This document shows positions 1-64,000 of a stretch of DNA of 64,000 bases, in pieces. The notes below the pieces were generated by a model. That model worked only from the letters and a program-made list of their open reading frames with translations, was not told the origin of the DNA and searched no databases. Position 1 is the first letter of the stretch. The number at the start of each line of letters is the position of its first letter. The translations under genes were made by a program, and so were the position numbers. The stretch lies in the IMG/VR virus record IMGVR_UViG_3300009011_000001, positions 1 through 64,000 of that record. One strand, 5' to 3'.

Positions 1-1240
1 CGTTACGGATCACACGGTTAAAGCCGGCAGGAACGCCGGAGTTCACTGTCATCTCTTCAGCGTGCATCAACATCGGGTCGAGGATGGTGTTGATCCAGAC
101 ACGAGTTTTTTGATTCATCATGCCGAAGTCAATGTGAGTAGTCGGTACGTTCATGAAGTCAGGGAAGACCTCGTTGAGTACGTCCAGACCATCACGGTTC
201 TCAGGACCACCTACCACAGCCAGCATCAGAGAGCGGAACTGAGAAGGGACCGAAGAGATCACTTCATCGATGTGTGCGTTGTTATACTTCACGCCCTGGC
301 AGGTTTGGTAGCACATCGCTCGAGCGATCTTGTGCTGAGTGATACCGGAGAAAGTGCCGGTCTGGCGATCGCCACCCGGAACGGCCGGCAGGTGCCACAT
401 CGGGGTGATGATGAACTCAGTCGACGTGAAGATGTCCGGGAAGATCTCAGCCCACTCATCGCGAGTATGCGTCGAGTTACCGGGCTTCAAGATGTAATCG
501 CGCAGCGCTTCTTTAACGGCGTCCAGGTTGTTGCCAGCAGCGCCGTAAACCAGAGTCACCCAGTCGGTGTCGATCTTGAGCGCATGGTTGTCAGCTTGCT
601 GCCAGGTGAAGATATCGGAACGCTGGTAGGTTTCTGGATAAACGCCACGCGCCGTCTGGATGCGTGCAAAAAGCTCAGACTGCTGAAGGTTGTCGATCAG
701 CCCTTTCACGGTGTCGTAGTCGTTGAAGAACTGGTCCAGAGGAATCAGTGGAACGACAGGAACGATTTCGAACTCGTCGTATTCGTTGAAGAACGAATCG
801 TCGGCGAACCAGATACGCCAGCTTTCGGAGATCGACTGATCCTTCGGAGCGATGACGATGTACTCAGGTGCCCAGTAGGACTGGAACTGAATCATCACGC
901 CGGAATCGATCAGGTCAAAGGTGTCGCCGAAGAACGTGATGAACTTCTGTTGGAAGACGTCTTTGATTTCGGTGAAGCTGCCGAGCTTGGCTTGGATATA
1001 GATCCAGTTGATGGCTTTGAGCGAGCTGTAGGCCGTCGCAGCAGGAACGGGTTTGACGACATCGTCTTCTTTATAGCTGAAGCCCACCAGGGTTTCTTCG
1101 GGGAAATCAGCCGACACATGGAGCGTGTTCTCTTTGACAAATGTCAGAGACAACTTCGAAAGCTCGCCCACAGGTGCCACGACGCCGGGCGCGTTATCGG
1201 ACAGTGCCCCGATATGGGCAAAAGCCTTAAAGATATTCAC
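1..1240 (-). CDS. Virion structural protein (phiKZ gp157-like), 3' end runs off the window; not in the ORF track
   Basis: GTG at 1240 with GAGGTG RBS. I translated both ends by hand (MNIFKAFAHIGALSDNAPGVVAPVGELSKLSLTF... and ...VNSGVPAGFNRVIRN) and saw no stop there. The N-terminus resembles the recalled gp157 family, which lies next to RNase H. Confidence 0.7.
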   Translation of the reverse strand, partial: MNIFKAFAHIGALSDNAPGVVAPVGELSKLSLTFVKENTLHVSADFPEETLVGFSYKEDDVVKPVPAATAYSSLKAINWIYIQAKLGSFTEIKDVFQQKFITFFGDTFDLIDSGVMIQFQSYWAPEYIVIAPKDQSISESWRIWFADDSFFNEYDEFEIVPVVPLIPLDQFFNDYDTVKGLIDNLQQSELFARIQTARGVYPETYQRSDIFTWQQADNHALKIDTDWVTLVYGAAGNNLDAVKEALRDYILKPGNSTHTRDEWAEIFPDIFTSTEFIITPMWHLPAVPGGDRQTGTFSGITQHKIARAMCYQTCQGVKYNNAHIDEVISSVPSQFRSLMLAVVGGPENRDGLDVLNEVFPDFMNVPTTHIDFGMMNQKTRVWINTILDPMLMHAEEMTVNSGVPAGFNRVIRN

Positions 1241-1350
1241 AGATGACACCTCGGGTGTTTTAGCGATAAAGGTATGCGTCTCTAAGGTGTAAAAATACAC
1301 CCCGTGTAGGTCTGAAACTATACTATTTCCAAAAATAGAGGGTGGTCGTT

Positions 1351-1845
1351 GTGACGTTTCTCTTAATACTCAAATCCCTCTTCCCTTTTCTGCGGGAATG
1401 GTTTCTCAAAGAGAAGGCCTTACAGGAGATCGTTGCACAGAATAAACTGGCCTGTTTTCTCATCGCCTGTATTCTGGTGGTCTTCCTCATTTTCGTCAAA
1501 GTCAGCGAAAACGCTGACAAAGCCTATGACGATCTCACCACAGCTAATCAACAATTGGGTTACGACAAAACCGTAATCGATGACCTGCGTGAGCGCGTAG
1601 CGACACTAGAAGGAGAGAAGAAACAGTTAATGGAGCATGCCTTTGGAAAGGGAAATCCACCACCCAAGGATGTAACACCCCCTCCATCGGATCAAGTCCC
1701 ACCAACGTTGACTATTCAACCTGATCCGCAAAAGAGTCCTCCTAAGGACCCCGTGAAAACGCCTGTTCCCGCCGATCGCCCACGTCGACACACTCCCGAC
1801 AAGTCCCTCAAAGACTACGTGGAAGATCAGCTTAAGAACCTTTGA
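1351..1845 (+). CDS. Putative inner-membrane spanin (Rz-like i-spanin), 164 aa
   Basis: GAGGG RBS then GTG at 1351. One TM helix (LACFLIACILVVFLIFV), a coiled coil and a Pro-rich C-terminus, directly upstream of a lipoprotein gene. Confidence 0.6.
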   Translation: MTFLLILKSLFPFLREWFLKEKALQEIVAQNKLACFLIACILVVFLIFVKVSENADKAYDDLTTANQQLGYDKTVIDDLRERVATLEGEKKQLMEHAFGKGNPPPKDVTPPPSDQVPPTLTIQPDPQKSPPKDPVKTPVPADRPRRHTPDKSLKDYVEDQLKNL

Positions 1846-1859
1846 CTCCGGACACGACC

Positions 1860-2270
1860 ATGGCCAAACTCAACCCACGTCTCTTGATCCAAATTCCATT
1901 GCTGTTACTGGGGTCTTGCACCCCAGTCGTTCCCTCCACCAGCATTGTCATTTACACCACAGCGGGCGGCAGCCCCTACGAAGCTTCGGGATCGACACAC
2001 ACCGAAGTCAAGCAAGCTGCCGACATCCCGCATCCTAAAACTGCAACGCCTATCCGCGACTGCGTTGTAGCTCTCGACAAGGCCGATGAAGATCCTGCCG
2101 AGATTGGTTTGCCCGATCTCTCCAAGATTGATGGCAAGACAAAAGATGAGTTGAACAAAGCTGTTGTCGACCTACTGATCGCCCACATCAGGCTACAGAA
2201 AAATGAGATAAAGCGACTGCGCACTGAGCGTAAGTGCTTTATCGGGGAGATCAAAGCAAGACGTCCTTGA
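1860..2270 (+). CDS. Putative outer-membrane spanin lipoprotein (Rz1-like o-spanin), 136 aa
   Basis: Signal peptide MAKLNPRLLIQIPLLLLGS-C with lipobox LLGSC and a C-terminal helix. An alternative TTG start at 1842 overlaps the upstream stop. Confidence 0.6.
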   Translation: MAKLNPRLLIQIPLLLLGSCTPVVPSTSIVIYTTAGGSPYEASGSTHTEVKQAADIPHPKTATPIRDCVVALDKADEDPAEIGLPDLSKIDGKTKDELNKAVVDLLIAHIRLQKNEIKRLRTERKCFIGEIKARRP

Positions 2271-2330
2271 TGAAAAACTACGAGATCAACCTATCATCTA
2301 GGCAGCCATTACAACTCAAGGTTTCGTGAC

Positions 2331-3830
2331 ATGACGGATACACCAACTGCAACTCACGCAGTCCTCTATTGTGACGGTGGTTTTGATCCGCACAGTAAGG
2401 TTGGTGGGCGAGGAGTCCACGGATACACCTACGTTCTTGACCCTCCGAAAAAAGGAACAGGAAACCCAAAAGCCGTACCCACCGATAAAGGGTACATGTT
2501 CGAAAGCAAAGACAAAGATATCGAAAGCTGCATCGGAAACAAGGTTACGCCGATGGCCTACCTCGACATGTGTTCGGGTCGGCCTCGTTACGAAAGCAAT
2601 AACGAAAGCGAGTTGGATGCCTTCGTGATGGCGTTGGAATGGTTGTCGCGCAATGACCAGATCAGTAACGTGCAGATCATCTCCGACAGTCGTTACGTCG
2701 TCCAGGGCTTTAACAACCACGTTCGTGGCTGGGTAACAAAAGGCTGGAAAGTGAAGTCGGGTAATCCGGTTCAGTACCAGCCTCTGTGGGAAGAGGTCTT
2801 GCGTTACGCCGATGCCGGCATTGCTCGAGGCCTCGTACTCAAAGTCAGCTGGGCTAAAGGCCACAGCGGCGAAATGGGCAACACCCGTGCGGATGACCTG
2901 GCTACACGAGGGAAGGTGCTGGGTCAAAGCCGTAACTCCACTCTGGTTGAAACCTTCAAGGAGGCCCAGGGGTATTGGAACAACAAGGACATTCAGGCAC
3001 CTCGACTTCTGCAGGCGCCTCGCTGGTACTTCGCAACAACTGACGCAGAATACAAACGTGAAGATGGATCTCACATTTACTACGTCGGTGCACATGGTAC
3101 GAAGGACAAGGAAGACGATCTCTTTGGCAAACCATACGCAGACAATTTCATGGGGGTTGTCCGGGTCAAGGAACACGATCCGGTCATGGAGTGTCTCCGA
3201 CTCAATGCGATGAGTAAAGACGTCAATCGAGTCGGGTACATCATCATCGGGCATTTGGATGCGATCTTTTCACCGAAGACGTACAAGGAGCTGACCCAAC
3301 ATGGGACGACTTTCTTGTACACGAATCCAAAGCGCTTCGATGTGATCGACGCGAATAAGAAATCAATACTTGCACAACTGCGTCCTGCAGGCCTTGGCTT
3401 TCGTGGCGTGCGTCAATGGGAGAGCTTGACCCGTGTTCTGGACAGGGTCGTAGAGGGCGATCCGTACTATCGGCTGACCGATCTTACGGACGTACTTTAT
3501 GAGGATCACGGAACCAAAAAGGTAGTCCGTAAGCTCAAGTCAATCATCACCCCTGTTACCAAGCATCTTGATGTCGATGTAGAGTTTAACCTTGAGCGCT
3601 CGAAGGATGAGCCAAAGTTGTTCAAGGATAAGGTGCGGTTGATCCTAGGTGGCGACATCCTGAGTCGAAACCAACTAGCGGCCTTAGCAGAGGATGTCAA
3701 ATCTGTCAAGGTCGTTACGTGGCGAGATTCAGACGTAGTGGGTCGTTACGCAACATTGGTTGAACTGAACTCGGGCGACATTGGACTTTGGGCGAGGACT
3801 GAAGCTAACATTTACTACGCGGTCAAATAA
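2331..3830 (+). CDS. rnh: Ribonuclease HI with long C-terminal extension (phiKZ gp155-like), 499 aa
   Basis: RNase HI motifs LYCDGG, SNNESEL, ISDSRYVVQG, WAKGHSGEMGNTRADDLA. Confidence 0.93.
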   Translation: MTDTPTATHAVLYCDGGFDPHSKVGGRGVHGYTYVLDPPKKGTGNPKAVPTDKGYMFESKDKDIESCIGNKVTPMAYLDMCSGRPRYESNNESELDAFVMALEWLSRNDQISNVQIISDSRYVVQGFNNHVRGWVTKGWKVKSGNPVQYQPLWEEVLRYADAGIARGLVLKVSWAKGHSGEMGNTRADDLATRGKVLGQSRNSTLVETFKEAQGYWNNKDIQAPRLLQAPRWYFATTDAEYKREDGSHIYYVGAHGTKDKEDDLFGKPYADNFMGVVRVKEHDPVMECLRLNAMSKDVNRVGYIIIGHLDAIFSPKTYKELTQHGTTFLYTNPKRFDVIDANKKSILAQLRPAGLGFRGVRQWESLTRVLDRVVEGDPYYRLTDLTDVLYEDHGTKKVVRKLKSIITPVTKHLDVDVEFNLERSKDEPKLFKDKVRLILGGDILSRNQLAALAEDVKSVKVVTWRDSDVVGRYATLVELNSGDIGLWARTEANIYYAVK

Positions 3831-3852
3831 CATTGGCCGCAGAGGTCTCGTT

Positions 3853-4251
3853 ATGAGTGCTAAAGCGTTGAAAAGCGAAAGTTTCGGAGCAGCCGCTTTT
3901 CCTCAGGTTAAACAACTGAGCATGAAGCGACTGATCTTTCTTTCGTCGTTATATTTCAAACTCCGCGGCATCAAGAGTCCTACCAAGGAACAGCTCGTTC
4001 AGCTGAACGATAAGTTCGGTTTGGCTCACCGAGAAAATGCGCTGAAACTGCCGGCTGCCATGAGCAGCATCCTGTGGGGTAAAACGAATGCAGTACAGGC
4101 ATTCGAAACCTTCCTTTCCGACGAGAAGCAGTTGCCTGAACTCGCTTGCGACCTTGTGAATGGTTGCCCCGACTGGGCCAGGTACGACGATCAATCTGAA
4201 CTGGTTCGTGATGCAAAAGCAGTGTTCTGCTACGCGCGTTCACAAATGTAA
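3853..4251 (+). CDS. Conserved hypothetical protein, 132 aa
   Basis: GAGG RBS, ATG at 3853, followed by a hairpin shared with the convergent gene. Confidence 0.75.
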   Translation: MSAKALKSESFGAAAFPQVKQLSMKRLIFLSSLYFKLRGIKSPTKEQLVQLNDKFGLAHRENALKLPAAMSSILWGKTNAVQAFETFLSDEKQLPELACDLVNGCPDWARYDDQSELVRDAKAVFCYARSQM

Positions 4252-4256
4252 GACAG

Positions 4257-4289
4257 CATATACGCCCGGCATTGAGCCGGGCGTATATG
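4257..4289. terminator. Bidirectional hairpin, CATA...TATG family
   Basis: Perfect 14-bp stem CATATACGCCCGGC-attga-GCCGGGCGTATATG between convergent genes. Confidence 0.75.
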
Positions 4290-4300
4290 TCGCAATCAGA

Positions 4301-5158
4301 TCAGGCAGCTTTCTTTTCCAGCAACTGCATGTTCTTCTGCATGGCCTCAACGTGTTGTGGCAAAACGTCCAAAAGGACGGCAGCAGCACTCACGGTAACG
4401 CCCAGCACGTAGAACAGATCGGACAGTTGGCTACCGACTTTACCGGACACTGCATCGTCGTGCTTCGCCAGATGTTCCTTGAAGCTCTTGGCGAGATCGG
4501 CGAAACGATTGACCATGGCATCGATACCCGACAGATTGGCTTTCGCCAGACGGTCGTTCAGTTCGTTGGTCAGTTTGAATGCAGTTTCCAGATCGGCGTT
4601 ACGCTCGATCAGTTTGGAAGCCTGCACTTCCGGTGCGGACGAAGTACCGAAGAACTCCTTGATTTTGTTCAGGTGTGCAACGGTGATCCAAGGAATGGTG
4701 TTCTTCAGTTCCTTGATGCCGCTTTGTGCAGCCATGCGATCAGGCTCGTTCAGAATCTGAGCCAGACGGGTGTTGCTTTTCTTCAGAGTGGCTTCCAGCG
4801 GCTCGACCACCGGCAGGATTTCATTGACGAGGTATTCGAGGAAAGGAACCCACTTACCGCTGAAACCCGGCGCTACGTGAAGAGCCAACATCCGGTTAGC
4901 GGAATAAGGCGTTTTGTTGAACGCCGTCACGGCGTCCGCATAGTGCAGGTGGTTGGAGCGGTAGTTTCCTACCTTCAAACCGTTCAGGAAGGTGGAAGAG
5001 CGATCAACGAATTCGTTGAACTTGGACTTGACGGTATCGATAAACGGCAGCGATAAGGATTCAGTAGAAAGGTCCGAACCCATGCGGCAAATGTTTTCGA
5101 GGGAATTGAGCTCGACATTAGCCAGCTCGTTCATGATGTTCGGGTTGATCTTCGGCAT
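4301..5158 (-). CDS. Virion head protein (phiKZ gp153-like), 285 aa
   Basis: Helical protein with an N-terminal S-x-E type processing motif (LSTES). Divergent from uvsX, as in the phiKZ family. Confidence 0.7.
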   Translation of the reverse strand: MPKINPNIMNELANVELNSLENICRMGSDLSTESLSLPFIDTVKSKFNEFVDRSSTFLNGLKVGNYRSNHLHYADAVTAFNKTPYSANRMLALHVAPGFSGKWVPFLEYLVNEILPVVEPLEATLKKSNTRLAQILNEPDRMAAQSGIKELKNTIPWITVAHLNKIKEFFGTSSAPEVQASKLIERNADLETAFKLTNELNDRLAKANLSGIDAMVNRFADLAKSFKEHLAKHDDAVSGKVGSQLSDLFYVLGVTVSAAAVLLDVLPQHVEAMQKNMQLLEKKAA

Positions 5159-5229
5159 GAAGGTATAGACTCCGGCTAATTCAGGGGTAAAGATTCCATA
5201 TCAGAACTATTAAGTTACTACCATTCCCT

Positions 5230-5261
5230 ATACTGTGTAATTAAATTCAGCGGAGCATTTA
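5230..5261 (+). promoter_or_regulatory. Promoter-like motif upstream of uvsX
   Basis: ATACTGTG-TAATTAA...GAGCATTTA, repeated at 59890-59918. Confidence 0.45.
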
Positions 5262-5264
5262 AAC

Positions 5265-6740
5265 GTGCCAGTCCCTTTCGGAAACCAGTACCAAAAGAAG
5301 GCAAGACCCTTTTATCCGATGCCCAACATTGGCTTGATTCTCGACATCTCGGCCGGTACTTGGGTACGGGGTCACAGAGGTCAGTGGATCTGTAATGGTG
5401 GGTTCGCGCAGTTCTGGGGCATCATCGCTGAACCGAACATGTTTAAGTCCACGCTGGCAGCCGGTTGTGCAGGCGCTGTGATGCGCGCCTTTGACGATTC
5501 GGCCATGCATGCTCATGACACTGAGTCCAGCATGCAAGCGCGTCGTGTAGAGCGTCTGGTGCGCGAAGCAATGATGATTGACCTTCCGGGCATTCACGTC
5601 CCTGAAGATCTCATCGAAGCAGGCCGCCTGTTCTTTACCAGTTCCGTCGATATGGACGGTACTGAAATGATCAACAACTTGAAACAGTTCGCCAAGGACC
5701 GTTTCAAGAACGAAAAGCAAGTTGCCTACGAAATCATCGACCCGACTACCGGCAAGCCGTACATGTACTTCACTCCAGTTATCGAGTTCACTGACTCGTT
5801 CTCTGGTCTGAAGACTGAAGGCGCCACTGAAATGCTCGAGAAGAACGATGTGGGTTCTTCCGATAACAACATGTTGGCAATGAAGGTCAACAGCGGTAAG
5901 AGCCAGATCATCGACCAAGCACCTGACTTGGTTGCGAAGCATGGCATCTACTGGCTGACCACCGGCCATATCGGCCAGACCTACCAGCTCGACCCGCGTA
6001 AGCCTACAGTCAAACTGCTGAAGGCAATGAAGGGCGATCTGAAGATCAAGCGTATTCCTGAGAACTACTCGTTCCAGACCGGCAACTGCTACGCCATTAC
6101 CTACTTCAGTACGCTGATGGGCGACGACAAACGTGCCGAGTTCCCATGGTCGCCTGAGTCGGTTGACACCACCACCGACTTGATCGAAATCCGCGTAACG
6201 AACTTCCGTGGCAAGTTCGGTATCGACAACATCCCTCTGCCTTTGATCATCTCGAAGAAAGAAGGTTTGCTGCCGTACATGTCCAACTTCTACTACCTGC
6301 TGCGTAACGCCAACCGTTACGGTCTGGTAGGCAACAACCTGAACTACGCGCTGGCTCTGCGCCCTGAAGTATCGCTCGGCCGAACCAAAGTGCGCATGAA
6401 GCTGCGCGAGTCCTATGCGTTGCAGCGCGCTGCTCACATCCTGATGGAAATGCACTGGGATATGACAGCTGCATTGAACTTCCCGGAAGAGCTGCGCTGC
6501 GAACCAACGCAACTGTATGAAGAAATCAAGGCCATGGGGTACGATTGGGATCTTCTCCTGAATACTCGGTACTGGCACAGTACTGTGGAACAAGGCGAAC
6601 GCACCCCGTTCCTCTCGACTCGAGATCTTCTGCTGATGCGGGTGAACGAATACCACCCGTACTGGTACCCAAAAACCCGTAAAGAAATGGGCCTACCCGA
6701 GATCGAAACTCAAGGGAGTGAGCCAACAGCAACCGCATAA
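5265..6740 (+). CDS. uvsX: UvsX/RecA-like recombinase (phiKZ gp152-like), 491 aa
   Basis: PNIGLILDISAG...NGG N-terminus, Walker A-like AEPNMFKST, acidic Walker B region IEFTDSFS, strand motif VTNFRGKFG, and phiKZ-family gene position. Confidence 0.85.
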   Translation: MPVPFGNQYQKKARPFYPMPNIGLILDISAGTWVRGHRGQWICNGGFAQFWGIIAEPNMFKSTLAAGCAGAVMRAFDDSAMHAHDTESSMQARRVERLVREAMMIDLPGIHVPEDLIEAGRLFFTSSVDMDGTEMINNLKQFAKDRFKNEKQVAYEIIDPTTGKPYMYFTPVIEFTDSFSGLKTEGATEMLEKNDVGSSDNNMLAMKVNSGKSQIIDQAPDLVAKHGIYWLTTGHIGQTYQLDPRKPTVKLLKAMKGDLKIKRIPENYSFQTGNCYAITYFSTLMGDDKRAEFPWSPESVDTTTDLIEIRVTNFRGKFGIDNIPLPLIISKKEGLLPYMSNFYYLLRNANRYGLVGNNLNYALALRPEVSLGRTKVRMKLRESYALQRAAHILMEMHWDMTAALNFPEELRCEPTQLYEEIKAMGYDWDLLLNTRYWHSTVEQGERTPFLSTRDLLLMRVNEYHPYWYPKTRKEMGLPEIETQGSEPTATA

Positions 6741-6752
6741 GGAACGTAAGTC

Positions 6753-7034
6753 ATGAGTGAACCCTCCCTGATCGACAAAGTTGCCGATCTGCTTGGCAAC
6801 AGCAACGCCGCGCGCAAGGATGCTTTCAAGCGCAGTTTCAAAGCACCCAAAGCTGGTGGTGATGAAGTCAAGTCGCTCAACGACTACTTCCGGGTAGAGC
6901 TGAGCAAAGTGGAAGCGTCCACGATTGACGAACGCGGCTGCCTCATCGACGGCATCCCTCCAGCTAAATGGCTTCAGTATTTCGAAGTCCACGTTCTCCC
7001 AACCCTCGTTCGGTTTGAATTGCCGAAGGATTGA
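6753..7034 (+). CDS. Conserved hypothetical protein, 93 aa
   Basis: AAGGA RBS; in operon between uvsX and the RNAP subunit. Confidence 0.8.
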   Translation: MSEPSLIDKVADLLGNSNAARKDAFKRSFKAPKAGGDEVKSLNDYFRVELSKVEASTIDERGCLIDGIPPAKWLQYFEVHVLPTLVRFELPKD

Positions 7035-7037
7035 GTC

Positions 7038-7772
7038 ATGAACGATAAGCGCCGTAAAGTTACCGATTTCATCTGCAGCAACTTCGACAAGATTTTGCCT
7101 GGAGATACCACGAACTCGGAACGGATACGGGCTGATCTCGATTCGCTGTCCGATGCTGACTTTGAAGCAATGGTTAAACGCTTCAAGCCGGCACGGACTC
7201 CGGACGAAATCAAGCAACGTTTGTTTCTTCCGTTCTATGTTCCAAACCTGCGTAAGAATGGCGTGCGTCTTTCGATTGCTCGCAATTATCAAATCGCTCG
7301 TGATCTGGGCCGCAGCATTGAAGAACGTCTGATCATGACCGATGGTGCAACGGGTCTCAAATACGTTACGCCTCATGTCTACCCGATCTACGATTTGATC
7401 GTCCGTCGGCAGGCACAGACCGGTTCCAAGAAACGGTCGATTCCAGAACACCACCAACGGTTGGATGATCTCACCGATCAGCCGACTGTCGATTCGAAGG
7501 GTAGTCGTATCTCGTCCCCTGAGTTTGGTGCGTTGATCCAGAAACGTTTGGACAACACCGTCATCGAACTGACTCACGTCCGGGGCGGTAATGCATTGGC
7601 TGCGCGAGAGTTCACACGGGCTCTTGTAGAGGAAGGTGAAGTCAACTTGTCGCAACTGGAAGGCTTGGGCATTGCCCGGTCTACCAAGACGTTGTCGACG
7701 TTCCTTAACACCATGCTGATCGGCAACAACCTTGATCCAGCGACTAAGGTTCCAGATGATGCCAGAAAATAA
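7038..7772 (+). CDS. Virion RNA polymerase beta subunit, C-terminal part (phiKZ gp149-like), 244 aa
   Basis: RRQAQTGSKKRSIP...DDLTDQPTVDSKGSRISSPE matches the beta C-terminal region of phiKZ-type split RNAPs. Confidence 0.85.
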   Translation: MNDKRRKVTDFICSNFDKILPGDTTNSERIRADLDSLSDADFEAMVKRFKPARTPDEIKQRLFLPFYVPNLRKNGVRLSIARNYQIARDLGRSIEERLIMTDGATGLKYVTPHVYPIYDLIVRRQAQTGSKKRSIPEHHQRLDDLTDQPTVDSKGSRISSPEFGALIQKRLDNTVIELTHVRGGNALAAREFTRALVEEGEVNLSQLEGLGIARSTKTLSTFLNTMLIGNNLDPATKVPDDARK

Positions 7773-8250
7773 ATCGAATGAGTTTTTTGTGGACTTAGCA
7801 CGCGACGTAGCCTTGCGCTACGTCATCCACGAAGAATCAGAGAAGCAAATCAGCGGCCTGTTTATCCAAGCTGCCAAAAGCATCAATTGGCAAACGGTCA
7901 TGAACTCCGAAACTGCGGCTGAGGAGGTTCTGAACCATTTGGAGCTGCACGGGAAGATTGCTGGGCTGTTGATCACGCTCACCAGCTCGTTCATGTTCCG
8001 TGCAGATTTGGGTAGTGTTGAAGCGCGTTACGACTTGGCTAGCAAACTGGCCATGAGCGTTACCTGGCCACGCGATGCCAAAGAGATGCGGGACATGGTC
8101 CCAAGACTTACGGCTACGTCCGAGAATGCCCGCAACACGTTTGTAGGGTGTCCTTGGATGATGTTCCTGTATCTGCTGACGATGTCCAACATCGTTACCA
8201 TGCTGGATCAGGCACGCGCTCCAAAAGCACCGGCGCCCAAACCCGCTTGA
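7759..8250 (+). CDS. Conserved hypothetical protein, ~163 aa
   Basis: Overlaps the upstream stop; AAGGT RBS; start may be 7756 or 7759. Confidence 0.8.
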   Translation: MPENKSNEFFVDLARDVALRYVIHEESEKQISGLFIQAAKSINWQTVMNSETAAEEVLNHLELHGKIAGLLITLTSSFMFRADLGSVEARYDLASKLAMSVTWPRDAKEMRDMVPRLTATSENARNTFVGCPWMMFLYLLTMSNIVTMLDQARAPKAPAPKPA

Positions 8251-8258
8251 GGTAATCC

Positions 8259-9023
8259 ATGAAACAACATGCGATCATTGATGTGAACATGTTGACGGAT
8301 GCACGGTACGGCGCACTACGCCGCATTGACGAAGCAATCGCCAATGCGGTCGTAGCGTCCGGGGTTTATCGTGAACGGCATCATGACAACTTCGATCTCC
8401 TGACAAATGGTCAAATTGACCGTCAGGAGTATCAAAACCTTTATGCCAGCATGGAGGCAGATACGATCGGTGCGTCGAAAATGACGGACTTCGTTTACTT
8501 CCTTCGCAAGGACATGATTGATGCAAGCAACAGGATGGAGCGAGGCGCTGGCATTACGTCAGTGACCATCGACATCAACCTGTGGCCTTATGAAGACCTG
8601 ACTCCCAATGAGATCAAGATCTTTGTTCGTGCAGTGCGTCGTTATTTCCCGTACAACATCACGGTTAATGCTCTCAGCATACCGTGGGCTGAACTGACGC
8701 CGACGATCGTGGGTAAAACCTACGACATGATAGCGATCTACAACCATGAAGATTGGCTCACCCCCAATCAGGAAGCGCTCATTGAAAGACCGCTCCCTAA
8801 CGTGGTGATGATCACGCCAACGATTGCCTCAAGCGGAACACTGCCCGAGAAAGAAGAAGGTGTGGAAAACCCGTTCAGTGCGAGATCGCTCGTCCTCGTC
8901 AAATTCATTGCGCTGACGTACATCCCGACTGGTTGGGTCTGCCACAACCCGCTTATTCATCTTGAGATACAAAATCGGAAACGTCAAGCATCGCTTCGCC
9001 CTGATCCCGCTCCCCCGGTTTAA
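8259..9023 (+). CDS. Conserved hypothetical protein (possible degenerate HAD-like fold), 254 aa
   Basis: GAGG RBS. N-terminal IIDVNMLTDAR loosely resembles a DxD-type strand; function not supported further. Confidence 0.75.
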   Translation: MKQHAIIDVNMLTDARYGALRRIDEAIANAVVASGVYRERHHDNFDLLTNGQIDRQEYQNLYASMEADTIGASKMTDFVYFLRKDMIDASNRMERGAGITSVTIDINLWPYEDLTPNEIKIFVRAVRRYFPYNITVNALSIPWAELTPTIVGKTYDMIAIYNHEDWLTPNQEALIERPLPNVVMITPTIASSGTLPEKEEGVENPFSARSLVLVKFIALTYIPTGWVCHNPLIHLEIQNRKRQASLRPDPAPPV

Positions 9024-9435
9024 ACTCAACAGGAGGTGGGACGTAGCCTTCAGGGAGAATGGAGTTGATCCGTTGTCCGGTGACTTCGCGTTCTTGCCCA
9101 ACAGCGAGGAATGGATCTCGGCCGGCGAACATTTCGCGGATGCCACGAACGGCGTCGATGGCATTGCGGCCGTTGTCGGTCGCCTTCTCTTCGATGTCGA
9201 GTTTACGGGTGGTGAGTGCTGATTGATCCATGCCGTTGAGGATCTGAATCAGGTCGCCGGGTTTGTCAGGCATCTGCGTACCGCCGACCGTCAGGACGTC
9301 GGCAGCAAAGTAACGCATTTTCTGAGTAAACCGTACAACGGCCATCGGGTCAGTGTCGCGTTCAAGTAAGCCTTGCACTGGCTCTACTCGGTTTGGTCCT
9401 GGCGTTGCTGGGAACGGATCATGATCTTCCATCAC
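8953..9435 (-). CDS. Conserved hypothetical protein, 160 aa
   Basis: GAGGT RBS on the minus strand; natural-looking helical sequence; converges on and overlaps 8259-9023 by 71 nt. Confidence 0.7.
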   Translation of the reverse strand: MMEDHDPFPATPGPNRVEPVQGLLERDTDPMAVVRFTQKMRYFAADVLTVGGTQMPDKPGDLIQILNGMDQSALTTRKLDIEEKATDNGRNAIDAVRGIREMFAGRDPFLAVGQEREVTGQRINSILPEGYVPPPVEFKPGERDQGEAMLDVSDFVSQDE

Positions 9436-9465
9436 TGCTTACCTCTTTCCCTCTAAGGAGGGGAC

Positions 9466-9984
9466 ATGTTAAAACAATGGTTAATGAAACTGCTTCGCCG
9501 ACCAGCGGCAGTGGAACCTGAACCTGAACCAGAGCCATTGTCTGATGATCCATGGAAAAGGAGCCAACAGCTTTCTGCTCCTGCTTACATGCTGATGCTG
9601 GATGAGCTTAGCGTCGATCATTTTGACTACTCGGTCAATGTCTGTAGCGATAACATTTACGAGTTATTGGCGTGGCTCGAAATCTCTATACGATGCATTG
9701 AAACCGAGGGTTCGGTCACGGAAGAATGGAAACTGGACCAAAGGCTACGTGAACCGATGACGATTGTGGATTACTACTTCCACGACAAGACGGGTTACTG
9801 GCATCCTCAGGAAGTGTGGATTCAGGTGCTCGAAAAGATCCGAATCATACATCATCTACTTGACGTGAAGGAGATTACTCCTAACCACGTTTACTACGCT
9901 TACATGCGCAAATACTTGACCGTAGTTGTCAGGGACGTTGTGCAGGTATTGGAAACCACTCTCGCTTTCAGCAACAAATCCTAA
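9466..9984 (+). CDS. Hypothetical protein, 172 aa
   Basis: AAGGAGG RBS. Confidence 0.8.
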   Translation: MLKQWLMKLLRRPAAVEPEPEPEPLSDDPWKRSQQLSAPAYMLMLDELSVDHFDYSVNVCSDNIYELLAWLEISIRCIETEGSVTEEWKLDQRLREPMTIVDYYFHDKTGYWHPQEVWIQVLEKIRIIHHLLDVKEITPNHVYYAYMRKYLTVVVRDVVQVLETTLAFSNKS

Positions 9985-10038
9985 AGTCAGACCATCGCTT
10001 ATGCGTAAGCCTGCACACGTTTAAAGGATATTACCGCC

Positions 10039-10476
10039 ATGACGACTCGCAAGAGATCACAACGGTCCACGTTTCGTGAACTGCTGCTTGATCACACGAA
10101 GAAACTTGACCTCAGCGAAAACGAGCTCGCCACTCTACTTCGCGACATGCTGCTCACCCATGGGATCTCACCGTCGCAGTGGGACAAAATGGCCGACCTG
10201 TATTACAGAAGGCTCAACACTAACTCGAAAGGGGAAGTGGATCTTCTGAAGGTCACGCACGATAAGAGTAACATGGCCAAGGCTCTGGCTAAGGACTCCA
10301 TCCCCTGGCGTCGATTCACTGCAGCAATTAACATCCTCGGTGTTAAGAGCTACAAGATCGCCGTGGAACTTGAGTTCCCGAATGACGTCACCTACAAACA
10401 TGAAGTACTGGTAAGGAACCGGACGTATGGCCAGCCCGCACTCGATGAAGACGAGGACGATGACAATGGCGAATGA
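10039..10476 (+). CDS. Conserved hypothetical protein with basic N-terminus and acidic tail, 145 aa
   Basis: AAGGA RBS; overlaps the next gene. Confidence 0.8.
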   Translation: MTTRKRSQRSTFRELLLDHTKKLDLSENELATLLRDMLLTHGISPSQWDKMADLYYRRLNTNSKGEVDLLKVTHDKSNMAKALAKDSIPWRRFTAAINILGVKSYKIAVELEFPNDVTYKHEVLVRNRTYGQPALDEDEDDDNGE

Positions 10477-10951
10477 GCTGCCCGATCCGAAAATGGATAA
10501 CAAAGATCATATTCGAATCGATCTAAACGCAGCCACTCGTCTTGGGCGCCTCCTGCCGTTGTTGGCGGACGTCAAAGTCAGCCACCCTACTCTCGGTGTC
10601 TTTCGAACCGGACAAGGGCTGTGGGAATACCTCAAGATCGATCAGGATGTAGTCGAACGAGACATTGAGGAGCTTCGAGTCGCCAGCGGCTTCGACGCAA
10701 AGAAGATCAGCGATAAGTATCAGCCCAAGTGGAACAAAGCGCTCAGGAATGAAATCAAGTTGGCCATGCGATCCAAGATCGAGGACAACGAAGAGATCTA
10801 CAAAGCTTTCGTTGAGAGCGTACTTCCATTCCGCTATTACCACATGTTGCGCAACAAGAAAGTGATTGAACCGAAAGAAACAGTTTGGGTAGCCGAATGG
10901 CTTAACGAACTACGAAAAGAGTTGAAAGAAAAAGTTAGCAAGACGAAGTGA
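10466..10951 (+). CDS. T4 gp30.3/NADAR-like protein (tentative), 161 aa
   Basis: GAGGA RBS. DHIRIDLNAATRLGRLL...HPTLGVFRTGQGLWEYLK resembles the recalled DHINxxxxxxTxLGRxLS...G.F.s.EgfW.yl pattern. Confidence 0.5.
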   Translation: MANELPDPKMDNKDHIRIDLNAATRLGRLLPLLADVKVSHPTLGVFRTGQGLWEYLKIDQDVVERDIEELRVASGFDAKKISDKYQPKWNKALRNEIKLAMRSKIEDNEEIYKAFVESVLPFRYYHMLRNKKVIEPKETVWVAEWLNELRKELKEKVSKTK

Positions 10952-10955
10952 TCAA

Positions 10956-11005
10956 ATACAGCAGAGGCGAAAGCCTCTGCTGTATGCCCTTCTTTCTTTT
11001 TTTTT
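10956..11005 (+). terminator. Intrinsic terminator, CATA...TATG family
   Basis: 13-bp stem ATACAGCAGAGGC-gaaa-GCCTCTGCTGTAT followed by a long T tract. Confidence 0.85.
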
Positions 11006-11039
11006 GTTTATCATGTGAACCAAACTGAGGGTGGGGTCA

Positions 11040-12047
11040 ATGAGTAGTCGTCTTTCAAACACGATCTTCCAAACCAACGGTCGTGACGCAATGATCGTTG
11101 AGGATGCCTACCGCATCTCGAACGACGCACCAAAGAACACCGTCTTTGATTCCCTTAAAGGGGTTTACTCTGACGGCATTGAGGGACTGAAGACTAACAC
11201 CAGTTCCGTTAAAGAATTAACCAACCTTATTCTGAGTGCTAAGCGTGGCACAGTGGATAAGGCAGATATGTTCGAACGCGCATTGAGTGCGATGGGTTCG
11301 TCCCTTCCATCTCTGCTGGGTTCGATCGGTGGTGCGCTTAAGAACCAACTGGCCTCTGTCGCCGGTACTCTCATCGGACCTGATGCTGAGAAGAACGTTA
11401 ACATCATTTACGGAAACCTTGACAAGATCATCAAGGTGGCTGGTGTTAACGACATCGATGGTCTCGCTGAGATTGTCAATGAGCTGACTGGCAATAGCGA
11501 CCTGATGAAGGTCATCAACATCGAGGCCGAAGCCGCCATCCTTGGTGGTATCACGCAACAGTTGCTGCGGTATGGCATTCCTGATCTTGTCGACGACGTC
11601 ATGGCGCAGTCGGCCAGCGACGAGGCAATCAAGAAGGCTTACCAGTTCGTCTCCACCGATTCCATTGTGGGCACGGACCTTGCAACCATCAACCGAGTGC
11701 TCGACAAGATTGGTCTGGCTGCGTATTTGGAAGTCAATCCGAATCCGATCAAGAACATCTTGGGCAGTTTCTATTTCGGTACCGATGACACGATCGATAA
11801 GTGGCCTGCAAAACGAGCGCTGTTGCTCAGCACCCTGAACCGGATCGACCCACATTGGGAAGAGTACAATCGTAACGGGACCTACGTGAAAGATCTGAAT
11901 GCCTTCACGACAGCATCAACCGATGCGAAGAAGCTGCTGAACATGGCAGATCCTGAAGCACTACTTACACTGATCGGTCCGTCATTCTTGTCGACTGGTG
12001 TGAGTTCGGTCATGAAAACCCTCTACCCTGAAGCCTACATCACCTAA
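11040..12047 (+). CDS. Virion structural protein (phiKZ-family tail/baseplate-associated), 335 aa
   Basis: GAGGG RBS. N-terminus (LSNTIFQTNGRDAMIVEDAY) resembles recalled phiKZ-family virion proteins; next to the tail module. Confidence 0.55.
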   Translation: MSSRLSNTIFQTNGRDAMIVEDAYRISNDAPKNTVFDSLKGVYSDGIEGLKTNTSSVKELTNLILSAKRGTVDKADMFERALSAMGSSLPSLLGSIGGALKNQLASVAGTLIGPDAEKNVNIIYGNLDKIIKVAGVNDIDGLAEIVNELTGNSDLMKVINIEAEAAILGGITQQLLRYGIPDLVDDVMAQSASDEAIKKAYQFVSTDSIVGTDLATINRVLDKIGLAAYLEVNPNPIKNILGSFYFGTDDTIDKWPAKRALLLSTLNRIDPHWEEYNRNGTYVKDLNAFTTASTDAKKLLNMADPEALLTLIGPSFLSTGVSSVMKTLYPEAYIT

Positions 12048-12050
12048 CAG

Positions 12051-12082
12051 CATACAGCCAGCCCTTGCGGGCTGGCTGTATG
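12051..12082. terminator. Bidirectional hairpin, CATA...TATG family
   Basis: Perfect 14-bp stem CATACAGCCAGCCC-ttgc-GGGCTGGCTGTATG between convergent genes. Confidence 0.8.
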
Positions 12083-12086
12083 TCGG

Positions 12087-14045
12087 CTATGGCCGGTCTG
12101 TGGGTCTTGATACAGCTTTGATAATGTCACCGGGTAGGCTGTTCATCAAACCGCTTACAACGCGGTCTGGCGACTTCCACTGGTTATACGCTGCTCGACT
12201 CTGAGCCATGTTCAGCTGCCACTTACGCGTACTGTTGATCATGGTGTTCAAAGGCAAGCCGCCCAGCGTCGCCATCCAGTCAGTCCATTTGTTGTCTTCA
12301 CTGTACGTCGACTTGTTCAAAGCAGTCGCAGCAGTAACGCCCGCGCTACCTGCAACAACTTCAGCACCGGCCGTAAGAGCACCGGACAAACCGCTGAAGG
12401 CTGGGTTGATTGGCATCGACATGATGGTAGACAAGTCCACGATCGTGATGTGTACGTCGATACCCAATACCTGCCCGCCACGTTTCCAGCCCACATCGCC
12501 CACACCCCGCTCGATGGTCAGCGATTCCACCATGCCTTCACGAATCAACGTGTGACCTTGGTTGAACACTTCGAGCAGAGGAGGGCCATCGTAGGACGCC
12601 ATACCCGTAGCACGAGGCAAGGACATTGCCAAGATACCACCCAAAGGAATCATCAGGTTCTTCAATCGAACCCAATCATCGCCTGCCCACGAACGAAGAG
12701 GAATGGTAAACGTAGTCCGGTTCAAGTCTGCAGATGACGATTCGTACATCTTCTGAATGTCAGCAAACGAGTTACCGGCCAGCGCTACCAGACCTTCGAG
12801 CTGTGCAGATTCAAGGATACCCTTGGCGACGTTAGAGACCACCTCAACGGCTTTACCAACAAACCCTGCCACGTTACCATCCGCCAGGTTAAAACGCGCC
12901 ATACGAGCTTTGGAGCTCATTGCGTTGATCTCTGTCTTGATGGATGGCTCTGTCGCTTGGTTGTTGAAAGAGTCGCTGTTGGTTGGGGTGAAGTTTACAC
13001 GCAGAGTAACGAAGTCCGCACCCATGTGACGTTCGGATGTGTACGCGTTACCCGCTTTTGTCCACCAGCCTTGGTCGTCGTTTTCGTCTGGATACTTCTC
13101 GGAGTTATACGAATCCTTCTCGTTGTACTTACCGAGGAATGCAAGGTACGCAGACTCGTAGTCGGCCAGAGAGGCGCCAGGATCGTCAAGATCCATCAAC
13201 GAGTTATCCACACCGTCGTAGAGGATGCGGTTGAACTCGTCAGCGCGTTTTGCTGGGTCACCGGTCAGGTTAGCCAGAGCATCGTCCATCTTCTCGCGAT
13301 AGCGGTTAGCCAGACGTTGCGCTTTGGTCGACATACGGAACACGTCGATCCCGCCATCCGTCATCACGATACCGTCGTTCAGCACACGGTTCATGGACCC
13401 AATGTCTGCAGTCCCCGGAATGGTCAGTGGATCGAAGTAACGTTTTTGAGCATCGTTCGTGAAGTGAGGGGAAAGACCCATGTTCACAAACATCCCGTTC
13501 ACAAAACCACTGTACGCCAGCCAGTACGAGTACATGGCAGGTTTCAAGTAGTAGTACTTCGAACGAGGCATGCCTACGAAGAACTTAAACATCGAGCCGG
13601 CCAGAATGAACGGCTGCAGAGGAAGCGTACCAATAAAGCCCGCTACCTTACCGATGCTAAACCACAGATCAGGCGCACGGCCCGTACGGGCCATGGAACC
13701 TGCGTGAACGTTGTAGAAGTTACCGAAGAAGTTCGTCAGCGAGTTGAACTGAGGAACGCCACAGCGGATGTGAACCAGCTGAGCGTTATCGTCCAAGATC
13801 TCGCTATACCACCGACCCATGGGTTCAGCACTGGAGAAGATCGATGGGTGGCTGATATCGCAGTTCTCTGTGAATTGCGATAGCGGGTTAATTGCCCAAT
13901 GCCCGCCCATTGTTGTATCGATAAACTTGCGAGACGAAGATGTGCGAAAACGCCGATTGTTGTCCACCGAGTCAGACAAAGAACTGGGTGGAGCCAGAAA
14001 CGCGTGTCCAGCCCAGCTCTTGTCTAGCACGTACTTACGCGCCAT
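12087..14045 (-). CDS. Tail/baseplate structural protein (phiKZ gp182-like), 652 aa
   Basis: KFIDTTMGGHWAINPLSQFT motif; directly downstream of the tape measure; AAGGGG RBS before ATG 14045. Confidence 0.8.
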   Translation of the reverse strand: MARKYVLDKSWAGHAFLAPPSSLSDSVDNNRRFRTSSSRKFIDTTMGGHWAINPLSQFTENCDISHPSIFSSAEPMGRWYSEILDDNAQLVHIRCGVPQFNSLTNFFGNFYNVHAGSMARTGRAPDLWFSIGKVAGFIGTLPLQPFILAGSMFKFFVGMPRSKYYYLKPAMYSYWLAYSGFVNGMFVNMGLSPHFTNDAQKRYFDPLTIPGTADIGSMNRVLNDGIVMTDGGIDVFRMSTKAQRLANRYREKMDDALANLTGDPAKRADEFNRILYDGVDNSLMDLDDPGASLADYESAYLAFLGKYNEKDSYNSEKYPDENDDQGWWTKAGNAYTSERHMGADFVTLRVNFTPTNSDSFNNQATEPSIKTEINAMSSKARMARFNLADGNVAGFVGKAVEVVSNVAKGILESAQLEGLVALAGNSFADIQKMYESSSADLNRTTFTIPLRSWAGDDWVRLKNLMIPLGGILAMSLPRATGMASYDGPPLLEVFNQGHTLIREGMVESLTIERGVGDVGWKRGGQVLGIDVHITIVDLSTIMSMPINPAFSGLSGALTAGAEVVAGSAGVTAATALNKSTYSEDNKWTDWMATLGGLPLNTMINSTRKWQLNMAQSRAAYNQWKSPDRVVSGLMNSLPGDIIKAVSRPTDRP

Positions 14046-14078
14046 AACGAACACCCCTTGGAGTTAAACAAAAGAGGC

Positions 14079-14098
14079 GGAGGCGGTTTCCCGCCTCC
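14079..14098 (-). terminator. Hairpin between tape measure and gp182-like gene
   Basis: GGAGGCGG/CCGCCTCC stem with GAAA loop and T-rich tail on the minus strand. Confidence 0.55.
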
Positions 14099-14104
14099 TT
14101 ATCC

Positions 14105-17100
14105 TCAGGTCACTGCCTGTCCACGTTGGGTCTGTACAGGAGATTTCCGAGCAGGTTCCATCTGTCTCGGAGCAGGAGTTGGAGCGGGTTGTCCCGGACT
14201 ACCGCCACCGGTGCCTTTATTCACGAGCTGCATGATCGCTTGGCGGATTGCCAGGATGTTGCCATCCATCGATTGAGCCACCAGCAGATGTTGCTGCAAG
14301 AGTCCGTTTATGTCGCTGGACGCTTGAGCTTGCTGCTCATAATTTTTAGCAACAGTGTCAGCAGCGGCTGCACGAGAGGCCGTCGGTTGCGCACCCACCT
14401 TAGGAGCAGGAGGAGGCACAAACGCTGGAGCGGCGCCAGTATCAGCAACCGGAGTTGCAGCACCGCCGCCAGTCGGAGCAGTCCCGTTGACTTCCTGAGC
14501 GATGTCAGCCGTCATTGGAGCGCTTGGACGCGGCGTCACTTGTGTAGCGCTAGGCGTGCCGGCTGCAGCACCGTTAGCAGCGTTGGCCGCATCCAGTGCC
14601 GAAACAGCCGCACCAGCCCCAGTTGTGTTTTGACCATCTTCTTCAGCACCACCGGTATTAAACGCCGGAGCCGCACCAGACTTGTCGATCGCCACACCGC
14701 CTTTCGGCCCTTGAGCTGCACCCATCCCTGCTTTCTTCTTCCCGATCTGAATACGACGATCGAGTTCCTGCTTCACCTCACCTACCGAGCGCAATCCATT
14801 TGGACCGTAGAAAACAGACTTGTTGTTTTCAATAGCCGCTGAGCTCACGTAGTTACCGGACGATTCATTGTTCGGAGCTGCCAAGAACTTCTTAGCGCCG
14901 CCAAGACCAAGGAAGTGAGCTGCGTAGAGATCGACATCGCTGACGTTTCCGCCGAGGATAGGCGAGAGCCCTTCGTAGTTTTCCTTGAGGTAGCATGCAC
15001 CGAGAATCGCGTTCGCCCGTGGGTCAGATGGTGGGGTATTAGGAGCAATGCCGTAGGTAGCGCCGTACTTCCTAATCATGTCCGCCCATGTCCCTTTAAC
15101 AAACTGGAACAGACCGAAAGCAATCCCGGAGGATGCATTAGGGTCAAGGCCGGATTCCACAGCTGCCACGTTCAGAGCAATGTTCGGATCGAACCCCACC
15201 ATCTTGGCCGCAGCCGTAATGATCGGACCCATCGCGTCAATGCCCTTACCGGTATTGTTCGGCAGGGAGTTGATGTCACCGCCTGTACCACCACCAGGGT
15301 GCTGTACCTGCGTACCAGACGGACCAGACATCAGCATTGCGCCAGTGCCGTATCCAACGGATTGACCTTTAGCACCGCCCGCTACTGCACCTTGCCCGTA
15401 GATCTTCGCGTAGTTCGAGAGCGTTGGGCCAGATTGGTTTACCCCGGAACCTGAGGCGTTTGCACGCTGGTTACCGAGAGCAGTGTTGAGCAGAGTCTTT
15501 CCGTAATCATTCGGGTCTTGGTTCTTTTGGGCTTCCATCCCCTTGACATCAAGAACCTTCGCATTGTCACCACGGTCCAGTGCATCAATGTAGGACTTAG
15601 TGGAACCCGCCATCTCTTCCAGCAGTTCGCCCGGCCATGGAGAGTTTGCAATCTTCCACACGCTGGTCTGCCCCATTGGGGTATCCGCAACGGCTCGAGT
15701 TGTCTCGTCCAATACCTCGCGCATCAGCACGCCGGTCAGGTTACCTGGAGCATTCTTCGCATCACCGTTGTAACGACGACGAACGGAAATAGCGTACTGC
15801 AAGAATGTTGGGATGAAACGGAAGCGAACCCACTTCTGAACGTCGGCACGCATTACTTCGTTTGCAGGCTTGAAGATGTCGATGGCGCGATTTTCCAGAT
15901 CGTCCATGTTGCCGTTCAAGGTCGCCTTACTTGTCCCGACGTAAGACACCGCAGGCCAGTAGATTTCTTCAACCTTCTGGAGCTGGATGCACTTATCGAG
16001 CTTCATCTCCTTCAGACCGTACGTCTTGTAACGCACAGCTGTTGGGATGTCGAGGCTAGTCTGGATCTTCATCCCTGCCGCAACGCCTGCTACCGTGGTA
16101 GGCAAACGTCCACTGCGTACAGATTGCTGAATGATCAGACCCTTAGCGATCTGTGAAGAATCGCCAAAACCATTCGCAGCCACACCTACAGTCGCTGCAG
16201 CAGCGACCGCATCAACGTTGCCAGTGGCGACAGCGTTGTCCATCTTCATTTTCTTCTGTTCGCCGCCCAGCTTACGGCGACCACGCACCATCTTAATTGC
16301 CGACGCAACGTCACCGGAATCTTCAGTCAACTTCCCATCAAAAGGAGACGTCGCTAGATCGTCGTAGACTTTCTGCATCCCTGGAGCATCGACAGTGCTG
16401 AGGAAGGTCTCGATGTCACCATCGCCAATGCCATCGTCAGCACTGGAAAGATCGGTGGTGTTTCGGATCTTCTGCATGGCGCTACAGTGGGCCAGGAAAA
16501 CCGGTTTGAATCGGTTCTGGATCCACATGAACAACTGGTTGCGGCGTTCCGGATCTTGCGCATCAAATAGATCGAGCACCGACCCCAGTTCCATCTTGCC
16601 TGGATCGATACTTGCCTGGCCATCCTTGGTGACGGTAACGCCTCTCCGGACCATGCCTTCGAGTTGCACCATCATGTTGACGCGTTTTTCATCAGTAGGG
16701 TTCACACCGTACTGAGTCATCCGCAGATAAAGGAGAGGGAATTTCTCAGCTTCGCTGGCCTTGTACATCCGGTAGCCGACATACGCCGCACCACCAACTG
16801 CAAGCGCACCAATTACAACTGGAGCACTCAGCACAGACCCGAGAGCAACGGCGCCCTCAAGAAGCATTGGAGCTGCCCATGTAGCTGCAGCCAATGCACC
16901 GCGACCGGCCCAGCTGCCGAATCGTGCGAGCATACCGCCACCCGGCACTTTCCTGACAAGCTTGCCGCCCTTCTCCATCATCTTGCCGCCGGTGCGGCGC
17001 AGCCATCCTTTCTTACCGCCACCCCGAGCACCACGTCCGCCACGGCCTTTACGACCACCGTGATCTGCGATGTCAGACAAGTCAGCAGCATCTTCCAGCA

Positions 17101-20100
17101 GGCTGCTTTCTCCGGCTTCCTCGGTTGTTTCTTTAAGCTCTTCCAACTTCTTGTCGAGGTGTTTGTCCATTTCCTTAATGGCTTCGACAACCTTCTCGGA
17201 ACCAGTACCATCGCCACCTGCCCCGCCTTCCTTAGCAGCCAGTTTTTCTTTGCGGCGTCTGATAATGTCCTGCCACGACCAGTCACGAGTTCCGTCACCG
17301 TCCGTGTCTCCATGAACTTTCTCCTGATCCCAGCGAGACTTCATGAATTGCAGGATTTCCATTTGGACCTGAAGCTGCTGCCCACTGATCTCTACAGCGG
17401 CAAGTGACATCTCGTCATCGAGCATGCCAACAGCGCCGTTCTTGAACTTGCCCATCACAAAGTTCTTGAGGCCACGTCCTGCCGCCCCAATCATCTTGCC
17501 CAAGCCCTTATAGAACGCCATGGTTTTCTGACCGTACCACTTAGCGGCTTTACCCGCCATCTCAAGAGCACGTCCAGTTCCGTGGATGACCTTACCGCCA
17601 ACCGTGTACAGCAGGGAACCGTTTACGGTGTAGAACGATTTGTATTGATCGATCTCCTTTTGGGAAACGACCTCTACGCGGTTACCATCGGCATCCATCT
17701 CGTAGACTGGGCCTTTGATATCCTTGAGTGATGTGATGACCGCACCTTCAGCTGTACGGTACGCGCCCTTCTTCATGAGAACGGATCGAATCCTTGGTTC
17801 CGTATCCCCTGGCAGGTATGCGTCGAACTGCGTGAATTGATCGAGTACAGCACGACCAACAATCTTCGCAGCGCCCCACATTACGCCGTAAGTACCACGC
17901 ATGTAAGCCTTGGTACCTTTGGCCAACAAACCGCCCATCTTCAAACCAGCGCGTGAGAAGAACCCAGCAAGCGACTCACCTGTACCGCTGAACAGCCCTT
18001 GGTCAATGTCTTCTTGCGTCAACACGACTTCGTTCGTTCTTACGTCCTTAACGGGACCGGTGATGTCTTTAAGTTTCTCAACCGTTTTCTTGCTGTTGAT
18101 ATCGAAGTAGTAACCCTTACGAATATCGCGTGCCAACAGAGTCGGCTCTTCCTCCCCCGCTTTGTGTACGTCGGAAATACCAAACCCATCAAGCGCTTTG
18201 AATGGAAACTTTGCAGCTCCAACCGCAGACTTGATGCCAAACTTTGAAGCACTGAAGATCGAACCGTACGACCACTTGAGATACGTGCCAAGCATCTTGC
18301 CAGCGCTAAACAAGCCGCCTTTAAGTTTCTTCGCAGCACCGCCCGCACCCTCACGGATACTGGCATCGTACCAACGACGCTTGATCTCAGCGATTTGTTC
18401 CTGAATAGCTGAATCGAGATCGCCACTTGGACGACCAGGAGTTGGCGACCCATCTGGACCCGGAGGGCCCTCACCGGCGCTACCAGGGTTATTCGCACCA
18501 GCACTCGGAATCAGCTGAGCGATCAGACCGAGGAGTTCGCCATTTTGAGAGGACGAGCCAATCAGACGATCGAGCCGCAGATGCGTTTGCTCATCATGCG
18601 CTTTGATAACGTCTGGCCATTCGATCTGAGCCTGAACGGTTTGACTTGGAGTTGGGGAAGGACCACTCGGACCAGCGCCATCGGGACGGACAATGGAACG
18701 ACCGAGGTTACGGTTCAGGCCACGTTTAAAGATATCGACGCTATCGTTATTCGCGCCACGTTCAATGGCAGCCTGACGCTCTTCCTCCTTCTTGCGCTTA
18801 TCGACCATCAACTGTCGCCACTGTTCAGGCGACAGAGATTTCTTGAGCTTCTCTTCATCCTTCGGATCGAAGTCATCGCCGGAGTTCACGATCAGGTCGT
18901 AAACTTTATCCAGGTCAATGATGTCACCGCTGCTACCGTTGTAACGAGACAGACCAAGGTCACGCCAAACACGACGACCAGTAACGCCAGACAACAGATT
19001 CATCCGCGCACCGAATTCAGGTAGGCGGCTCTGCACTTCAGAGAACTTGTCGGCCACATCGAGACGATGGGTTTTGATTTCCTCTGAGTTGTCCATCTGT
19101 TCGCCTGTTGGAGACAGGCCAAACTTGGTAGCGAAGAATTCGATCAGCTCGTTTGCAATGTCTTCTGGTTCATCGCGCCAAGTATCAATCTTGACGTAAC
19201 GAGAAGGATTGAAACGATTAGCGCCTGCCATGTCCTTCATCAAGTGTCGACGAAGAGCACGTTTTGCTTGAAGCGAAATGTCGCCAGCGCCCATCTGACG
19301 GAGCAGGCTATCCACGCTATTACGCAGGGCTTCGCCGTTACTGTCGAGGAGCGCCATTTTGACGTGTTGCTTGTTCAGCGTGGAGCGATCAACGAAACCA
19401 CCGCTATAATGGCTCCATGCAGCCTCTTCGTGATCTTCACCGGTAACCAGGACTTTAAGCGAGCGGTCAATGCTAGCCATGTAGCCAGGCATGATGCTGG
19501 TAACCGATTCGTAGAACAGGTTATCCATGTACGCAGGCTTGTCGAGATCTTCCAGATCCTTACCGCGAATCGAACTGGTCGCACTGTAGGTGTCGAGCAT
19601 GCCTTTAAGGGCTTCTTCACCAAGACCCAAAATACCAGTACGAGTACCTTCCGATTTAGCGTATTCGTTCAATCGTTGAGGGATGGACGTCAACGCATCA
19701 CGAAGAACGTTATTGCCTTTGCTGAAGAACTTGTTACCGGCGATGTTCTTGCCGTAACGGTCAGACAGCATACTGATCAGATATTCAACGCCCTGAGCAG
19801 CAGCATCACCGGCAAAGCTACCCAGCATATCGCCAACCATGTGGCTACGCGACATACCCGGGCCGGACATTTGGTTGATCTGACCAAACACATCCAGACC
19901 AGCGCCCAATGCTTCACTGATGTTGCCTTTCAGCCCACTGAAATAATTCGAGGTGAACTTGTTAACAGTGTTGAGCGCGCCGTTTGCCAACTTGTTCGAC
20001 AGCTGTTGTTTTACAACGTCAGCATGCGTCATCTTGACAAAGTCAGGAAGCGCAGTGTTATCGAGGATGTTGTTGAGTGTTTGTTCGCTGCGTGCAAAGT

Positions 20101-20812
20101 GCTCACGCTGCAGACCAAACATCTTGATGCCAACATCCAGTTGACGGTACCCGATTTCCAGACTCTTCTGATGGTACTTGATCAGGATGTTATCCTGATA
20201 ACCGACCAGTCGACCAATGCCACGGCCGATAGAGCTGGACACCTGCATTTCTATTGCGAAGCGTTTCTGGTCACGAATGTCTCGAGCAGCTTCGGTGTAC
20301 GTGTCCTGCATCCGCTCAGCGGCTTGAGCCTTGAAGATCTCAGCCATACCGGCCAAGTTACCGTCAAGCTCAGACTGACGGCCGCTACCGCTGTACGAGG
20401 AGCTATTGCCCGAATCGCCAATGGCGTCTCGAACGCTCTTCGGCAGAAAGCGCAACAGGCTGCTTGCAGACCTGTCTTGACCGCCCTTCAATCGGCGCAG
20501 ATACGGATCGAGTTCTGCCTTGTTATCTTTAATGATATCGGCAATGCCGCGATCCAAGGCATCGTATGTATTGAGCGCCTGAGTGTAACCTTTCGGAAGC
20601 ACACCAGACAGCATACGGCGTACAAAGTCCCGGTTGATCAGCCGGTCTTTACCCGCCTTAACAAAACTTTCTGCCGCAGCGTGATAAGGCGTGCGGTCTC
20701 CCTTTTTCTTCTTGCCGCCCATATTGCCGGAGAAGTCAAAGTCGGCGTCCCCGAAGTCGAGGTCGTCGAAATCAGACAACTCGGGGAGGTCGTGATCGTC
20801 TTTTTTAGCCAT
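14105..20812 (-). CDS. Tail tape measure protein with C-terminal lytic transglycosylase (phiKZ gp181-like), 2235 aa
   Basis: SLT motifs AAVESGLDPNAS, AFGLFQFVKGTW, DPRANAILGACYL, LYAAHFLG; central TM segment; length. Start MAKKDD at 20812, because the longer ORF-track start overlaps the divergent RNAP gene. Confidence 0.92.
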   Translation of the reverse strand: MAKKDDHDLPELSDFDDLDFGDADFDFSGNMGGKKKKGDRTPYHAAAESFVKAGKDRLINRDFVRRMLSGVLPKGYTQALNTYDALDRGIADIIKDNKAELDPYLRRLKGGQDRSASSLLRFLPKSVRDAIGDSGNSSSYSGSGRQSELDGNLAGMAEIFKAQAAERMQDTYTEAARDIRDQKRFAIEMQVSSSIGRGIGRLVGYQDNILIKYHQKSLEIGYRQLDVGIKMFGLQREHFARSEQTLNNILDNTALPDFVKMTHADVVKQQLSNKLANGALNTVNKFTSNYFSGLKGNISEALGAGLDVFGQINQMSGPGMSRSHMVGDMLGSFAGDAAAQGVEYLISMLSDRYGKNIAGNKFFSKGNNVLRDALTSIPQRLNEYAKSEGTRTGILGLGEEALKGMLDTYSATSSIRGKDLEDLDKPAYMDNLFYESVTSIMPGYMASIDRSLKVLVTGEDHEEAAWSHYSGGFVDRSTLNKQHVKMALLDSNGEALRNSVDSLLRQMGAGDISLQAKRALRRHLMKDMAGANRFNPSRYVKIDTWRDEPEDIANELIEFFATKFGLSPTGEQMDNSEEIKTHRLDVADKFSEVQSRLPEFGARMNLLSGVTGRRVWRDLGLSRYNGSSGDIIDLDKVYDLIVNSGDDFDPKDEEKLKKSLSPEQWRQLMVDKRKKEEERQAAIERGANNDSVDIFKRGLNRNLGRSIVRPDGAGPSGPSPTPSQTVQAQIEWPDVIKAHDEQTHLRLDRLIGSSSQNGELLGLIAQLIPSAGANNPGSAGEGPPGPDGSPTPGRPSGDLDSAIQEQIAEIKRRWYDASIREGAGGAAKKLKGGLFSAGKMLGTYLKWSYGSIFSASKFGIKSAVGAAKFPFKALDGFGISDVHKAGEEEPTLLARDIRKGYYFDINSKKTVEKLKDITGPVKDVRTNEVVLTQEDIDQGLFSGTGESLAGFFSRAGLKMGGLLAKGTKAYMRGTYGVMWGAAKIVGRAVLDQFTQFDAYLPGDTEPRIRSVLMKKGAYRTAEGAVITSLKDIKGPVYEMDADGNRVEVVSQKEIDQYKSFYTVNGSLLYTVGGKVIHGTGRALEMAGKAAKWYGQKTMAFYKGLGKMIGAAGRGLKNFVMGKFKNGAVGMLDDEMSLAAVEISGQQLQVQMEILQFMKSRWDQEKVHGDTDGDGTRDWSWQDIIRRRKEKLAAKEGGAGGDGTGSEKVVEAIKEMDKHLDKKLEELKETTEEAGESSLLEDAADLSDIADHGGRKGRGGRGARGGGKKGWLRRTGGKMMEKGGKLVRKVPGGGMLARFGSWAGRGALAAATWAAPMLLEGAVALGSVLSAPVVIGALAVGGAAYVGYRMYKASEAEKFPLLYLRMTQYGVNPTDEKRVNMMVQLEGMVRRGVTVTKDGQASIDPGKMELGSVLDLFDAQDPERRNQLFMWIQNRFKPVFLAHCSAMQKIRNTTDLSSADDGIGDGDIETFLSTVDAPGMQKVYDDLATSPFDGKLTEDSGDVASAIKMVRGRRKLGGEQKKMKMDNAVATGNVDAVAAAATVGVAANGFGDSSQIAKGLIIQQSVRSGRLPTTVAGVAAGMKIQTSLDIPTAVRYKTYGLKEMKLDKCIQLQKVEEIYWPAVSYVGTSKATLNGNMDDLENRAIDIFKPANEVMRADVQKWVRFRFIPTFLQYAISVRRRYNGDAKNAPGNLTGVLMREVLDETTRAVADTPMGQTSVWKIANSPWPGELLEEMAGSTKSYIDALDRGDNAKVLDVKGMEAQKNQDPNDYGKTLLNTALGNQRANASGSGVNQSGPTLSNYAKIYGQGAVAGGAKGQSVGYGTGAMLMSGPSGTQVQHPGGGTGGDINSLPNNTGKGIDAMGPIITAAAKMVGFDPNIALNVAAVESGLDPNASSGIAFGLFQFVKGTWADMIRKYGATYGIAPNTPPSDPRANAILGACYLKENYEGLSPILGGNVSDVDLYAAHFLGLGGAKKFLAAPNNESSGNYVSSAAIENNKSVFYGPNGLRSVGEVKQELDRRIQIGKKKAGMGAAQGPKGGVAIDKSGAAPAFNTGGAEEDGQNTTGAGAAVSALDAANAANGAAAGTPSATQVTPRPSAPMTADIAQEVNGTAPTGGGAATPVADTGAAPAFVPPPAPKVGAQPTASRAAAADTVAKNYEQQAQASSDINGLLQQHLLVAQSMDGNILAIRQAIMQLVNKGTGGGSPGQPAPTPAPRQMEPARKSPVQTQRGQAVT

Positions 20813-20877
20813 TACGTTTCTCTCAACATAAAGGGTGGCTATATGGTTCATACCACTTCGACACAGGGACATTGTCC

Positions 20878-22548
20878 ATGAAAACCGATGTCTTGCCCGC
20901 GCTTCTTTGGATTCTTCATACGGAAGATGACGATCTAAGGCATCTAGCGCCAATCACTCGCCTCGACATTACGGAAGGCGCAAGCACCAACTTCCATGAT
21001 GACGGGCTGTTCTCGACTCGCATCTTCGGACCTGTGGGTTCGGTTGAGCGCGATGAGGTGTTTGCGAAGATCAAGTTGAACGTTCGGGTTCTTCACCCGA
21101 AGATCTATCGCGACCTGATTAACCTCAAGGCTCTTTATAAGGAAATCCTTGAGGGGACTCGAACAGCGAAGTTCGATGAAGCGGAAGGTGACTTTGTCCC
21201 GAGTGTCGATGCAGATGCCGAAACCGGCTATGCTTTCTTCATGAAGCATTTGGACAAGTTACAGTTCAAACGCACCGCATCTCCTGCACGTAACGAGCGT
21301 ATCGATTTCCTTGAGCGTTGGCGTCATCGCTTCACGCTCACCAACCTTCCCGTTATGCCTGCTGGTCTTCGAGACATTGAGATCGGCGAAGATGGCCGTT
21401 GGACGAAACACGAAATCAACGACTACTATTTCCGTGTGATGTACACCGCGCTGAACTTGCCGGCTAACCGGGATTCGGAGAACGTCATTTACGACGGTCC
21501 TCGACTGCTGCTGAACAAAGCGATCTACGACATCTATTGCTACGTCGAGCGAATCATCGGCGGCAAGAACGGGTTCATCCGGGACAAGTGGACTTCGCGT
21601 CGTGTTCTTTACGGAACCCGAAACGTACTGACCTCGATGGAAACGTCAGGTTATAGCCTCGATTCTCCAAACGTACCTGCATTCGACTCAACTGTACTCG
21701 GGACATTCCAGGCAGCGGTTGCTCTGGCTCCTGTGGTCGTGTTCTGGATGCGTACGGGTTACCTGTCGAAGATCATGTCGGCTGGTGAAGGCGACGTCAT
21801 GCTGGTCAACACGAAGACGCTCAAACCTGAATGGGTTGGGCTGACTCCGACCACGCGTGACCGCTGGACAACGTTTGATGGTTTGCGTGAAGTAATCAAC
21901 AGCCTTGTAGATATTGAAGCCCGTCATCGCCCGGTGATGATTGGCGATCACTACTTGTCGTTGGTTTATAATGGCGAGGGTACCTTTAAAGTATTCGACG
22001 ACATTGAAGATCTTCCGCAAGGCTTCGATCGCAAAGACGTTCACCCGATGACGCTCATTGAGCTTGTCTATCTGTCCGGCTATTCGAAATGGATCAAGTA
22101 CTTTATCGATGTGGTTCGTTATCCGATTAACGGTGACGACTCGACGTATCCTTCACGGATGCACGTTAAGACCACTTCGGTTGGTGAGATCCGTCGTGAG
22201 CTGGATAGTGGTTGGGAGCCCCTCCCGGGCGATGAGTTCTTGGCGGTTGAATATCCGAACTACAACCTTCGTGGTTACCATGACTCCGAGTCTCCTGCGC
22301 CATCTCGTCTGACCGGCCTTGGTGCCGACTTTGACGGTGACACCGGTTCGGGTACCGCAGTTATGACCAACGACGCGCTTGCAGAGACTGAAAAGTATCT
22401 CTCGACTCGCGAAGCATGGGTTAAGCCTTCTGGCGATCCTCGTGCACAAATCGACTACGACACTGCTGACTTCGTGATCAAGAACCTGACCGGCCGGTTC
22501 AATCACATCAAGCAGGTAAACCACAAGGCTAAAACTGAGAAGGGGTAA
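20878..22548 (+). CDS. Virion RNA polymerase beta-prime subunit with catalytic site (phiKZ gp180-like), 556 aa
   Basis: GLFSTRIFG at the N-terminus, GKNGFIRDKW..RR, and catalytic ADFDGD. Confidence 0.95.
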   Translation: MKTDVLPALLWILHTEDDDLRHLAPITRLDITEGASTNFHDDGLFSTRIFGPVGSVERDEVFAKIKLNVRVLHPKIYRDLINLKALYKEILEGTRTAKFDEAEGDFVPSVDADAETGYAFFMKHLDKLQFKRTASPARNERIDFLERWRHRFTLTNLPVMPAGLRDIEIGEDGRWTKHEINDYYFRVMYTALNLPANRDSENVIYDGPRLLLNKAIYDIYCYVERIIGGKNGFIRDKWTSRRVLYGTRNVLTSMETSGYSLDSPNVPAFDSTVLGTFQAAVALAPVVVFWMRTGYLSKIMSAGEGDVMLVNTKTLKPEWVGLTPTTRDRWTTFDGLREVINSLVDIEARHRPVMIGDHYLSLVYNGEGTFKVFDDIEDLPQGFDRKDVHPMTLIELVYLSGYSKWIKYFIDVVRYPINGDDSTYPSRMHVKTTSVGEIRRELDSGWEPLPGDEFLAVEYPNYNLRGYHDSESPAPSRLTGLGADFDGDTGSGTAVMTNDALAETEKYLSTREAWVKPSGDPRAQIDYDTADFVIKNLTGRFNHIKQVNHKAKTEKG

Positions 22549-22554
22549 CGGTCC

Positions 22555-25500
22555 ATGGCCGAGCTACTCAATTACGACCGGTATCGGTTGCGCTACATGT
22601 TGTTCAAGAGCAGCCAGTTTACAGCGCCGGTTGTTTACCCTATCCTGAAACTCACGCTTCCGAAGTTCTCCATCCTGCACTACGCTCCAGCCGACGGCGT
22701 AACCGTAGGTCCGCAAATCAGCGATCCGTTGATGCGGTCTGTGCCTGGCGTGATCTACATCGATCATGTCAAGCAGTACACGGCACCTGAAGGTAATCCG
22801 ATCCGGACGTTCACTTCGCCTGACACGATGATCACGGCATTCCGTCAAAGGAACCGTGCATTCCGTCCGCTGCGTAAGCTCGAACGTCTGGAGACGGATG
22901 ATCGGACTGTAATTGTTTTCAACTACAGCATGCTCAGCCACATGGTTCGTTATGCGACGTCGTTCCGTGCTGGCTGGTACATGTGGCGTAACGTCTACGC
23001 AGAAGTGCTGGACAATGTGAACAAGCTGGCTGCTGTCAGTAAGCGTCATCAGTTCATCGAGCTGAACCTGCCTGAAATCATGCCGGGCCTCGGTACGCTG
23101 CGTGAGTTCACCACTCGGCAAACGGCAGACACACTGAACTCGCTGCGCGATGACGGTTCGAAGCAAATCGCTGACCTGTTTGTTTGGGCCGGCAAGATGC
23201 GTGAAAACAGTCTGCTGAATCACATCCATCCCGATAACTACGATAAGGTGAACTTGATTGTTCGCCGCCTCAATGGCTTTATCGTGGTCAATCTGGGCTG
23301 GCTGAATCGGATGCGTCTTGATCCAGCGAATAAGTCGAAGGGCGTGACCTACGATCCTGCGATGTTCCAGCTCATGCTGCTGAAGTTCTTGATGGTTATC
23401 CATCAGGCAACTACTCCGATCGAAACGCAGACCCGAACCGAGGTTCTCGAACCCCTCGTCGAAATCGAGGGTGATGCTGGCGGTCTGGATGACGTTGAAC
23501 TGAACATCGGTTACGAGGAGCACGAGGAGTCGGAAGAGCTGCTTGACGATAAGGTCTCGATCGCAGCACTTGAGAAAGAGCTGGAAGAGCTTGACGAGAT
23601 CCGTAAGCGTGCTGCTGAAGATGCTGTCGAATACACCGAAGATGGCGAGAAGCTTGAAGTCAAGGCAATCGACGTCAACGTGTTGGCATCTGACCGTGCT
23701 GCTAAATCGTCTGGCTCGGCCATTGTCGACAAGGCAACTGAACTGGTTGGCAAGGGCGTCATTCTGACGGCTGCTGACTACAAGCGTATCGTTCGAGTAT
23801 CGGAAGCTTTCAATAATCTTCCGGACCCTTACGGTGGCGATGAAAAGCTGGTGGATGCGATCAAGATTCCAGATGAGGATATCGAGATCAAACCCACGGT
23901 GCTCGGTGATGCAAGTGAGGTCACTGACCCATCGCTGATTGTGTCCAAGACCGATACCTTTGAGCGTCAGTACATCGAGAAGGTGTTGAAGAAAGACATC
24001 ATCCGTTGTGTGTCCGCTATCCAGAAAGCGCCTCTGGCGATCACTGGATACAGCATCGACCGCATGACTGATGCCAGTAACGATCAGGAAATCCACACCG
24101 TCAAGATCACTCCAGCCGTGGGCGAGCCTTCGACGATCAAGTTCCCCATCCCGGTCGTTAAGTCCGATGGTTCGTTCCTTTATAACGGCACGCGTTACCG
24201 GATGCGTAAGCAACGTTCCGATTTGCCTATCCGTAAGTTGAGCCCGACTCAGGTTGGTCTTAACAGCTATTACGGCAAGGTCTTCATCGAGCGGTCTGAG
24301 CGCAAGCACTTCAACTACGAAAAGTGGTTCATGGGTCAGCTGATCATCAAGGCGCTGAATCCAGAAGACCCGGACATCAGCAAAGCGATGCTCAGCTCGG
24401 TGGCCGATTACACGGCTGACGTGCCTCGTCTGTACACCTCGATCTCTGAACGGATCATGTCGTTGGTGTGCGGTAAGAACACGCTGTGGTTTGACCACAA
24501 GCGGCGCTTCGAGAAGTTCGAGTACACCGATGCCGATAAAGCCTTTGAAAAGAAAGGCTGGGTGCTGATTGGCTGGAATGACCAAAAGCAAGCGCTGATC
24601 ATGGACCACAACAACATGATCTACCGAATTGTTCCTGACGCCAATGGCGGTAATTTGGAAGAAGTCGGTACGTTGTTTGAGCTGCTGGGTGTTCCTGCTG
24701 ACACAACCACACCGATCAGTGCAATCGAAGTAAAGGTCTATTCGAAGAACATTCCGATGGGCCTGGTGCTTGCTTATCTTCTCGGTTTCAGAAAGCTGTT
24801 GGAACTGTTGAAGGTAAGGCCTCGTCGCGTGCTTGCCGGCGCTCGCCTCAACCTTGAGCCTGACGAATACGCCATTCGCTTTGTCGATGAGTCGCTCGTC
24901 TTCAGTCGCAAGGATGTGGTGCCGACGCTGATCCTCTCTGGCTTTAACTTGGCCAAGGATTCGATCCGCAACTACGGCAGTCAGATGTTTGAAGGCAAGG
25001 ATGTCTACAGCGCTATCTTTGATCGGTCTGGCATTGGTGCTCGTTTCCTGCGCGAGCTGGATTCTCTCGACACCATGTTTGTTGACCCGATCACGGAAGA
25101 CCTGCTCAAGTGGATGAAAGAGCCGACTACCTTCACCGGCCTGCTGGTTCGTGCTGCGGAGATGCTGGTTACCTCCAAGGTTGACGAAACCCGCAAAGAT
25201 AAGGACGGTGTTGTCGAGCTTCTGGAGCGTGTGCGCGGCTACGAGCGTATCGCCGGTATGGTTTATGAAAACCTGTCCAAGCGTGTGCGTGAGTACAACG
25301 CAAGAGCACCGGGTGGTCGAGCCAGTGTGAAGATGAACCCCACTGACCCGATCAACATGTTGATCAAAGATCCAACAACCTCGCCTGTCAACAATATCAA
25401 CCCGATCCATGCACTGCGGGAACGGGAAGTGATCACCTTCGGTGGTCGCGGTGGTCGAAGTCGTCGAGCGATGGTTGCAAGAACGCGGCTCTTCAAAAGA

Positions 25501-26817
25501 ACCGACATGGGCTTGATCTCTGAAGGTACAGTGGACAGTGGTGACGTGGGCATTATTGCCTACATGCCGCAGAACGCAAACCTGACGACGGTCCGTGGTA
25601 CTGTTCGCCAGTTCAACGCAAAAACAGATGGCGCTACATCGATCATGTCGACTCCGGCTCTGCTGGGTGTTGGCGCGGACGGTGACGATCCTAAACGGAT
25701 TGGTTTCTCTGCCATTCAGCACGGTCACGGTATCGCAACAGAAAACTACGAATCAGCACCAGGCCGCACTGGCATGGAATCCATGATCGCTGCTCGATCT
25801 GGTCCTGAGTTTGCTCAGGTTGCTGCTCGGAAGGGTAAGGTCATTGAAGTCGGCAACCACCACATCGCTGTGGAATATGAAGACGGTGAAGTTTTCCGTG
25901 CTCCATTGGGTATGTTGCACACCAACGCGGAAGGTACGCTGTATCCGAACACGTTGGTAACGGGTCTGAAAGTTGGCGATACCGTCGATCAGTTCGACGT
26001 GTTGAGTTACAACACAGGCTTCTTCAAACCTAGTCCTTTCAATGCTCGTCGTGTTGACTACACCCCTGGCTGTGTAGCCCGGGTAGCGATCCGTGAAGCC
26101 ACGTACACGTTGGAAGACTCCTGCTCTCTTTCCGAATCGTTTGCTGCTCGAATGAAGACGAAAGTAACGAAACCTAAACCGATCAATGTGGACTTCCATG
26201 ACTCTGTCTTGGGGCTCGTAAAGGTCGGCCAACGGGTGGACTTGGATACAACTCTATGTAGTATCGAGGGCGCGGTGTCGTCGGCAGCTGGACTGTTCGA
26301 TGACTCTAACGTGGACACGCTGAAACTGTTTACCCCGTCGTCTCCAAAAGCCAAAGTTGTAGGGGTCGTGTCCAAGATCGAAGTTCTCTACAACGGGGAC
26401 ATCGAGGACATGTCCGAATCCCTGCAAGTCATCGTCGCCGAGTCTGAAAAGAATCGTCGCCGTATGGCCAAAGCACTGGGCGAGGAATACACCACGGGGC
26501 TCATTGGTCGGAACGTGCGCACCGAGGGCGTCAACCTCGAACCGCATCGTGCGATGATCTTGGTTTACATCGACGCCGAAGTTCCAATGGGTATCGCTGA
26601 CAAGCTGGTGATTGGTAATCAGATGAAGTCTGTGGTGGGTGCGGTTCTGTTTGGTGACAACTTCACAGAATCGAACGAACCAGTCGACATCATCTTCGGT
26701 GCTCTCTCTGCGGTGAACCGTATCGTTACCGGGCTATTTACGGGTGGCTCGTTGAACACAGTGGTACGGATTATCGGAGAAGAGGCGTACAAGATGTATT
26801 TTGAAGATGCAGCATAA
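22555..26817 (+). CDS. Virion RNA polymerase beta subunit, large part (phiKZ gp178-like), 1420 aa
   Basis: Beta-like motifs GSFLYNGTRY, ITFGGRGGRS, EGTVDSGDVG, YTLEDS, ADKLVIGNQMKSVV. Confidence 0.93.
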   Translation: MAELLNYDRYRLRYMLFKSSQFTAPVVYPILKLTLPKFSILHYAPADGVTVGPQISDPLMRSVPGVIYIDHVKQYTAPEGNPIRTFTSPDTMITAFRQRNRAFRPLRKLERLETDDRTVIVFNYSMLSHMVRYATSFRAGWYMWRNVYAEVLDNVNKLAAVSKRHQFIELNLPEIMPGLGTLREFTTRQTADTLNSLRDDGSKQIADLFVWAGKMRENSLLNHIHPDNYDKVNLIVRRLNGFIVVNLGWLNRMRLDPANKSKGVTYDPAMFQLMLLKFLMVIHQATTPIETQTRTEVLEPLVEIEGDAGGLDDVELNIGYEEHEESEELLDDKVSIAALEKELEELDEIRKRAAEDAVEYTEDGEKLEVKAIDVNVLASDRAAKSSGSAIVDKATELVGKGVILTAADYKRIVRVSEAFNNLPDPYGGDEKLVDAIKIPDEDIEIKPTVLGDASEVTDPSLIVSKTDTFERQYIEKVLKKDIIRCVSAIQKAPLAITGYSIDRMTDASNDQEIHTVKITPAVGEPSTIKFPIPVVKSDGSFLYNGTRYRMRKQRSDLPIRKLSPTQVGLNSYYGKVFIERSERKHFNYEKWFMGQLIIKALNPEDPDISKAMLSSVADYTADVPRLYTSISERIMSLVCGKNTLWFDHKRRFEKFEYTDADKAFEKKGWVLIGWNDQKQALIMDHNNMIYRIVPDANGGNLEEVGTLFELLGVPADTTTPISAIEVKVYSKNIPMGLVLAYLLGFRKLLELLKVRPRRVLAGARLNLEPDEYAIRFVDESLVFSRKDVVPTLILSGFNLAKDSIRNYGSQMFEGKDVYSAIFDRSGIGARFLRELDSLDTMFVDPITEDLLKWMKEPTTFTGLLVRAAEMLVTSKVDETRKDKDGVVELLERVRGYERIAGMVYENLSKRVREYNARAPGGRASVKMNPTDPINMLIKDPTTSPVNNINPIHALREREVITFGGRGGRSRRAMVARTRLFKRTDMGLISEGTVDSGDVGIIAYMPQNANLTTVRGTVRQFNAKTDGATSIMSTPALLGVGADGDDPKRIGFSAIQHGHGIATENYESAPGRTGMESMIAARSGPEFAQVAARKGKVIEVGNHHIAVEYEDGEVFRAPLGMLHTNAEGTLYPNTLVTGLKVGDTVDQFDVLSYNTGFFKPSPFNARRVDYTPGCVARVAIREATYTLEDSCSLSESFAARMKTKVTKPKPINVDFHDSVLGLVKVGQRVDLDTTLCSIEGAVSSAAGLFDDSNVDTLKLFTPSSPKAKVVGVVSKIEVLYNGDIEDMSESLQVIVAESEKNRRRMAKALGEEYTTGLIGRNVRTEGVNLEPHRAMILVYIDAEVPMGIADKLVIGNQMKSVVGAVLFGDNFTESNEPVDIIFGALSAVNRIVTGLFTGGSLNTVVRIIGEEAYKMYFEDAA

Positions 26818-26881
26818 TTAACCCCGTGCCCCACTCCTGGTTATGCCGGGGGTGGGTGTATGTACACTTGAGGAACTATCG

Positions 26882-27076
26882 ATGACACCCACCGAGTTGA
26901 ATAACCTGCCAATCATTGCCACGGCCGTCCAGCTGATCAGCGAAATCGCACTGAACGTGATCGGCAACGACGTCGCTGCAGAAGTTGGTGGCCAGAAGAT
27001 CACTCAGTCTTCTGTTAAAGTCCTGGCTACTGCGCAGCTGAACAAAACCCTGACCGAGAAGACCCAATATGCTTGA
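26882..27076 (+). CDS. Small hypothetical protein, 64 aa
   Basis: GAGGA RBS and ATG 26882; overlaps the next start by 8 nt; preceded by a hairpin and GTATG. Confidence 0.65.
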   Translation: MTPTELNNLPIIATAVQLISEIALNVIGNDVAAEVGGQKITQSSVKVLATAQLNKTLTEKTQYA

Positions 27077-28496
27077 TCCAAATGCCGTCACAGCCGCGAT
27101 CGCAGTGAATCAGTCGATCTCTGCCAAGGGTATTCATCTCGTTACTCTGCCGGATACTGCACTGGCGCTGCTCGTACGCGAGATGCCAACCACCACCATC
27201 AATGCCGGCGAGAGCGACTACGCCGCCGTCTCCACCATTCTGACCGACCTCTCCCGCGGTGAGGCGCACGCCGATGTACTGCAGCGTGTAGTTGGCCTGG
27301 GTAGCGATTCGATTCGTCGCACTCTGTCCTACGCCCGCAACACCGTGATGCCGCACGTCTACCGTGTGGTTGAAGCCTACACCAAGGAAATGGAAGCGAA
27401 CCAAAACGCTCCAATGCCGTTTGATCTCGAACGCCATTTCCAACACGACGCAGTGAAGACCACTGTTGCTCGTGAGTTCCTGGAACGCTGGGAAAGCGCC
27501 CCGGCCGTTTCGCCTGCTCGTGGCCTGAACCTCGGTAACTACGAGCCTGCTGAAATCCTGGATCTCGTCAAGATCAGTAATGACGGCGAGTACAACGAGC
27601 ATGTCGAAGCCCTGCTGAACGAAGATGGCGGCAAGGGTCTGAAGGACATTTCGGAAATGCTCAAGGGCAACCTTGAACTGACCGCACTGGAAAACAAATT
27701 CCAGCTCGCTGCCGCCGTGATCTTGCAAGGCATCTCCACTACGCCGAAGCCAGGCGTGGCCATGACTCTGTCCGCGTACACCGCTGCCGTGAGTTCGATG
27801 GCCAACTACGCTGCGAAGAACGCCCTGCGCACCCTGAGCCGTATGCTCGATGAGCGTAAGACCCAGACCCTGTACTACGGCATCTTCCAGAACAACGCGA
27901 AAGTCATTCCGGTGGTCGGTGAGGTTTACAACGACCTGCTGGATAAGGGCTTCACTGTCGACATGTTGTTCGGTAACGAACTGCTGGGTCGTAAGTACCA
28001 CGGCGCCGACCTGCTGAACCCTGAAGCCATGAAGGCCATGACCGAAGCCTACGAGATCGATCGCGTGACTCGTCAGGAAGCGCACAACCTGGATCGTCAG
28101 CGCATGAGCCGTCAGGCTATTCTGGACGTGCTGCGCAATGACCAGCGTCAGATCGCCGAGTCTGGCGAATACCCAGTCGCCGAAGACAGCGCTGAGCGTT
28201 CGTGGCAGCGTCTGAAAGGCTTCATCGACAGCGTGACCGCTACGAATGCTTGGTACCACTACGAGCCTTCGGCGCTGATCGCAGCGACCATTTGCGGCGT
28301 TTGGTACGCTCACTGTGATGCGTATCGAATCCTGGACAACATGATCGCGCTCGAGAAGACCAACCCGGGCGTAGCCGTTTCCGAACTCAGCACTCTGGCC
28401 ACTCTGAAATACATCAGCGAGTGGGTGGTTTCGCAGATCGGTATCGGTAAGTTCTCTGAAGGTGGCGTGAATGAACTCATCGGCGTACAGGCGTGA
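27069..28496 (+). CDS. phiKZ gp177-like protein (recalled role in virion RNAP incorporation in related phages), 475 aa
   Basis: Position between RNAP beta and the gp176/protease genes; strongly biased codon use. Confidence 0.7.
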   Translation: MLDPNAVTAAIAVNQSISAKGIHLVTLPDTALALLVREMPTTTINAGESDYAAVSTILTDLSRGEAHADVLQRVVGLGSDSIRRTLSYARNTVMPHVYRVVEAYTKEMEANQNAPMPFDLERHFQHDAVKTTVAREFLERWESAPAVSPARGLNLGNYEPAEILDLVKISNDGEYNEHVEALLNEDGGKGLKDISEMLKGNLELTALENKFQLAAAVILQGISTTPKPGVAMTLSAYTAAVSSMANYAAKNALRTLSRMLDERKTQTLYYGIFQNNAKVIPVVGEVYNDLLDKGFTVDMLFGNELLGRKYHGADLLNPEAMKAMTEAYEIDRVTRQEAHNLDRQRMSRQAILDVLRNDQRQIAESGEYPVAEDSAERSWQRLKGFIDSVTATNAWYHYEPSALIAATICGVWYAHCDAYRILDNMIALEKTNPGVAVSELSTLATLKYISEWVVSQIGIGKFSEGGVNELIGVQA

Positions 28497-29193
28497 CAAG
28501 AAACGTGTGGACTCCTGCCTTAAAAAGGTAGGAACCACCCTGGTCGCTTTGGAGCCGTTACGCATCCAGATCCCTGAACGTTTTACGGAACGGGATCTGG
28601 CTATCATCGAGGATGTCTCGTACATCCTCGGTTTCCTTGCGATCATCACTGAAGACAACGTTTACGCATCGTCGACAGTGACGGGCATGCTTCGTACAGC
28701 ACCGGACCGTATCGGTGGCGTCATCGTCGATGATGTCCCGTACATCGAGCTGTTCTACGATAAAGGGTCGTCGGTTTTCAGCAGCACCAAAGTCGTTACC
28801 GTGGACAACCTTGTGCACCCCGTTTATACGGAGACCCTGGGTAAGGGCAACATCGCCTGGTATCACGGTTACGAAGACATCATGCAGATGTTCTACGACA
28901 CCAACAAGTACAACGGCGTAACGCTGGGTGCTGACTTGGCGCTGTGGGAATACCTGGGTGCATGTCTGTGCCGCGATCCAGATAACCCTCGCCAGTATTA
29001 CCGTCACCGCAAGAATGTGAAAGAGTCGCTGAAGACGATTGAACCTTACATCGTCTCTTTGCGTAACGTTGCATTCGGTGCGACCAACTTTACTTCGAAG
29101 CTCGGCGGCTCTTACTTCGATCCGGGTATGACCAGTCTTCTGGCCCATCCATCTGAACGTGAAGAGCGTGTAGAGAAATTCCTCCGACAATGA
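28471..29193 (+). CDS. phiKZ gp176-like protein, probable additional virion RNAP subunit (beta-prime C-terminal fragment), 240 aa
   Basis: Position before the protease. C-terminal SLRNVAFGATNFTSKLGGSYFDPGMTSLL matches the recalled family (SPN3US gp244 type). Confidence 0.6.
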   Translation: MNSSAYRRDKKRVDSCLKKVGTTLVALEPLRIQIPERFTERDLAIIEDVSYILGFLAIITEDNVYASSTVTGMLRTAPDRIGGVIVDDVPYIELFYDKGSSVFSSTKVVTVDNLVHPVYTETLGKGNIAWYHGYEDIMQMFYDTNKYNGVTLGADLALWEYLGACLCRDPDNPRQYYRHRKNVKESLKTIEPYIVSLRNVAFGATNFTSKLGGSYFDPGMTSLLAHPSEREERVEKFLRQ

Positions 29194-29205
29194 GGCTTTG
29201 CAATC

Positions 29206-30000
29206 ATGGCACAACCTGCCTTGCAACAACCCTTTGCCTCTTACAGCAACATCGTTCTGAGCGGCAGTGGTAAAAACGGCATTCTGAAAAAATGTGGCAA
29301 CGGTTATTACGAGATCCTGCTCGGTGCTCTGGCTGCCTACGGTAACGGCAACTGGATGTACGACGAGAACTCCGGTCGGAACTACATCGAGAACGATCGT
29401 GAGTTCCTTGCTGAACTGCAAGGTGGTCGTCTCAAAGGTGAGTGGGGTCATCCTCGTCGTCCGGCTGGCATGTCGGATCAGGAATGGTTCATCCGCATCA
29501 ACGAGATTTACGAAGACAACACCTGCTGCACCTTCGGCGGTATTGATTTGTCGATGGATCTGATCAAGGACGATAAAGGTCGTCGTGTGGTCGGCATCGT
29601 CGGTAAGGTCAAACCGTCGGGTAAACAGGCTGCGTCTTTCCGCGACATGTTGGAAAACCCGGAAGAAGACGTACCGTTCTCGATCCGTTGCTTTGCGCGC
29701 AAAGATTTCAACAGCATGCGCAAGCACATCAACAAGATCGTGACCTGGGACTACGTGACCACTCCTGGTATCCAAGTGGCGTCGAAGTACAACACGCCAA
29801 GCCTCGAGTCCAAGCTGAACGTTTCTCAAATGCTGGATGAAGCTGAGTTCAGTCTGAATGGTCTGAAAGAAGGCTTCCAGAACGCAGCCAACGATGCCAG
29901 CATGGAAAGCAACGTCAAACACATCCAGCTGATCGACCGCATGATCGAAACCGAGCGCACTGCCGGCAAGATCTGGGTACCGGCCTCCCTCAAGTGGTAA
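29206..30000 (+). CDS. Prohead (head maturation) serine protease (phiKZ gp175-like), 264 aa
   Basis: GEWGHP (His), FSIRCF (Ser) and TWDYVTTPGI motifs. Confidence 0.92.
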   Translation: MAQPALQQPFASYSNIVLSGSGKNGILKKCGNGYYEILLGALAAYGNGNWMYDENSGRNYIENDREFLAELQGGRLKGEWGHPRRPAGMSDQEWFIRINEIYEDNTCCTFGGIDLSMDLIKDDKGRRVVGIVGKVKPSGKQAASFRDMLENPEEDVPFSIRCFARKDFNSMRKHINKIVTWDYVTTPGIQVASKYNTPSLESKLNVSQMLDEAEFSLNGLKEGFQNAANDASMESNVKHIQLIDRMIETERTAGKIWVPASLKW

Positions 30001-30027
30001 TAAACGTCTAACAAGGACAAAGCCAAC

Positions 30028-31419
30028 ATGTCTACCCAAACTGCGATCGCTCGAGCGCTGAGTCAAATTGCCACTGAGTCCGGTGAAGTCACTCCGGATG
30101 CTCAGGAGTTTCACGAAGATCTGAATGAGCTTCTGTTGTCGGAAGCCCAGGTTGCCAAAGAGCCAACCATTACCGATCAGGTTGAAGAAGCCAGCAAGGC
30201 GAGTGACGTTACCGCCCAGCTGGACGAACTGGCTGATCGTGCTGATCAGGTCGAGAACATCGACAACCCGGCCGTTGCCGAAGTTGCCGTTGAATCGCTG
30301 CATCGCGAATTCCAGACCATCATGCGTGCCAACAAGCTGCCATTCAATGCCAGCTCGTTTGAATCGACCATGGTGACCATGGCGCAAGCCAAAGGTCTGG
30401 CATCCGACGCTCGCCGCGTATCTGGCTATAGTCGCCAGGTGACCAAAGACCTTCTGGGCTACAGCGAAGAAGCTGGCAGTATCATGCAGTTCCTTCGCCG
30501 TGACAAGGACCGTCTGGCTGCTGCGCAGGCTGTTCTGAGCAAAGCCATTCCGGCTGTTCAGCGCGCAAGCGAACGTCTGAAAGAAAACCCAGTGCACATC
30601 AGCCACGCTGGCTCCGCGCGCTTCCTGACCGTGGCCGACAAACCTGCTCTGAATTTCAAAGCAGCCGTTGAAGCCGAAGCGGCACAAATGCACAAGCTGC
30701 ATGACGCCGTTGCTCAAGCGGCCAGCAATCTGTTGAACGCAGCTCATGGTCTCGTGTCGAATCCTCAAGCCTCGGTCGAAAGCCTCCTGCCGGCTGGTCA
30801 TTTTGCTCATCTGAACGAGTTTGCAACTGGCCACCACTTCATGGGCAACTACACCATCATCGGCACTGCAGACAAGCATTCTCCGGTTGTGGAGTTCCGG
30901 CGCATCAACGAAAACAAGCTGCAAGGCTGGAGCGCTGTTAAGTCGATTGCCTGGACTCCTTTGGCTACGCTCGGTTGGGCTTTCACCACCGGTCTCGCGT
31001 TGTACATTGGCGGTATGGTCACCGGCGGTCTGATTCCAGCCGTTGTGGCCGGTACTGCGCTCGGTAGCGCGGCTTTGAAAGTGGGCGTTGTTGGCCGGGG
31101 CATCAAGTCCGGTGTCGACAACTATAACAACCACGTCAATACTACCGACGTTAAGTCGGCTGCCGGTGCCTTCGACTTCCTCACTGCGTTGAGCGAGCTG
31201 TCGACCATCGGCAAGATGACCGCTTTGGATTTTGATGGCGTCAAGGTTGCTGAGCTGCTCGACATGGCTCACAAGGCTGGCGCTCCAAAGTCGACCCTGG
31301 CTATCTTCGAAGATACGCTCGGCAACATCGGTGCTGCGGCCGACTGTCTGTACGAGCAAGCGATCTACGACGTAGTCGAAGGCGCCAAACTGGCTGCTCA
31401 GGTCACCAAGCACTTCTAA
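30028..31419 (+). CDS. Putative internal head/ejection protein A, 463 aa
   Basis: Acidic propeptide with several A/S-x-E sites (ATES, AVES, SFES, YSEE); follows the protease. Confidence 0.7.
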   Translation: MSTQTAIARALSQIATESGEVTPDAQEFHEDLNELLLSEAQVAKEPTITDQVEEASKASDVTAQLDELADRADQVENIDNPAVAEVAVESLHREFQTIMRANKLPFNASSFESTMVTMAQAKGLASDARRVSGYSRQVTKDLLGYSEEAGSIMQFLRRDKDRLAAAQAVLSKAIPAVQRASERLKENPVHISHAGSARFLTVADKPALNFKAAVEAEAAQMHKLHDAVAQAASNLLNAAHGLVSNPQASVESLLPAGHFAHLNEFATGHHFMGNYTIIGTADKHSPVVEFRRINENKLQGWSAVKSIAWTPLATLGWAFTTGLALYIGGMVTGGLIPAVVAGTALGSAALKVGVVGRGIKSGVDNYNNHVNTTDVKSAAGAFDFLTALSELSTIGKMTALDFDGVKVAELLDMAHKAGAPKSTLAIFEDTLGNIGAAADCLYEQAIYDVVEGAKLAAQVTKHF

Positions 31420-31434
31420 CTGCTGGAGGTTGTC

Positions 31435-32871
31435 ATGTCCTCAATGGAACGGCTGATGCGTGAACTCGCTCTTGAAAGTGGCGAGGCTCAAGTAGAAGTT
31501 CCTGACGGACGTGAATCGTACGAACTCGTCGAGGTGTTGTCGGAAGATAATACCTCTGACTTGGGTGGCCGTATTGCTGGAGCCGAAGAAGTCAAGAGCG
31601 TGGCAGATTTGATTGATGAAATCTCTCTGTCCGCCGAACAACCTGACTTGTCCGCCGAAGCAAAACAGTATCTGTACGACTCCGCACGTCGCCAGTTCCG
31701 TACGGTGGCTTTGGCTTATGGCCTACAAGCCTCTGAAACGTCGCTGGAAGCAAAGATCGATTCGCACCTGCCCAACGAGCTGTCTTTGATGGCAAGCAAC
31801 CTCAGACGCACTGCTGAGGCTGAGTTGGATTATTCGTCTGAAGGTCTGCTGAGCTGGTTGCGCCGCGATGCGGTTAAGCTCGAACGCGCTTATCAGGTTC
31901 TGGAAAGCGCTACCAAGAAGATCAAGAAACGTCTTGGTAAAGATCCTCTGCCTACGAACGATGGTGACCATGAATTCCGTGGTGCTCCGTCTACCCGTAA
32001 AGCCGATGACTTGATCGTGATCACTCAGGGATCTCTTCGCGAGTTCCTGTTTAAAGGTCAGGGTCAGTTGCAGGATCTTGAGAAAGCGATCAAAGACGAA
32101 TCTGCTGACCTGCACGCACTTCATGCTGCCGCGGATAATGCGCTGGGTACTTTGGCAGCTCATGCTAAAGCTCTGGCGGAAGATCCCGACAAGTACATGG
32201 AGTTTGCGAACAACAAATGGGCCAAGGGCATCAACTCTGCCAAGACCAACAAAGCTGCCTTGATGGGTAACTTCTCGATTCGGGCAACCGAACCGGGCGG
32301 TAATCCAAACATGGTAGACAAGATGACTCGGCAGAACGATACGCCGTCGAACATCTGGAAAGAGCTGAAGAAGTCTTTCGGTTCGATGTCTCCAGAAATG
32401 ATCACGCTCATTGGCGCTGGGACCTTGGCGATTGGTTCGATTGCAATGAAACATCCGATCGCTCCTCACCTGGCTCCGCGCATGGGCGTCCTTGCCGCTG
32501 GCACTGCTGGCAAGATGGCGGTCGGTGCATTGGCTGGCTCGAAGACTCCTAACGTTCTGAAGAAACCTGTGACGATTTCCAACGAATCGTTTAAGGCTAC
32601 TTTGGATACGATCCTCGGCACATACGCGCGCTTCACCAGTTACGAGCACGATGGAGATGGGATTGTTGACAATCTCAAGAAAGCTCTCCAGAAGGGCAAG
32701 GAGCAGCGTATGGACCCAGAGGACTACAAGTCTCTGCAAGAGGTCGTAAAATCGCACCGCGAGTCTCTGACGCGCTTGGCGGTTATCTCCGAGGCGGTCT
32801 TCGCGCAGGCAAGTTACACCGTTCACCAAATGGCTGCTGTTGCCATCAGTGTTCTGGGCAAGTTAAGCTGA
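31435..32871 (+). CDS. Putative internal head/ejection protein B, paralog of A, 478 aa
   Basis: ALES, SLEA, SSEG sites. YSSEGLLSWLRRDAVKLERAYQVLESA aligns with YSEEAGSIMQFLRRDKDRLAAAQAVLSKA of protein A. Confidence 0.7.
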   Translation: MSSMERLMRELALESGEAQVEVPDGRESYELVEVLSEDNTSDLGGRIAGAEEVKSVADLIDEISLSAEQPDLSAEAKQYLYDSARRQFRTVALAYGLQASETSLEAKIDSHLPNELSLMASNLRRTAEAELDYSSEGLLSWLRRDAVKLERAYQVLESATKKIKKRLGKDPLPTNDGDHEFRGAPSTRKADDLIVITQGSLREFLFKGQGQLQDLEKAIKDESADLHALHAAADNALGTLAAHAKALAEDPDKYMEFANNKWAKGINSAKTNKAALMGNFSIRATEPGGNPNMVDKMTRQNDTPSNIWKELKKSFGSMSPEMITLIGAGTLAIGSIAMKHPIAPHLAPRMGVLAAGTAGKMAVGALAGSKTPNVLKKPVTISNESFKATLDTILGTYARFTSYEHDGDGIVDNLKKALQKGKEQRMDPEDYKSLQEVVKSHRESLTRLAVISEAVFAQASYTVHQMAAVAISVLGKLS

Positions 32872-32874
32872 CAA

Positions 32875-32906
32875 CATACAGGCAGGGCACACGCCCTGCC
32901 TGTATG
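32875..32906. terminator. Hairpin, CATA...TATG family
   Basis: Perfect 14-bp stem CATACAGGCAGGGC-acac-GCCCTGCCTGTATG. Confidence 0.8.
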
Positions 32907-32937
32907 CCGTTTACGTTCGATTTAACTTTTTTACAGT

Positions 32938-32947
32938 CACACATAAC
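32938..32947 (+). promoter_or_regulatory. Putative early promoter motif CACACATAAC
   Basis: Recurs six times after AT-rich tracts; resembles the phiKZ early consensus TATATTAC. Confidence 0.55.
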
Positions 32948-32987
32948 TGACTCGAATCAATCGCATACTGTCCTTGGAGGACTCACC

Positions 32988-33266
32988 ATGCAATTTGAAA
33001 ACTTGGCTAAACTTGCTGGCATCTGTATTGGCGTGTACGCGACTTACAAAGTCACGCACATGATCCTGGAATCCACTGCCAAAGCCCGTCGTCGTGAAAT
33101 GGAAAAGCGTGAAGAAAAGCTTCCGGCTGTCACTCGCTTGATCGACAATCTCGAACTGTACGGTGAGCACGTTGCCAAACGTGTTGCCATCTTAAAGATG
33201 CGCCTTAACCGTAAAGAGATAACGCTCGAAGAGTACAACGTAGAACTGCTCGCGCTGACTCACTAA
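32988..33266 (+). CDS. Small membrane protein with SHOCT-like C-terminus, 92 aa
   Basis: GGAGG RBS; N-terminal TM, coiled coil, RKEITLEEYNVELL. Confidence 0.75.
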   Translation: MQFENLAKLAGICIGVYATYKVTHMILESTAKARRREMEKREEKLPAVTRLIDNLELYGEHVAKRVAILKMRLNRKEITLEEYNVELLALTH

Positions 33267-33280
33267 CTGGAGATGTAGAA

Positions 33281-33643
33281 ATGACTTTCAATAAAGACTT
33301 GGCTCTGACCGTTGGCGTTGCTGCTGTTGGCGTTATCGTCGGCTGGCGTTTCGGAAGCCAACTGGCTCGCACCATGAACAAGATGAAGCTGGATATCCTC
33401 AAGCTCGAGAACTCCATCATCGAGCTGGAAGGTAAAGAAGAACTGCGTGCCGCTAAAGAAGCGCACGCAGAGAAGATGGGCGTATGGGCGAAGAAGATTG
33501 CCGATACTCAAGCCCATCTCGCCACCTTGACCGAGCAGACTGAAAAGGATCTGGCCGAGCAAGCGAAATGGAAAGAGATGTTCGAGAAGAACGAACTCAC
33601 TCCAGAACAGTACGCTGAGAAGCTGCTGATGTACGTACCGTAA
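33281..33643 (+). CDS. Small membrane protein with SHOCT-like C-terminus, 120 aa
   Basis: GGAG RBS; N-terminal TM, coiled coil, KNELTPEQYAEKLL. Confidence 0.8.
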   Translation: MTFNKDLALTVGVAAVGVIVGWRFGSQLARTMNKMKLDILKLENSIIELEGKEELRAAKEAHAEKMGVWAKKIADTQAHLATLTEQTEKDLAEQAKWKEMFEKNELTPEQYAEKLLMYVP

Positions 33644-33666
33644 ACCGGATTTAAAAATCCTTTAGT

Positions 33667-33676
33667 CACACATTGC
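33667..33676 (+). promoter_or_regulatory. Putative early promoter motif CACACATTGC
   Basis: Same family; 42 nt upstream of ATG 33719. Confidence 0.55.
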
Positions 33677-33718
33677 TGTAACGAACACATACCCCAATGT
33701 CCTAAGGAGGACTGTAAC

Positions 33719-34207
33719 ATGACTTTCAATCACACTACCAAACAAGCTTTCGATGCCGCTCACGCTTTCATCTCCACTCAAGGCAAGGAACGCGATCACA
33801 TCATCGAGTTCAAAGAAGAGTGGAACAATGGCACTGGCTACTTCGACCACCTGGTCAAAGAAGATCTCGGTCTGGCGATCGGCCATCGCTTCGTCACTCA
33901 GACCCCTGGCGAACACCCACGCCGCATTGTCGGCGTGGTCACTCCAGTTGGTAACGTAGTGTTCTTCGAACGTTACAGCAACAAAGACAGCGAAGTGATC
34001 ACCGTCAACACCCCGCACTGCTTGTCGGCTCTCGTACCTTCCGGCCAGCAAGAGCAAGGAATCTTTGAACGCGCTATCGGTGCGGTTCAAGGCTTCAACG
34101 AGAACATCGGCCAGACTGTGCACAAGATTGCCCTGAAGGCATACGACGCCCACAAACTGGGGGAAACGCTCAACGGTAAAGCCGCACCTGCAGAAAACGA
34201 AATCTGA
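33719..34207 (+). CDS. Hypothetical protein of a family recalled from jumbo phages (WNNGTGY...GNVVFFERY), 162 aa
   Basis: AAGGAGG RBS; biased codon use. Confidence 0.85.
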   Translation: MTFNHTTKQAFDAAHAFISTQGKERDHIIEFKEEWNNGTGYFDHLVKEDLGLAIGHRFVTQTPGEHPRRIVGVVTPVGNVVFFERYSNKDSEVITVNTPHCLSALVPSGQQEQGIFERAIGAVQGFNENIGQTVHKIALKAYDAHKLGETLNGKAAPAENEI

Positions 34208-34224
34208 TCCAAACAAAATTTAGC

Positions 34225-34234
34225 AACACATTGC
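34225..34234 (+). promoter_or_regulatory. Putative early promoter motif AACACATTGC
   Basis: Variant of the same motif, upstream of 34283. Confidence 0.45.
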
Positions 34235-34282
34235 AGTATCGATCCACACCCCTCATTTCAAAAATCTGATTGGAGTTACAAC

Positions 34283-34513
34283 ATGTCTGGTGAAATCGCA
34301 GTAGTAGTTGGTGAAGCTGTCAAGAACGCTTCGGTCGTTACCAAGATCAAAGACATCGCAAGCGCAAACCCGATCGCCGCCGCCAGCGTCGGTGTCGTGG
34401 TTCTGGGCCTGGCCACCTGGGGTAGCTACAAGCTCCTCAGTAGCCTGATCGCCAAGCCGGAAAAGGTTGTCGTGATCCAAGCCGTTCCAGCCGCTCCGTC
34501 GGTTGAAGGCTAG
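34283..34513 (+). CDS. Small single-TM protein, 76 aa
   Basis: GGAG RBS; TM segment IAAASVGVVVLGLATWGSYKLL; followed by a terminator. Confidence 0.8.
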   Translation: MSGEIAVVVGEAVKNASVVTKIKDIASANPIAAASVGVVVLGLATWGSYKLLSSLIAKPEKVVVIQAVPAAPSVEG

Positions 34514-34520
34514 GTCACAC

Positions 34521-34562
34521 GAGTGAGCCCTTCGGGGCTCACTCACTTCCTTTCTTTTTTTT
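34521..34562 (+). terminator. Intrinsic terminator
   Basis: GAGTGAGCCC-TTCG-GGGCTCACTC followed by a T tract. Confidence 0.9.
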
Positions 34563-34582
34563 GTATTAAACATTCAGATAAC

Positions 34583-34592
34583 CACACATTAC
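34583..34592 (+). promoter_or_regulatory. Putative early promoter motif CACACATTAC
   Basis: Directly after the terminator, ~105 nt upstream of 34698. Confidence 0.6.
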
Positions 34593-34697
34593 CACCTTGC
34601 TAACAGCTGTACTAATCAGGCCAACTGAGTAACAACTTACACGGGCTACATGTTCTGTGTTCACACCCACCCCACTTAAGCAAGAAGGATTCACCGA

Positions 34698-35159
34698 ATG
34701 TCGACCAAAGAAATTTCCCCACGTACTCGTGAAATTGCTGATGCACTGAAAGTAGGCGGTTCCGTCAACGCTACCACCGGTCAAACCGACCTGCCGGCCC
34801 ACGCCGACGTCTTCGACAAATACCTGGCCAGCGGCGTAACCATGGACCTCGTTCTGAGCGTTCAAGACGCCACGATCGAATACGCTGAAGCGACCACCCT
34901 GGCCGTCGGCGAGCTGCAGCAAGAAGCCATGGAACAAAACCCTGAGCTGCAGAAAGGCCAGGCTACCGTGAAGTTCGGCCACAGCAGCATCGAAACCAGC
35001 TACCGCCGCAAAGCCTCCGGCACCGCCATGGGCAAAGAGTGGGCCAAATACGGCATCGCCACCACCGACGTGCTGATCGCTTCCGGCCGCAAGAAAGGCG
35101 GTTACAACACCGTCGTCTCCTACCTGGGCGATGAAGCCGCGAAGGTTTTCGCGAACTAA
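34698..35159 (+). CDS. Hypothetical protein, probably highly expressed, 153 aa
   Basis: AAGGA RBS; strong C-ending codon bias; has its own promoter motif and downstream hairpin. Confidence 0.9.
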   Translation: MSTKEISPRTREIADALKVGGSVNATTGQTDLPAHADVFDKYLASGVTMDLVLSVQDATIEYAEATTLAVGELQQEAMEQNPELQKGQATVKFGHSSIETSYRRKASGTAMGKEWAKYGIATTDVLIASGRKKGGYNTVVSYLGDEAAKVFAN

Positions 35160-35171
35160 GCGAAACGTTCA

Positions 35172-35201
35172 ATACAGCTGGGGGCCAACCCCAGCTGTAT
35201 G
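35172..35201. terminator. Hairpin, (C)ATAC...GTATG family
   Basis: 12-bp stem ATACAGCTGGGG-gccaa-CCCCAGCTGTAT. Confidence 0.7.
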
Positions 35202-35230
35202 CCGCAAGGTTTCTTTTTAAGGAATGCCAC

Positions 35231-35569
35231 ATGTCTAACATGCTGATTGTTACTGATGACCTGCCGCTTGCTCACATGTGGGCCAGACCTTACGTCAAAG
35301 AAGGTAAGCAGATCATCATGGTGGACAAGGACACACAGGTAACCTGTGAGGAGAAAGATGAAGTCTTTCTGATTCAAGTGTCCGGGCCACAAAGCAAAAT
35401 GTTCGCCGGAACTTATCTGTCAGAGGAACGGAAACAGAAATGGTTCCATGCCTGCGTGTTCTCTGAGAAAGGTCCTGTTTACACTCAATTCAAATCGGTA
35501 GCTATTCCGCAATTTGAGACCGTGCAAGTAATCGCCGGCGGTCACTCAGTGCAGCTTACCGAACTGTAG
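35231..35569 (+). CDS. Hypothetical protein, 112 aa
   Basis: AAGGA RBS. Confidence 0.75.
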   Translation: MSNMLIVTDDLPLAHMWARPYVKEGKQIIMVDKDTQVTCEEKDEVFLIQVSGPQSKMFAGTYLSEERKQKWFHACVFSEKGPVYTQFKSVAIPQFETVQVIAGGHSVQLTEL

Positions 35570-35578
35570 GAGAAATTC

Positions 35579-35953
35579 ATGTCTACCGCTTACTCTCGTG
35601 GTGGCGCTCATGTCATCAAACGTCCTCGCCCTGGGATTCAAACTTCTGGTATTGGTTTCGTTACTCAGCTGGAAGACGCTATCTTCAAATCCACGAACGT
35701 GCGTGTCATCATCCGTGTGCCTGGCATGGCGTTGATGAACAAACAGGTCGGTCGGATCTTGAATGAATCGCTGGATCTGAATGCGACCGTTGCTGTCTTT
35801 CGCGATGTACTCAAGAAGATCCTGAAAGACAACGTGATCGACGGTGAAGAAAACAATTACGAGCTGACCAACAAAGATTTCACGTTCCTGTTACCCAATG
35901 GCTGTGTAGCCGACGGGCGCGTTGCGATCAAGAACGCCCAGTGGGGCAAATAG
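35579..35953 (+). CDS. Hypothetical protein, 124 aa
   Basis: AGGAG RBS; followed by a UUCG-loop terminator. Confidence 0.8.
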   Translation: MSTAYSRGGAHVIKRPRPGIQTSGIGFVTQLEDAIFKSTNVRVIIRVPGMALMNKQVGRILNESLDLNATVAVFRDVLKKILKDNVIDGEENNYELTNKDFTFLLPNGCVADGRVAIKNAQWGK

Positions 35954-35962
35954 CAATACCTG

Positions 35963-36003
35963 TCTGGAGCTTCGGCTCCAGATGTCCAACATTCTTTTTT
36001 TTT
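35963..36003 (+). terminator. Intrinsic terminator
   Basis: TCTGGAGC-TTCG-GCTCCAGA, then a T tract. Confidence 0.75.
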
Positions 36004-36014
36004 GTCATGAAACG

Positions 36015-36047
36015 GCATACAGCCCGGCATTGCGCCGGGCTGTATGC
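36015..36047. terminator. Hairpin at tail tube 3' end, CATA...TATG family
   Basis: GCATACAGCCCGGC-attgc-GCCGGGCTGTATGC. Confidence 0.8.
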
Positions 36048-36054
36048 TTTGTTG

Positions 36055-36918
36055 TTACGGTGTAACCTGGGTACGCTTGAGCTGGTTGATTTGCTCGTGG
36101 AAACCAGTTTGAATCGAACTGATGTTCGAGTCGACAGCCTTGACGAAGTTCGGCTGGTACTGAGGATCGATGTTGCCAACCCGAGCAGCGTCCATGAAAC
36201 CCTTCGCCAGAACGTCCACCGAGTAACCGACCTTCTGGAAACCAGTCCAGGTGAGGTTGTAGGTCACGGTCTCACCGTCGCCCTGCAGGACTTTCTGCGA
36301 GGTGTTCTCGCCGATGTCGTCGCGTGGCCAGAAGTTGGTGATCAGGTAGGAGTTCTGCGGAGTCTGCCACAGGCGATCCGGTTCGTAGAACAGGATGGTA
36401 CCGCCGTACATGTCGGCCAGGTGATCGCTGAACTCGTTGTTGATACCCGACAACAGTGGGTGGATCACGTCCGGGTCGCCGATGGTGTAGCGAACCATGT
36501 CTTCCAGGAAGCGGATGACAGGCTTGCCGTACTTCTCGACGATGGTCGAAGTGACCTGCGAACGCGCACGCGATACACGGGATGGAGTCGAGAAGACCTC
36601 GCCCGAGTTGCCGATTTGCGTGTCCTGTGCAGAGACGTTCAGGGTGCGGTTCAGGCCACCCCAGCCCTGCATCCAGGTTTCGATCAACATCTTGTACGCA
36701 GCGACGTAGGCAGCACCGTTCGGCATCAAAGCCAAAGCAGTCGGCGCCTGAATAACCTTGGCGATGACGTTTGGTTTGATGTAGTCCGTCATCGACGGAT
36801 AGAACTGCATGTCGTCCAGGTACCCGTTAGGGCCCTGTACGGCAAGGTTCGTGACGGGGGCCTGGGCACGCTGACCGTAAGCTTTGTTCGTCAATGTATC
36901 CTTATAGCGAGTGCCCAT
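36055..36918 (-). CDS. Tail tube protein (phiKZ gp30-like), 287 aa
   Basis: Coupled to the sheath gene by a TAATG overlap; size and position typical. Confidence 0.88.
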   Translation of the reverse strand: MGTRYKDTLTNKAYGQRAQAPVTNLAVQGPNGYLDDMQFYPSMTDYIKPNVIAKVIQAPTALALMPNGAAYVAAYKMLIETWMQGWGGLNRTLNVSAQDTQIGNSGEVFSTPSRVSRARSQVTSTIVEKYGKPVIRFLEDMVRYTIGDPDVIHPLLSGINNEFSDHLADMYGGTILFYEPDRLWQTPQNSYLITNFWPRDDIGENTSQKVLQGDGETVTYNLTWTGFQKVGYSVDVLAKGFMDAARVGNIDPQYQPNFVKAVDSNISSIQTGFHEQINQLKRTQVTP

Positions 36919-38987
36919 TACTCAGCCTCCTCGTTACGGCGGCGTTGCGCGATGATCGTGAGTTTTTCCACGGTCTTCATGTTTTGGCCAGCCATGTTGA
37001 TATCAAGGTGCCACGAGAAGCCACCGGCGTCTTCAGCGTTGTAGTAGGCGTTTGGAGTTACGTCCACACGACCGTCGTACTTGCCGGTAGTTTTGGCGGT
37101 CACCTTGTCGTTCACGTCGTCCAGGAACACGTCGTCTGGAGTCTGGTCATCACCAGCCTGCTCACGCCACACGATGTTGCCGATACGGGTCAGGTTGGCT
37201 GCGATGCAGACGTTCAGGTACGAGTGCAGGATGGAGGTGTGGTTCTCGTGAATCGATTGCACACCAGGCCAGAACAGACGGCTCATGTCGAAACCGATCG
37301 CCAAGTTCAGACCGTTGTTCCAGTCTGGGTAACGCGCCTCGTCGGTACGGAACCGAACGTTGTGATCGCGATAACGAGTGATGACGGTTTTCTCACCTTT
37401 GCCGAAAGCTGCGGTAGCTTTCATCTCACCATCTTCCGCACCCATGTACTTGGCACCCAGAATCAGCAGGTACTCCAGGAACGGAACCATGCCATCGTAG
37501 TCGTCATTGATCAGGTAACCTGCGTTACCGACCAGCGCGAAACGAGTGGATGGGGTGCCGAAGTTGGCGCTTTCCTGCAGACTGCGGAAAGTCGAGCGCA
37601 GAGTGATCGCGATCGAGCTATCTTCTTCCGGCGTGTTCAGGCGCTTGGTCACGTCCTGAGTGCAGACGTGAGGAACTACGTCCGGACGGATGTTGTGGAA
37701 CGCCTTGAACTTCAGCTTGGTGTCGACCGGGAAGCCCGAGTCCCAGACCGAGTCGTACGGCATCAGAGCGATCGATGCAAACGGCACATCGGAAGCGCTG
37801 AGGTCGGTCAGCAGGGTGTCGACAGCGGTGTTGTAGGCCGCTACGCTGGTGTCGCCGTCGGAACCGCCAACCATGTAGTGGTTCGAAGCTTCGCCGAACA
37901 GCAGGCCGCCTTTGTCCGGACCTTCAATCACGAGGCTGTGGTACGGATGGCCGTTGATGTCCACACCGGTCAGGAAGTTGAACATGTTGATGTCGCTGAA
38001 CGCGTTACCGGTGTGAGCGGTTTCGGCAGCGGTCAACAGTTCCAGCAGCTCGGTGATCGAGTCGTTGTAAACGTGCAGGTCTTTCAGCGGACCGAAACCG
38101 GTGAAGGTTGCCGGATCGCGCGACTCGTACGAAGGCAGCACCACTTTGTCGGCCGAGTACTGGACGTTGGTCGATTTGTTGATGGTGCCTTTCTTGAACG
38201 TGAAGTCCAAGGTCGGCGCACTGTTGGTGGTGCGAATCAGAGTCGGAGTCGACAGCGCATCAGCGCGCTGCACGAACTGCAGGGTGTACACGAAAGACTG
38301 AATGGCCTCGTGAACGGATTCGTCGGCAGGGTTGCTCGAGTTGATGGTACGTGCCATCAGGCGAGTGCCCAGGTTGCTACCTTTCTCGCCTTCGAAGCGA
38401 GCCAGCTGATCCAGCACTGGATACAGATCCGAAGCAGCACCATCGATCGACGATACCAGAGCGCCTTCAGATTTCGAAGCAGCACCAAAAGTCGATTCAC
38501 CGGTAGTGCCGTCAACGGTCACTTCGGTTTTACGCCATTGCAGGCGGAAGCCTTTAATGGTGTCGCCAGTCGGGATCTTGTTACCGGCCTGGTCGAGCTT
38601 CAGGCTGTTATCCGCGTTACGCTCGTACAGCGGAATATCGTCCGCGACGACGTCAGCACCGAAACGGCTGGAGGCTTGCTTGGCGCCCGGCATCTTGATG
38701 CGGACGGTCAGAGCCTTACCAGTGTTCTGCAGTTGAGCACGCAGGAACTGAGACTGGTGGTTGAAATACTTCGACAACGGCTGGAGCGTTTGATCGCCGT
38801 AATAAGTTGCAACAGCAGCGGCGTCAACGTAACGCGCACGGTCGTATTCGCCCCACGGAGCATTCACCAGAAACAGTGGCAAACGGATCGGGAGGCTTTC
38901 AGCTGGAGCGACAATGGGTACCGGCGAATCGTCTTTGATACCCTGGTTGATTACACGAGGCAACGAGCTACTCGTTGGTACAGTCAT
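36918..38987 (-). CDS. Contractile tail sheath protein (phiKZ gp29-like), 689 aa
   Basis: PRVINQGIKDDS N-terminus, YMVGGSDG, WDSGFPVDTK; GGGAG RBS before ATG 38987. Confidence 0.92.
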   Translation of the reverse strand: MTVPTSSSLPRVINQGIKDDSPVPIVAPAESLPIRLPLFLVNAPWGEYDRARYVDAAAVATYYGDQTLQPLSKYFNHQSQFLRAQLQNTGKALTVRIKMPGAKQASSRFGADVVADDIPLYERNADNSLKLDQAGNKIPTGDTIKGFRLQWRKTEVTVDGTTGESTFGAASKSEGALVSSIDGAASDLYPVLDQLARFEGEKGSNLGTRLMARTINSSNPADESVHEAIQSFVYTLQFVQRADALSTPTLIRTTNSAPTLDFTFKKGTINKSTNVQYSADKVVLPSYESRDPATFTGFGPLKDLHVYNDSITELLELLTAAETAHTGNAFSDINMFNFLTGVDINGHPYHSLVIEGPDKGGLLFGEASNHYMVGGSDGDTSVAAYNTAVDTLLTDLSASDVPFASIALMPYDSVWDSGFPVDTKLKFKAFHNIRPDVVPHVCTQDVTKRLNTPEEDSSIAITLRSTFRSLQESANFGTPSTRFALVGNAGYLINDDYDGMVPFLEYLLILGAKYMGAEDGEMKATAAFGKGEKTVITRYRDHNVRFRTDEARYPDWNNGLNLAIGFDMSRLFWPGVQSIHENHTSILHSYLNVCIAANLTRIGNIVWREQAGDDQTPDDVFLDDVNDKVTAKTTGKYDGRVDVTPNAYYNAEDAGGFSWHLDINMAGQNMKTVEKLTIIAQRRRNEEAE

Positions 38988-39133
38988 GGATGTTACTCCC
39001 GAGAGTGAGTTCTGCGCAGAACCTTTCAAGGATGGTATGGTCAGCTGCCTCCAGAAGGAGTCAGCATACTATTTTATTTTCCACATGGTGCATTTGGTAA
39101 CTATTTATAACGCGTACGCAGGAGACGAGAGCT

Positions 39134-40033
39134 ATGTTCGAAACCCCATACCAGACGACCCCATGTGCAAGGTTCGTCATGGAAAAAACCAATGCGGGTA
39201 TTCGCCGTTTGGAAATCGAGGATAAACTGCTCACACTGGAGGGTTCTTTAACTGGTGTTAAAGCTGTACCTCCTGGCGAGCAGGGATTCCCTCCCTTCGG
39301 CCAACCCATTACCTCCAAGCAGATTCCAACGCTTGAGGCACCATGTGTTATCGATGGCCGTCAACTGTTTCGTGCCGACGGAAGACCCGTCCTGCAGAAC
39401 GTTGTAGACCACGCAATCCTGAACGCTGACCTTACCAACCTTTGGTTCCGTGACGGTGCGCCATTTCGGAAAGACCTGTTGAACCTAGGTCAGTTCCCCA
39501 TCAAAGTATTCACCAATTGGATCGGCAATCGGATCTCCCTTGGCCTGACATTGGACTTCGGCCAGACCAGCATCGTCAAAGCGATGCTGAGTGTTTACTA
39601 CATCCAATTGTGTACACCTCTGTCAGACCATCCTACTTCTGAAGAGTTGGAGCGCCTGATTATCCGTGCGGCTCGCTCGGTTCCAGGGGTGGATGCAACA
39701 ACACTGGAAAACGTACTCGGTGAAATTCCGAAGCTTACGGATCTGAAGAGTTTCACTGACTGGGTACACGCCCGTCTGGACACTCCTCGTTCCGAACAGC
39801 TGAACGTCGGCTTCCTTTATACGGCTCTTGGCTTCAGCTGGGGTGTGCAGTACCGCGAGATGGTGGCGATCGCTTTGGAGTATCCGCCTACCTTTATCGC
39901 TCTTCTTTTCTCCTCGGTTAATGACCGTGGGTTCAAGAAGACGAGTCTCGGCAAGACTGTTGAAACACTCACCTCCCGCAACGAAGACCATGAATTCATC
40001 AAGAACGTGAATCACCTTATCGGCCGGAGATAA
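39134..40033 (+). CDS. Virion structural protein (phiKZ gp28-like), 299 aa
   Basis: MFETPYQTTPC start; divergent from the sheath gene. Confidence 0.75.
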   Translation: MFETPYQTTPCARFVMEKTNAGIRRLEIEDKLLTLEGSLTGVKAVPPGEQGFPPFGQPITSKQIPTLEAPCVIDGRQLFRADGRPVLQNVVDHAILNADLTNLWFRDGAPFRKDLLNLGQFPIKVFTNWIGNRISLGLTLDFGQTSIVKAMLSVYYIQLCTPLSDHPTSEELERLIIRAARSVPGVDATTLENVLGEIPKLTDLKSFTDWVHARLDTPRSEQLNVGFLYTALGFSWGVQYREMVAIALEYPPTFIALLFSSVNDRGFKKTSLGKTVETLTSRNEDHEFIKNVNHLIGRR

Positions 40034-40036
40034 CCA

Positions 40037-42661
40037 ATGGTCAGTTCAACCGACTTCCTGGTGGACGACGCCTATCGTCGAGTCTGGTGCAGTCCTGAAC
40101 AGGATCGTCAGAAGATCGTAGGTCCAACCAGGATCAGCAAACGCCAAGGCGCGATCGGCAACACCAAGATCGGCATGCGACAGTACAACATGCCTACGAC
40201 TGGCGAGTGGTACCACCTGTTCATGATCGGCGATCTGCTTCCTGAGCAAGTCGGGATGAACAACATTGTTGACAAGTGGGTGTCGGTGGAAGCGCACTGC
40301 AATTCCACCTCCCTGCTGATTGACGTGTACATCGATAAGGGTCTGCGCGTTCCGGCCAGTCGGGCGTATTTCCTTTACACCGGCAATGGCGCACTGATCC
40401 TTGCGATCCTCGATACTCAGAAGATCGCTCACTTCGGCCTTGTTCAACCATGGATCCGGTGGCGCAGCAACGCGTGGTTCGATGGCGATCAGGTTCCAAA
40501 GAATGGCGGCATTGAGATCTCGGGCATCACGCCAAAGACCGAAGCCGAGTTCTACACGTATCAGGCTAAGTGGCGTGCAGCCAAAGCCAAGCTGGGTTAT
40601 ACGTGGGCATTTGTAAACGGAGTTCGTGCCAGAGACCTGAACCTCACCACGCTGACTCTTGGCGATCACCTGGAGTACGTGCGCGATGCCTCAGTTAAGG
40701 AAGTCCTGGAAATCCCTGTCAAAGACCTCAAAAGCTTCGACAGCATTTTGGATAATAAAGGAAAGTATTTACTACCTCGTCCTGGGCTCGGCACTGTTAT
40801 CGATTTTTCTGATGACATCGACATCTACGTCCTGAACTATCTGCAGCCTGCTCGCTACATCGGCTACTACTACAACCAGAACCAAATCGATGCCGTTCGC
40901 AACGTTACTCATCGTGACTACGCGATTGGTCAGATGTACCTGAGAAAAGGCATCGAGGAATACTGGCAGTGGAGCTACCTCAAGGACCTGCGGATTGAAG
41001 TGATCGTTCGCCATTCCGGCTGGATCCGTGAATTGGCAGATGAAGCGCATCGAATCAAAGAGCTGTTCAAGCTTGATGAAGACAAGCGTATCGATGTCAT
41101 GCTGCGGACCAGTGATGGCGTGGATGTGTGGCGTGCCGCTAACCTTGAAGCCAGTGCATATCCTGAACTGATGCGTGCAGAGCAAGGCGATATCACTCGG
41201 CAGATGGTGGAAGATGCCTACGGCTATAACGCCATCAGTCGCCTCATTGGCGATACGCCGGTCAAGATCACCGCGAGCCAGAAGTGGATCCCTCTGCCGT
41301 TTGGTTTGATCGGTTTGTCTACGGTCTACGAGTACGATCAGGCTGGTTTGATGATCGGCTGGTACATCCACGATAACTCGATTGAATATCCGGTGCGCAG
41401 TGATCGTTGCCGCTACATCGAAGCATACGTGGGGGTTGGTGGTGTCGGTCTGTCTACTGTTTACAATCAGAAGACTGTGCCATTGGATCCGGCAGTTGAT
41501 TACCGCTTCTACATTTCCAACATCGTCAACGGCGTTCCTCTGAACAACTGGAGTGACTGCACTGGCGATCTGTCGAAGTACTCAATCGCTAACGGTGTGC
41601 TCACCTGGGCTGTGGATCTTCGAACCCACAACGTTGCCGTGAAGAACAACAAGGACTTCCTGTCGTACTCGTTCGATGTCAACTATCGTGACGACTTGTT
41701 GGCTTTCTCGATCAACGTCGATGAGATCAAAGTGGGCACCACGCCCGCCCCGGGTATCATGGATATCCCGCCGGGCGAGTTCGATCTGTTCATGAACGAA
41801 TACGGTTTGGTTGAAGGTATTGACTATTACGTTGACTGGCCGATGATTTGCGTCTGCGCCAAGAACTACATGGTTGATGGCCCTATCCAGAAGTTCACCG
41901 CTCGTGGACGTGGCTTCCCGCACAAAGACCTGTCTCGCTATCCAGCCAAGGACTTTGGGTTCGTGAAGTACGGTGAGCTGAGCCACAACAGCCGATTCAA
42001 CGTACGCGATGACAAGGTCACTCGTATCGAGATCGGTGGGCGTTTGTATAGCCGTGATGAGGTGGGCTTTACTGAGGATGGAACGAAGGTGTCTGTGGAC
42101 GTGCGAAACGGTACGCCTTACAAGATCACTCACCCGGTTATCCCGATGATGGGACTGACGGTGAAGGACACCTACACGTTGCTGGCTGAGGCTGAGGCTA
42201 CGGATAAGGCGGTGGAAGATTATCTCACCATCGGTATTCCTGAACCCGTTGAGCCAAACCCCGATGCCATCGTCAACGGCTGGTATCCGGTCTTCAGCCC
42301 ATTCGCTACCAAGCTCATCTTCGACATGCTTAACGGCATCTTGCTGATGGACGAGTTCAAGGACGAATACTCCAAGGACTGGCTGAAGCAGCGTCTGGTT
42401 GGTTACACCTGGATCCTGCCTTTCGATCCAACGCTCAAAAATGTGGATAAGGAATATGTCATCATCCATCCGCATCCAGAGAATGATGTGATCGAATTGA
42501 CCGTCTATCAGTACCGGCTGTTGCAGCGGGCGATTGATGTTTTCCTTGGTGGGGGTATCGAACTCAACCGTCGACTGGTCATTGTCGAGGAAGGGTTTGA
42601 GCACTATCAAGAAGATCACCCGCATCCTCACCGCACTTGGGAAGAGCTGGGTCTTTCTTAA
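40037..42661 (+). CDS. Virion structural/baseplate protein (phiKZ gp27-like), 874 aa
   Basis: VWCSPEQDRQ N-terminus; size and position. Confidence 0.78.
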   Translation: MVSSTDFLVDDAYRRVWCSPEQDRQKIVGPTRISKRQGAIGNTKIGMRQYNMPTTGEWYHLFMIGDLLPEQVGMNNIVDKWVSVEAHCNSTSLLIDVYIDKGLRVPASRAYFLYTGNGALILAILDTQKIAHFGLVQPWIRWRSNAWFDGDQVPKNGGIEISGITPKTEAEFYTYQAKWRAAKAKLGYTWAFVNGVRARDLNLTTLTLGDHLEYVRDASVKEVLEIPVKDLKSFDSILDNKGKYLLPRPGLGTVIDFSDDIDIYVLNYLQPARYIGYYYNQNQIDAVRNVTHRDYAIGQMYLRKGIEEYWQWSYLKDLRIEVIVRHSGWIRELADEAHRIKELFKLDEDKRIDVMLRTSDGVDVWRAANLEASAYPELMRAEQGDITRQMVEDAYGYNAISRLIGDTPVKITASQKWIPLPFGLIGLSTVYEYDQAGLMIGWYIHDNSIEYPVRSDRCRYIEAYVGVGGVGLSTVYNQKTVPLDPAVDYRFYISNIVNGVPLNNWSDCTGDLSKYSIANGVLTWAVDLRTHNVAVKNNKDFLSYSFDVNYRDDLLAFSINVDEIKVGTTPAPGIMDIPPGEFDLFMNEYGLVEGIDYYVDWPMICVCAKNYMVDGPIQKFTARGRGFPHKDLSRYPAKDFGFVKYGELSHNSRFNVRDDKVTRIEIGGRLYSRDEVGFTEDGTKVSVDVRNGTPYKITHPVIPMMGLTVKDTYTLLAEAEATDKAVEDYLTIGIPEPVEPNPDAIVNGWYPVFSPFATKLIFDMLNGILLMDEFKDEYSKDWLKQRLVGYTWILPFDPTLKNVDKEYVIIHPHPENDVIELTVYQYRLLQRAIDVFLGGGIELNRRLVIVEEGFEHYQEDHPHPHRTWEELGLS

Positions 42662-42667
42662 ATCCAC

Positions 42668-44425
42668 ATGGGGGTGAAAGCCCCCATCGTACCGAGTCAA
42701 ATAGACATGGCCGATAAAGAAATCAGATTGAGTAACGGCGACACGGTCATCGTTGCCGATCGCCGCAATGACACGCTGAACCTCAAAGACGTCTACAAAT
42801 ACCGCTTGACCGATAGCAGCAGTGAAATCGTTCGGGGTGAAGGTAAATACGTCCCTAAAGTCGACGACATGATTTACTCGTTCGACATCGGTTGGATGCG
42901 TGTTGCCCGTCTGGACGAATCCGATTATCACGTCGATCTGGTAATTTGGAAACTCCCAACCAACGATGACGACGTCGACAACCGTGATGAGTTGCTGGGG
43001 ATTGGCCCAGGTTCAACAAGCGAAAGCTACCGTGTCTACATCGACAGTCGTGTGTTCCCTCACCGTCTGGACATCAACTCCCGACTGCGGGCCTATTCCG
43101 ATACGGCTAAGGAAGTCCGTGTCTTTAAAGGCGACGACCCTTCTCCAACCGGCGAAGTGATTTCCGCAAACTACGATCCTGCAACCAAAGAGTATTTGGG
43201 CGACGCAATCCCAATGAAACTGGTTGCTACCGTTGAGGTGAACAACCTCGGCATCATGGCGCCGGCTTCCGGCTACACCACGGCCAATCTGAAGAACGGT
43301 GCTCCAGTTACTGTTGTGACTTACAACACGGCCGGTGCTCCAATCGATATCGCCCGCATGCTGGTGCACAACACCAACGTGATCCGTCACCCTGAGGATT
43401 ACGCCAAGCGCGTGAAGTCGATCGAACTGATCAGCCCGTACTTGTCGAAGACCGAGCCGAACACGCTGGAAGTGCCGATCAACGCCACTGTAGCGACGCT
43501 GTCGCTGCGTGCGAAGGTCACGTACACCAACGGCCTCACCAGTATCCAGGACGTCGTAGACGAGACCGCAAACGGCAAGTTCAAGCTGTTCGGTTTGATC
43601 TACTGGTCTCCTCAGATTCCTGGAGACGAGCAAGATCTGGAACTGTCGTACGCGTTGTCCGAAGGCGAGGAGTATTCCTACCTGCAGGGCGAAACTGCAA
43701 ACGGCATGGTGCAGGTCTCGTACAAGATCCGAGCGAAAGCTCTCGATCCTGCATTCACTCTGAAACTGTTCTCTTTCCCAGTGTGGAAGAACAACGTCCA
43801 GGGTTATGTACTGGAACACTGGATCTGCGACCTGGCTCGTCAAGTGACTCGTCGTGCTCCAGCGGCTGCCATTCAGCTGATCGATGGCTTCTCGGCATTC
43901 GATGGTCTGGATTACCTGACCAACCAGCGCATCCGTTTCGGTGTGGATCTGTCGGTAGTCGATCCTGCCTACGGCGGTCACACGTTTGCTCAGCTGGTTC
44001 AAATCTCCTTGCTGCGTGATGGCGGCATTGCAGGCTTGAGCAACTGGAAAGTCAAGTTCTCTGGCAACCAGGCTGAGTGGTACGGCGATCACCTGCAGGC
44101 TTCTGTTCGGGCAACCTTCAGTGGGCTGTCGACGATCAACATCGGCAACAACCTTGGCGACAAGCAAACCTTCCTCGACAAGGTGTACTACAACGCTGCG
44201 CCTCTGTACGACATCCAGACGGAAAACAAGGCTCCAGAACCTACGCACTTCATCATCTGCACGAAGACGCGTGAGTTCGAATTTCCACTGTCTCAGTGGA
44301 ATCAGGACCTGACCTTCGTCAATGATCTGACCGAGGGCCAGACGATTTACGTTAAGTGGATCAAACGCATGATCAATGCGGATCTTCAACTTGGCGTGAG
44401 TGGTTTGATCTTGCACGCAGTCTGA
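42668..44425 (+). CDS. Virion structural/baseplate protein (phiKZ gp26-like), ~585 aa
   Basis: Beta-rich protein directly upstream of terminase; start may be 42707. Confidence 0.75.
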   Translation: MGVKAPIVPSQIDMADKEIRLSNGDTVIVADRRNDTLNLKDVYKYRLTDSSSEIVRGEGKYVPKVDDMIYSFDIGWMRVARLDESDYHVDLVIWKLPTNDDDVDNRDELLGIGPGSTSESYRVYIDSRVFPHRLDINSRLRAYSDTAKEVRVFKGDDPSPTGEVISANYDPATKEYLGDAIPMKLVATVEVNNLGIMAPASGYTTANLKNGAPVTVVTYNTAGAPIDIARMLVHNTNVIRHPEDYAKRVKSIELISPYLSKTEPNTLEVPINATVATLSLRAKVTYTNGLTSIQDVVDETANGKFKLFGLIYWSPQIPGDEQDLELSYALSEGEEYSYLQGETANGMVQVSYKIRAKALDPAFTLKLFSFPVWKNNVQGYVLEHWICDLARQVTRRAPAAAIQLIDGFSAFDGLDYLTNQRIRFGVDLSVVDPAYGGHTFAQLVQISLLRDGGIAGLSNWKVKFSGNQAEWYGDHLQASVRATFSGLSTINIGNNLGDKQTFLDKVYYNAAPLYDIQTENKAPEPTHFIICTKTREFEFPLSQWNQDLTFVNDLTEGQTIYVKWIKRMINADLQLGVSGLILHAV

Positions 44426-44483
44426 CGTAAGCCACCATGGGAGGGCAACCTCCCATGGTTGTTACTATGCCGTAGGAGCAAAC

Positions 44484-46646
44484 ATGGCTATTTTGTATAA
44501 GAAGGATTGGGAGAAATACCCAACTGCAATCGCTAACGTCTACTCGCCCAATGAGTCCTGGGTGCAGATGGCGTTCAAATTAAAAGAGATGGGTGTAAAC
44601 AACTGGGAGTGGCCTCTCACTCTGATCCAGCCTCAATTGGTGGGCGTCGATATCTGGTCTCCTGACCTGACACTCAACCAGCAGATCATGATTCTGAACG
44701 AATGCGAATGGAACCCGTGGTACGTTCTTCGTGAAGTAATGCGTGTGCCAGCAAAGTCTGGTGGTGGTTTTAACTACCTTGGGGCTAACCGAGGCAACCT
44801 TGCGTTGTTCTGGTGTTTCTTCAACTCGTTCATGGTTTACCTGCAGCAGATCCGTCAGACAGGTAAGTCACTTAACGTTCGCATCCTCGTTGTTGCGTGG
44901 CACACGTTCTGGGCGCGTGGCGCTCAGCACATCCTCTTCACCAAGTCTGACCTGCGTGTTGAAGAGATTAAGGAATACAAGCTGATCCGCAGCCTGATTC
45001 CTGAGTGGATGTGGGAGCCGCACTACAAAGACTCGGACAACCAAACTGCGTTCACCACCCTGTCTCGTGGCAACACCACCAAGACCTACATTCCTGCAAC
45101 CGATGAGGAAGGTGCGAACAAAGTGGGGCGCGGTACAACCCCTACTCTGGTGACGGGTGACGAAGGTCCCTTCTTGAAGCACGCTCGGATTTCGATTGTG
45201 GCACTGTTGTCTGCAACCGGTGCATCGTTCCGTGAAGCTGAAGCGAAGGGCGCAATGTTTGGCGTTATCTTCACCACTACCGCAGGCGACTTGTCGACGG
45301 AGTCCGGTAAGTACTTCTACAACAAGATCAAACGCATGTCGATGCACTTCGCAGAGTTCCTCTACGACTGTGCCAACCGGGATGAGGCAATCGCCACCAT
45401 TCTGGCTAACGGGGCTAAAGAAGAACCTCGTGTCGACATTACATTCAGCCACAGACAGCTGGGTATCTTGGACAGTGATCTTCGCAAGATGATTGCGCGT
45501 TCGTCCGGTGAAGTGGACCAGGTGAAGCGAGACTATCTGAACCAATGGACGTTCGGTAGTGCCGCTTGCCCTATTCCTCAGGACATCCTCGACAAGATCC
45601 GTAAAGGGATCAACGACCAGCCGCTGAACGACCGTAACGGCAAGAACCAGTTCATCATTCGCTATCACTTGCCGATTGCTCAGGTTATCGCGCGTCGCAC
45701 CATTCTGGGCATGGATACCTCGAACGCTATCGGTCGAGATGCTATTTCCGGGATCCTGTCCGATGTGGAAACTGGCGAGACATTGGCAGCGTTTACTGTC
45801 AGCGAATCGAACCTCAGTATCTTCACCATGTGGCTGGCTGACTTGTTTGAACTCTGGCCTTTGATGACCTTGGTTCCAGAAGCCAAATCGTCGTGGGACG
45901 GTATTCGGGATCGTTTGCTGATCGAACTGCCTTCTCGCGGTATCGACCCAGGTCGTCGTATCTACAGCCGCGTTGTCGATGATGCTGAAAGCAGTGAATC
46001 GGATCGCCGTCGTTATCGAGAGTATTCGCAAGGTGTTCCGAGCGAACGTAAGTACGCACCGCACCGTAACCAATTCGGTTTCCCAACCAGCGGCACACTT
46101 CGTGAGTCGATGTACGGCGAAATCCTGCGTGAAGCTACCAAGAATGGACCAGGTCTGATTCGTGACCAAATCCTGATCGATGAATTGTCGAGTCTTGTAA
46201 TGAAACGTGGCCGTATTGACCACGCTGCATCTGGACACGATGACCACGTAATCTCTTGGCTGATGAACCAGTGGTTCCTGCGGTATGCGCGTAACTACGA
46301 TCACTACGGCATTCCTTCTCAGTCGGTACTGTCCCGTCTGCGTCATGCTGCTGTGGCTGATGATCCAAAAGAAACTTCAAGGATGATGAAGCAGGAAAAG
46401 CTCAAGCGTCAGGTTGCCGAGCTGGAAGCCCGGATCGAGAATGCGAAATCCGCAATGGAAATCGCGTACTACCAAACCCGTGTGAACTCTCTGCGGTCGG
46501 AAATGACTGAGGAAGACAACAGTCAGATCGACAGTGTGGATCGCGCATCCGAACGGAGTCGCGAAGTACGGCAGAACTATGCCAAAGAGAAATACCGCAA
46601 CACCTCAATCGCAGAGCAAATTCGCCCTACTTGGTTGAGAAGGTAA
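44484..46646 (+). CDS. terL: Terminase large subunit (phiKZ gp25-like), 720 aa
   Basis: Walker A QIRQTGKS, Walker B LVTGDE, nuclease motifs ILGMDTS and HDDHVISWL. Confidence 0.93.
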   Translation: MAILYKKDWEKYPTAIANVYSPNESWVQMAFKLKEMGVNNWEWPLTLIQPQLVGVDIWSPDLTLNQQIMILNECEWNPWYVLREVMRVPAKSGGGFNYLGANRGNLALFWCFFNSFMVYLQQIRQTGKSLNVRILVVAWHTFWARGAQHILFTKSDLRVEEIKEYKLIRSLIPEWMWEPHYKDSDNQTAFTTLSRGNTTKTYIPATDEEGANKVGRGTTPTLVTGDEGPFLKHARISIVALLSATGASFREAEAKGAMFGVIFTTTAGDLSTESGKYFYNKIKRMSMHFAEFLYDCANRDEAIATILANGAKEEPRVDITFSHRQLGILDSDLRKMIARSSGEVDQVKRDYLNQWTFGSAACPIPQDILDKIRKGINDQPLNDRNGKNQFIIRYHLPIAQVIARRTILGMDTSNAIGRDAISGILSDVETGETLAAFTVSESNLSIFTMWLADLFELWPLMTLVPEAKSSWDGIRDRLLIELPSRGIDPGRRIYSRVVDDAESSESDRRRYREYSQGVPSERKYAPHRNQFGFPTSGTLRESMYGEILREATKNGPGLIRDQILIDELSSLVMKRGRIDHAASGHDDHVISWLMNQWFLRYARNYDHYGIPSQSVLSRLRHAAVADDPKETSRMMKQEKLKRQVAELEARIENAKSAMEIAYYQTRVNSLRSEMTEEDNSQIDSVDRASERSREVRQNYAKEKYRNTSIAEQIRPTWLRR

Positions 46647-46649
46647 CGA

Positions 46650-46682
46650 CATACAGCCCGGCCGCAATGGCCGGGCTGTATG
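46650..46682. terminator. Bidirectional hairpin, CATA...TATG family
   Basis: Perfect 14-bp stem CATACAGCCCGGCC-gcaat-GGCCGGGCTGTATG between convergent genes. Confidence 0.8.
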
Positions 46683-46685
46683 CTG

Positions 46686-47906
46686 TCAGGCTCTCCAGCG
46701 GTGCATTGTCCATGCCCGCATCAACACGTAAAGCAGTACTGCGTTTCGAACAGATGCGATGAGTACGGCGTTCTTCGATCGGATGGCATTGGATACAACA
46801 CCCTCGGTCAATTCGCGCAGCTCAAGGATCATTGGGTTGGTTGTCCGACTTGCCTGATACAGCGCTCGCATTTTACGCAGAAGTCCCGGCACGTCGCTTT
46901 GAGATTGCATCGTGGTAGGGTTCTTTGCCAGATAGTCGAACGCATGTTGCAGAACCAGCTCACAGATGCGCTGTATGCGCTTGTCAGCTCGAACAGACGA
47001 GTTCTCGGACATGTACGTCAATGTGGTAACGAGCGCGCTACGCGGCATTGTAGTGACTGCGCTGGAAATCAGGTCCACCATCTCAGGAACGATGAAGCTG
47101 TTCTTATCTGGGACAGTGTCCAGGATGTAGCGCACGTATTTACTGGTCAGCCGGCTCTTGTCCCGAACCTTCAGCTCGCCATCCAGCTCAATGGTTGAGC
47201 TGGCATTACGCATCTGCATTGATGGATCGTTCTTCACCATTTCGAACACGTCACGCACATTCTTGATGATGTCCTTGATTCGACCTTGGATGTCGTTCGA
47301 CATGTAGTCAATCTTGTCCGTGAAGTCAATCAGGTTCTTGTAGTGCAGACCACCTTTGCGCACGATGTCTTCAGACCGTTGTCTCAGCAGTGCGCCCCAG
47401 CTACCAGCAACCTTCAGACCGAAGCGTTTGTTCAACGCAGCGTAAGTGGCCTCAGCAATAGCAGGGTCGGCATCGTACTTGAAGAAGTGGGTCATGATCG
47501 AAGTCGTGTGTTTGTACTGCAGAACCAGTGCGCATTCAAAGGCGCCGTGATGCCGCTCGTCTTCGTTGAGCTTATCGCTCGTCAGGAACCGGTGGATCAT
47601 GTATAGACAAGACATGTTGAAAACGTCGGAGGAGACGTGGCGATGGGTCACAACCTCTGGAAGTTCATGCAGCTCATCTTCCAGGTAATGTTCATCCACC
47701 TCCATGATCTCTTGGAACCAGCGGTGTCTATCCTCGTCTTTAAATCGAATCGGGTGAACGCCCATCAAGTTACCGCCAAAGAAAGCGATGTGGGATTCGT
47801 TCTTCGTTGCAAAGCGCTGCTCGTACTCCTCGACTCGCTTGAGAAGTTTCTTGTCAAAGACAAGATGCGAGCAGTGACTATCAAATACGCTCTTGATGTT
47901 GTTCAT
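46686..47906 (-). CDS. Conserved virion protein (phiKZ gp32-like), 406 aa
   Basis: KNESHIAFFGGNLMGVHPIRF motif; converges on terminase. Confidence 0.72.
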   Translation of the reverse strand: MNNIKSVFDSHCSHLVFDKKLLKRVEEYEQRFATKNESHIAFFGGNLMGVHPIRFKDEDRHRWFQEIMEVDEHYLEDELHELPEVVTHRHVSSDVFNMSCLYMIHRFLTSDKLNEDERHHGAFECALVLQYKHTTSIMTHFFKYDADPAIAEATYAALNKRFGLKVAGSWGALLRQRSEDIVRKGGLHYKNLIDFTDKIDYMSNDIQGRIKDIIKNVRDVFEMVKNDPSMQMRNASSTIELDGELKVRDKSRLTSKYVRYILDTVPDKNSFIVPEMVDLISSAVTTMPRSALVTTLTYMSENSSVRADKRIQRICELVLQHAFDYLAKNPTTMQSQSDVPGLLRKMRALYQASRTTNPMILELRELTEGVVSNAIRSKNAVLIASVRNAVLLYVLMRAWTMHRWRA

Positions 47907-47969
47907 TAGAATCTCGGCTAAAGAAGAGGCCTAGTTGTGTTCACAAGATAGAGTTAAAAGTAACTGAAT

Positions 47970-47979
47970 CACACATAAC
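47970..47979 (+). promoter_or_regulatory. Putative early promoter motif CACACATAAC heading the accessory island
   Basis: Same family; 33 nt upstream of ATG 48013. Confidence 0.55.
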
Positions 47980-48012
47980 TACCGAGACAAACCAACGTAG
48001 GGGGATTGTTAC

Positions 48013-48180
48013 ATGATGGTAATCAACAAGCCTGTAGGTACGCAACAAAGGCTGCGAAACGGGGAGGAAGAAGATTGCGACACCTGCAATCGTAAAGCCT
48101 CTGTAAAGCTGACAGAAGAAACTGGTAACGGTTTCTACTGCGAAGACTGTTTGGAAAAGGCAGTCGAAAAACAGAAGTAA
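48013..48180 (+). CDS. Small zinc-finger protein (CxxC...CxxC), 55 aa; below the ORF-track cutoff
   Basis: GGGGGA RBS. MMVINKPVGTQQRLRNGEEEDCDTCNRKASVKLTEETGNGFYCEDCLEKAVEKQK. Confidence 0.75.
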   Translation: MMVINKPVGTQQRLRNGEEEDCDTCNRKASVKLTEETGNGFYCEDCLEKAVEKQK

Positions 48181-48209
48181 TCATCAACAAAATACGGGAA
48201 GTAACATCC

Positions 48210-48854
48210 ATGATTGGTGTAAACGAAAGTAAAGGCTCGATCCAGGTTCAGAGCGCGTTTTCCATCGTCAAACACATGTTGTCCGATCCAGAAGAATTTG
48301 ACCGGGAGTTCCGCACAGCACCAACCGAACAGTACGACACCAGCTTTCTCGATTACCCCGTCCCTGATTTCCAGATCAGCGAGGACGAGTTCGCCAGCAT
48401 CATGCGCGGCGAGCGCCAAGAGGTTCAGGAACCTGCCCCAATTTTCATGGGCTTATCTGAACCACGCATCATCGCAGTAGAAAAACGACCAGAAATCGAG
48501 TGCAATGATTACCGGACTCGAGTGGTCGATAGTAAAGGTCGGGTTTCGGTGGGGCTTCATTACCGCCACAACCAGACCTGGAGTATGGTCGACTCCCTCA
48601 TCACCTACTTCGACATTCTCGACAAGATGCCGGGCGAAGAGTTCGTTGAAGAAAAGCGTTGTGATTTTTACAAACTCATGCTCAGTAAGGCGACTGAGTT
48701 GTTCATCCTCGAAGACCTGGGTTTTATCCTGGCTCTCAAAAAGGCTGAGTACCGGGCTAACTGGCTAGTTCAGTCCCACGAAGAAGAAAACGAAGCAGAC
48801 GACATGGCAGTAGTACTGCCGAGCGGTAAACGAATCATTTTTGACGATTTCTAA
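48210..48854 (+). CDS. Acidic hypothetical protein, 214 aa
   Basis: GGGAAG RBS; in operon. Confidence 0.8.
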   Translation: MIGVNESKGSIQVQSAFSIVKHMLSDPEEFDREFRTAPTEQYDTSFLDYPVPDFQISEDEFASIMRGERQEVQEPAPIFMGLSEPRIIAVEKRPEIECNDYRTRVVDSKGRVSVGLHYRHNQTWSMVDSLITYFDILDKMPGEEFVEEKRCDFYKLMLSKATELFILEDLGFILALKKAEYRANWLVQSHEEENEADDMAVVLPSGKRIIFDDF

Positions 48855-48864
48855 GGACGCATCC

Positions 48865-49326
48865 ATGAGTGCTTTCAATATTGCAGGCTTCTCTCTGGCG
48901 CAACAACTGGTTGGCGAAGCTGTCGATCCGACTGTGTTGTCCAAACCTGGTGTCATCGTGGTGCAAGACATTAACACCGAAAAGTTTGCAGTCTCTGACA
49001 CGCCGGACCTGTTCGGCTCGTTGAGTCTGCTGGCTCAAGGTTTGAACTTCAACAAGGTCTTTGAGAACCTCTATCACAAAGCCACTGCCGAGAATGTCCG
49101 CATTTTCTATCGGCAGATTCCAACACTCGGCCAAGCCTCGGAGTTTGAACTCACCCGAGCGCATTGCCGTTTGGCGCTGATGGGTGAACTCGCTCCTCCT
49201 GGTCAGGACGAGGCTGCCTACACGAAGATGAAGCAGTTGTCTGAACGCAACACAAAGTACTTCGAGTACCTGTGTCAGAAAATTCCTTCGCTGCGTGAGC
49301 GCATGGAGAAGTTCAATGTCCGCTAA
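48865..49326 (+). CDS. Degenerate GIY-YIG-like protein (tentative), 153 aa
   Basis: AAGGA RBS. PGVIVVQDINTEKFAVSDTPDL...FNKVFENLY...ASEFE follows GIY-YIG spacing without the Tyr/Gly/Arg residues. Confidence 0.5.
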   Translation: MSAFNIAGFSLAQQLVGEAVDPTVLSKPGVIVVQDINTEKFAVSDTPDLFGSLSLLAQGLNFNKVFENLYHKATAENVRIFYRQIPTLGQASEFELTRAHCRLALMGELAPPGQDEAAYTKMKQLSERNTKYFEYLCQKIPSLRERMEKFNVR

Positions 49327-49660
49327 TCAAACGGATATCCTGGTCTTTCCTCGAAACCTGGACAGTGGCCGGCTGAAATCTGAGGAGGGTACGCTTGGCG
49401 TGTTCTCCAAAGAACAACAGTCGGTCATCTTGAAGTTCTTGGAGTTCTTCAAAGGGAAGACTTACATTCCCGAGACTGTACTCCACCGCTGGCTAGAAGA
49501 GCTTCAAGAAGCGCTCCCGTCTGCCGATCGTCGTGGTCTCCGCCGCATTGCCGGCGAAGGCCTTGGCTATCGCGGATGGCGCCCTTTGCTGAATCGTCGC
49601 TGTACGCTTGAAATGCATCAAACTCGTCGCCGTAAGCTGCAGAAAGCAGCACAACGCTAA
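49316..49660 (+). CDS. Hypothetical protein with basic tail, 114 aa
   Basis: GGAG RBS; overlaps the upstream stop. Confidence 0.75.
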   Translation: MSANQTDILVFPRNLDSGRLKSEEGTLGVFSKEQQSVILKFLEFFKGKTYIPETVLHRWLEELQEALPSADRRGLRRIAGEGLGYRGWRPLLNRRCTLEMHQTRRRKLQKAAQR

Positions 49661-49709
49661 ATGCCGGGCGGAGATCCGCCCGGCTTCTTATCCCATTCTG
49701 GAGATTACA

Positions 49710-50480
49710 ATGAACTATCTGTCGACCGCTGAACAACAAGTTTATAAAGCCTTTACCAACTGGACACCGCGCCCTTTCAGCAAAGCCGATGAACTGGTCG
49801 CCGATATCGTTCAGGCTAACGAAGATTTTGTCAACGTTGCCGTCGTTGGCTCACCTTTCAAGAAGGAAGAAATCGAAAAGCTGGGCGTTCGTCGCGCTCA
49901 ACTGGTTGCTCGAATCGCTATCGTGTTCGGCTATTCGGAAGAGCGGAACAAGTTGGCGCTCGCCGCACTGACCGAAGCCCACGCCGTTCGTCGCCTGCTG
50001 GACATGTATCCGAACGTTCGGGTAAACCGTCTGGCTGCCGAAAAACCAACCAAGGGCCAGTTGGCCTTTGCTCTGGCCGGTCGTCCAGAGACCGAACTTC
50101 TGGGCGCCAAGGCCTGGTTCGGCGATATCGTGAAGGCACTGAAGCAAATCCACAAACTGCCAGACTATTACCTGGTCTACAGCGGTGTGGGTCCGACCAA
50201 AGCCATCATCCATCGCGCAGCTATCGAAACCAAGAACCCGCTGCTTTACGGCATGGCGGTTCCGGCCGCTGCGCAGAAAGCGATCATTGCGCTGTTCAAT
50301 GTTCGTGAACTGCGCCATCTGCGCACCATCCTGGAGTGGGATCTGCATCTGGACGAAACCTTCAACGGTGGTGAAACCGTGGCCATTGCCAGTCGCACAC
50401 TGGAAGGCTTCCTGCAAAACCACCGTCTGCTAGATTTCGATCACTGCGGACACAAGGCCACCTTCTTCACGAAGCTGTAA
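49710..50480 (+). CDS. Hypothetical helical protein, 256 aa
   Basis: GGAG RBS before ATG 49710; biased codon use. Confidence 0.85.
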   Translation: MNYLSTAEQQVYKAFTNWTPRPFSKADELVADIVQANEDFVNVAVVGSPFKKEEIEKLGVRRAQLVARIAIVFGYSEERNKLALAALTEAHAVRRLLDMYPNVRVNRLAAEKPTKGQLAFALAGRPETELLGAKAWFGDIVKALKQIHKLPDYYLVYSGVGPTKAIIHRAAIETKNPLLYGMAVPAAAQKAIIALFNVRELRHLRTILEWDLHLDETFNGGETVAIASRTLEGFLQNHRLLDFDHCGHKATFFTKL

Positions 50481-50483
50481 GCC

Positions 50484-50714
50484 ATGAAATACATCCTGCT
50501 TAGCATTATCCAGACCCTGTCTTCAGAAGGTAGTTCCACTTCTCAAGAGCATATGGTTCTGGACAGCCCAATGGCCTGCAAGCAAATGCAGCAGATCATG
50601 ATTCCAACCCCAACGTCCTCGACGGACACAACCGTTATCAAAGTATCGAAGTCCTCGGTTTCCGGACAAAACTTTGAAACGACTCACACTTTAATTTGCT
50701 CTCCTCAGGGCTAA
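50484..50714 (+). CDS. Small, possibly exported two-Cys protein, 76 aa
   Basis: Short hydrophobic N-terminus; fits tightly in the operon. Confidence 0.65.
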   Translation: MKYILLSIIQTLSSEGSSTSQEHMVLDSPMACKQMQQIMIPTPTSSTDTTVIKVSKSSVSGQNFETTHTLICSPQG

Positions 50715-50722
50715 GGATTTAC

Positions 50723-51781
50723 ATGTACGCTATTGGCGAAATCAAACAAGGCGGTCTCTTTGCAGTTGCAGGGGCCATGCACCGGGCGGTCAAGGATTTC
50801 AACTTCTACGTGGAGTATGAAAACTTCATGTCCGGTCGCAGCACCGTGGAGAAGGAAGAAGTTCTGGCCTTCATGGATGCACTCGGCACTCCTGTTGCAC
50901 AGACCCCCGAAGCTGAGGCCGAATACCTCGCGCTGAGCCACAAAGAACAGCAGGCGATCGACTTCCAATTCACCGGCGACGCAATGCCTTCGCAAGCCGG
51001 TCTGGAATTCCTCCGTCAGCGCTTCCCAAACATCGCCGACCTCACCGACCATTATTCGCTGGTCACTCTGTCGGCAAACCTGAACTTCGAAACCAGCCTC
51101 GGTCAGGTGCACGAGATCCTGGAAACTCTGGGCCAGCGTTCTGAAGAGCCGGGTGTCCGTGGCGCTCTGGCCGAACTGGTCGTGGCAATCAACATCCCGA
51201 AAGCCAAGGCCGAGCAAGAACGCATCATCGCTGAACACGGCTACGCCATCTCGCCGGTCTATGCCGACAGCGAGCAAGGCATGAACCGTGTGTACACCAT
51301 TTCCGGTCGTACCAAGTTCGGCTTCGAACTGTTCTGCGTTCAAGGCCATGCTGATCTGGACCTGTTGTGCAGTCTGCTGAGTTGTGTCATTGCGCTCCAT
51401 GAAGAAGGCACTCCGATTCTGGAAGTCAACGGCAAGATCGCCACCATGGCCGACGGCACTGCAATGCAGTATCAGGTCATCGAAGCCGATCCGGTTGCTG
51501 CTCAGGTTCTCGGTCACTTCGGTGATTTCCAACCGGGCGATCGCCTGATTCAAGTTGTCTTCGCCGACAACAAGAACCTGCTGCCGCATGAAGAAGGCTA
51601 CAACGTCGAGCACTTCAAGCAGCCTCTGTTTCCGCTGGCCGCCGCGCCGACGGCTGCGGAACTGGCTGAAGCGTTCGAAGCCAGCGATGCTGAACTCGTT
51701 CTGTCGACCAAGAACGTTGATGCCGCTGATGTTGTAATGCCGATTGGTTTCGAAACTGGCGAGGAGAAGAAAGATGTCTGA
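50723..51781 (+). CDS. Two-domain protein with C-terminal DUF4262-like domain, 352 aa
   Basis: IIAEHGYAISPV...YTISG...FELF and LIQVVFADNKNLLPHEEGY...QP fit the recalled DUF4262 pattern. Confidence 0.6.
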   Translation: MYAIGEIKQGGLFAVAGAMHRAVKDFNFYVEYENFMSGRSTVEKEEVLAFMDALGTPVAQTPEAEAEYLALSHKEQQAIDFQFTGDAMPSQAGLEFLRQRFPNIADLTDHYSLVTLSANLNFETSLGQVHEILETLGQRSEEPGVRGALAELVVAINIPKAKAEQERIIAEHGYAISPVYADSEQGMNRVYTISGRTKFGFELFCVQGHADLDLLCSLLSCVIALHEEGTPILEVNGKIATMADGTAMQYQVIEADPVAAQVLGHFGDFQPGDRLIQVVFADNKNLLPHEEGYNVEHFKQPLFPLAAAPTAAELAEAFEASDAELVLSTKNVDAADVVMPIGFETGEEKKDV

Positions 51782-52010
51782 AGAAAAAAGCAAATACCCG
51801 ATCGCCGACATGGGCGAAAACTTCCAGCCTGATGCGATGGAAGACTGGGATCGCCGGGTGGCTTCCGGTGAGTTCGACAACTTGTCCATGGAGCAGATCC
51901 GTGCCAAGTACGTCCAGGAAGAAGCGGACTTCGTCGAACAGCAAGAGGAAGCCGAGATGTACGAAGAACTGAACCGTCGCGAAGAACGCGAAGCGGATCA
52001 GGACGACTAA
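51774..52010 (+). CDS. Highly acidic small protein, 78 aa
   Basis: GAGGAG RBS; 26 D/E vs 9 K/R by hand count; followed by a terminator. Confidence 0.8.
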   Translation: MSEEKSKYPIADMGENFQPDAMEDWDRRVASGEFDNLSMEQIRAKYVQEEADFVEQQEEAEMYEELNRREEREADQDD

Positions 52011-52022
52011 CCACAACCTACC

Positions 52023-52060
52023 AGCAGGTGCCTTCGGGCACCTGCTTTTATTTTTCTTTT
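52023..52060 (+). terminator. Intrinsic terminator
   Basis: AGCAGGTGCC-TTCG-GGCACCTGCT followed by a T tract. Confidence 0.9.
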
Positions 52061-52080
52061 CATTTTAAGGATAGGTTTTA

Positions 52081-52914
52081 ATGAAGTTTTTCAATCAAGA
52101 ACAGCTGAACGAATTTTTGCGCAATGCTCCTCGCGACAATAGCCAGACCATCCGTTACTTCATCACTGCTGCCGTACTGGACGCTACTCTGAAGAATAGT
52201 TTTCCAAACGGTGTAAAACTGATCCCTCGTCGCGAAGATCGGAAATGCCTCACGGCCAATGGCTTCGGCGCTCTGGTGGCACCTAAAGAAGATCGGCACA
52301 GCGCCGCTCCGTCTATCGGTGTTCACGTAAATGAGACTGATGTTGAAGGTGAACTCACCATTATTGATCACAACAAGCGCCGTGAAGGCGCCATCCAGGT
52401 TTGGTGTGAGCCATCGCCACAGCCTGAAGAAGAAATCGCCCACCGAAGTCGAAATGGCTCCGATTACTTCTTACTCGAGGGCGACCGCATTGTCTTTGCT
52501 TCGGCCCTCATGGACCTGGAAGAGATGTTTGCCACCTACGATTTCTCTTTAGTGCAAGAAATCAAAGGAAGCAAAAAGCTTGAGCCTGGAACCATGTACT
52601 TCACGCATTCAGGGCAGCGTGAAGATATCCAACCGTGGTCTCTCGGGAAGGCTGTAAAACTTCGTCATCAGCTGTCTGAGCCGACTATTAGCGATAAGGG
52701 TGAGATGGTCGACTGCTACTGTTTCGTGGTGGATGATTGCCTTCAGGTGCGTCAGGAATGGTATCACAGTTCCAATCTGTTCACTCAGCCAGAGTTGGTG
52801 CAGATGGCGACGGAAGTAAGGAACTCCAGCCCTCACCGCCCTCAGCACCTGTACTCGGATTACCTTCAAGGCATTGTCGACGCCATGAAGTATCAGTTCG
52901 TTGACAAAAACTAA
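52081..52914 (+). CDS. Hypothetical protein, 277 aa
   Basis: AAGGA/AGG RBS; no recognised motif. Confidence 0.8.
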   Translation: MKFFNQEQLNEFLRNAPRDNSQTIRYFITAAVLDATLKNSFPNGVKLIPRREDRKCLTANGFGALVAPKEDRHSAAPSIGVHVNETDVEGELTIIDHNKRREGAIQVWCEPSPQPEEEIAHRSRNGSDYFLLEGDRIVFASALMDLEEMFATYDFSLVQEIKGSKKLEPGTMYFTHSGQREDIQPWSLGKAVKLRHQLSEPTISDKGEMVDCYCFVVDDCLQVRQEWYHSSNLFTQPELVQMATEVRNSSPHRPQHLYSDYLQGIVDAMKYQFVDKN

Positions 52915-52929
52915 TTTGGAGCCTTTAGC

Positions 52930-53511
52930 ATGTCGAATATTGTTAAGCATCCTGTAAGTGTTGAAAACAATGATGGCGAGTTCCTCCAGGCTCTTCAAGA
53001 ATTTCGGGATATGGTTTCCCGAAAGGTTGATGGTGGGTGTCTTGTATCGGAGTTGTATAGCGCTTTTGTTCGCGATCTCCATATCGACCGGAATCTGGAA
53101 GCATTCCGCCGAGCGGCGCGATTCACCGAACTGGAAACCATCGACAACGGCGTTTGGAAGTTTACCGTCACTTCTAACTTCGCTGAGTATGAGGGGGATT
53201 TCATTCGCATAGAGCGCATCATCCCTTCGGCTGAAGACAAAACTCTCGAATACAGCCGTGCGGCTGATCTCCATTTCAGCCTCAGCCTGCAAGAGATGTT
53301 CAGTAGCCCGGACTTGATGTCTGGTCCTACATCGTTCTTGGTCCAACCGATGGTCAGCATCTTACTCACGCGTAAGCCGCGTGTCATTATCAAATCCACC
53401 CGGGACACATTCCTTGAAGCGGTTTTCAAGGAAGATGACCAACACCATGTCAAAGTGACAATTGGCGGCTGGTTCGAAACGCGCCTGGGGTTACCTGAGA
53501 GCATTCACTGA
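52930..53511 (+). CDS. Hypothetical protein, 193 aa
   Basis: GGAG RBS. Confidence 0.8.
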   Translation: MSNIVKHPVSVENNDGEFLQALQEFRDMVSRKVDGGCLVSELYSAFVRDLHIDRNLEAFRRAARFTELETIDNGVWKFTVTSNFAEYEGDFIRIERIIPSAEDKTLEYSRAADLHFSLSLQEMFSSPDLMSGPTSFLVQPMVSILLTRKPRVIIKSTRDTFLEAVFKEDDQHHVKVTIGGWFETRLGLPESIH

Positions 53512-53894
53512 TGAAACTACGCCACTACCACCTCATCCGTGTTTCGGATGGGGAGGTGTTGGGAGGATCGGGTAGTCAACCGGTTCCGATCGGCACCGAA
53601 GAAGAGTACAAGGCAGACGCCCCATGTCTGACGGGTCCTGGTCCAGCAAGGGCGATCGCCTCTCTTGAGCAATTGCTTTTGAGCACCGTAGCTCGTGCAC
53701 GGTCCGACGGTAAGCGTTACATGTTGGAGTTATCCGACGGTGATGCCGATCCGTTTGAACACGGGGTCTTTTCCGGTCTGTGTCGCAACTTGATTGAAGC
53801 CTCCGTTGAACTGGAGCCCGGATTTCTCGAAGCGAACAAATACGACTACTGCCTGTACATCGGTCATGCGCCTGTAAAAAGAACCCTTCACTAA
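53511..53894 (+). CDS. Hypothetical protein, 127 aa
   Basis: TGATG coupling to the upstream gene. Confidence 0.75.
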   Translation: MKLRHYHLIRVSDGEVLGGSGSQPVPIGTEEEYKADAPCLTGPGPARAIASLEQLLLSTVARARSDGKRYMLELSDGDADPFEHGVFSGLCRNLIEASVELEPGFLEANKYDYCLYIGHAPVKRTLH

Positions 53895-53912
53895 GACCTT
53901 AGGAGGTCTGTC

Positions 53913-54014
53913 ATGTTGAAAGCAATCGGTTTCGTCGTTGTTGTCATTCTCGTGGCTCGTGGTCTGGCAGCCATCATCAACGATTACAAGAAATCCAAAG
54001 GAGGGAAAGGGTAA
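53913..54014 (+). CDS. 33-aa single-TM peptide; below the ORF-track cutoff
   Basis: AGGAGG RBS. MLKAIGFVVVVILVARGLAAIINDYKKSKGGKG; TAATG overlap with the next gene. Confidence 0.75.
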   Translation: MLKAIGFVVVVILVARGLAAIINDYKKSKGGKG

Positions 54015-54913
54015 TGGGTTGGTTGTCGAAGCCGGGATGGTTCACCCGCTGGATGAACCAGCGGGCCTTTAATCTCGAGCTGCAGAAAAAAGAACTTGCT
54101 GCCCGAGAGCGAGAAGCGATGGTCGCTATGGATATCTATCGGGCCGGCGCTTATCTCTGTGGTGGGTTGCCAGATGATGGGTACATCTTCGTTACCGCGA
54201 CTAAGGATGGCGTTACGGAACAGGGCCTTCTGACTAACTGCGGGAGGTCCAGCTATGACGTCATGTTCTTGACCGAAGATGGCACCATGGTCATGCGTCC
54301 GTTTCTGCTGCTGGACTCTTACGAATTTCATCTACACGCTCGTTTCCGATACAAATCCGACAAGGAGATCGATAAGGACGATCTCCACGACTACGAGGTG
54401 CTCGCTAAAGACATTGTGGAGCGCAATCCAAAGTTCATCCCCCAGTTGTTTGCAACGTACAATGACGAGCCGCTGGAAGTCATGCCCCACTTTAAGCGGG
54501 ATGGCGATTATCATGACGATGTTCGCATGTCTGCTGACAAATTGTTTTTGCTGGGGTATAACGCAAAACTGCTCCTGACGTTCGCTGAACTTAAGAAGCT
54601 GTCGTCGGCTATACGCCGTGACGAAATGCAGTACGTTGAGCGCTGGTTCAACAATGGTGCGATTTTGCGTAACCCTATCGAAGTCGGCAATTACATCAAA
54701 CTCGGCAACGAGCTGGTGGGCGAGGCTGATCGCGAAACGGAATGGTTGGTCATCGAAACTTTTGACCCTCCACTCATGCGGGATCAACATCTGGTTAACA
54801 TCTTGGCCTACAATCTTGAAGACAAGTGTTTCCAGGGATTGCTGTCGTACAACTTCCACATAACGGGCTGTGTCGTCGATAGAGCAAGTTTATTTACTGG
54901 AGAGCACGATTAA
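54014..54913 (+). CDS. Hypothetical protein, 299 aa
   Basis: Coupled on both sides by TAATG overlaps. Confidence 0.85.
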   Translation: MGWLSKPGWFTRWMNQRAFNLELQKKELAAREREAMVAMDIYRAGAYLCGGLPDDGYIFVTATKDGVTEQGLLTNCGRSSYDVMFLTEDGTMVMRPFLLLDSYEFHLHARFRYKSDKEIDKDDLHDYEVLAKDIVERNPKFIPQLFATYNDEPLEVMPHFKRDGDYHDDVRMSADKLFLLGYNAKLLLTFAELKKLSSAIRRDEMQYVERWFNNGAILRNPIEVGNYIKLGNELVGEADRETEWLVIETFDPPLMRDQHLVNILAYNLEDKCFQGLLSYNFHITGCVVDRASLFTGEHD

Positions 54914-55242
54914 TGGCCCAAGCAAGAGAACTCTTGATTGTCGCCAAATGTCAGGCCGACCTTGACAGATATCTGAAGCTGTTCCAGATAACAGACGTCC
55001 AAGACGTCACTGACTGTATCGATATCCGACAATACCCGCATCTGACGCGAAGCGGCATCGGCGAAGTCTTGGGCGCCTCAATGCCTGCGACAACCCATCA
55101 ACGGATCTGTGTCGTTCTTCCAAAGCTGGAAGACGAAACCGATGATGAGTGGGAAATGCGTGCTAAGCGCCATTGTGTGCTGAGCATTCTTTCTTCAGCC
55201 TATCGCGACAACTTCTACATTCAACAAACCGGTGAGTTCTAA
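54913..55242 (+). CDS. Hypothetical protein, 109 aa
   Basis: GGAG RBS; TAATG coupling. Confidence 0.75.
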   Translation: MAQARELLIVAKCQADLDRYLKLFQITDVQDVTDCIDIRQYPHLTRSGIGEVLGASMPATTHQRICVVLPKLEDETDDEWEMRAKRHCVLSILSSAYRDNFYIQQTGEF

Positions 55243-55253
55243 GGGAGGGGTAG

Positions 55254-55784
55254 ATGTCATTCGAAATGATTGAACTTGTGGACTATCTTGAAGAAGCCGA
55301 CTTCGTTGAGAAGTTCAGTGCGGGCGACACTGGTGAACCGGTTACGGAGGAGTACGCTCTTCGTTTGCTGAGCGCTACCGCAAAGTTCTATCTTGAAAAC
55401 AAGATCGTTCAGGCCGCGCTTCTCGAAGTCGAAAAGTTCCAACAAAAACAGGATCTGGTTGGACATGAACCTTTCCCGGAGCCTTGGAAAAAATCTGTCG
55501 TCATTTGCGGGCGAATTGAACGCTTCTTGTATCCTGGCACAAAGATGTTGCCGTGGATGTACAGCACAGCCCATACGGCAATGGAAAAGAAGGTAATCGT
55601 CCTGCAACTTAAGGACTATGGTCCCATCGCCAAGTGTAGCTTTGCGCCATCTCGTGATGGTGTGCCGATGGATCCAAAGTTTGTTGCGGAGCGTGAGCTT
55701 CGGGTAAAGCTGAATTTTGAATCGCTTCAGGGCATTATGTATCAACGCAACAGCCATGTCGTCAGACGTCTGGCTGAAAGCTAG
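55254..55784 (+). CDS. Hypothetical protein, 176 aa
   Basis: GGGAGG RBS. Confidence 0.8.
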   Translation: MSFEMIELVDYLEEADFVEKFSAGDTGEPVTEEYALRLLSATAKFYLENKIVQAALLEVEKFQQKQDLVGHEPFPEPWKKSVVICGRIERFLYPGTKMLPWMYSTAHTAMEKKVIVLQLKDYGPIAKCSFAPSRDGVPMDPKFVAERELRVKLNFESLQGIMYQRNSHVVRRLAES

Positions 55785-55792
55785 AAAGAAAA

Positions 55793-55823
55793 CATAGGGC
55801 TCGGCATCGCGCCGGGCTTTATG
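55793..55823. terminator. Hairpin, CATA...TATG family (wobble pairs)
   Basis: CATAGGGCTCGGC-atcgc-GCCGGGCTTTATG. Confidence 0.65.
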
Positions 55824-55849
55824 CCCCCCTATTGGTCCAGGTGAATAAA

Positions 55850-56488
55850 ATGATTGAGATCATGACTCTTCCTCCACAGGAAGCGCCAAAGCAACTCACT
55901 GCTCGTCAGGTTTGTGAAAGCCTTGGCGAACATTACGAAGCATTCCTCGCAGCAAACAACATCAAGGGCTGGGTCATTGACGATCACGTTCTTGACAATA
56001 GCCACATCTCTGACGTGCTCTTCAGGATTAGCGCCACTACAGGGCTTTACGTCGGTCGTCTGAGTAACGAGGGAGGTCACCTCAGAAAACTAGCCAAGGA
56101 AGCAGGCAACGATGCTCCTTTGCATTTCTGGCTAAACTGTGCCGCAAGAGCGCTTGGCTATCGAAGCTATCATTTAGCCCACTGCTGTCGCCGTGAAAAC
56201 GGCTTCGTTGAAAACCTTTGGCCAGAAGGCGCATTGATGAACCCGGATGATTTCGGGGAAGAGCTGCCAAAGGAAAGAGAGCACCGCAGAATCGTTCAGG
56301 CAATGAACAAGAACTATCGCGCCAACAGGTTGCGTGATCGTCAATACAACCAACTCAGGAGAGCTTTAGAAGCAGCGAGCAAAGAAGGCTCGCGTGTGGC
56401 TAACCATCGCTGGAAAGAATTGAAAGAGTCGAAGAAGAAAGAGCTTAAGAAGCAACGAGGCATTCCGGTACAATACCGGATCAGTTAA
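55850..56488 (+). CDS. Putative DNA-binding protein (HTH-like segment plus very basic tail), ~212 aa
   Basis: AGGTG RBS. HLRKLAKEAG...LHFWLNCAARALGYRSY resembles the recalled glyoxalase-superfamily-protein HTH pattern; K/R-rich C-terminal helix. Confidence 0.55.
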   Translation: MIEIMTLPPQEAPKQLTARQVCESLGEHYEAFLAANNIKGWVIDDHVLDNSHISDVLFRISATTGLYVGRLSNEGGHLRKLAKEAGNDAPLHFWLNCAARALGYRSYHLAHCCRRENGFVENLWPEGALMNPDDFGEELPKEREHRRIVQAMNKNYRANRLRDRQYNQLRRALEAASKEGSRVANHRWKELKESKKKELKKQRGIPVQYRIS

Positions 56489-56493
56489 GTTCA

Positions 56494-56539
56494 GATAGGG
56501 TCCAGCGCAGGCTGGGCCTTACGCCTTTCTTTCTTTTTT
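56494..56539 (+). terminator. Intrinsic terminator
   Basis: AGGGTCCAGC-gcag-GCTGGGCCTT followed by a T tract. Confidence 0.75.
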
Positions 56540-56589
56540 GTTAACTTTACACCATGCCCTTTATCTTATGTTCCACCAACAAAACTTCT

Positions 56590-56850
56590 TGGGAAAGGGG
56601 AAGAGGGGGTGGATTTCGAGGTACGAGAAATCCGGGGGTGATAGGGATAGGGTAAGACGCAATCCGAAGATGCGAGTGTAACGATGCTGATGAGGATTAT
56701 CTAATGCGACGAAGTCGCATAGGGAAGTTATTTTTTACAGTGTGGTCGAATGATATTCCTTAAATCGGACTGGGCCTAAATACCCAGTCCTGTATGTCGC
56801 AATAGATCCAAAGATAAAGAGCAATAAGGAAGGGAGGCTGAAGGCCTCCC
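56590..56850. other. Structured non-coding region (G-run tract plus five hairpins); candidate origin/primase/packaging signal
   Basis: Hairpins at 56611-56633, 56661-56698, 56704-56720, 56767-56790 and 56832-56850; six runs of at least 3 G in 56591-56652; no credible ORF. Confidence 0.5.
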
Positions 56851-56898
56851 GTCTATAACGATGACCAATTAGATGTAAACTCCACAGGTAATCCTCAC

Positions 56899-57468
56899 AT
56901 GAAAGCTTATTCTGCATTCCTGAATTCCGTAGGTCAGTCCCGTAACCAAGCTTCGATGGAAGCAGGTAAACCGAAAGATCGTGACGACAGCAATACCTTT
57001 GACTCTGCTCAAGACGATGACAAAGGTCTGCGTCTGGCTAGCGAGCCGGGTTACCGCGAAGTGAATAACGTCATGATCGAACTGAACACTCCTCTGGATC
57101 AGTATCAGGACTCGATCACCTTCGTGACTGAATCGTTGCGTAAAGAAGGTTGGAAAGTGCGCCTGCGCTGCAAAGGCGAAGAGATCAGCGTTGAGAGTTT
57201 CAGCGATGGCATCATGCCTGGCGGCATCTCCCTCAATGGTGCCAACGAAGTCAACAACGTGATGAACGGTGTCTACGTCCCTGACTTTAAGGATGAAGAC
57301 CTGTACCGCGCTGTTAGCGTCATCCGTCCTGAGGACACCGCTCCTGATAGCAAAGAGGGCGTATTGTTCTTGGTTGATGGTAATGGTGATATTAAAGATT
57401 ACTTGGCAGGCGAAGGTTATAAGGTCGCAACCGATGCTGATACCCTGCAGGCCTTGTTGACGGCATAA
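56899..57468 (+). CDS. Putative protease-processed head protein, 189 aa
   Basis: ASMEA and SVES are S-x-E motifs of the kind cut by phiKZ-type prohead proteases. Confidence 0.55.
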   Translation: MKAYSAFLNSVGQSRNQASMEAGKPKDRDDSNTFDSAQDDDKGLRLASEPGYREVNNVMIELNTPLDQYQDSITFVTESLRKEGWKVRLRCKGEEISVESFSDGIMPGGISLNGANEVNNVMNGVYVPDFKDEDLYRAVSVIRPEDTAPDSKEGVLFLVDGNGDIKDYLAGEGYKVATDADTLQALLTA

Positions 57469-57510
57469 AGACCGATGCGGTTGCCCGCATCGATCCAAGC
57501 CTGAAATAGT

Positions 57511-57520
57511 CACACATTAC
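57511..57520 (+). promoter_or_regulatory. Early-type promoter motif CACACATTAC pointing antisense into 57533-58369
   Basis: Exact copy of the 34583 motif, placed after a hairpin (57469-57494). Confidence 0.45.
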
Positions 57521-57532
57521 TAAGGTGTACAG

Positions 57533-58369
57533 TTACATCCTTGGCTTACCGCCCATGGATAGCTTCATGACCTTACGGTACTTGTCCGGATCCATCAGGA
57601 TCGCGAGCTTCGCCCACTTGACGTCAACGAATTCGTTGTACATCGTGTTGGCATCTGCGTAGCCGTCGATAATCTCGCGGACTCGACCAAGCGTGGCACC
57701 GCCACGAATGAAGCCTTCATCCAAGTCGATAATCAAGGTATTGTAAACGTGCGCTTTAACGGCAAGCACAACCATCTCACCGAAGTCCCGGTAGTACGGT
57801 TGTTTGATGTCGTTGAAGTTGGGCTCGTGACTGACCGTACAACGCAGCGCTGCGTCACCCATCACCTGGTTCGAGTCGTTGACAAGAACGGTGTTGTGGT
57901 TTAGCAACTGAACGTAGGCAGTCCCCATCATTGCAACGCCATTCGTGGCGCGGATGATGTTCCTGACATCTTTCAAGATGCCGGAGTTACGAGAGTCAAA
58001 TCCCGTAGCGGTAGAGCCCGCCAACCCTTGAGTCAATCCGTAGATCAGCTCATGAACTGTGCTGATTTTACGATTCCCCAATGCATGAGGAGGGAACCGA
58101 TAGATAATGTTCCAAGTGTCGACGTACTCACGATCGGCATCGCGCATCGGCAACAAGATTTCCGTACCGCCGACCAAGTTGCAGTCAATGGCGACACGAC
58201 CATCGATGACGAGTTCCCGAATCTTTTCATCGAGGCTGATCGAGTCAACGTTGTCGAAGTAACGGTCTTGACGCGTCGGATCGTAACGTTTTGCAGTAAA
58301 AGCTTGTTGTAAAATCTCGCGAGGGATTTCCCTCATTACACGTTGGATAGCTACGCTGATAGGCGTCAT
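57533..58369 (-). CDS. Virion structural protein (phiKZ gp42-like), 278 aa
   Basis: AGGAG RBS. MTPISVAIQRVMREIPREILQQAF start typical of the recalled family; divergent from phuZ. Confidence 0.65.
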   Translation of the reverse strand: MTPISVAIQRVMREIPREILQQAFTAKRYDPTRQDRYFDNVDSISLDEKIRELVIDGRVAIDCNLVGGTEILLPMRDADREYVDTWNIIYRFPPHALGNRKISTVHELIYGLTQGLAGSTATGFDSRNSGILKDVRNIIRATNGVAMMGTAYVQLLNHNTVLVNDSNQVMGDAALRCTVSHEPNFNDIKQPYYRDFGEMVVLAVKAHVYNTLIIDLDEGFIRGGATLGRVREIIDGYADANTMYNEFVDVKWAKLAILMDPDKYRKVMKLSMGGKPRM

Positions 58370-58431
58370 GTCACGTACGCTCCTGACAAACAATCTATAT
58401 TCATATCAGCAAAGAAAAGGAACACAAACCA

Positions 58432-59436
58432 ATGACCTCCGGCCAATTGATTCAGTCGAAAACTCGCAGTGTGACCTTCTACGCCTGTGGCGGTCCTGGC
58501 GCCAATTTGCTGCGCACTCATCGCGAAGATCATCCTCTGGCTAACGCCTCGGCGATTGCTGATGAGAAGTACTGCTTCATCGACACCAGTATTGCCAACC
58601 TGGCTGGCGTCACTCTGGAAGACACTTACGTTCTGGAAGGTCTCGACGGCTCGGGTTCCGATCGCCCTCGTAACGCCAAAGCGATCAAGGAAGCCATGCC
58701 GGCCATCCTGAACAAGTTCAAGCCAGGCGACATCAACATCGTTCTGTTCAGCGCCGCTGGCGGTACCGGTTCGACTGCAGGTCCAATCCTGATCGAAGAA
58801 CTGCTGAAGGCCGGTAAGAAAGTGTTCGCAATCATCAGCGGTGCTCACGGCACCCTGAAGGCAACTGCAAACACCATCGCTACCCTGACCGGTCTGGAAG
58901 GCACCGTCAAACGTGTCAACCGTCCGGTGGTCATGTCGTATCGCGAAAACGATCCGACCAAGAACAATGCCGCCAACAACGTCGTTGCTCTGATGACCAT
59001 GTCGGCCCTGTCTCTGCTGTGCTCCGGCAAGAACATCCAGCTGGACGGCGCAGATATCGGCAACCTGGTCGACTATCCTGCTGTGACTCACTTCCCGGCT
59101 TCTCTGGCCATGCTCGACGTGTACGTCAACGAAGATCAACTGATCAACGAAGCCACCAGCGCTATCGCTCACCTCGCTCTGCTGAAGAACGAAGATGCGG
59201 TAATGCCGGCGATCAACCCAGCCTACGGCAAGTATGGCTACCTGCCAGCAGAAGCTGCTGAACGTTACAAAGAGTCTTTCCACTATGTGGTCAGCAACTC
59301 TCGCCTGAAAGGCGTCCTGGAAAAGCTGCTCCAGCGTCGTGAAGAGCTCGAGTCAGCTCAAGCCGTGATTGAGCGCCAAACCAGCCTGTCGACGCCGAAC
59401 GTGAAGATCGACGAAGACACCGGCCTGGTGTTCTAA
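58432..59436 (+). CDS. phuZ: PhuZ tubulin-like spindle protein, 334 aa
   Basis: YACGGPGANL, FIDTS, GSGSDR, G-box SAAGGTGS, T7-loop LDGAD, acidic-hydrophobic tail IDEDTGLVF. Confidence 0.95.
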   Translation: MTSGQLIQSKTRSVTFYACGGPGANLLRTHREDHPLANASAIADEKYCFIDTSIANLAGVTLEDTYVLEGLDGSGSDRPRNAKAIKEAMPAILNKFKPGDINIVLFSAAGGTGSTAGPILIEELLKAGKKVFAIISGAHGTLKATANTIATLTGLEGTVKRVNRPVVMSYRENDPTKNNAANNVVALMTMSALSLLCSGKNIQLDGADIGNLVDYPAVTHFPASLAMLDVYVNEDQLINEATSAIAHLALLKNEDAVMPAINPAYGKYGYLPAEAAERYKESFHYVVSNSRLKGVLEKLLQRREELESAQAVIERQTSLSTPNVKIDEDTGLVF

Positions 59437-59447
59437 TCACACCGTGA

Positions 59448-59478
59448 CATAGCGAGGCGGGAAACCGCCTCGTTTATG
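59448..59478. terminator. Hairpin, CATA...TATG family
   Basis: CATAGCGAGGCGG-gaaa-CCGCCTCGTTTATG (one bulge). Confidence 0.7.
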
Positions 59479-59506
59479 CCGTCCTATAACTGAAAGGCAA
59501 TAGAAA

Positions 59507-59740
59507 ATGGAAGCAACGTTACTGTTCAAATGTGATCGCTGCAACAACGTCGACCACATGAAAGCCACCGGTCCATCCGGCACCGGTCAGATGCTCTGCC
59601 ATCGCTGCCAGCATGGCGAGTGGCACGATCAATTCCCAGAAGAACAATACGACTCGTCGTTGCACGACGTGTTCAATGCACCAGCAGGTGCGTCGGCATC
59701 GCCATCGTTCCTCGGCGGTCCAGCCTTCCAGGTCGATTAG
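59507..59740 (+). CDS. Zinc-ribbon protein (CDRC...CHRC), 77 aa
   Basis: Two CxxC pairs; GAAAGG RBS; terminator at 59763-59784. Confidence 0.75.
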   Translation: MEATLLFKCDRCNNVDHMKATGPSGTGQMLCHRCQHGEWHDQFPEEQYDSSLHDVFNAPAGASASPSFLGGPAFQVD

Positions 59741-59762
59741 AACAAAAAGGACTTTGGGGGAT

Positions 59763-59803
59763 TAGGGGGCTTAAACGCCCCCTACTGCTAAATCTTTCTT
59801 TTT
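59763..59803 (+). terminator. Intrinsic terminator
   Basis: TAGGGGGC-ttaaac-GCCCCCTA, then a T tract. Confidence 0.75.
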
Positions 59804-59889
59804 GATGTGGTAGTGAGGGTCATTACGTTAAAGTTTGTCAGATAGCTTTGTAGACCCATTCAGATAGTATCTTATCACAGTAAGGCCAA

Positions 59890-59918
59890 ATACTGTGGTA
59901 ATTAACCGAGAGCATTTA
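59890..59918 (+). promoter_or_regulatory. Promoter-like motif shared with the uvsX leader
   Basis: ATACTGTGGTAATTAACCGAGAGCATTTA; overlaps a CACAGTA/TACTGTG inverted repeat. Confidence 0.45.
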
Positions 59919-59919
59919 C

Positions 59920-60300
59920 ATGAAAGCTACTCTGATTGATGTAAATCCAATTCTGGAACGACTCAGCAAACGTGAAGGAGTTGGCTTCAATGCTCCAGTG
60001 ATGGAGAGCTGGGTTGCGCGCACTTACGGAAGGCGTTGGGATGTCCAGTGTGTTAGCAGTCGATTGCTTCACGACTTCGGTGCCTCTAAGGGCGGATCGT
60101 TCGAACAGCTCTCGTTCGCCAAGTCGATGGACACCCTGGGTTACGACCTGATCGGTGCTTTGCCCGCTCCGGGTGAGTTCAAGATGCCATTGAACGGCGG
60201 TAAGAGTCCGACGTTTTTGGTGCATTTGTCGGATGAAGGGTTTTTAGTGATCGGAGATCCAAATGAAGTTAACCGCCATCGGAGAGACCCGAGTAATTGA
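59920..60300 (+). CDS. Array gene 1, hypothetical, 126 aa
   Basis: GAG RBS; overlaps the next gene by 38 nt. Confidence 0.8.
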   Translation: MKATLIDVNPILERLSKREGVGFNAPVMESWVARTYGRRWDVQCVSSRLLHDFGASKGGSFEQLSFAKSMDTLGYDLIGALPAPGEFKMPLNGGKSPTFLVHLSDEGFLVIGDPNEVNRHRRDPSN

Positions 60301-60706
60301 TTTCAGCGAGGTAGTTCGCTGGACCATCAAGAACATCCAGCGGAATCTTCCCGATCTACGAGTCAATGAAGATGCGGTTGAAGCGACGGTCGCTGATATT
60401 GTGGACCGTACGCTCACGATCCAGATGAAGTGGACAAAGGTCATGCGGTACGAGCCAGAAGAAGATTACATGGTGCGGATGGGTGCTCGTGCGCATCCAG
60501 AAGGCTGGCTCTTTATCCAAGACGTTATCGAAGAGACACTTGCGTTCCTACAGACGTTTCTTACATTACCGACGTGGAACATCGTGTCAATGCGCATCTC
60601 CGGTAGCTTTGCCCACATTGAACTATGTGAAGATTTCCGAATAAAAGACTGGATGGAAAAACATGCTAAGGAATATGGAGTTCATAACGCAAACAAACGG
60701 TGGTAA
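60263..60706 (+). CDS. Array gene 2, hypothetical, 147 aa
   Basis: GGAG RBS; overlaps the next gene by 44 nt. Confidence 0.82.
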   Translation: MKLTAIGETRVIDFSEVVRWTIKNIQRNLPDLRVNEDAVEATVADIVDRTLTIQMKWTKVMRYEPEEDYMVRMGARAHPEGWLFIQDVIEETLAFLQTFLTLPTWNIVSMRISGSFAHIELCEDFRIKDWMEKHAKEYGVHNANKRW

Positions 60707-61268
60707 ACGGTTTGCTACGCTTGACATTGAAAGTCAAGTGAAAGAAATGAAGAAGTTCCTGACCAGCCGCTGGGATGATCCATTTCGTCCTCGGCAGTTA
60801 GCTTACAAGATGATCAAAGAAATCATCAACCACATCGTCCGTCAATCCAATGAATCTCTCCTAACCATTGCAAAGAGGTACTCTAAAGACTCAGCCGAAT
60901 ACTACTCCCTGCTGCCTTATGTAGCCCGGTTTGACCACGACTTCCGAAGCGCATTGCATGAACTCGCTGGCGACGATAACGTGATCGGTAACGTTGAGTT
61001 CTCCGAAGACAGCGCACTCATGGTTGTTGAAATATTTTCGTTGGAAACCAATCATGGACAAACCAGATTCGACCACTACATTGACGGTCTGCGAGACGAA
61101 GGAGTCTACATCCACCGAGATGTCGAAAAGCTCCTCCAAGAGTGGAAGTCCACAGACCAAAGATTTCATTTTCGACATCAGGGCACTGGACTTAGGAACC
61201 TTAGCCGACAAGCTGCTGATCTCCCCGGATCTCTTGCTGAAAGCAACATTGAACTACCTTCTCTTTGA
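60663..61268 (+). CDS. Array gene 3, hypothetical, 201 aa (C-terminal tail overlaps the next gene)
   Basis: Protein-like to about KLLQEWKS; start could also be 60675. Confidence 0.75.
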   Translation: MLRNMEFITQTNGGKRFATLDIESQVKEMKKFLTSRWDDPFRPRQLAYKMIKEIINHIVRQSNESLLTIAKRYSKDSAEYYSLLPYVARFDHDFRSALHELAGDDNVIGNVEFSEDSALMVVEIFSLETNHGQTRFDHYIDGLRDEGVYIHRDVEKLLQEWKSTDQRFHFRHQGTGLRNLSRQAADLPGSLAESNIELPSL

Positions 61269-61500
61269 CGATTGCACCGATTGGCAAAGAATGGGCGAGA
61301 AGTTCTCCCAGGATCCGGCTGAAATGATTCCGCTAAGCTACCATCTGGATCAGTGGTGGATGGAGAAAGCAGAAATGATGAATGATCTGTTCGCAGACCT
61401 CATCGCAGCTCGGCCGTTTAAATGGAAGCGGGTATTCGTGTGCGAAGATGAGTTCGCCAAGATTGTAGTCACATCACTCGAGAAAGATCCATGGCCCTAA
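61120..61500 (+). CDS. Array gene 4, hypothetical, ~126 aa
   Basis: Protein-like from TKDFIFDIR onward; start uncertain (61054 or 61120). Confidence 0.7.
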   Translation: MSKSSSKSGSPQTKDFIFDIRALDLGTLADKLLISPDLLLKATLNYLLFDDCTDWQRMGEKFSQDPAEMIPLSYHLDQWWMEKAEMMNDLFADLIAARPFKWKRVFVCEDEFAKIVVTSLEKDPWP

Positions 61501-61832
61501 AGACCTTCTTAATTGATCTGGTCGAAGCAAGACTCCCCCAAGAGTTCGGTTTCCCGGATCTGGGGGTCGACGGGGAAGTCTTGTTCAACATGATGGTTAA
61601 GGCATCCATTTGGGAAGAGGACATCATCTTCGACCTACGCTCATGGCTGTGTGATCAGAATTACTTCAGCCAAGGCGATCAGATCCTCGACCAGTTCTGG
61701 ACGTTCCGGATTTTCATCTGGGACGTCATCAAGCATCAGAACAAAGGCATGCCGATTAACTTTGGCAAGCTGGATTCAACTCAGATACTGGACAATCAGT
61801 TCGGCATCATCAACATCAAACTACCGGAGTAG
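61491..61832 (+). CDS. Array gene 5, hypothetical, 113 aa
   Basis: 10-nt overlap with the upstream gene. Confidence 0.82.
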   Translation: MALKTFLIDLVEARLPQEFGFPDLGVDGEVLFNMMVKASIWEEDIIFDLRSWLCDQNYFSQGDQILDQFWTFRIFIWDVIKHQNKGMPINFGKLDSTQILDNQFGIINIKLPE

Positions 61833-61837
61833 CCTCA

Positions 61838-62251
61838 ATGGCAAGAGCACCAGCGCCTGAGAGGAAATCGGTTATCCTCGACGTCAGGAGCGATATCGCA
61901 GAATCAATAATCCGTCTGGGAGACTATCTTCCGCCAACGGAACGACACCACTTCATCTCTTCTTCTGTAAGCATCATGCTGGCAGGTGTCATGCTTGATG
62001 ATAACAACAGCACTGCGTTAGATGCCATGGATCGACTGGTGTCTGACACAGGGCTGGCTCAGCCATCTCAGTCCGCAGGGCTGCTTGGCGAAATGCTTGT
62101 ACTTAACAACGTATTCCGCAGTAGTTATAAGCATCACGACGGTATTCTGGACGAACTTGAGCAGCTAATGCCCAACGACCCCCGCTGCAATATCGAGGAA
62201 GTTTTCAACGTGGAGTTCTCTCCCGATGGGAATTTTCTGAGGATACGTTAG
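61838..62251 (+). CDS. Array gene 6, hypothetical, 137 aa
   Basis: GGAG RBS. Confidence 0.82.
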   Translation: MARAPAPERKSVILDVRSDIAESIIRLGDYLPPTERHHFISSSVSIMLAGVMLDDNNSTALDAMDRLVSDTGLAQPSQSAGLLGEMLVLNNVFRSSYKHHDGILDELEQLMPNDPRCNIEEVFNVEFSPDGNFLRIR

Positions 62252-62643
62252 TGCCAGCATACATCATCGACATAGACCTTCCGGCGATCAGCGACCTTGA
62301 GTTGGTCGCTGATCGTCTTATGCACCTGCAGGAATATGAGGAAGAAACTCGAGAGGTTGCGATGACCGATGTTACAGACGCTTTGTTGCATTATTGGTTG
62401 CTCGCAGACTTTGACAGACTGAACCTCTTGCTTGACGACATCAGGGCCGACCGGCCAGGATTCAGGGATCATGAGATCTTTGAAGCTTTTGAACGTCTGG
62501 CCAATCCCTTGAAAGCAGGATACCGCCAACTTAACAGTAGCTCTAAAGCCATTCAGCGCGAACTGCTTGAGGTCGATGAAATCATCACCTACGAAGTGAA
62601 AGTTGACAAGAACTTTAGAACTATTGGGTTCTCTATTTATTGA
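62251..62643 (+). CDS. Array gene 7, hypothetical, 130 aa
   Basis: GAGGA RBS; TAGTG overlap. Confidence 0.82.
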   Translation: MPAYIIDIDLPAISDLELVADRLMHLQEYEEETREVAMTDVTDALLHYWLLADFDRLNLLLDDIRADRPGFRDHEIFEAFERLANPLKAGYRQLNSSSKAIQRELLEVDEIITYEVKVDKNFRTIGFSIY

Positions 62644-62652
62644 GGAGCTGTC

Positions 62653-62973
62653 ATGGAGTCAGCGCAGAACAAGTTCATTTTCGATACGCCCAAAGATGGT
62701 GGACTTAATCTTGAAATGCTCCAAAAGACTATTGCCTTCTTCGCCACAGAGCTGAACGATCAAAACCAATTCCTCAGCGACTATCAGTATACGTTTTTGA
62801 GGGAGTCCTTCGGTGCTAATTCAAAGGCCATTGAGGACGTCTGCAACAAAGCCCTGGACATTTTGGAATATAGTGGCGTCATGAGAGAATTGATCGTGCC
62901 CGGTCAAATCCTTAATGATGTAAGCTGCGATCTGAACGAAGACTGCGGTAGAATAATCTTGGAGTGGTTATGA
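62653..62973 (+). CDS. Array gene 8, hypothetical, 106 aa
   Basis: GAGGAG RBS. Confidence 0.82.
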   Translation: MESAQNKFIFDTPKDGGLNLEMLQKTIAFFATELNDQNQFLSDYQYTFLRESFGANSKAIEDVCNKALDILEYSGVMRELIVPGQILNDVSCDLNEDCGRIILEWL

Positions 62974-63335
62974 ACGCATTAGCCAAGGTAGATAAAGATA
63001 CGGTGTTCCTGATCGAAGAGAACGCCTTCAACCGATTCAAGACCAAGGAAGAAATGATGGGTCATCTCGCCATCCTACGTGGCATGGCTGAACAGATCAC
63101 CGAGAGCGTACCCGTCAGTCTGGAGATTGCCATCTGGCCATCGACCGACCTGTTCCTTATGGGACACCCTGCGAAGTCCCCTGTTAGAACCTTGTACTCT
63201 GTACTTTCAGAAGTCCTCGCTTCTTCAGGATTCTCGATAGGGGTGCTCATGACCCTTGAGGTTGAGAACCATGAACCATACGACACCACCGCCATCAGGG
63301 TGGAAGGCCGCTACAGAATCTTTACCGTCCACTAA
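62970..63335 (+). CDS. Array gene 9, hypothetical, 121 aa
   Basis: GGAG RBS; ATGA overlap. Confidence 0.82.
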   Translation: MNALAKVDKDTVFLIEENAFNRFKTKEEMMGHLAILRGMAEQITESVPVSLEIAIWPSTDLFLMGHPAKSPVRTLYSVLSEVLASSGFSIGVLMTLEVENHEPYDTTAIRVEGRYRIFTVH

Positions 63336-63765
63336 TGTCCATGTAGAGCGCTTCCTCTTTGATATCACGAAGGAGGTCAGCGCATTCGTGGACAACTCTG
63401 ACTATGGGGTAGAGGACTTAACTTACGATGTTCCGCGAATCGTAGCTTACTTCCAATTCGCCACAACCGACGTCGAGCTGTTAGCGGAGTATTTCTGGAC
63501 AAAGTACATTGCCGGTACGCCGAAGGATTCGATCATTCTTGCGTCACAGGCCGATAAGCAATTGTACCCGGATATGAACGAACAGTTTGAATCACAAGGA
63601 ATTGTGAAAGCCGACATTGTCGGCATAGACGTCGATTATACGGAGCATTCAACTAAAGGCCTTATCGAATGTTTTGTATTTGTCAGAGCCAAAGTTCGGA
63701 GTAAACCAGATGGTCTACCAGCGGGTAGTGGGCTTTTGCCCCGACTTAGTCACAAGGATCGATGA
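63271..63765 (+). CDS. Array gene 10, hypothetical, 164 aa
   Basis: GAGG RBS before ATG 63271; 65-nt overlap. Confidence 0.75.
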   Translation: MNHTTPPPSGWKAATESLPSTNVHVERFLFDITKEVSAFVDNSDYGVEDLTYDVPRIVAYFQFATTDVELLAEYFWTKYIAGTPKDSIILASQADKQLYPDMNEQFESQGIVKADIVGIDVDYTEHSTKGLIECFVFVRAKVRSKPDGLPAGSGLLPRLSHKDR

Positions 63766-64000
63766 GCTCGTAGCCGAGAAATTCGAATACGAGTATTTTG
63801 ATGATCCGATCAGTGATGCCAGAGCTGAGATGATTCGTGAGATGGACAGCTACTGGTACCGCCGGCAGCTTTTCGAGGCCTTTGGTGGCATCAATCACGT
63901 TGCTCTGCTCCGCAATGAATTGCAAGAGCTTGCTAAGGTCGTTGAGGGCCACGAGCTCCTTGAGGCATGTTGTCTCATGTATCGTCCATTCATCCTGCAC
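63710..64000 (+). CDS. Array gene 11, hypothetical, truncated by the window end; not in the ORF track
   Basis: GGAG RBS. MVYQRVVGFCPDLVTRIDELVAEKFEYEYFDDP...ELLEACCLMYRPFILH, open to the end of the window. Confidence 0.75.
   Translation, partial: MVYQRVVGFCPDLVTRIDELVAEKFEYEYFDDPISDARAEMIREMDSYWYRRQLFEAFGGINHVALLRNELQELAKVVEGHELLEACCLMYRPFILH

What the first reader, a model, noticed from the sequence alone, without database searches (positions are those of the whole stretch)
4257..59478. Family of CATA...TATG hairpins that may combine terminator and late promoter on either strand
Seen: at least nine intergenic hairpins (4257, 10956, 12051, 32875, 35172, 36015, 46650, 55793, 59448) have variable GC-rich upper stems but almost always a base of CATA(C)/(G)TATG. 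Related hairpins at ~26830, ~44434 and 56767 keep only the downstream TATG. Most lack a U-tract, and four lie between convergent genes. Established: TATG overlapping the start site is the phiKZ late promoter consensus. Inference: conservation of the stem-base sequence is more than pairing needs, so it may be a protein-recognised element that stops one transcript and offers TATG to the non-virion RNAP in both directions (giving antisense RNA at convergent junctions), or it may be a processing site.
Basis: partly seen in the sequence, partly recalled or inferred. Interest (0 to 1): 0.6.

Follow-up and report, generated by a model that had tools for sequence, protein, structure and literature searches.

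The report
Two-way terminator hairpins of a jumbo phage
The CATA...TATG hairpins are real and far beyond chance, but they are this phiKZ-like jumbo phage's version of the conserved transcription terminators already mapped in phiKZ and 201phi2-1, many made symmetric so that they stop transcripts from both directions; a promoter role is not excluded for the same-direction TATG between tandem genes and is unlikely on the opposite strand.

Summary
The window is the first 64 kb of a 248.6-kb phiKZ-like (chimallivirus) genome from a rhizosphere metagenome. All twelve listed hairpins exist.

**Scale of the family**
- About 50 of 90 strong intergenic hairpins carry TATG at their 3' base on one or both strands, against 4 of 198 hairpins inside genes.
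- 27 are near-perfect CATA...TATG palindromes; reversed-sequence controls give 0.

**What the motif is**
- The sense-side consensus is a GC stem followed by T-N-T-A-T-G-Y-Y-G-T. This matches the published phiKZ terminator motif (hairpin plus YTTATKYYGT).
- In 201phi2-1, all eight validated termination sites named in the paper lie on such a hairpin. RNA ends 1-2 nt after the G there, and seven of the eight fold with an outer CATA/TATG helix.

**Placement by gene context**
- The element fills 70% of convergent strand contexts and 14% of tandem sense contexts.
- It fills 0 of 48 divergent (promoter-only) contexts.

**Evolution**
- Upper stems change by compensatory substitutions: 45 double changes against 3 single changes.
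- In every orthologue pair that could be parsed, TATG/CATA is unchanged.

**TATG as a start word**
- TATG without a hairpin is conserved upstream of genes.
- It is avoided inside genes on both strands.

**Verdict**
- Terminators: supported.
- Promoter on either strand: not supported.
- Same-direction restart at tandem junctions: untested.

The parts
4257..4289 (.). Two-sided hairpin (14 bp, CATA...TATG) between convergent genes 3853-4251(+) and 4301-5158(-); both tails read TATG-Y-Y-G
   Evidence: (-26.4/-27.0 kcal/mol); conserved in G001/G002; syntenic hairpin with TATG tails on both strands in pPa_SNUABM_DT01
10956..10986 (+). One-sided terminator hairpin after 10466-10951(+); TATG at 10983-10986, then a T9 run at 10997-11005
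   Evidence: in G001 the stem is replaced by an unrelated one while TATGCCG is kept
12051..12082 (.). Two-sided hairpin filling the 39-nt spacer between convergent genes 11040-12047(+) and 12087-13820(-, virion protein)
   Evidence: the orthologue in G001/G002 has a different, compensated stem; a syntenic two-sided hairpin in DT01; identical copies at 209644 and, inverted, at 128154
26830..26862 (+). G.U-containing hairpin after the virion-RNAP gene 22555-26817(+), followed by TATG at 26859-26862
   Evidence: sense -21.8 vs antisense -12.6 kcal/mol, so it is an RNA-level, sense-strand structure; the 26859 TATG is conserved in G001
32875..32906 (+). Palindromic hairpin at a tandem junction after 31444-32871(+); sense tail TATGCCGT
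   Evidence: orthologues in G001/G002 have a changed stem; a syntenic hairpin in DT01
35172..35201 (+). One-sided terminator hairpin after 34698-35159(+); TATG at 35198-35201
36015..36047 (.). Two-sided hairpin between 35579-35953(+) and the virion-protein/tail-sheath operon 36055-38987(-)
   Evidence: orthologues
44432..44469 (+). Hairpin after virion-protein gene 42707-44425(+), with unpaired tail TATGCCGT (44466-44473) 14 nt before the terminase gene
46650..46682 (.). Two-sided hairpin filling the 39-nt spacer between terminase 44484-46646(+) and 46686-47906(-)
   Evidence: G002 differs from G001 by two compensatory pair changes within nearly identical flanks
55793..55823 (+). CATA...TATG hairpin with G.U pairs after 55254-55784(+)
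   Evidence: sense -19.6 vs antisense -10.7 kcal/mol
56767..56796 (+). Short hairpin with tail TATGTCG (TATG at 56793-56796)
57464..57495 (-).
59448..59478 (+). Hairpin after the PhuZ tubulin gene 58432-59436(+); tail TTTATGCCGT
5197..5200 (-). Example of the second class: a hairpin-less TATG (minus strand) 39 nt upstream of gene 4301-5158(-) at a divergent junction. It is conserved in G001, has no YYGT extension, and is a candidate late-type promoter. Others are at 20827(-), 20842(+), 47974(-) and 58402(-).

Best explanation
These are the phage's own hairpin-type transcription terminators, the same element mapped experimentally in phiKZ and 201phi2-1. A GC-rich RNA stem-loop is followed by an 8-nt tail, U-N-U-A-U-G-Y-Y, and the transcript is released at Y just before a conserved G.

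In this lineage the 5' flank is usually the mirror image of the tail (..CAUA). That has two consequences. First, the released RNA can close an outer CAUA/UAUG helix that leaves only about 2 unpaired 3' nucleotides; this is inferred to protect against 3' exonucleases. Second, when the whole tail (TATGYYG) is mirrored, the element works from either direction, and this is the form found at nearly all convergent gene pairs.

The tail core equals the nvRNAP start word TATG. This phage also appears to use that word, without a hairpin, as a promoter core.

Shown: sequence family, placement, covariation, and homology to mapped terminators. Inferred: the release point in this phage, 3'-end sequestration, and which polymerase reads the element.
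For: **Motif identity**
- The sense-side consensus is T(-5) N TATG Y Y G T after a GC stem. The phiKZ terminator motif from 61 mapped 3' ends is hairpin plus YTTATKYYGT (PMC10914365).
- My own phiKZ scan finds 58 such sites.

**Experimental anchor**
- All eight 201phi2-1 termination sites named in PMC11512511 lie on a hairpin plus TATG/TATA tail. Four of these terminators outperformed, and two matched, lambda T0 in a reporter assay.
- At these sites the RNA 3' end is at +3 in seven and at +2 in one, counting G as +1. Seven of the eight fold with an outer CATA/TATG helix; the TATA-tailed site does not.

**Placement**
- 35 of 50 convergent strand contexts, 35 of 244 tandem sense contexts, and 0 of 48 divergent contexts (P about 6e-4).
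- The median distance from stop codon to hairpin is 9 nt. The distance to the next start codon is wide (median 54, up to 261).

**Convergent spacers**
- These are often just the hairpin, 39-60 nt long.

**Selection for pairing**
- There are 45 compensatory double changes against 3 single changes. Whole stems are sometimes replaced while TATG(YYG) stays.

**RNA-level, sense-strand structure**
- Sense RNA is more stable than antisense in 32 tandem spacers and less stable in 15 (p = 0.02). G.U pairs occur at 26830 and 55793.

**Conservation in a cultured phage**
- The same two-sided hairpins sit at syntenic junctions in pPa_SNUABM_DT01, which shares under 40% protein identity.
Against: - No RNA data exist for this phage or its close relatives, so no 3' end has been observed here.
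- Long-read 3' ends in the model phages cannot separate true termination from processing back to a hairpin.
- The invariant A and G in the tail are not explained by a weak RNA-DNA hybrid alone.
- Stems fall into a few recurring types, with identical copies at unrelated loci. Simple terminator function does not require that.
- My gene calls are home-made. One 951-aa shadow ORF had to be corrected, so a few junction classes may be wrong.
Confidence: 0.75

Rival explanations
1. Stop-and-restart element in the sense direction. The hairpin ends the upstream transcript at +3, and the same TATG, with G as +1, serves the nvRNAP as a late promoter for the next gene. This is the first reader's idea restricted to the sense strand of tandem junctions, and it is compatible with the best explanation.
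For: - TATG is necessary for phiKZ nvRNAP initiation (PMC4666361).
- TATG behaves as a genome-wide signal here. In coding DNA it is at 0.38 of the synonymous-shuffle expectation on the sense strand and 0.42 on the antisense strand, lower than CTAG.
- Hairpin-less TATG is the most conserved intergenic tetramer facing genes: 23 of 29, against a 36% background.
- At 20 of 31 tandem terminators the tail TATG is the only promoter-like word before the next start codon.
- Six of 14 TATG-pocket residues of phiKZ gp123 are identical in the homologue, including the stacking residues F151, H185 and H331. Overall identity is 24%.
Against: - The same full motif is equally frequent and conserved at convergent junctions, where there is nothing to restart.
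- It never occurs in promoter-only contexts.
- Promoter-type TATGs lack the YYGT extension, and the model late promoter P119L has no hairpin.
- The distance to the next start codon is unconstrained.
- The papers I could read do not report starts coinciding with terminators.
Confidence: 0.25
2. Bidirectional promoter/terminator on either strand, giving antisense RNA at convergent junctions.
For: - The palindromes place TATG on both strands.
- At convergent junctions both sides also keep YYG (27 of 35).
Against: - At convergent junctions each side faces the end of an oncoming gene, which is exactly what a two-way terminator needs.
- 0 of 48 divergent contexts carry the element.
- The antisense halves at tandem junctions mostly lose the G at +4 (7 of 24 with YYG).
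- Antisense TATG is strongly avoided inside genes.
- Only 4 antisense RNAs with a defined start are reported for phiKZ.
Confidence: 0.07
3. RNA processing or stability element. Transcripts read through, an endonuclease cuts in the conserved tail or exonucleases trim back to the hairpin, and the hairpin protects the 3' end. It might also mark mRNA for handling at the phage nucleus.
For: - The tail sequence is more specific than a U-tract.
- The outer CAUA/UAUG helix would leave a 2-nt overhang.
- 3'-end sequencing cannot tell processing from termination.
- The recurring stem types could reflect a binding protein.
Against: - 201phi2-1 elements of this type reduced downstream reporter expression in uninfected host cells; four of eight outperformed and two matched lambda T0. 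That is what terminators do.
- The geometry (GC stem plus an 8-nt tail) is that of intrinsic terminators.
Confidence: 0.12
4. DNA-level element: cruciform-forming or protein-bound palindromes, or mobile REP/MITE-like repeats.
For: - The palindromes are perfect.
- Three sets of identical copies occur at unrelated loci, in both orientations.
- A few elements have no counterpart in G001.
Against: - Pairing, not sequence, is conserved in the upper stems.
- One-sided members and G.U-containing members work on only one strand.
- Positions are orthologous across phages with under 40% protein identity.
- The elements are tied strictly to gene 3' ends.
Confidence: 0.04

Closest known systems
Conserved phiKZ terminator motif (hairpin + YTTATKYYGT; 61 mapped sites; Putzeys et al. 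2024, PMC10914365)
   Same: - A GC-rich stem-loop followed by the same tail word.
- Intergenic, at gene 3' ends.
- Two-way versions between convergent genes (6 in phiKZ).
- Shared loop words (attgc/gcaat/ttcg).
   Different: - Here the position after TAT is essentially always G; in phiKZ it is G or T.
- The stems differ: CCCGGC, CCAGCCC and GCAGGGC types here, GCCCTCCC in phiKZ.
- The tail is usually drawn into a perfect 13-17-bp palindrome. Under the same strict rule I count 27 here and 0 in phiKZ.
201phi2-1 terminator motifs A+B ('elongated hairpin'), validated in vivo (PMC11512511)
   Same: - All eight named sites have the GC core and a TATG/TATA tail; seven also fold with an outer CATA/TATG helix.
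- RNA ends at +3 (seven sites) or +2 (one site) after the G.
- 15 of 132 termination sites are bidirectional.
   Different: In 201phi2-1 the outer helix is separated from the core by 1-2-nt internal loops. Here it is continuous. No RNA or reporter data exist for this phage.
[quoted passage not shown]
   Same: The same four letters. This genome also conserves hairpin-less TATG upstream of genes and avoids TATG elsewhere.
   Different: - Late promoters need no hairpin; P119L has none.
- They show no conserved downstream sequence, whereas the hairpin-linked sites carry YYGT and sit at gene ends.
Bacterial bidirectional intrinsic terminators at convergent genes (A-tract, hairpin, U-tract; from my own knowledge, not checked here)
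   Same: A symmetric hairpin whose 5' flank complements the 3' tail. It sits in very short spacers between convergent genes.
   Different: The U-tract is replaced by a specific word, UNUAUGYY, whose A and G are invariant.

Membership tests
phiKZ-type conserved terminator | GC-rich stem-loop of about 8 bp or more | tested here: met
   Stems have 8-17 pairs and stabilities of -14 to -29 kcal/mol.
phiKZ-type conserved terminator | Tail YTTATKYYGT directly 3' of the stem | tested here: met
   Consensus of 70 sense-side elements: T at -5 in 89%, TATG, Y at +2 in 92%, Y at +3 in 97%, G at +4 in 74%, T at +5 in 66%.
phiKZ-type conserved terminator | Lies just downstream of genes, in the gene's orientation; two-way at convergent pairs | tested here: met
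   70% of convergent contexts, 14% of tandem sense contexts, 0% of divergent contexts. Median distance from stop codon to hairpin is 9 nt.
phiKZ-type conserved terminator | Transcript 3' ends map to the tail | not testable with these tools
   No RNA run holds this phage. In 201phi2-1 the eight named sites end at +2/+3.
phiKZ-type conserved terminator | Positional conservation in related chimalliviruses | tested here: met
   Orthologous hairpins are present in G001, G002 and pPa_SNUABM_DT01.
phiKZ late promoter | TATG with G as the start site | tested here: inconclusive
   The word is present, but no 5' ends can be examined.
phiKZ late promoter | Placed upstream of genes that need a start, including where no upstream transcript exists | tested here: not met
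   0 of 48 divergent contexts carry hairpin+TATG, while 35 of 50 convergent contexts do.
phiKZ late promoter | No conserved flanking sequence or hairpin required | tested here: not met
   Hairpin-linked sites carry YYGT and a stem. Hairpin-less conserved TATGs and P119L carry neither.
REP/MITE-like mobile palindromes | Copies inserted at non-orthologous places, varying between close relatives | tested here: not met
   Most elements are positionally orthologous across genomes about 72% identical in DNA, and even in DT01. Only a few lack a counterpart. Identical copies do exist.

The most novel reading that the evidence does not exclude
One four-letter word, TATG, is read by the phage polymerase in two ways. 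Naked, it marks a start. Placed 5-6 nt after a GC hairpin and followed by YYG, it helps to stop the enzyme, possibly through the same non-template-strand pocket of the gp123-like subunit. Because the RNA ends 2 nt past the would-be +1 G, a terminating polymerase would be positioned to restart at once. Terminator and late promoter would then be one overlapping signal, at least on the sense strand.
Probability: 0.2. Interest if true: 0.75.

Novelty: new member of a known kind. Interest (0 to 1): 0.35.

Why it matters
For annotation, this gives a simple, well-supported rule for marking transcript ends, and two-way stops, in an uncultured chimallivirus lineage: a GC hairpin followed by TNTATGYYGT.

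For the field, two by-products may be useful.
- TATG is avoided inside genes on both strands more strongly than any control word tested. Hairpin-less TATG is the best-conserved intergenic word facing genes. [quoted passage not shown]
- The terminator tail of phiKZ-like phages contains the late-promoter word, and mapped RNA ends lie 1-2 nt after its G. The papers I could read do not remark on this overlap. It makes a stop/restart or shared-recognition model directly testable with existing phiKZ and 201phi2-1 data.

Tried and rejected
- **Near-identical search in the phage collection:** no match. The nearest named phages share under 40% identity in the virion-RNAP protein.
- **Rfam at gathering thresholds:** nothing in the window.
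- **RNA evidence:** the one run search found only DNA metagenome holders, the best being the probable source. I therefore did not use read laying, since contigs cannot show RNA ends.
- **Supplementary start and termination tables:** those of the phiKZ and 201phi2-1 papers are not held, and Ceyssens 2014 is not held. I could not intersect late start sites with terminator tails.
- **Two terminator classes for two polymerases:** I considered that hairpins without TATG (UUCG loops, CTTTCTT tails, T-runs) might serve early genes and TATG-type hairpins late genes. I rejected this on inspection of the position lists, not a computed test: units that begin at the ACATTAC promoter-like word mostly end at TATG-type hairpins.
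- **T-runs as part of the element:** only 6 of about 50 members have one.
- **TATG at divergent junctions:** it is not enriched over plain base composition by a rough hand count. The case for a promoter role rests on conservation and avoidance, not on counts.
- **gp123 pocket comparison:** weak evidence. Identity is 24%, the alignment is uncertain, and 6 of 14 residues are identical.
- **Searches not needed:** the large protein searches, structure prediction and complex prediction.
Full report
**What the window is.** The window is bases 1-64000 of a 248,574-bp virus record with terminal repeats. GC content is 52%.
- It encodes split virion-RNAP beta/beta' pieces (20872-22548 and 22555-26817), a large tail-associated lysin-like protein, a terminase, a tail sheath, a head protease and a PhuZ tubulin.
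- Outside the window it encodes a homologue of the phiKZ nvRNAP beta-like subunit gp123.
- It has no near-identical record among deposited phages, and its best protein matches are under 40% identical.
- The only sequencing run holding all of it is a rhizosphere metagenome, which is probably its source. No RNA run holds it.

Every listed hairpin is at its stated place.
- A neutral scan for hairpins of at least 8 pairs finds 288 in the genome, 90 of them intergenic.
- 48-50 of the intergenic ones have TATG at the 3' base on one strand (about 20) or both strands (about 30). Only 4 of 198 intragenic hairpins do.
- TATG is the most enriched tetramer at hairpin bases, 10-fold in this genome and 6.7-fold in a relative.
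- Near-perfect CATA...TATG palindromes number 27, 26 and 14 in this genome and two relatives. Reversed-sequence controls give none.

**The motif is longer than TATG and is directional.** I aligned 70 elements that face the end of a co-oriented gene.
- The consensus is a GC stem, then T(-5) N T A T G(+1) Y(+2) Y(+3) G(+4) T(+5). The frequencies are 89% T, 92% Y, 97% Y, 74% G and 66% T.
- Where the hairpin is symmetric but sits between tandem genes, the antisense half keeps CATA, which pairing demands. It mostly loses the G at +4.
- TATG-Y-Y-G is present in 51 of 70 sense sides against 7 of 24 antisense sides (Fisher p = 2e-4).
- At convergent junctions both sides keep it (27 of 35).
- The two flanks often differ at the YY positions, so they are not conserved for pairing with each other. 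Each follows the consensus on its own strand (read directly from the sequences).

**Placement says 'stop', not 'start'.** I used my own gene calls, corrected where PHROG hits showed a 951-aa shadow ORF. I classed each strand-specific element by its neighbours.
- Only a stop is needed (convergent): 35 of 50 contexts are filled.
- Tandem, sense: 35 of 244.
- Tandem, antisense: 24 of 244.
- Only a start is needed (divergent): 0 of 48. This has P about 6e-4 if the tandem rate applied.
- Hairpins sit a median 9 nt after the stop codon. The distance from TATG to the next start codon is broad (median 54, up to 261).
- Spacers between convergent genes are often nothing but the hairpin, 39-60 nt long.

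**Evolution.** Two uncultured relatives were fetched. G001 is 237 kb, syntenic and about 72% identical in DNA. G002 is 127 kb and about 91% identical to G001.
- At orthologous junctions the hairpin persists but its upper stem changes freely. There are 45 double compensatory changes against 3 single changes. Sometimes the whole stem is replaced.
- CATA/TATG is unchanged in every orthologue pair that could be parsed, 18 deep and 10 shallow pairs. The sense-side TATG(YYG) is kept even where it moves out of the stem.
- G001 and G002 differ by two compensated pairs in the terminase hairpin within otherwise nearly identical flanks.
- Two window hairpins (26830, 55793) use G.U pairs that work only on the sense strand.
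- Across tandem spacers the sense RNA is the more stable in 32 cases against 15. This points to an RNA structure rather than a DNA cruciform.
- The cultured P. aeruginosa phage pPa_SNUABM_DT01 has the same gene order. It carries the same two-sided hairpins at the syntenic junctions, corresponding to window 4257, 12051, 32875 and 36015.

**It matches a known, experimentally mapped element.**
- Long-read mapping in phiKZ found 133 termination regions. Of these, 61 share a hairpin followed by YTTATKYYGT, and six are two-way between convergent genes (PMC10914365). My scan of phiKZ finds 58 such sites, a few of them mirrored.
- In 201phi2-1, 59 of 132 sites share that motif and 15 are bidirectional. 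Sites where a second motif lengthens the stem terminate best. In a reporter assay in uninfected host cells, four of eight such terminators outperformed and two matched lambda T0 (PMC11512511).
- I fetched the eight named positions. All eight are a GC hairpin plus a TATG tail (one has TATA). Seven of the eight fold with an outer CATA/TATG helix. The reported RNA end is the second Y after the G in seven and the first Y in one.
- The tail is therefore the 8-nt stretch between stem and release point, the normal geometry of an intrinsic terminator. Release occurs at a pyrimidine just before the conserved G.
- This explains the YYG. It also suggests why CATA is kept at tandem junctions. Once released, the RNA can zip UAUG onto CAUA and leave only two unpaired 3' nucleotides. 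That last point is inference.

**Is TATG also a start word here? Probably, but in a different setting.**
- Inside genes, TATG occurs at 0.38 of the number expected after shuffling synonymous codons (z = -20). Its complement, CATA, is at 0.42 (z = -12). Both are lower than CTAG (0.48) and every other control word tested, which lie at 0.60-1.07.
- Genome-wide it is the second most under-represented tetramer. The same holds in G001 and, more weakly, in phiKZ.
- In spacers aligned between this genome and G001, TATG without a hairpin and facing the next gene is the best-conserved tetramer: 23 of 29, against a 36% background. Several of these sit at divergent junctions, and they lack YYGT.
- The model late promoter P119L of phiKZ likewise has no hairpin.
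- Avoidance on both strands fits a word read on DNA as a start. It also argues against deliberately aiming such starts into the 3' ends of converging genes.

**What remains open.**
- At 20 of 31 tandem terminators the tail TATG is the only promoter-like word before the next start codon. A same-direction restart is therefore not excluded.
- The invariant A and G of the tail, and the small repertoire of stem types with identical copies at unrelated loci, are not explained by simple termination.
- A shared reading of TATG by the polymerase at starts and stops is possible but untested. The gp123-like subunit keeps 6 of 14 pocket residues at 24% overall identity, which is weak support only.

**Verdict.** The 'promoter on either strand' half is not supported. 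The element is a new member of a known kind, in a somewhat more symmetric form.

Noticed in passing
window 39036-39068: The mirror image of the terminator layout sits at a divergent junction between the tail-sheath operon (-) and 39134-40033 (+). TATG, then an 8-bp hairpin (39044-39065), then CATA, so on each strand TATG precedes the hairpin. It is conserved in G001. It is a candidate pair of face-to-face late promoters whose transcripts would begin with a 5' hairpin.
   Followed up: partly
window 34586-34592; also G000 78871, 83899, 137541, 143284, 148633, 151657, 163912, 164996, 175719: The word ACATTAC, often (c)ACATTAC(y), lies 31-42 nt upstream of nine of these start codons (105 nt at 34586). 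It resembles the phiKZ middle-promoter word AAanTTACc and is a likely promoter element of another class.
   Followed up: partly
window 10997-11005, 34555-34562, 35995-36003; 13 more in G000: All 16 runs of seven or more T lie on the plus strand (no A-runs). Fifteen are intergenic and lie downstream of a hairpin, most after a pyrimidine-rich spacer of 7-14 nt ending in TTC and followed by G; three follow the stem directly or within 3 nt. Six sit at convergent junctions, always on the plus-strand side. The meaning is unknown.
   Followed up: partly
window 34521-34544, 35963-35982, 52023-52046, 14079-14098: A second class of intergenic hairpins has no TATG. Three of the four have UUCG loops, with pyrimidine-rich tails (such as CTTTCTT) and sometimes a T-run. 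They are presumably terminators of a plainer kind.
   Followed up: no
window 28558-31413 (-): A 951-aa open frame on the minus strand has no family hit. It lies opposite three real plus-strand genes, among them a virion protein and the head maturation protease. It is a long shadow ORF that fooled a codon-usage gene caller.
   Followed up: yes
window 12051-12082 = G000 209644-209675 = inverted G000 128154-128185; also 36016/90295 and 46650/102190: Identical 31-33-nt hairpins occur at unrelated junctions, some in opposite orientation. Only a few stem types recur (CAGCCCGG x6, CAGCCAGC x4). This suggests copying between terminators or a narrow optimum.
   Followed up: partly
window 2331-3830 (+): A protein related to RNase H (PHROG 3265/531) sits at the same place as the 'putative ribonuclease H' of pPa_SNUABM_DT01. 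It may correspond to the RNase H-clamp protein recently described for chimalliviruses (PMC13648698), but this was not compared.
   Followed up: no

What the first reader, a model, noticed from the sequence alone, without database searches (positions are those of the whole stretch)
56590..56720. Cluster of GNA-triloop hairpins with tandem G.A steps inside a G-quadruplex-capable tract: candidate single-stranded DNA signal
Seen (plus strand). Hairpin 1: GGATTTC-GA-G-[GTA]-C-GA-GAAATCC (56611-56633). Hairpin 2 (56661-56698): AATCC/GGATT, GA/GA, A-T, GA/GA, T.T, GC/GC, bulged T, GA/GA, GT/AC, loop GTA. Hairpin 3: ATGCGAC-[GAA]-GTCGCAT (56704-56720). That is three GNA loops and four GA/GA steps in 110 bp. 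Six G-runs (56591, 56597, 56605, 56634, 56644, 56650) flank hairpin 1. Established: GNA triloops and tandem sheared G.A pairs are especially stable in ssDNA and are strand-specific; they occur in N4 virion RNAP promoters and in single-strand initiation/primosome sites. Inference: a replication origin, priming, packaging or genome-capture signal for a phage family whose origin I do not know to be defined. Ordinary inverted-repeat finders would miss hairpin 2.
Basis: partly seen in the sequence, partly recalled or inferred. Interest (0 to 1): 0.85.

Follow-up and report, generated by a model that had tools for sequence, protein, structure and literature searches.

The report
Conserved structured small RNA of jumbo phages
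The hairpin cluster is real and evolutionarily conserved, but it is most likely a previously undescribed ~170-nt structured non-coding RNA gene shared by a large group of phiKZ-like giant phages, not a single-stranded-DNA replication or packaging signal.

Summary
All three hairpins, the G.A steps and the six G-runs are at the stated coordinates. The tract is the most G-run-rich and purine-rich 70-mer in the window.

The window is the first 64 kb of a 248.6-kb jumbo-phage contig encoding PhuZ tubulin and a multisubunit RNA polymerase. The finding lies in a 410-nt gap between genes.

The core, 56570-56738, recurs in about 9 close relatives, about 37 more distant IMG/VR jumbo-phage contigs and the cultured Pseudomonas phage pPa_SNUABM_DT01. 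Hairpins 1, 2 and 3 all show compensatory base changes.

Conservation starts at a conserved TATNNTATG; TATG with +1 = G is the phiKZ late-promoter motif. It ends at hairpin 3, which in distant members is a phiKZ-type terminator. Typical phage terminators flank the unit. It has no conserved ORF and no Rfam match.

The 5' end is also complementary, with covariation, to the G-run plus the 5' arm of hairpin 1. This suggests a two-state switch.

Best reading: a new family of stand-alone phage sRNA. Its function is unknown; I guess a decoy or regulator acting through SD-like purine tracts. The ssDNA origin/packaging reading has no positive support. A three-tier G-quadruplex is not conserved across the family.

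The parts
56496..56539 (+). Terminator T1 of the upstream 218-aa gene: an 11-pair hairpin, then TTACG (TTATG in relatives), then a C/U-rich tract
   Evidence: Terminator scan. The hairpin covaries in relatives. It has the same build as the other hairpin+TATG sites in the window.
56562..56570 (+). Promoter-like TATCTTATG (family consensus TATNNTATG); putative +1 is G56570
   Evidence: Present at the 5' edge of conservation in essentially every family member. phiKZ nvRNAP late promoters are TATG with the G as +1 (PMC4666361). It occurs only once in the window. The start site itself is inferred.
56570..56738 (+). Conserved core of the non-coding RNA (about 169 nt)
   Evidence: Alignments A1, A2 and A6. 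Covariance-model hits. Nucleotide identity to relatives is 65-96%, against 43-65% at third codon positions of the neighbouring gene. No conserved ORF. No Rfam match.
56572..56577 (+). 5' 'clamp' strand UCCACC, complementary to GGUGGA at 56608-56613
   Evidence: RNAduplex finds an equivalent helix in every clade, and the 5' block changes whenever the hairpin-1 arm changes. It is part of the MFE fold.
56591..56610 (+). Purine-rich block ending in the conserved AAG(A)GGGGGU, an SD-like G-run
   Evidence: Conserved across the family. It is the best pairing site for the 16S 3' tail, but in most members not beyond what composition gives.
56611..56633 (+). Hairpin 1 (HP1): 7-bp stem, tandem G.A, G-C, GUA triloop
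   Evidence: 9 of 9 pairs show compensatory changes in 32 sequences. Relatives have a 9-bp stem with a GAA/GGA/GUA/AAA triloop, or a larger apex built from the same G.A/GNA module.
56634..56654 (+). Second G-run plus purine block, GGGGGUGAUAGGGAUAGGGUA
   Evidence: Conserved even in pPa_SNUABM_DT01, where it reads GGGGGAUGAGAUAGGAAGGGUAUAG.
56655..56702 (+). Hairpin 2 (HP2): AGA/UCU, AAUCC/GGAUU, irregular purine-rich middle, GC/GC, G.A G.A (or G.U), GU/AC, GUA loop
Evidence: Helices 3-6 of A6 are 84-100% paired, with double changes and a conserved G.U in 16 of 22 sequences.
56704..56720 (+). Hairpin 3 (HP3): 7-bp stem with GAA triloop; probable terminator hairpin
   Evidence: 6 of 7 pairs covary. 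In distant members HP3 is followed directly by CTTATA/CTATATAG, the phiKZ terminator signature of 'stem-loop + TTAT' (PMC10914365).
56728..56736 (+). UUAUUUUUU tract after HP3; candidate 3' end
   Evidence: Conserved in the close clade. The actual 3' end is inferred.
56767..56796 (+). Terminator T2: hairpin GGACTGGG..CCCAGTCC, then TGTATG; the TATG may also serve as the start for the downstream mRNA
   Evidence: It is one of 16 hairpin+TATG sites in the window. It is nearly invariant in relatives. TATGTCGCAAT is shared with the site at 4286.
56797..56898 (+). Conserved leader of the 189-aa gene, carrying an AAUAAGGAAGGGAGG + hairpin module (56832-56850)
   Evidence: Conserved in A1. The module is present 2-4 times in L015, L004 and L016. 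It is not part of the RNA core.

Best explanation
The finding is the core of a stand-alone gene for a structured non-coding RNA of about 170 nt (up to about 225 nt if it ends at T2). It is transcribed on the + strand by the phage's own phiKZ-like multisubunit RNA polymerase. Transcription would start at the G of a conserved TATNNTATG (G56570) and end at hairpin 3 with its U-tract, or at the next terminator T2. The RNA consists of a pyrimidine-rich 5' block, a purine-rich block ending in AAGGGGGU, hairpin 1, a second G-run and purine block, the long irregular hairpin 2, and hairpin 3. The hairpins are built from a recurring module: helix, tandem G.A, two pairs, GNA triloop. The 5' block can instead pair with the first G-run plus the 5' arm of hairpin 1. 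The RNA can therefore take two nearly isoenergetic states that hide or expose the G-rich tracts. Shown here: structure conservation, family membership, flanking transcription signals and absence of coding potential. Inferred: that it is transcribed, its exact ends, and its function. My best guess for function is a trans-acting decoy or regulator. Its conserved single-stranded, SD-like purine tracts would bind a pyrimidine-rich partner, such as the 16S 3' tail on 30S subunits, C/U-rich phage leaders, or a purine/GGA-binding protein. The 5' clamp versus hairpin 1 switch would gate that binding. The stated confidence of 0.78 applies to 'structured ncRNA gene'; my confidence in the specific decoy mechanism is only about 0.2-0.25.
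For: The window is positions 1-64000 of IMGVR_UViG_3300009011_000001. It encodes PhuZ and a phiKZ-type RNAP beta subunit. The 410-nt gap and the element recur upstream of the 189-aa gene homologue in about 9 distinct relatives. Core nucleotide identity exceeds the third-codon-position identity of the adjacent gene in every comparison. HP1, HP2 and HP3 covary. Model R1, built only from close relatives, found the element in about 25 further jumbo-phage loci, with E from 1e-33 to about 1e-2. These loci were fetched through the neighbouring DUF7484 gene, and the element is always on the strand opposite that gene. The 5'-half model R2 added members it was not trained on: L053 and L056 at E about 6-8e-13, plus weaker hits. 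Homologue in the cultured phage pPa_SNUABM_DT01: R1 matched MW735835.1 119637-119846, an unannotated gap, weakly, with E about 1e-4 to 4e-3. The downstream gene in that phage is unrelated, so the element is not tied to one gene. Conservation begins at TATNNTATG in all members, and phiKZ late promoters are TATG with +1 = G. HP3 followed by CTTAT/CTATA matches the phiKZ terminator motif. Flanking hairpin+TATG terminators occur at 16 of 136 TATG sites, against 1-3% for control tetramers. Conserved G.U and G.A pairs and 72-83% purine content make the fold specific to this strand. The 5' clamp helix tracks the HP1 arm across clades, for example UCCACC/GGUGGA, AUCACU/GGUGGU, AGUCUUGCUC/GGGGGUAAGACU and GAUCAUCCC/GGGGGUGAUU. 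At the base after the G-run, U-A, G.U and C-G alternate. The two states lie within 1-3 kcal/mol. phiKZ itself makes short intergenic or 5'UTR-derived ncRNAs of 70-200 nt, confirmed by Northern blot.
Against: There are no expression data for any member, so the TSS, the 3' end and even transcription are inferred from motifs. TATG is short, and in this phage it is also part of the terminator motif. In the window clade HP3 is separated from its U-tract by 7 nt, which is not canonical. Single-sequence fold z-scores are weak. The structure evidence would hold equally for the + strand as ssDNA. For the decoy idea: complementarity to the anti-SD is not above composition in most members (mean z = -0.97). 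The GGA count looks about what purine content predicts, by my own rough estimate rather than a tool result. No partner was identified. The clamp helix was assessed per sequence against shuffles; mean z was -1.75 and several members were individually not significant. It was not assessed on a single structural alignment.
Confidence: 0.78

Rival explanations
1. It is a cis-acting leader or attenuator. The RNA would be the 5' part of the mRNA of the downstream gene(s). The clamp/HP1 switch and HP3 would act as a conditional terminator, riboswitch-like or protein-dependent, yielding a '5'UTR-derived ncRNA' by premature termination, as described for phiKZ.
For: phiKZ has 17 such candidates in which a terminator sits just downstream of a promoter. 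Mutually exclusive helices are typical of expression platforms. The element always sits upstream of co-oriented genes.
Against: The downstream gene differs between clades. In the window a second full terminator, T2, lies between the core and the gene. In DT01 a hairpin+TATG site and then a canonical terminator (GTCAGC-GCAA-GCTGAC + T-run) lie between them. The spacer after HP3 is variable and takes large insertions. I found no helix that competes with HP3 itself. No Rfam riboswitch matches.
Confidence: 0.14
2. It is a single-stranded DNA signal. The + strand hairpins would form in unwound or displaced DNA and serve as a replication origin, primosome or priming site, packaging signal, or hairpin promoter.
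For: C-GAA-G and tandem sheared G.A hairpins are known to be unusually stable in DNA (established knowledge, recalled, not tested here). The DNA-parameter fold is slightly better than shuffles (z = -1.8). The covariation evidence cannot tell RNA from the same strand of DNA. No origin is defined for these phages.
Against: The conservation boundary coincides with a transcription-start motif and a terminator-type hairpin, for which a DNA signal has no need. The unit is bracketed by terminators. Conserved G.U-type pairs, including in the clamp helix, are less favourable as G.T in DNA. No GC-skew inflection at 56.6 kb. No iterons or AT-rich unwinding element in the core. One copy per locus, so it is not a dispersed promoter class. 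The RNAP is phiKZ-type multisubunit, not N4-type.
Confidence: 0.04
3. The functional core is a G-quadruplex, in RNA or DNA, formed by G-tracts on both sides of hairpin 1, with the hairpin sitting in the central loop.
For: The window has six G>=3 runs, the most of any 70-mer in the window. The two runs abutting HP1 are conserved in nearly all members. Most members have >=4 G>=3 tracts.
Against: Seven of about 30 members (L047-49, L044, L037, L070) have only two G>=3 tracts, so a three-tier quadruplex is not family-wide. The first G-run is instead paired with the 5' block, with covariation. The outer G-tracts drift in position and length.
Confidence: 0.04

Closest known systems
phiKZ short intergenic / 5'UTR-derived ncRNA candidates (Putzeys et al. 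2024, PMC10914365; Grad-seq candidates cited there)
   Same: A jumbo phage with its own multisubunit RNAP. A short (70-200 nt), structured, ORF-less unit between a phage promoter and a 'stem-loop + TTAT' terminator in an intergenic gap. Sequence conserved among relatives. Function unknown.
   Different: I found no sequence or structure similarity. The two long gaps near phiKZ PhuZ look unrelated, and the models found nothing in the 18-kb phiKZ stretch searched. The rest of the phiKZ genome was not searched. The present family has no expression data.
Protein-sponge sRNAs of the CsrB/RsmY/RsmZ type
   Same: A small RNA made of hairpins separated by purine-rich single strands with many GGA motifs (4-8 in the 5' half). 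One host of the family is Pseudomonas, which uses RsmA (recalled knowledge).
   Different: No Rfam match to any Csr/Rsm family even at E<=10. GGA motifs lie mostly outside hairpin loops. Their number looks about what purine content predicts (my own rough estimate). No alternative 5' clamp is known for those sponges.
Riboswitch / RNA-thermometer expression platforms that mask an SD-like sequence
   Same: A pyrimidine-rich strand pairs with an SD-like G-run (AAGGGGGU) in competition with a neighbouring hairpin. The two states are close in energy.
   Different: No start codon follows the SD-like run. The short ORF inside HP1 of DT01-type members is not conserved (sequences). No known aptamer is present and no ligand is known.
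ssDNA hairpin signals: N4 virion-RNAP promoters, phiX174/G4-type priming sites, d(GCGAAGC) mini-hairpins
   Same: Short stems closed by GNA triloops with sheared G.A pairs. The structure is strand-specific.
   Different: One copy, about 170 nt and multi-domain. It is bracketed by transcription signals. The host phage is a dsDNA jumbo phage with a multisubunit RNAP. There is no evidence that this DNA is ever single-stranded.

Membership tests
Any Rfam 15 RNA family | Covariance-model score at or above the family's gathering threshold | tested here: not met
   No hit in the whole window at gathering thresholds. In 56300-57100 at E<=10 there were only six sub-threshold chance hits, none overlapping the core.
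phiKZ-type transcription unit | Start motif TATG, with G as +1, at the 5' end of the unit | tested here: met
   TATNNTATG lies at the 5' edge of conservation in all members. The motif definition comes from PMC4666361. The actual TSS is not testable here.
phiKZ-type transcription unit | Terminator made of a stem-loop followed by TTAT | tested here: met
   HP3 + CTTATA/CTATATAG in DT01-type members. T2 is a hairpin + TGTATG in the window. In the window clade HP3 + 7 nt + TTATTTTTT is only approximate. The motif comes from PMC10914365.
phiKZ-type transcription unit | The phage encodes a phiKZ-like multisubunit RNAP | tested here: met
   Window 22555-26817 matches phrog_3148, RNA polymerase beta subunit, with E = 0.
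Stand-alone structured ncRNA | Secondary structure conserved, with compensatory substitutions | tested here: met
Stand-alone structured ncRNA | No conserved reading frame | tested here: met
   The longest stop-free stretches differ by frame among relatives, and indels are not multiples of three.
Stand-alone structured ncRNA | A discrete transcript is detected | not testable with these tools
   No transcriptome data are available for any member.
N4-type hairpin promoters for a virion RNAP | Several dispersed copies upstream of early genes, and an N4-like single-subunit virion RNAP | tested here: not met
   One copy in the 64-kb window and one per related locus. The RNAP found is multisubunit beta-like. 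Only 64 kb of the 248.6-kb genome was searched.
Replication origin / primosome assembly site | GC-skew switch, iterons or an AT-rich unwinding element; initiation mapped to the site | tested here: inconclusive
   No skew inflection near 56.6 kb and no iterons.
Three-tier G-quadruplex element | Four or more G>=3 tracts conserved in all members | tested here: not met
   The window has 6, but 7 of about 30 members have only 2.
CsrB/RsmZ-type sponge | Many GGA motifs displayed in hairpin loops; homology to Csr/Rsm RNAs | tested here: inconclusive
   4-8 GGA motifs in the 5' half. Most are single-stranded or in stems, and their number looks not clearly above composition (my own rough estimate). No Rfam match. 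Protein binding is not testable.
Riboswitch | A conserved aptamer plus mutually exclusive helices that control a terminator or an RBS | tested here: inconclusive
   Mutually exclusive helices are present. They do not involve HP3 or a real RBS. The ligand is unknown.

The most novel reading that the evidence does not exclude
The RNA is a gated decoy. Late in infection the phage would make an sRNA whose SD-like G-tracts (AAGGGGGU ... GGGGGUGAU) are unmasked by the switch between the 5' clamp and hairpin 1. Once exposed, they would capture the 16S anti-SD on 30S subunits, or a purine/GGA-binding global regulator or phage export factor, and so reprogram translation in cells where transcription is confined to a phage nucleus. 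The G.A/GNA hairpin modules would be docking sites for a dedicated phage protein.
Probability: 0.15. Interest if true: 0.85.

Novelty: new variant of a known kind. Interest (0 to 1): 0.62.

Why it matters
RNA biology of nucleus-forming and related jumbo phages is almost unexplored. A few phiKZ ncRNA candidates exist, and none has a structure model or a known function. This element is a covariation-supported RNA family found in dozens of uncultured jumbo phages and in at least one cultured Pseudomonas aeruginosa phage, so it can be tested directly. It is conserved more strongly than the silent sites of neighbouring genes. Its architecture is unusual: G-runs abutting a hairpin, repeated G.A/GNA modules and a covarying alternative 5' helix. 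If it acts on ribosomes, a global regulator or mRNA handling, it would be a new layer of host take-over. It would also be a possible handle for engineering therapeutic jumbo phages. It further shows that stable-in-DNA motifs (GNA triloops, sheared G.A pairs) seen in raw sequence can belong to an RNA.

Tried and rejected
- **GenBank phages:** blastn of the region found nothing. A 7-kb query gave only a 96-bp hit in the DUF7484 gene.
- **Exact-pattern scans:** GGGGGTGGAT..ATCCGGGGG(..GGGA) in IMG/VR and JGI metagenomes returned only the known contigs plus chance hits: L018, L022, L023, L024 and L026.
- **189-aa protein family searches:** in IMG/VR and GTDB genomes these added nothing.
- **Long-range inverted repeats I1-I4 in the gap:** they do not covary in relatives (my reading), so I rejected them.
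- **Alifold 'helix 1' (CUUCUU/GGGGAAG):** only 84% paired and inconsistent in distant members, so I did not adopt it.
- **Closing stem between the 5' AAAACUUCUU and the 3' AGGGAAGUU:** no covariation and absent in DT01; rejected.
- **Small ORFs:** the 33/47-aa ORFs at 56538-56681, and a 7-aa ORF inside HP1 of DT01-type members, are not conserved.
- **Resemblances in the window sequence:** GUACGAGA to the sarcin-ricin loop, and UGAUGA to box C. Neither is conserved in relatives.
- **phiKZ gaps near PhuZ:** unrelated.
- **TATCTTATG or the T-rich/GTTAAC box as a repeated promoter in the window:** not repeated.
- **Supplementary tables of PMC10914365:** not held.
- **Clamp constraint for the window:** it was mis-indexed by one base, so that single 'forced' energy (-29.0) should be ignored. 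The unconstrained MFE already contains the clamp.

Full report
**What is in the sequence.**
- The finding lies in a 410-nt gap, 56489-56898.
- The gap sits between a 218-aa ORF (55832-56488) and a 189-aa ORF (56899-57468), both on the + strand.
- Folding the 171-nt segment alone is unremarkable: z = -1.1 as RNA, -1.8 as DNA, -2.4 for the opposite strand.
- The whole gap folds better than shuffles, with z = -3.4 on the + strand.
- The 70-mer 56590-56659 has the highest number of G>=3 runs and the highest purine fraction of 6393 overlapping windows.
- GNA-triloop hairpins with at least 5 perfect pairs are rare: 4 on the + strand and 3 on the - strand in 64 kb.

**Whose genome this is.** The window equals positions 1-64000 of IMGVR_UViG_3300009011_000001, a 248.6-kb contig.
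- It encodes a PhuZ-type tubulin at 58432-59436.
- It encodes a phiKZ-type multisubunit RNA polymerase beta subunit at 22555-26817, and virion proteins.
- It is therefore a phiKZ-like jumbo phage.
- It has no close GenBank relative: PhuZ is at most 38% identical to known phages, and blastn found no match for the region.

**Close relatives.** The 189-aa protein has eight homologous clusters at 57-81% identity.
- I fetched their contigs. Every one whose contig reaches far enough has the same long non-coding gap upstream.
- The aligned gaps show a core, window 56570-56738, that is strikingly conserved. It is followed by a variable AT-rich spacer that takes insertions.
- Core identity to the window is 65-96%. 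Third codon positions of the adjacent gene are only 43-65% identical.
- No reading frame is conserved.
- RNAalifold recovers hairpins 1, 2 and 3 with compensatory changes.

**A much wider family.** I built model R1 from the close clade only. It gave a weak hit in the cultured Pseudomonas aeruginosa phage pPa_SNUABM_DT01.
- The hit is at MW735835.1 119637-119846, an unannotated 400-nt gap.
- Its layout matches the window's: TATAGTATG, a pyrimidine-rich block, a purine-rich block ending in GGGGGU, a hairpin, GGGGG plus GAGAUAGGAAGGGUAUAG, a long hairpin, then GUGAGGC-GAA-GCCUCAC followed by CUUAUA.
- The gene downstream of it is unrelated to the window's 189-aa gene.
- The neighbouring DUF7484 protein is 41% identical between the two phages.

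I then used a DUF7484 alignment to fetch 63 IMG/VR jumbo-phage loci.
- R1 found the element in about 25 of them, with E from 1e-33 to about 1e-2.
- It is always on the strand opposite the DUF7484 gene and 0.7-4 kb away.
- A 5'-half model, R2, raised the count to about 37 of the 60 loci searched; roughly 9 of these are marginal hits with E between about 0.001 and 1. It found members it was not trained on, such as L053 and L056 at E about 6-8e-13.
- Loci whose DUF7484 protein is 36% identical or less gave nothing better than one marginal hit (L085, E = 0.92).
- An 18-kb stretch of phiKZ and a 10.8-kb stretch of Xanthomonas phage RTH11 gave nothing. These partial loci do not exclude the element elsewhere in those genomes.

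**Structure.**
- On 31 sequences, 93.8% of cells pair, against 43-54% for slid partners. Twenty-five of 32 pairs show double-sided changes.
- Hairpin 1 is the clearest: all 9 pairs covary and 92% of cells pair, against 17-44% slid.
- Hairpin 1 arms vary widely, for example GGAUUUC, GGUGUUUAC, GGAAUUUGC, GGUAUA, AGACUAAU, AGCUUUAA and GAUUUAAU, each with its matching partner.
- Hairpin 3 covaries at 6 of 7 pairs.
- Hairpin 2 keeps its outer, middle and apical stems and a conserved G.U.
- The window's mid-stem G.A steps in hairpin 2 are Watson-Crick pairs in several relatives.
- The apical CGAG..CGA(U) motif is invariant in the window-type group.
- One module recurs: helix, tandem G.A, two pairs, GNA triloop. 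It appears in the window's hairpin 1, in hairpin 2's apex, and in the enlarged apex of hairpin 1 in distant members (UGACGAACGNAGUGAGGA).
- These alignments were fitted to the models, which favours the modelled structure. The slid-partner controls and the diversity of arm sequences argue that the signal is real.

**RNA or DNA?** Structure conservation alone cannot tell. The context points to RNA.
- Conservation starts abruptly at TATNNTATG in every member, while the 45 nt upstream are variable. In phiKZ, TATG with the G as +1 is the late-promoter motif of the non-virion RNAP (PMC4666361).
- In distant members hairpin 3 is followed directly by CTTATA or CTATATAG. That is the 'stem-loop + TTAT' signature of phiKZ intrinsic terminators (PMC10914365).
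- In this window, 16 of 136 TATG sites are immediately preceded by a perfect 8-12-bp hairpin, against 1-3% for control tetramers. Many of these sites are bidirectional.
- One such site (T1, with TTACG here and TTATG in relatives) precedes the unit, and another (T2, 56767-56796) follows it. The core is therefore a self-contained, ORF-less unit between two terminators.
- G.U and G.A pairs and 72-83% purine content make the fold specific to the sense strand.
- There is no GC-skew inflection and there are no iterons.
- phiKZ is already known to make short intergenic or 5'UTR-derived RNAs of 70-200 nt.
- None of this proves transcription. That remains the key untested step.

**An unexpected second helix.** In every clade, nucleotides about +3 to +12 are complementary to the first G-run plus the 5' arm of hairpin 1.
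- Examples:
  - UCCACC/GGUGGA in the window (56572-77 with 56608-13).
  - AUCACU/GGUGGU in L043.
  - AGUCUUGCUC/GGGGGUAAGACU in DT01.
  - GAUCAUCCC/GGGGGUGAUU in L074.
  - AGAGUUACCC/GGGUAGCUUU in L070.
- At the base after the G-run, U-A, G.U and C-G alternate among members.
- Mean z against shuffled 5' blocks is -1.75.
- This helix overlaps hairpin 1 by 3 nt in the window and by 6-7 nt in DT01.
- The two states differ by only about 1 kcal/mol in the window and about 3 kcal/mol in DT01. The window's forced-clamp value in that call was mis-indexed and should be ignored.
- I read this as a conformational switch. It was not tested on a single structural alignment.

**Function.** This is inference.
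- The most conserved unpaired sequences are the purine tracts around hairpin 1, with consensus RAAGGGGGU, hairpin, GGGGG.
- AAGGGGGU can pair with the 16S tail ACCUCCUU. In some members the match extends to 13 nt (L074).
- In most members this is no better than shuffled purine-rich sequence (mean z = -0.97).
- The GGA motif count (4-8) looks about what composition predicts, by my own rough estimate rather than a tool result.
- A three-tier quadruplex is possible in the window but not in 7 of about 30 members.
- I therefore commit only weakly to a gated decoy or regulator acting through these tracts. A cis leader or attenuator is the main rival.

**Verdict.** The ssDNA origin/packaging interpretation is not supported. 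The best explanation is a new, widely conserved structured sRNA family of phiKZ-like jumbo phages, with a cultured member available for testing.

Noticed in passing
window 4261-4289, 10959-10986, 12055-12082, 32879-32906, 35175-35201, 36020-36046, 46654-46682, 59453-59478, 62285-62322 (several also on the - strand): A recurrent intergenic motif: a perfect 8-12-bp hairpin (often CAG...CTG) followed at once by TATG(C/T)CG. Many sites are palindromic, so TATG follows on both strands. It matches the phiKZ 'stem-loop + TTAT' terminator and may double as a TATG start site.
   Followed up: partly
window 56797-56898; L015, L004/L005 and L016 between T2 and the start codon: The leader of the 189-aa gene carries a conserved module, AAUAAGGAAGGGAGG plus a hairpin (56832-56850). 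It is present once in the window but 2-4 times in tandem, with different stems, in relatives. Its function is unknown.
   Followed up: no
window 4286-4296 and 56793-56803: The 11-mer TATGTCGCAAT follows the terminator hairpin at both sites. This suggests a shared signal downstream of the hairpin.
   Followed up: no
window 5057-5318, 9227-9465, 51890-52080, 61269-61490: Other unusually long gaps without a convincing ORF in a crude gene call. They could hold further non-coding elements and were not examined.
   Followed up: no
L029 2214-2717 (MW735835.1 121758-122261): pPa_SNUABM_DT01 has three annotated ORFs of only 39-51 aa in a row upstream of the DUF7484/PhuZ region. They may be over-annotation of non-coding sequence.
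   Followed up: no
window 57533-58369 (- strand): The DUF7484 (PF24302) protein next to PhuZ is much better conserved than its neighbours: 85-97% identity within the clade where the 189-aa protein is 57-81%. It has about 80 homologous clusters down to 27% identity. It is a good marker for this jumbo-phage lineage, and its function is unknown.
   Followed up: partly
window 44484-46646: This 720-aa ORF matches terminase large-subunit profiles only over its first 140-215 residues. The rest is unmatched, so it may be a divergent or interrupted terminase.
   Followed up: no
L029 ~300-330 and ~355-392: Downstream of the DT01 element lies another hairpin followed by GTGATATG. After it comes a canonical intrinsic terminator (GTCAGC-GCAA-GCTGAC + T-run), all before the next gene. 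There may be a second tiny transcription unit.
   Followed up: no

What the first reader, a model, noticed from the sequence alone, without database searches (positions are those of the whole stretch)
59920..64000. Eleven translationally coupled genes that look like deeply diverged paralogs: possible hetero-oligomeric machine
Seen: 11 consecutive plus-strand ORFs, mostly 106-164 aa, overlapping or at most 9 nt apart, with no internal terminator. Nine begin with a hydrophobic strand ending in Asp (ATLID, RVID, ATLD, FIFD, FLID, VILD, YIID, FIFD, FLFD); the other two are VFLIE and VVGFCPD. All have an acidic helical middle and a late beta-hairpin (FLVHLSDEGFLVI; IVSMRISGSFAHIEL; GNVEFSEDSALMVV; KRVFVCEDEFAKIVV; STQILDNQFGIINI; FNVEFSPDGNFLRI; YEVKVDKNFRTIGF; DVSCDLNEDCGRIIL; TAIRVEGRYRIFTV; VGIDVDY...LIECFVF). 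Recalled, to be verified: the equivalent phiKZ block between PhuZ and DNA polymerase is conserved, and gp47/gp48 there were implicated in protein import into the phage nucleus. Inference: one ancestral fold expanded into a stoichiometric ring, filament or adaptor set serving nuclear import or replication.
Basis: partly seen in the sequence, partly recalled or inferred. Interest (0 to 1): 0.8.

Follow-up and report, generated by a model that had tools for sequence, protein, structure and literature searches.

The report
Same-fold small-gene array in nucleus-forming phage
A jumbo phage that builds a nucleus-like shell carries, between its tubulin and DNA polymerase genes, a tightly packed operon of eleven small acidic proteins that appear to share one fold and sit where phage phiKZ keeps its cargo-specific nuclear import adaptors.

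Summary
Eleven plus-strand genes lie at 59920-64129; the last runs 129 nt past the window. Junctions range from -149 to +9 nt, and there is no convincing internal terminator. All eleven are under purifying selection (dN/dS 0.06-0.27) and keep the same order in seven related metagenomic phages.

The contig is a chimallivirus: DUF7484, PhuZ, the array, SH3DP, divergent DNA polymerase, chimallin and nvRNAP beta.

The two members I could fold (g1, g7) both give strand, 4-6 helices, then a hairpin. Both models hit the same small uncharacterised chimallivirus proteins and nothing in the PDB.

Sequence evidence for common ancestry is weak. Only g1 and g11 share a clear motif. However, the best profile alignments among the eleven are in register far more often than chance (p 2e-8).

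Orthologous anchors fix the position. g2 matches the phiKZ gp43 N-domain and g12 matches gp49, so g3-g11 are positional counterparts of phiKZ gp44-48, which include Imp2 and Imp4.

In phiKZ TnSeq only some of these genes are essential. That argues against one obligate machine.

Best reading: a diversified one-fold family of separately acting adaptor-like factors. The function itself is inferred, not shown.

The parts
59765..59804 (+). Intrinsic terminator closing the upstream small Zn-ribbon-like gene: stem GGGGGC, loop TTAAAC, stem GCCCCC, then a T-rich run. It marks the upstream boundary of the array's transcription unit.
   Evidence: Read. Conserved in 7 genomes, with compensatory stem changes (GAGAGC/GCTCTC) in L003 and L011.
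59867..59902 (+). Conserved non-coding element GTATCTTATCACAG...ATAnTGTGGTAAT, containing the inverted repeat CACAG/CTGTG, 20-55 nt upstream of g1. Candidate promoter or 5' leader hairpin of the operon.
   Evidence: Near-invariant in the 7-genome alignment. Unique in the window. Its function is not tested.
59920..60300 (+). g1, 126 aa, pI 6.8. The most conserved member. Strand TLID, helices, hairpin FLVHL-SDEG-FLVIG.
   Evidence: AF2 pLDDT 77, pTM 0.74: E3-7, helices, E98-103, E108-112. 76-89% identity in the clade; only 8 clusters among 5.8 billion proteins. dN/dS 0.07-0.09.
60263..60706 (+). g2, 147 aa. Homolog of the N-terminal ~155 aa of phiKZ gp43, 201phi2-1 gp75 and RTH11 WJJ55220. Motif TW..V...G.F..IE..EDFRI.DW...HAKEY.
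   Evidence: hmmsearch E 1.2e-4 and 1.6e-4 after adding RTH11; these were already the 2nd and 3rd best hits, and in register, before that. hhalign to the RTH11 protein E 1.4e-4.
60675..61268 (+). g3, 197 aa. The domain ends near residue 125. A conserved tail runs to ...FHFRHQG, followed by an unconserved stretch that overlaps g4.
   Evidence: Alignment of 8 orthologs. hhalign to g4 over 113 collinear columns, E 0.009.
61120..61500 (+). g4, 126 aa from this ATG (61054 is an alternative start). Conserved from FIFD onwards. Overlaps g3 by 149 nt.
   Evidence: Gene callers elsewhere start it later, giving 86-100 aa. An independent sample shows no indel here.
61491..61832 (+). g5, 113 aa, pI 4.4. 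FLID strand, hairpin QILDNQFGIINI.
61838..62251 (+). g6, 137 aa, pI 4.7. VILD strand, hairpin NVEFSPDGNFLRI.
   Evidence: The hairpin aligns with those of g8 and g3.
62251..62643 (+). g7, 130 aa, pI 4.5, GTG start overlapping the g6 stop. The best-modelled member.
   Evidence: AF2 pLDDT 88, pTM 0.82: E3-7, six helices (five long), E113-119, E124-129. Foldseek hits are small chimallivirus proteins, TM 0.4-0.53; nothing in the PDB. Weak ortholog RTH11 WJJ55218, E 6e-4.
62653..62973 (+). g8, 106 aa, pI 4.2. FIFD strand, hairpin at the very C-terminus.
   Evidence: 95-column collinear hhalign alignment to g10.
62970..63335 (+). g9, 121 aa. VFLIE strand, hairpin AIRVEGRYRIFTV.
63271..63765 (+). g10, 164 aa. 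A 25-aa leader encoded inside g9, then the FLFD strand, a longer hairpin loop, and a tail overlapping g11.
63710..64000 (+). g11, 139 aa; runs off the window to 64129. N-terminus VVGFCPDL. Its late hairpin FILHLSDEGFFAID is nearly the same as that of g1.
   Evidence: Read on L001. blastp g1 against g11 E 0.004 in the 24-sequence set. hhalign E 3e-4 and 0.006.

Best explanation
The block is one operon of a nucleus-forming jumbo phage (chimallivirus).

Shown:
- It begins after a conserved terminator and a conserved leader element.
- It runs through eleven translationally coupled cistrons into the SH3DP and DNA polymerase genes.
- Each cistron is a real gene under purifying selection. Each is kept as a single copy, in the same order, in eight related genomes.

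Shown for g1 and g7, inferred for the other nine:
- Each product is a domain of about 105-125 residues.
- An N-terminal strand (usually three hydrophobic residues then Asp) and a C-terminal hairpin flank 4-6 helices. I infer that the three strands pair into one small sheet against the helices.
- All but g1 are acidic.

Inferred:
- The eleven arose by old tandem duplication of one fold.
- They diverged mainly on the helical surfaces until sequence similarity was lost.
- Related phages carry equivalent arrays at the same place.

Inferred from position only:
- They act one by one as adaptor- or chaperone-like binders. Each would recognise a different partner and hand it to the shared import apparatus (Imp1/PicA) of the phage nucleus.
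- This is what phiKZ Imp2 and Imp4 do, and those two lie in the corresponding stretch between the gp43-like gene and SH3DP.
- Tight coupling would give coordinated early or middle expression with the polymerase. It need not reflect fixed stoichiometry in a complex.
For: Gene reality and conservation.

Chimallivirus identity and synteny:
- DUF7484, PhuZ, SH3DP and divDNApol.
- Chimallin, phrog_4795, E 7e-36, and nvRNAP beta.

Fold:
- AF2 models of g7 and g1 have the same element order.
- Both models hit the same BFVD entries: A0A6B7EY96, A0A7D3QIV5, A0A7D7IG98, Eowyn A0A7R8MK22 and Mortimer A0A2H5BKL2.
- Otherwise the hits are almost only small proteins of chimalliviruses, several per phage.
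- One hit, a 127-aa Ea35-70 protein, matches the length of Ea357_212, which lies inside that phage's PhuZ-to-polymerase block.

Shared architecture of all eleven:
- 33/55 best hhalign alignments are in register against 22% for column-shuffled profiles (Fisher 1.6e-6, MWU 2e-8).
- The result holds with whole-length normalisation, 56% against 30%.
- Only 1/11 is in register against SH3DP.
- g3/g4 and g8/g10 give end-to-end collinear alignments.

Cross-clade:
- Block proteins of phiKZ, Ea35-70 and RTH11 align in register with the window profiles in 44% of cases. Shuffled sequences and non-block neighbours both give 30% (p 3e-4 and 4e-4).

Positional equivalence with Imp2/Imp4:
- g2 matches phiKZ gp43.
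- g12 matches gp49, E 8e-9.
- Imp2 is orf47 and Imp4 is orf48. A later preprint calls them cargo-specific adaptors.

Separate action:
- Mixed essentiality in phiKZ TnSeq.
- Unequal evolutionary rates.
Against: - No array protein has detectable sequence similarity to Imp2 or Imp4.
- Kokontis et al. state that Imp2 and Imp4 are conserved only in Pseudomonas phiKZ-like phages.
- Imp2 and Imp4 themselves were not among the top 50 structural hits. The only hit at the Imp4 position (a 128-aa 201phi2-1 protein, probably gp80) has TM 0.23.
- Only 2 of 11 folds were predicted, from shallow alignments. Only 1-2 of the five AF2 models were confident in each case.
- All Foldseek E-values are above 1e-3.
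- In-register alignments could reflect a convergent strand-helix-hairpin pattern rather than descent.
- A whole-protein motif search is not significant.
- No expression, localisation or interaction data exist for this uncultured phage. No RNA run was listed.
Confidence: 0.4

Rival explanations
1. The eleven paralogs assemble into one stoichiometric hetero-oligomer (ring, filament or adaptor set). Translational coupling sets the subunit ratios, and the assembly serves nuclear import or replication.
For: - Overlapping or abutting cistrons without an internal terminator.
- Strict retention of all eleven in fixed order in eight genomes.
- A shared fold with an edge strand that could pair between subunits (the pairing is speculative).
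Against: - Rates differ widely between members: 88% against 38% identity to the same relative.
- The number of genes in the equivalent stretch varies between clades. Counting the genes between PhuZ and SH3DP: about 11 here, 10 in RTH11, 8 in Ea35-70. Between the gp43-like gene and SH3DP, phiKZ has 6 against 9 here.
- phiKZ orf44, 45 and 46 tolerate transposon insertions, while orf43, 47 and 48 do not.
- Imp2 and Imp4 were each selected by a different cargo.
- Gene overlap is ordinary in phage operons.
Confidence: 0.15
2. The array encodes accessory subunits of the phage replisome, for example substitutes for clamp, clamp loader or primase helpers. They would work with the clamp-less divergent family B polymerase encoded at the end of the same operon.
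For: - Same strand and same transcription unit as SH3DP and divDNApol.
- Iyer et al. note that this polymerase lacks a classical clamp, and suggest that its upstream neighbour may be a subunit.
- The gp43-like gene, gp47, gp48, gp49 and gp50 are all essential in phiKZ.
Against: - No DNA-binding or nucleotide-binding motif was found.
- Ten of the eleven are acidic (pI 4.2-5.8), which is poor for binding DNA.
- No Pfam, PHROG or NCBIfam match.
- They evolve much faster than the polymerase, which is 88% identical where the array is 38-88%.
- The two characterised positional counterparts act in import, not in synthesis.
Confidence: 0.15
3. The eleven are not paralogs. They would be unrelated small acidic early or middle proteins (host take-over, anti-defence, DNA mimics) that gathered in a permissive genomic slot and merely share a common strand-helix-hairpin pattern.
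For: - Pairwise and profile similarity is barely above the null: mean hhalign score 14.2 against 12.8-13.1.
- The whole-protein motif search is not significant.
- Every phiKZ and Ea35-70 counterpart sits in its own PHROG of unknown function.
- Acidic composition and fast evolution are typical of phage-host interface proteins.
Against: - In-register alignments far exceed both the null and the SH3DP outgroup.
- g1 and g11 share a 13-residue hairpin motif.
- g1 and g7, which have no sequence similarity, have the same predicted topology and hit the same BFVD proteins.
- The same architecture is enriched in the syntenic blocks of three other clades but not in their neighbouring genes.
Confidence: 0.2

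Closest known systems
phiKZ Imp2 (orf47) and Imp4 (orf48), cargo-specific factors for import into the phage nucleus (Kokontis et al., bioRxiv 10.1101/2024.03.27.586873)
   Same: - Same genomic slot: downstream of the gp43-like gene and directly upstream of SH3DP and the divergent DNA polymerase, in a chimallivirus.
- Similar size (127-178 aa).
- By eye, an N-terminal hydrophobic strand (Imp2 FVVINISD, Imp4 RVFIVF) and a late hairpin.
- Overlapping small genes on the same strand.
   Different: - No detectable sequence similarity.
- Not recovered as structural hits for g1 or g7.
- Their fold was not predicted here.
- They are described as restricted to Pseudomonas phiKZ-like phages.
- No functional data exist for the window's genes.
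phiKZ gp43 / 201phi2-1 gp75 / PhiPA3 gp039 family (uncharacterised; no transposon insertions in phiKZ)
   Same: - g2 aligns with residues ~95-155 of these proteins through a conserved hairpin-plus-helix motif (EDFRI.DW...AKEY).
- It occupies the same position, early in the array.
   Different: - The Pseudomonas-phage proteins are about 350 aa with extra C-terminal domains. g2 is a 147-aa single domain.
- The match is weak: E about 1e-4 in a 99-sequence set.
Small uncharacterised proteins between PhuZ and the DNA polymerase of Erwinia phage Ea35-70 (Ea357_208-215) and Xanthomonas phage RTH11 (WJJ55217-55226)
   Same: - Same slot, same strand, overlapping genes of 83-229 aa.
- N-terminal motifs such as VLLIDLKP, VVLDLKP and VIIDRNP resemble g1 TLIDVNP and g7 YIIDIDLP.
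- Structural hits of g7 and g1 come from such phages.
   Different: - Only g2 and g7 have marginal sequence orthologs in RTH11.
- Gene number and lengths differ.
- Each protein is filed in a separate PHROG of unknown function.
SH3DP (PF20287) with divDNApol (PF20286)
   Same: They are the next two genes of the same operon (64126 onwards). SH3DP is translationally coupled to g11.
   Different: SH3DP is a beta-rich SH3 fold and is slow-evolving. It is not part of the eleven: only 1/11 of its alignments with them is in register.

Membership tests
phiKZ Imp2 family (phrog_17816) | Sequence homology to phiKZ gp47 / PhiPA3 gp44 | tested here: not met
   The PHROG scan of g1-g10 gave no family at E up to 0.1. 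hmmsearch of all 11 profiles against gp47 gave E of 0.5 or more. hhalign best score 16.7, out of register.
phiKZ Imp2 family (phrog_17816) | Position in the small-gene stretch between the gp43-like gene and SH3DP / DNA polymerase | tested here: met
   g2 matches gp43, g12 matches gp49, and the polymerase is PF20286. g3-g11 lie between these anchors.
phiKZ Imp2 family (phrog_17816) | Required for import of a specific cargo (Nlp1) and itself imported through Imp1 | not testable with these tools
   Needs infection genetics and microscopy. The phage is known only from soil and rhizosphere metagenomes.
phiKZ Imp4 family (phrog_26533) | Sequence or structural similarity to phiKZ gp48 | tested here: not met
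   No PHROG hit. hmmsearch E of 0.5 or more. The g7 model hits the 128-aa 201phi2-1 protein at the Imp4 position only at TM 0.23, E 1.2. That protein has no BLAST similarity to gp48 either.
phiKZ gp43-like family | Conserved hairpin and helix motif around residues 95-155 (TW..., EDxRI, AK) | tested here: met
   This applies to g2 only. hmmsearch E 1.2e-4 (phiKZ gp43) and 1.6e-4 (201phi2-1 gp75), in register. RTH11 WJJ55220 hhalign E 1.4e-4. The match is marginal in absolute terms.
   Met for the two members folded (g1, g7), which also share BFVD hits. The other nine were not folded. A crude propensity predictor agreed with AF2 at only Q3 0.57, so it decides nothing.
   No pair reaches a convincing E-value; the best is 3e-4 to 6e-3 for g1/g11. 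Scores are only slightly above the null (p 0.002-0.02). Alignments are strongly in register (p 2e-8; p 2e-5).
Chimalliviridae (genome context) | Encodes chimallin, multisubunit nvRNAP and the divergent polymerase, in phiKZ-like synteny | tested here: met
   phrog_4795 nuclear shell protein, E 7e-36, and phrog_2987, E 4e-122. PF20286, E 4e-207. PhuZ tblastn hits only jumbo phages.

The most novel reading that the evidence does not exclude
The variable stretch between the gp43-like gene and SH3DP in all chimalliviruses, including phiKZ Imp2 and Imp4, would be one ancient fold family. It would be a phage-encoded repertoire of import adaptors that grows and shrinks by tandem duplication to match the set of proteins each phage must bring into its nucleus. 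This phage's eleven members would then be the largest intact, single-operon example so far.
Probability: 0.25. Interest if true: 0.8.

Novelty: new variant of a known kind. Interest (0 to 1): 0.55.

Why it matters
How the phage nucleus selects its cargo is an open question.

- **What is known.** Imp1 has many cargo-specific surfaces, and a few adaptors (Imp2, Imp4, Imp5, Imp7) are known only in phiKZ-like Pseudomonas phages.
- **What would change.** If the small genes at this conserved position share one fold across the family, adaptors could be recognised by position and fold in any chimallivirus, even though sequence searches fail.
- **What it would explain.** These genes are orphans in every database, and some are essential while others are not.
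- **What could be tested.** Each member should bind Imp1 and a distinct cargo.
- **If the function is different.** A structurally uniform, rapidly diverging eleven-gene array would still be a useful case of fold-preserving diversification in a phage.
- **Literature.** In the papers I could search I found no description of such a family.

Tried and rejected
- **Nucleotide search.** Megablast of the region against 50,697 phage records found no match.
- **Family libraries.** Pfam, PHROGs and NCBIfam gave nothing for g1-g10.
- **ESM Atlas.** For g7 and g2 it returned only unnamed clusters below the lead threshold, and it holds no model of either.
- **Structural search.** Foldseek of the g7 model against the PDB gave nothing above TM 0.3. 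The ribosomal protein rows are chance.
- **Wide sequence searches for g1.** The 5.8-billion-protein search found only 8 close clusters. The profile search of 1.84 billion representatives added one divergent ortholog and one remote relative.
- **Similarity within the array.** blastp all-vs-all found only g1/g11.
- **Shared motif.** A de novo search over whole proteins (widths 10 and 13) did no better than random control sets (z -0.6). Restricted to the first 45 residues it was marginal (p about 0.01 at width 6, 0.11 at width 8).
- **Secondary structure.** A Chou-Fasman-type predictor on the family alignments was too inaccurate to use (Q3 0.57 against AF2).
- **Repeated promoter.** The conserved upstream element is unique in the window.
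- **Assembly error or frameshift at the g3/g4 overlap.** Rejected. Eight genomes keep both frames, and an independent sample has no indel.
- **Expression.** No RNA run was listed.
- **Papers without relevant data.** The ASO functional-genomics paper and the PCH45 Tn-seq paper have nothing on these genes.

Full report
**What is there**

The window is the first 64 kb of IMG/VR contig IMGVR_UViG_3300009011_000001 (248,574 bp). Window and contig coordinates coincide.

From 59920 to the window end there are eleven consecutive plus-strand ORFs. The eleventh ends at 64129, read on locus L001.

My gene calls, using start codons with a GGAG/GAGG-like site 5-9 nt upstream:

| Gene | Coordinates | Length (aa) |
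|---|---|---|
| g1 | 59920-60300 | 126 |
| g2 | 60263-60706 | 147 |
| g3 | 60675-61268 | 197 |
| g4 | 61120-61500 | 126 |
| g5 | 61491-61832 | 113 |
| g6 | 61838-62251 | 137 |
| g7 | 62251-62643 | 130 |
| g8 | 62653-62973 | 106 |
| g9 | 62970-63335 | 121 |
| g10 | 63271-63765 | 164 |
| g11 | 63710-64129 | 139 |

- The junctions are -38, -32, -149, -10, +5, -1, +9, -4, -65 and -56 nt.
- A twelfth gene (64126-64518) overlaps g11 by 4 nt.
- The consensus scan finds no more terminator-like sites than in shuffles. Only one weak site is on the plus strand, inside g5.

g3 is longer than stated. g3 and g4 overlap by 149 nt. The next coupled gene belongs to a different family.

**Are these real genes?**

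- All eleven, plus the twelfth, are present once each and in the same order in seven other metagenomic genomes: L003, L006, L008, L011, L012, L013 and L014. Identity to the window proteins ranges from 88% (g1) down to about 30% (g9-g11 in L014).
- A short, more distant contig (L015) carries a g1-like and a g2-like gene with the same 38-nt overlap.
- Pairwise dN/dS against three relatives is 0.06-0.27 wherever dS is not saturated.
- An independent soil sample from 2023 holds near-identical DNA with 15 substitutions and no indels. Twelve of the 15 fall on third codon positions of the called frames.
- At the g3/g4 overlap, the g3 frame is conserved up to ...FHFRHQG and the g4 frame from ...FIFD. 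So only about 25 nt are constrained in both frames, and the rest of the overlap is slack.

**Context**

The contig is a chimallivirus with the canonical phiKZ-type order:

1. a DUF7484 gene on the minus strand;
2. a PhuZ tubulin (58432-59436; at most 35% identical to PhuZ of cultured jumbo phages);
3. a 77-aa Zn-ribbon-like gene;
4. the array;
5. SH3DP (PF20287);
6. the divergent family B polymerase (PF20286, E 4e-207);
7. two further genes;
8. the nuclear shell protein chimallin (phrog_4795, E 7e-36);
9. an nvRNAP beta subunit.

Upstream of g1 there is a hairpin terminator at 59765-59804. Its stem shows compensatory changes in two relatives. A conserved 35-nt element at 59867-59902 follows it and is unique in the window. 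These mark the likely start of the transcription unit.

The phage comes from rhizosphere and soil metagenomes. No RNA run was listed.

**Do the eleven share a fold?**

Only two structure predictions were allowed.

- **g7** (7-sequence alignment): pLDDT 88, pTM 0.82. Elements: strand 3-7; helices 10-23, 34-51, 55-66, 73-84, 86-89 and 92-105; strands 113-119 and 124-129.
- **g1** (12 sequences): pLDDT 77, pTM 0.74. Elements: strand 3-7, helices, a short extra strand at 43-46, more helices, strands 98-103 and 108-112, then a terminal helix.

The two proteins have no detectable sequence similarity yet show the same order of elements. One caveat: in each case only one or two of the five models were confident.

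Foldseek against BFVD gave no hit below E 1e-3 for either model. Even so, the top 30-40 hits of both are almost exclusively small uncharacterised proteins of chimalliviruses and close kin: PhiEaH1, EL, Phabio, Noxifer, Psa21, Ea35-70, Mortimer, RisingSun, Eowyn, RP12, PhiPA3 gp038/039 and 201phi2-1. Several phages contribute more than one hit. TM-scores reach 0.53-0.57. Five entries are hit by both models.

The PDB search for g7 found nothing (TM below 0.3).

**Sequence-level evidence for paralogy is weak, and I report it as such**

- blastp finds only g1/g11, which share F[LI][VL]HLSDEGF[LF][VA]I. The equivalent hairpin turn (D/E-G-F) is kept in both families in all relatives.
- hhalign between the eleven family profiles (8-9 sequences each) gives best E-values of 0.006-0.08. 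Mean scores are only slightly above reversed or column-shuffled profiles: 14.2 against 12.8-13.1, p 0.002-0.02.
- A de novo motif search over whole proteins does no better than random sets of control segments.
- Restricted to the first 45 residues, the motif search is marginal.
- The strict pattern of three hydrophobic residues followed by D or E is found in 7/11 array proteins against 22% of control proteins.

The position of the best local alignments, however, is far from random. In 33 of 55 pairs the aligned segments lie at the same relative place in the domain, against 22% for shuffled profiles (Fisher 1.6e-6, Mann-Whitney 2e-8). With plain full-length normalisation the figures are 56% against 30%, and only 1 of 11 against SH3DP. 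Permissive alignments of g3/g4 and g8/g10 run collinearly from the N-terminal strand to the hairpin.

This shows a shared linear architecture for the set. It does not by itself separate descent from convergence.

**Relation to other phages**

- No array protein matches any Pfam, PHROG or NCBIfam model.
- g12 matches phiKZ gp49 (E 8e-9).
- g2 matches RTH11 WJJ55220. Through it, g2 matches the N-terminal ~155 residues of phiKZ gp43 and 201phi2-1 gp75 (E about 1e-4, in register, with a recognisable EDxRI...AK motif).
- These two anchors bracket g3-g11. That makes them the positional counterparts of phiKZ gp44, 44.1, 45, 46, 47 and 48.
orf47 is Imp2, needed for import of Nlp1 and itself imported through Imp1. 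orf48 is Imp4, needed for import of host TopA. Later work calls them cargo-specific adaptors.
- The block proteins of phiKZ, Ea35-70 and RTH11 align in register with the window's profiles in 44% of comparisons. Their shuffled versions and neighbouring non-block proteins both give 30% (p 3e-4 and 4e-4).
- They carry the N-terminal motif in 15/26 cases against 8/27.
- Several have strikingly similar N-termini: Ea35-70 VLLIDLKP, VVLDLKP and VIIDRNP, and phiKZ gp41.1 LLLIDYPE, compared with g1 TLIDVNP and g7 YIIDIDLP.
- Each of these proteins sits in its own PHROG of unknown function.
- I found no paper that describes them as one family.
- Imp2 and Imp4 themselves were not recovered by sequence or by the two structural searches. 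The link to them is therefore positional and pattern-level only.

**How it most likely works**

Shown:
- a conserved, coupled operon of eleven real genes;
- ten of the eleven products are acidic (pI 4.2-5.8; g1 6.8);
- the same fold topology in two members.

Inferred:
- all eleven are copies of one small alpha/beta domain;
- their helical surfaces have diverged.

Inferred from position:
- they act as separate adaptor- or chaperone-like binders for nucleus-related traffic, as Imp2 and Imp4 do.

Two observations favour separate action over one machine. First, rates differ greatly along the array. Second, in phiKZ TnSeq, orf44, 45 and 46 tolerate insertions (6, 11 and 9 sites), while orf43, 47, 48, 49 and 50 have none.

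I give this reading 0.4, the hetero-oligomer 0.15, replisome accessory subunits 0.15, and unrelated convergent small proteins 0.2.

**Novelty and score**

The gene kind is known: small chimallivirus genes next to the polymerase, two of which are import adaptors in phiKZ. What appears new is the recognition that they form a same-architecture array, anchored by orthologs at both ends across clades. This phage has an unusually regular eleven-member version.

The functional claim is untested, and the fold claim rests on 2 of 11 models. Interest 0.55.

Noticed in passing
window 61120-61268: g3 and g4 overlap by 149 nt in different frames. Across eight genomes the g3 frame is conserved only up to ...FHFRHQG and the g4 frame only from ...FIFD, so about 25 nt are doubly constrained. 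Automatic gene callers elsewhere start g4 after the g3 stop and so lose its N-terminal strand.
   Followed up: partly
window 59507-59740: A 77-aa protein with two CxxC pairs (Zn-ribbon-like) lies between PhuZ and the array. It is conserved in relatives (82 aa in L003). It has no Pfam or PHROG match.
   Followed up: partly
window 59765-59804 and 59867-59902: A terminator hairpin whose stem shows compensatory changes in two relatives. It is followed by a conserved element containing the CACAG/CTGTG inverted repeat just upstream of g1. The element is unique in the window and could be a promoter or a leader hairpin.
   Followed up: partly
L001 15695-18320 (contig 64126-66751): SH3DP (PF20287) is coupled to g11 and is followed by the divergent family B polymerase (PF20286). 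The polymerase is 88% identical to that of L003, so it evolves much more slowly than most of the array.
   Followed up: yes
L004 14209-17751 (contig about 68830-72372): A chimallin homolog (653 aa, phrog_4795) and an nvRNAP beta subunit lie downstream. The chimallin is too divergent for phmmer to find the solved chimallin structures.
   Followed up: partly
window 14105-20953 (minus strand): A 2282-aa ORF, the largest in the window. It was not examined.
   Followed up: no
window 58366-59283 (minus strand) and many others: Long antisense ORFs lie opposite real genes (for example 305 aa inside PhuZ, and 695 aa opposite the polymerase). They are probably a by-product of codon composition rather than genes.
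   Followed up: no
L017 (Xanthomonas phage RTH11) and L018 (201phi2-1): The gp43-like protein varies in length: 147 aa here, 229 aa in RTH11, about 350 aa in Pseudomonas phages. The shared part is the N-terminal domain, which suggests domain accretion or fusion within the array.
   Followed up: partly
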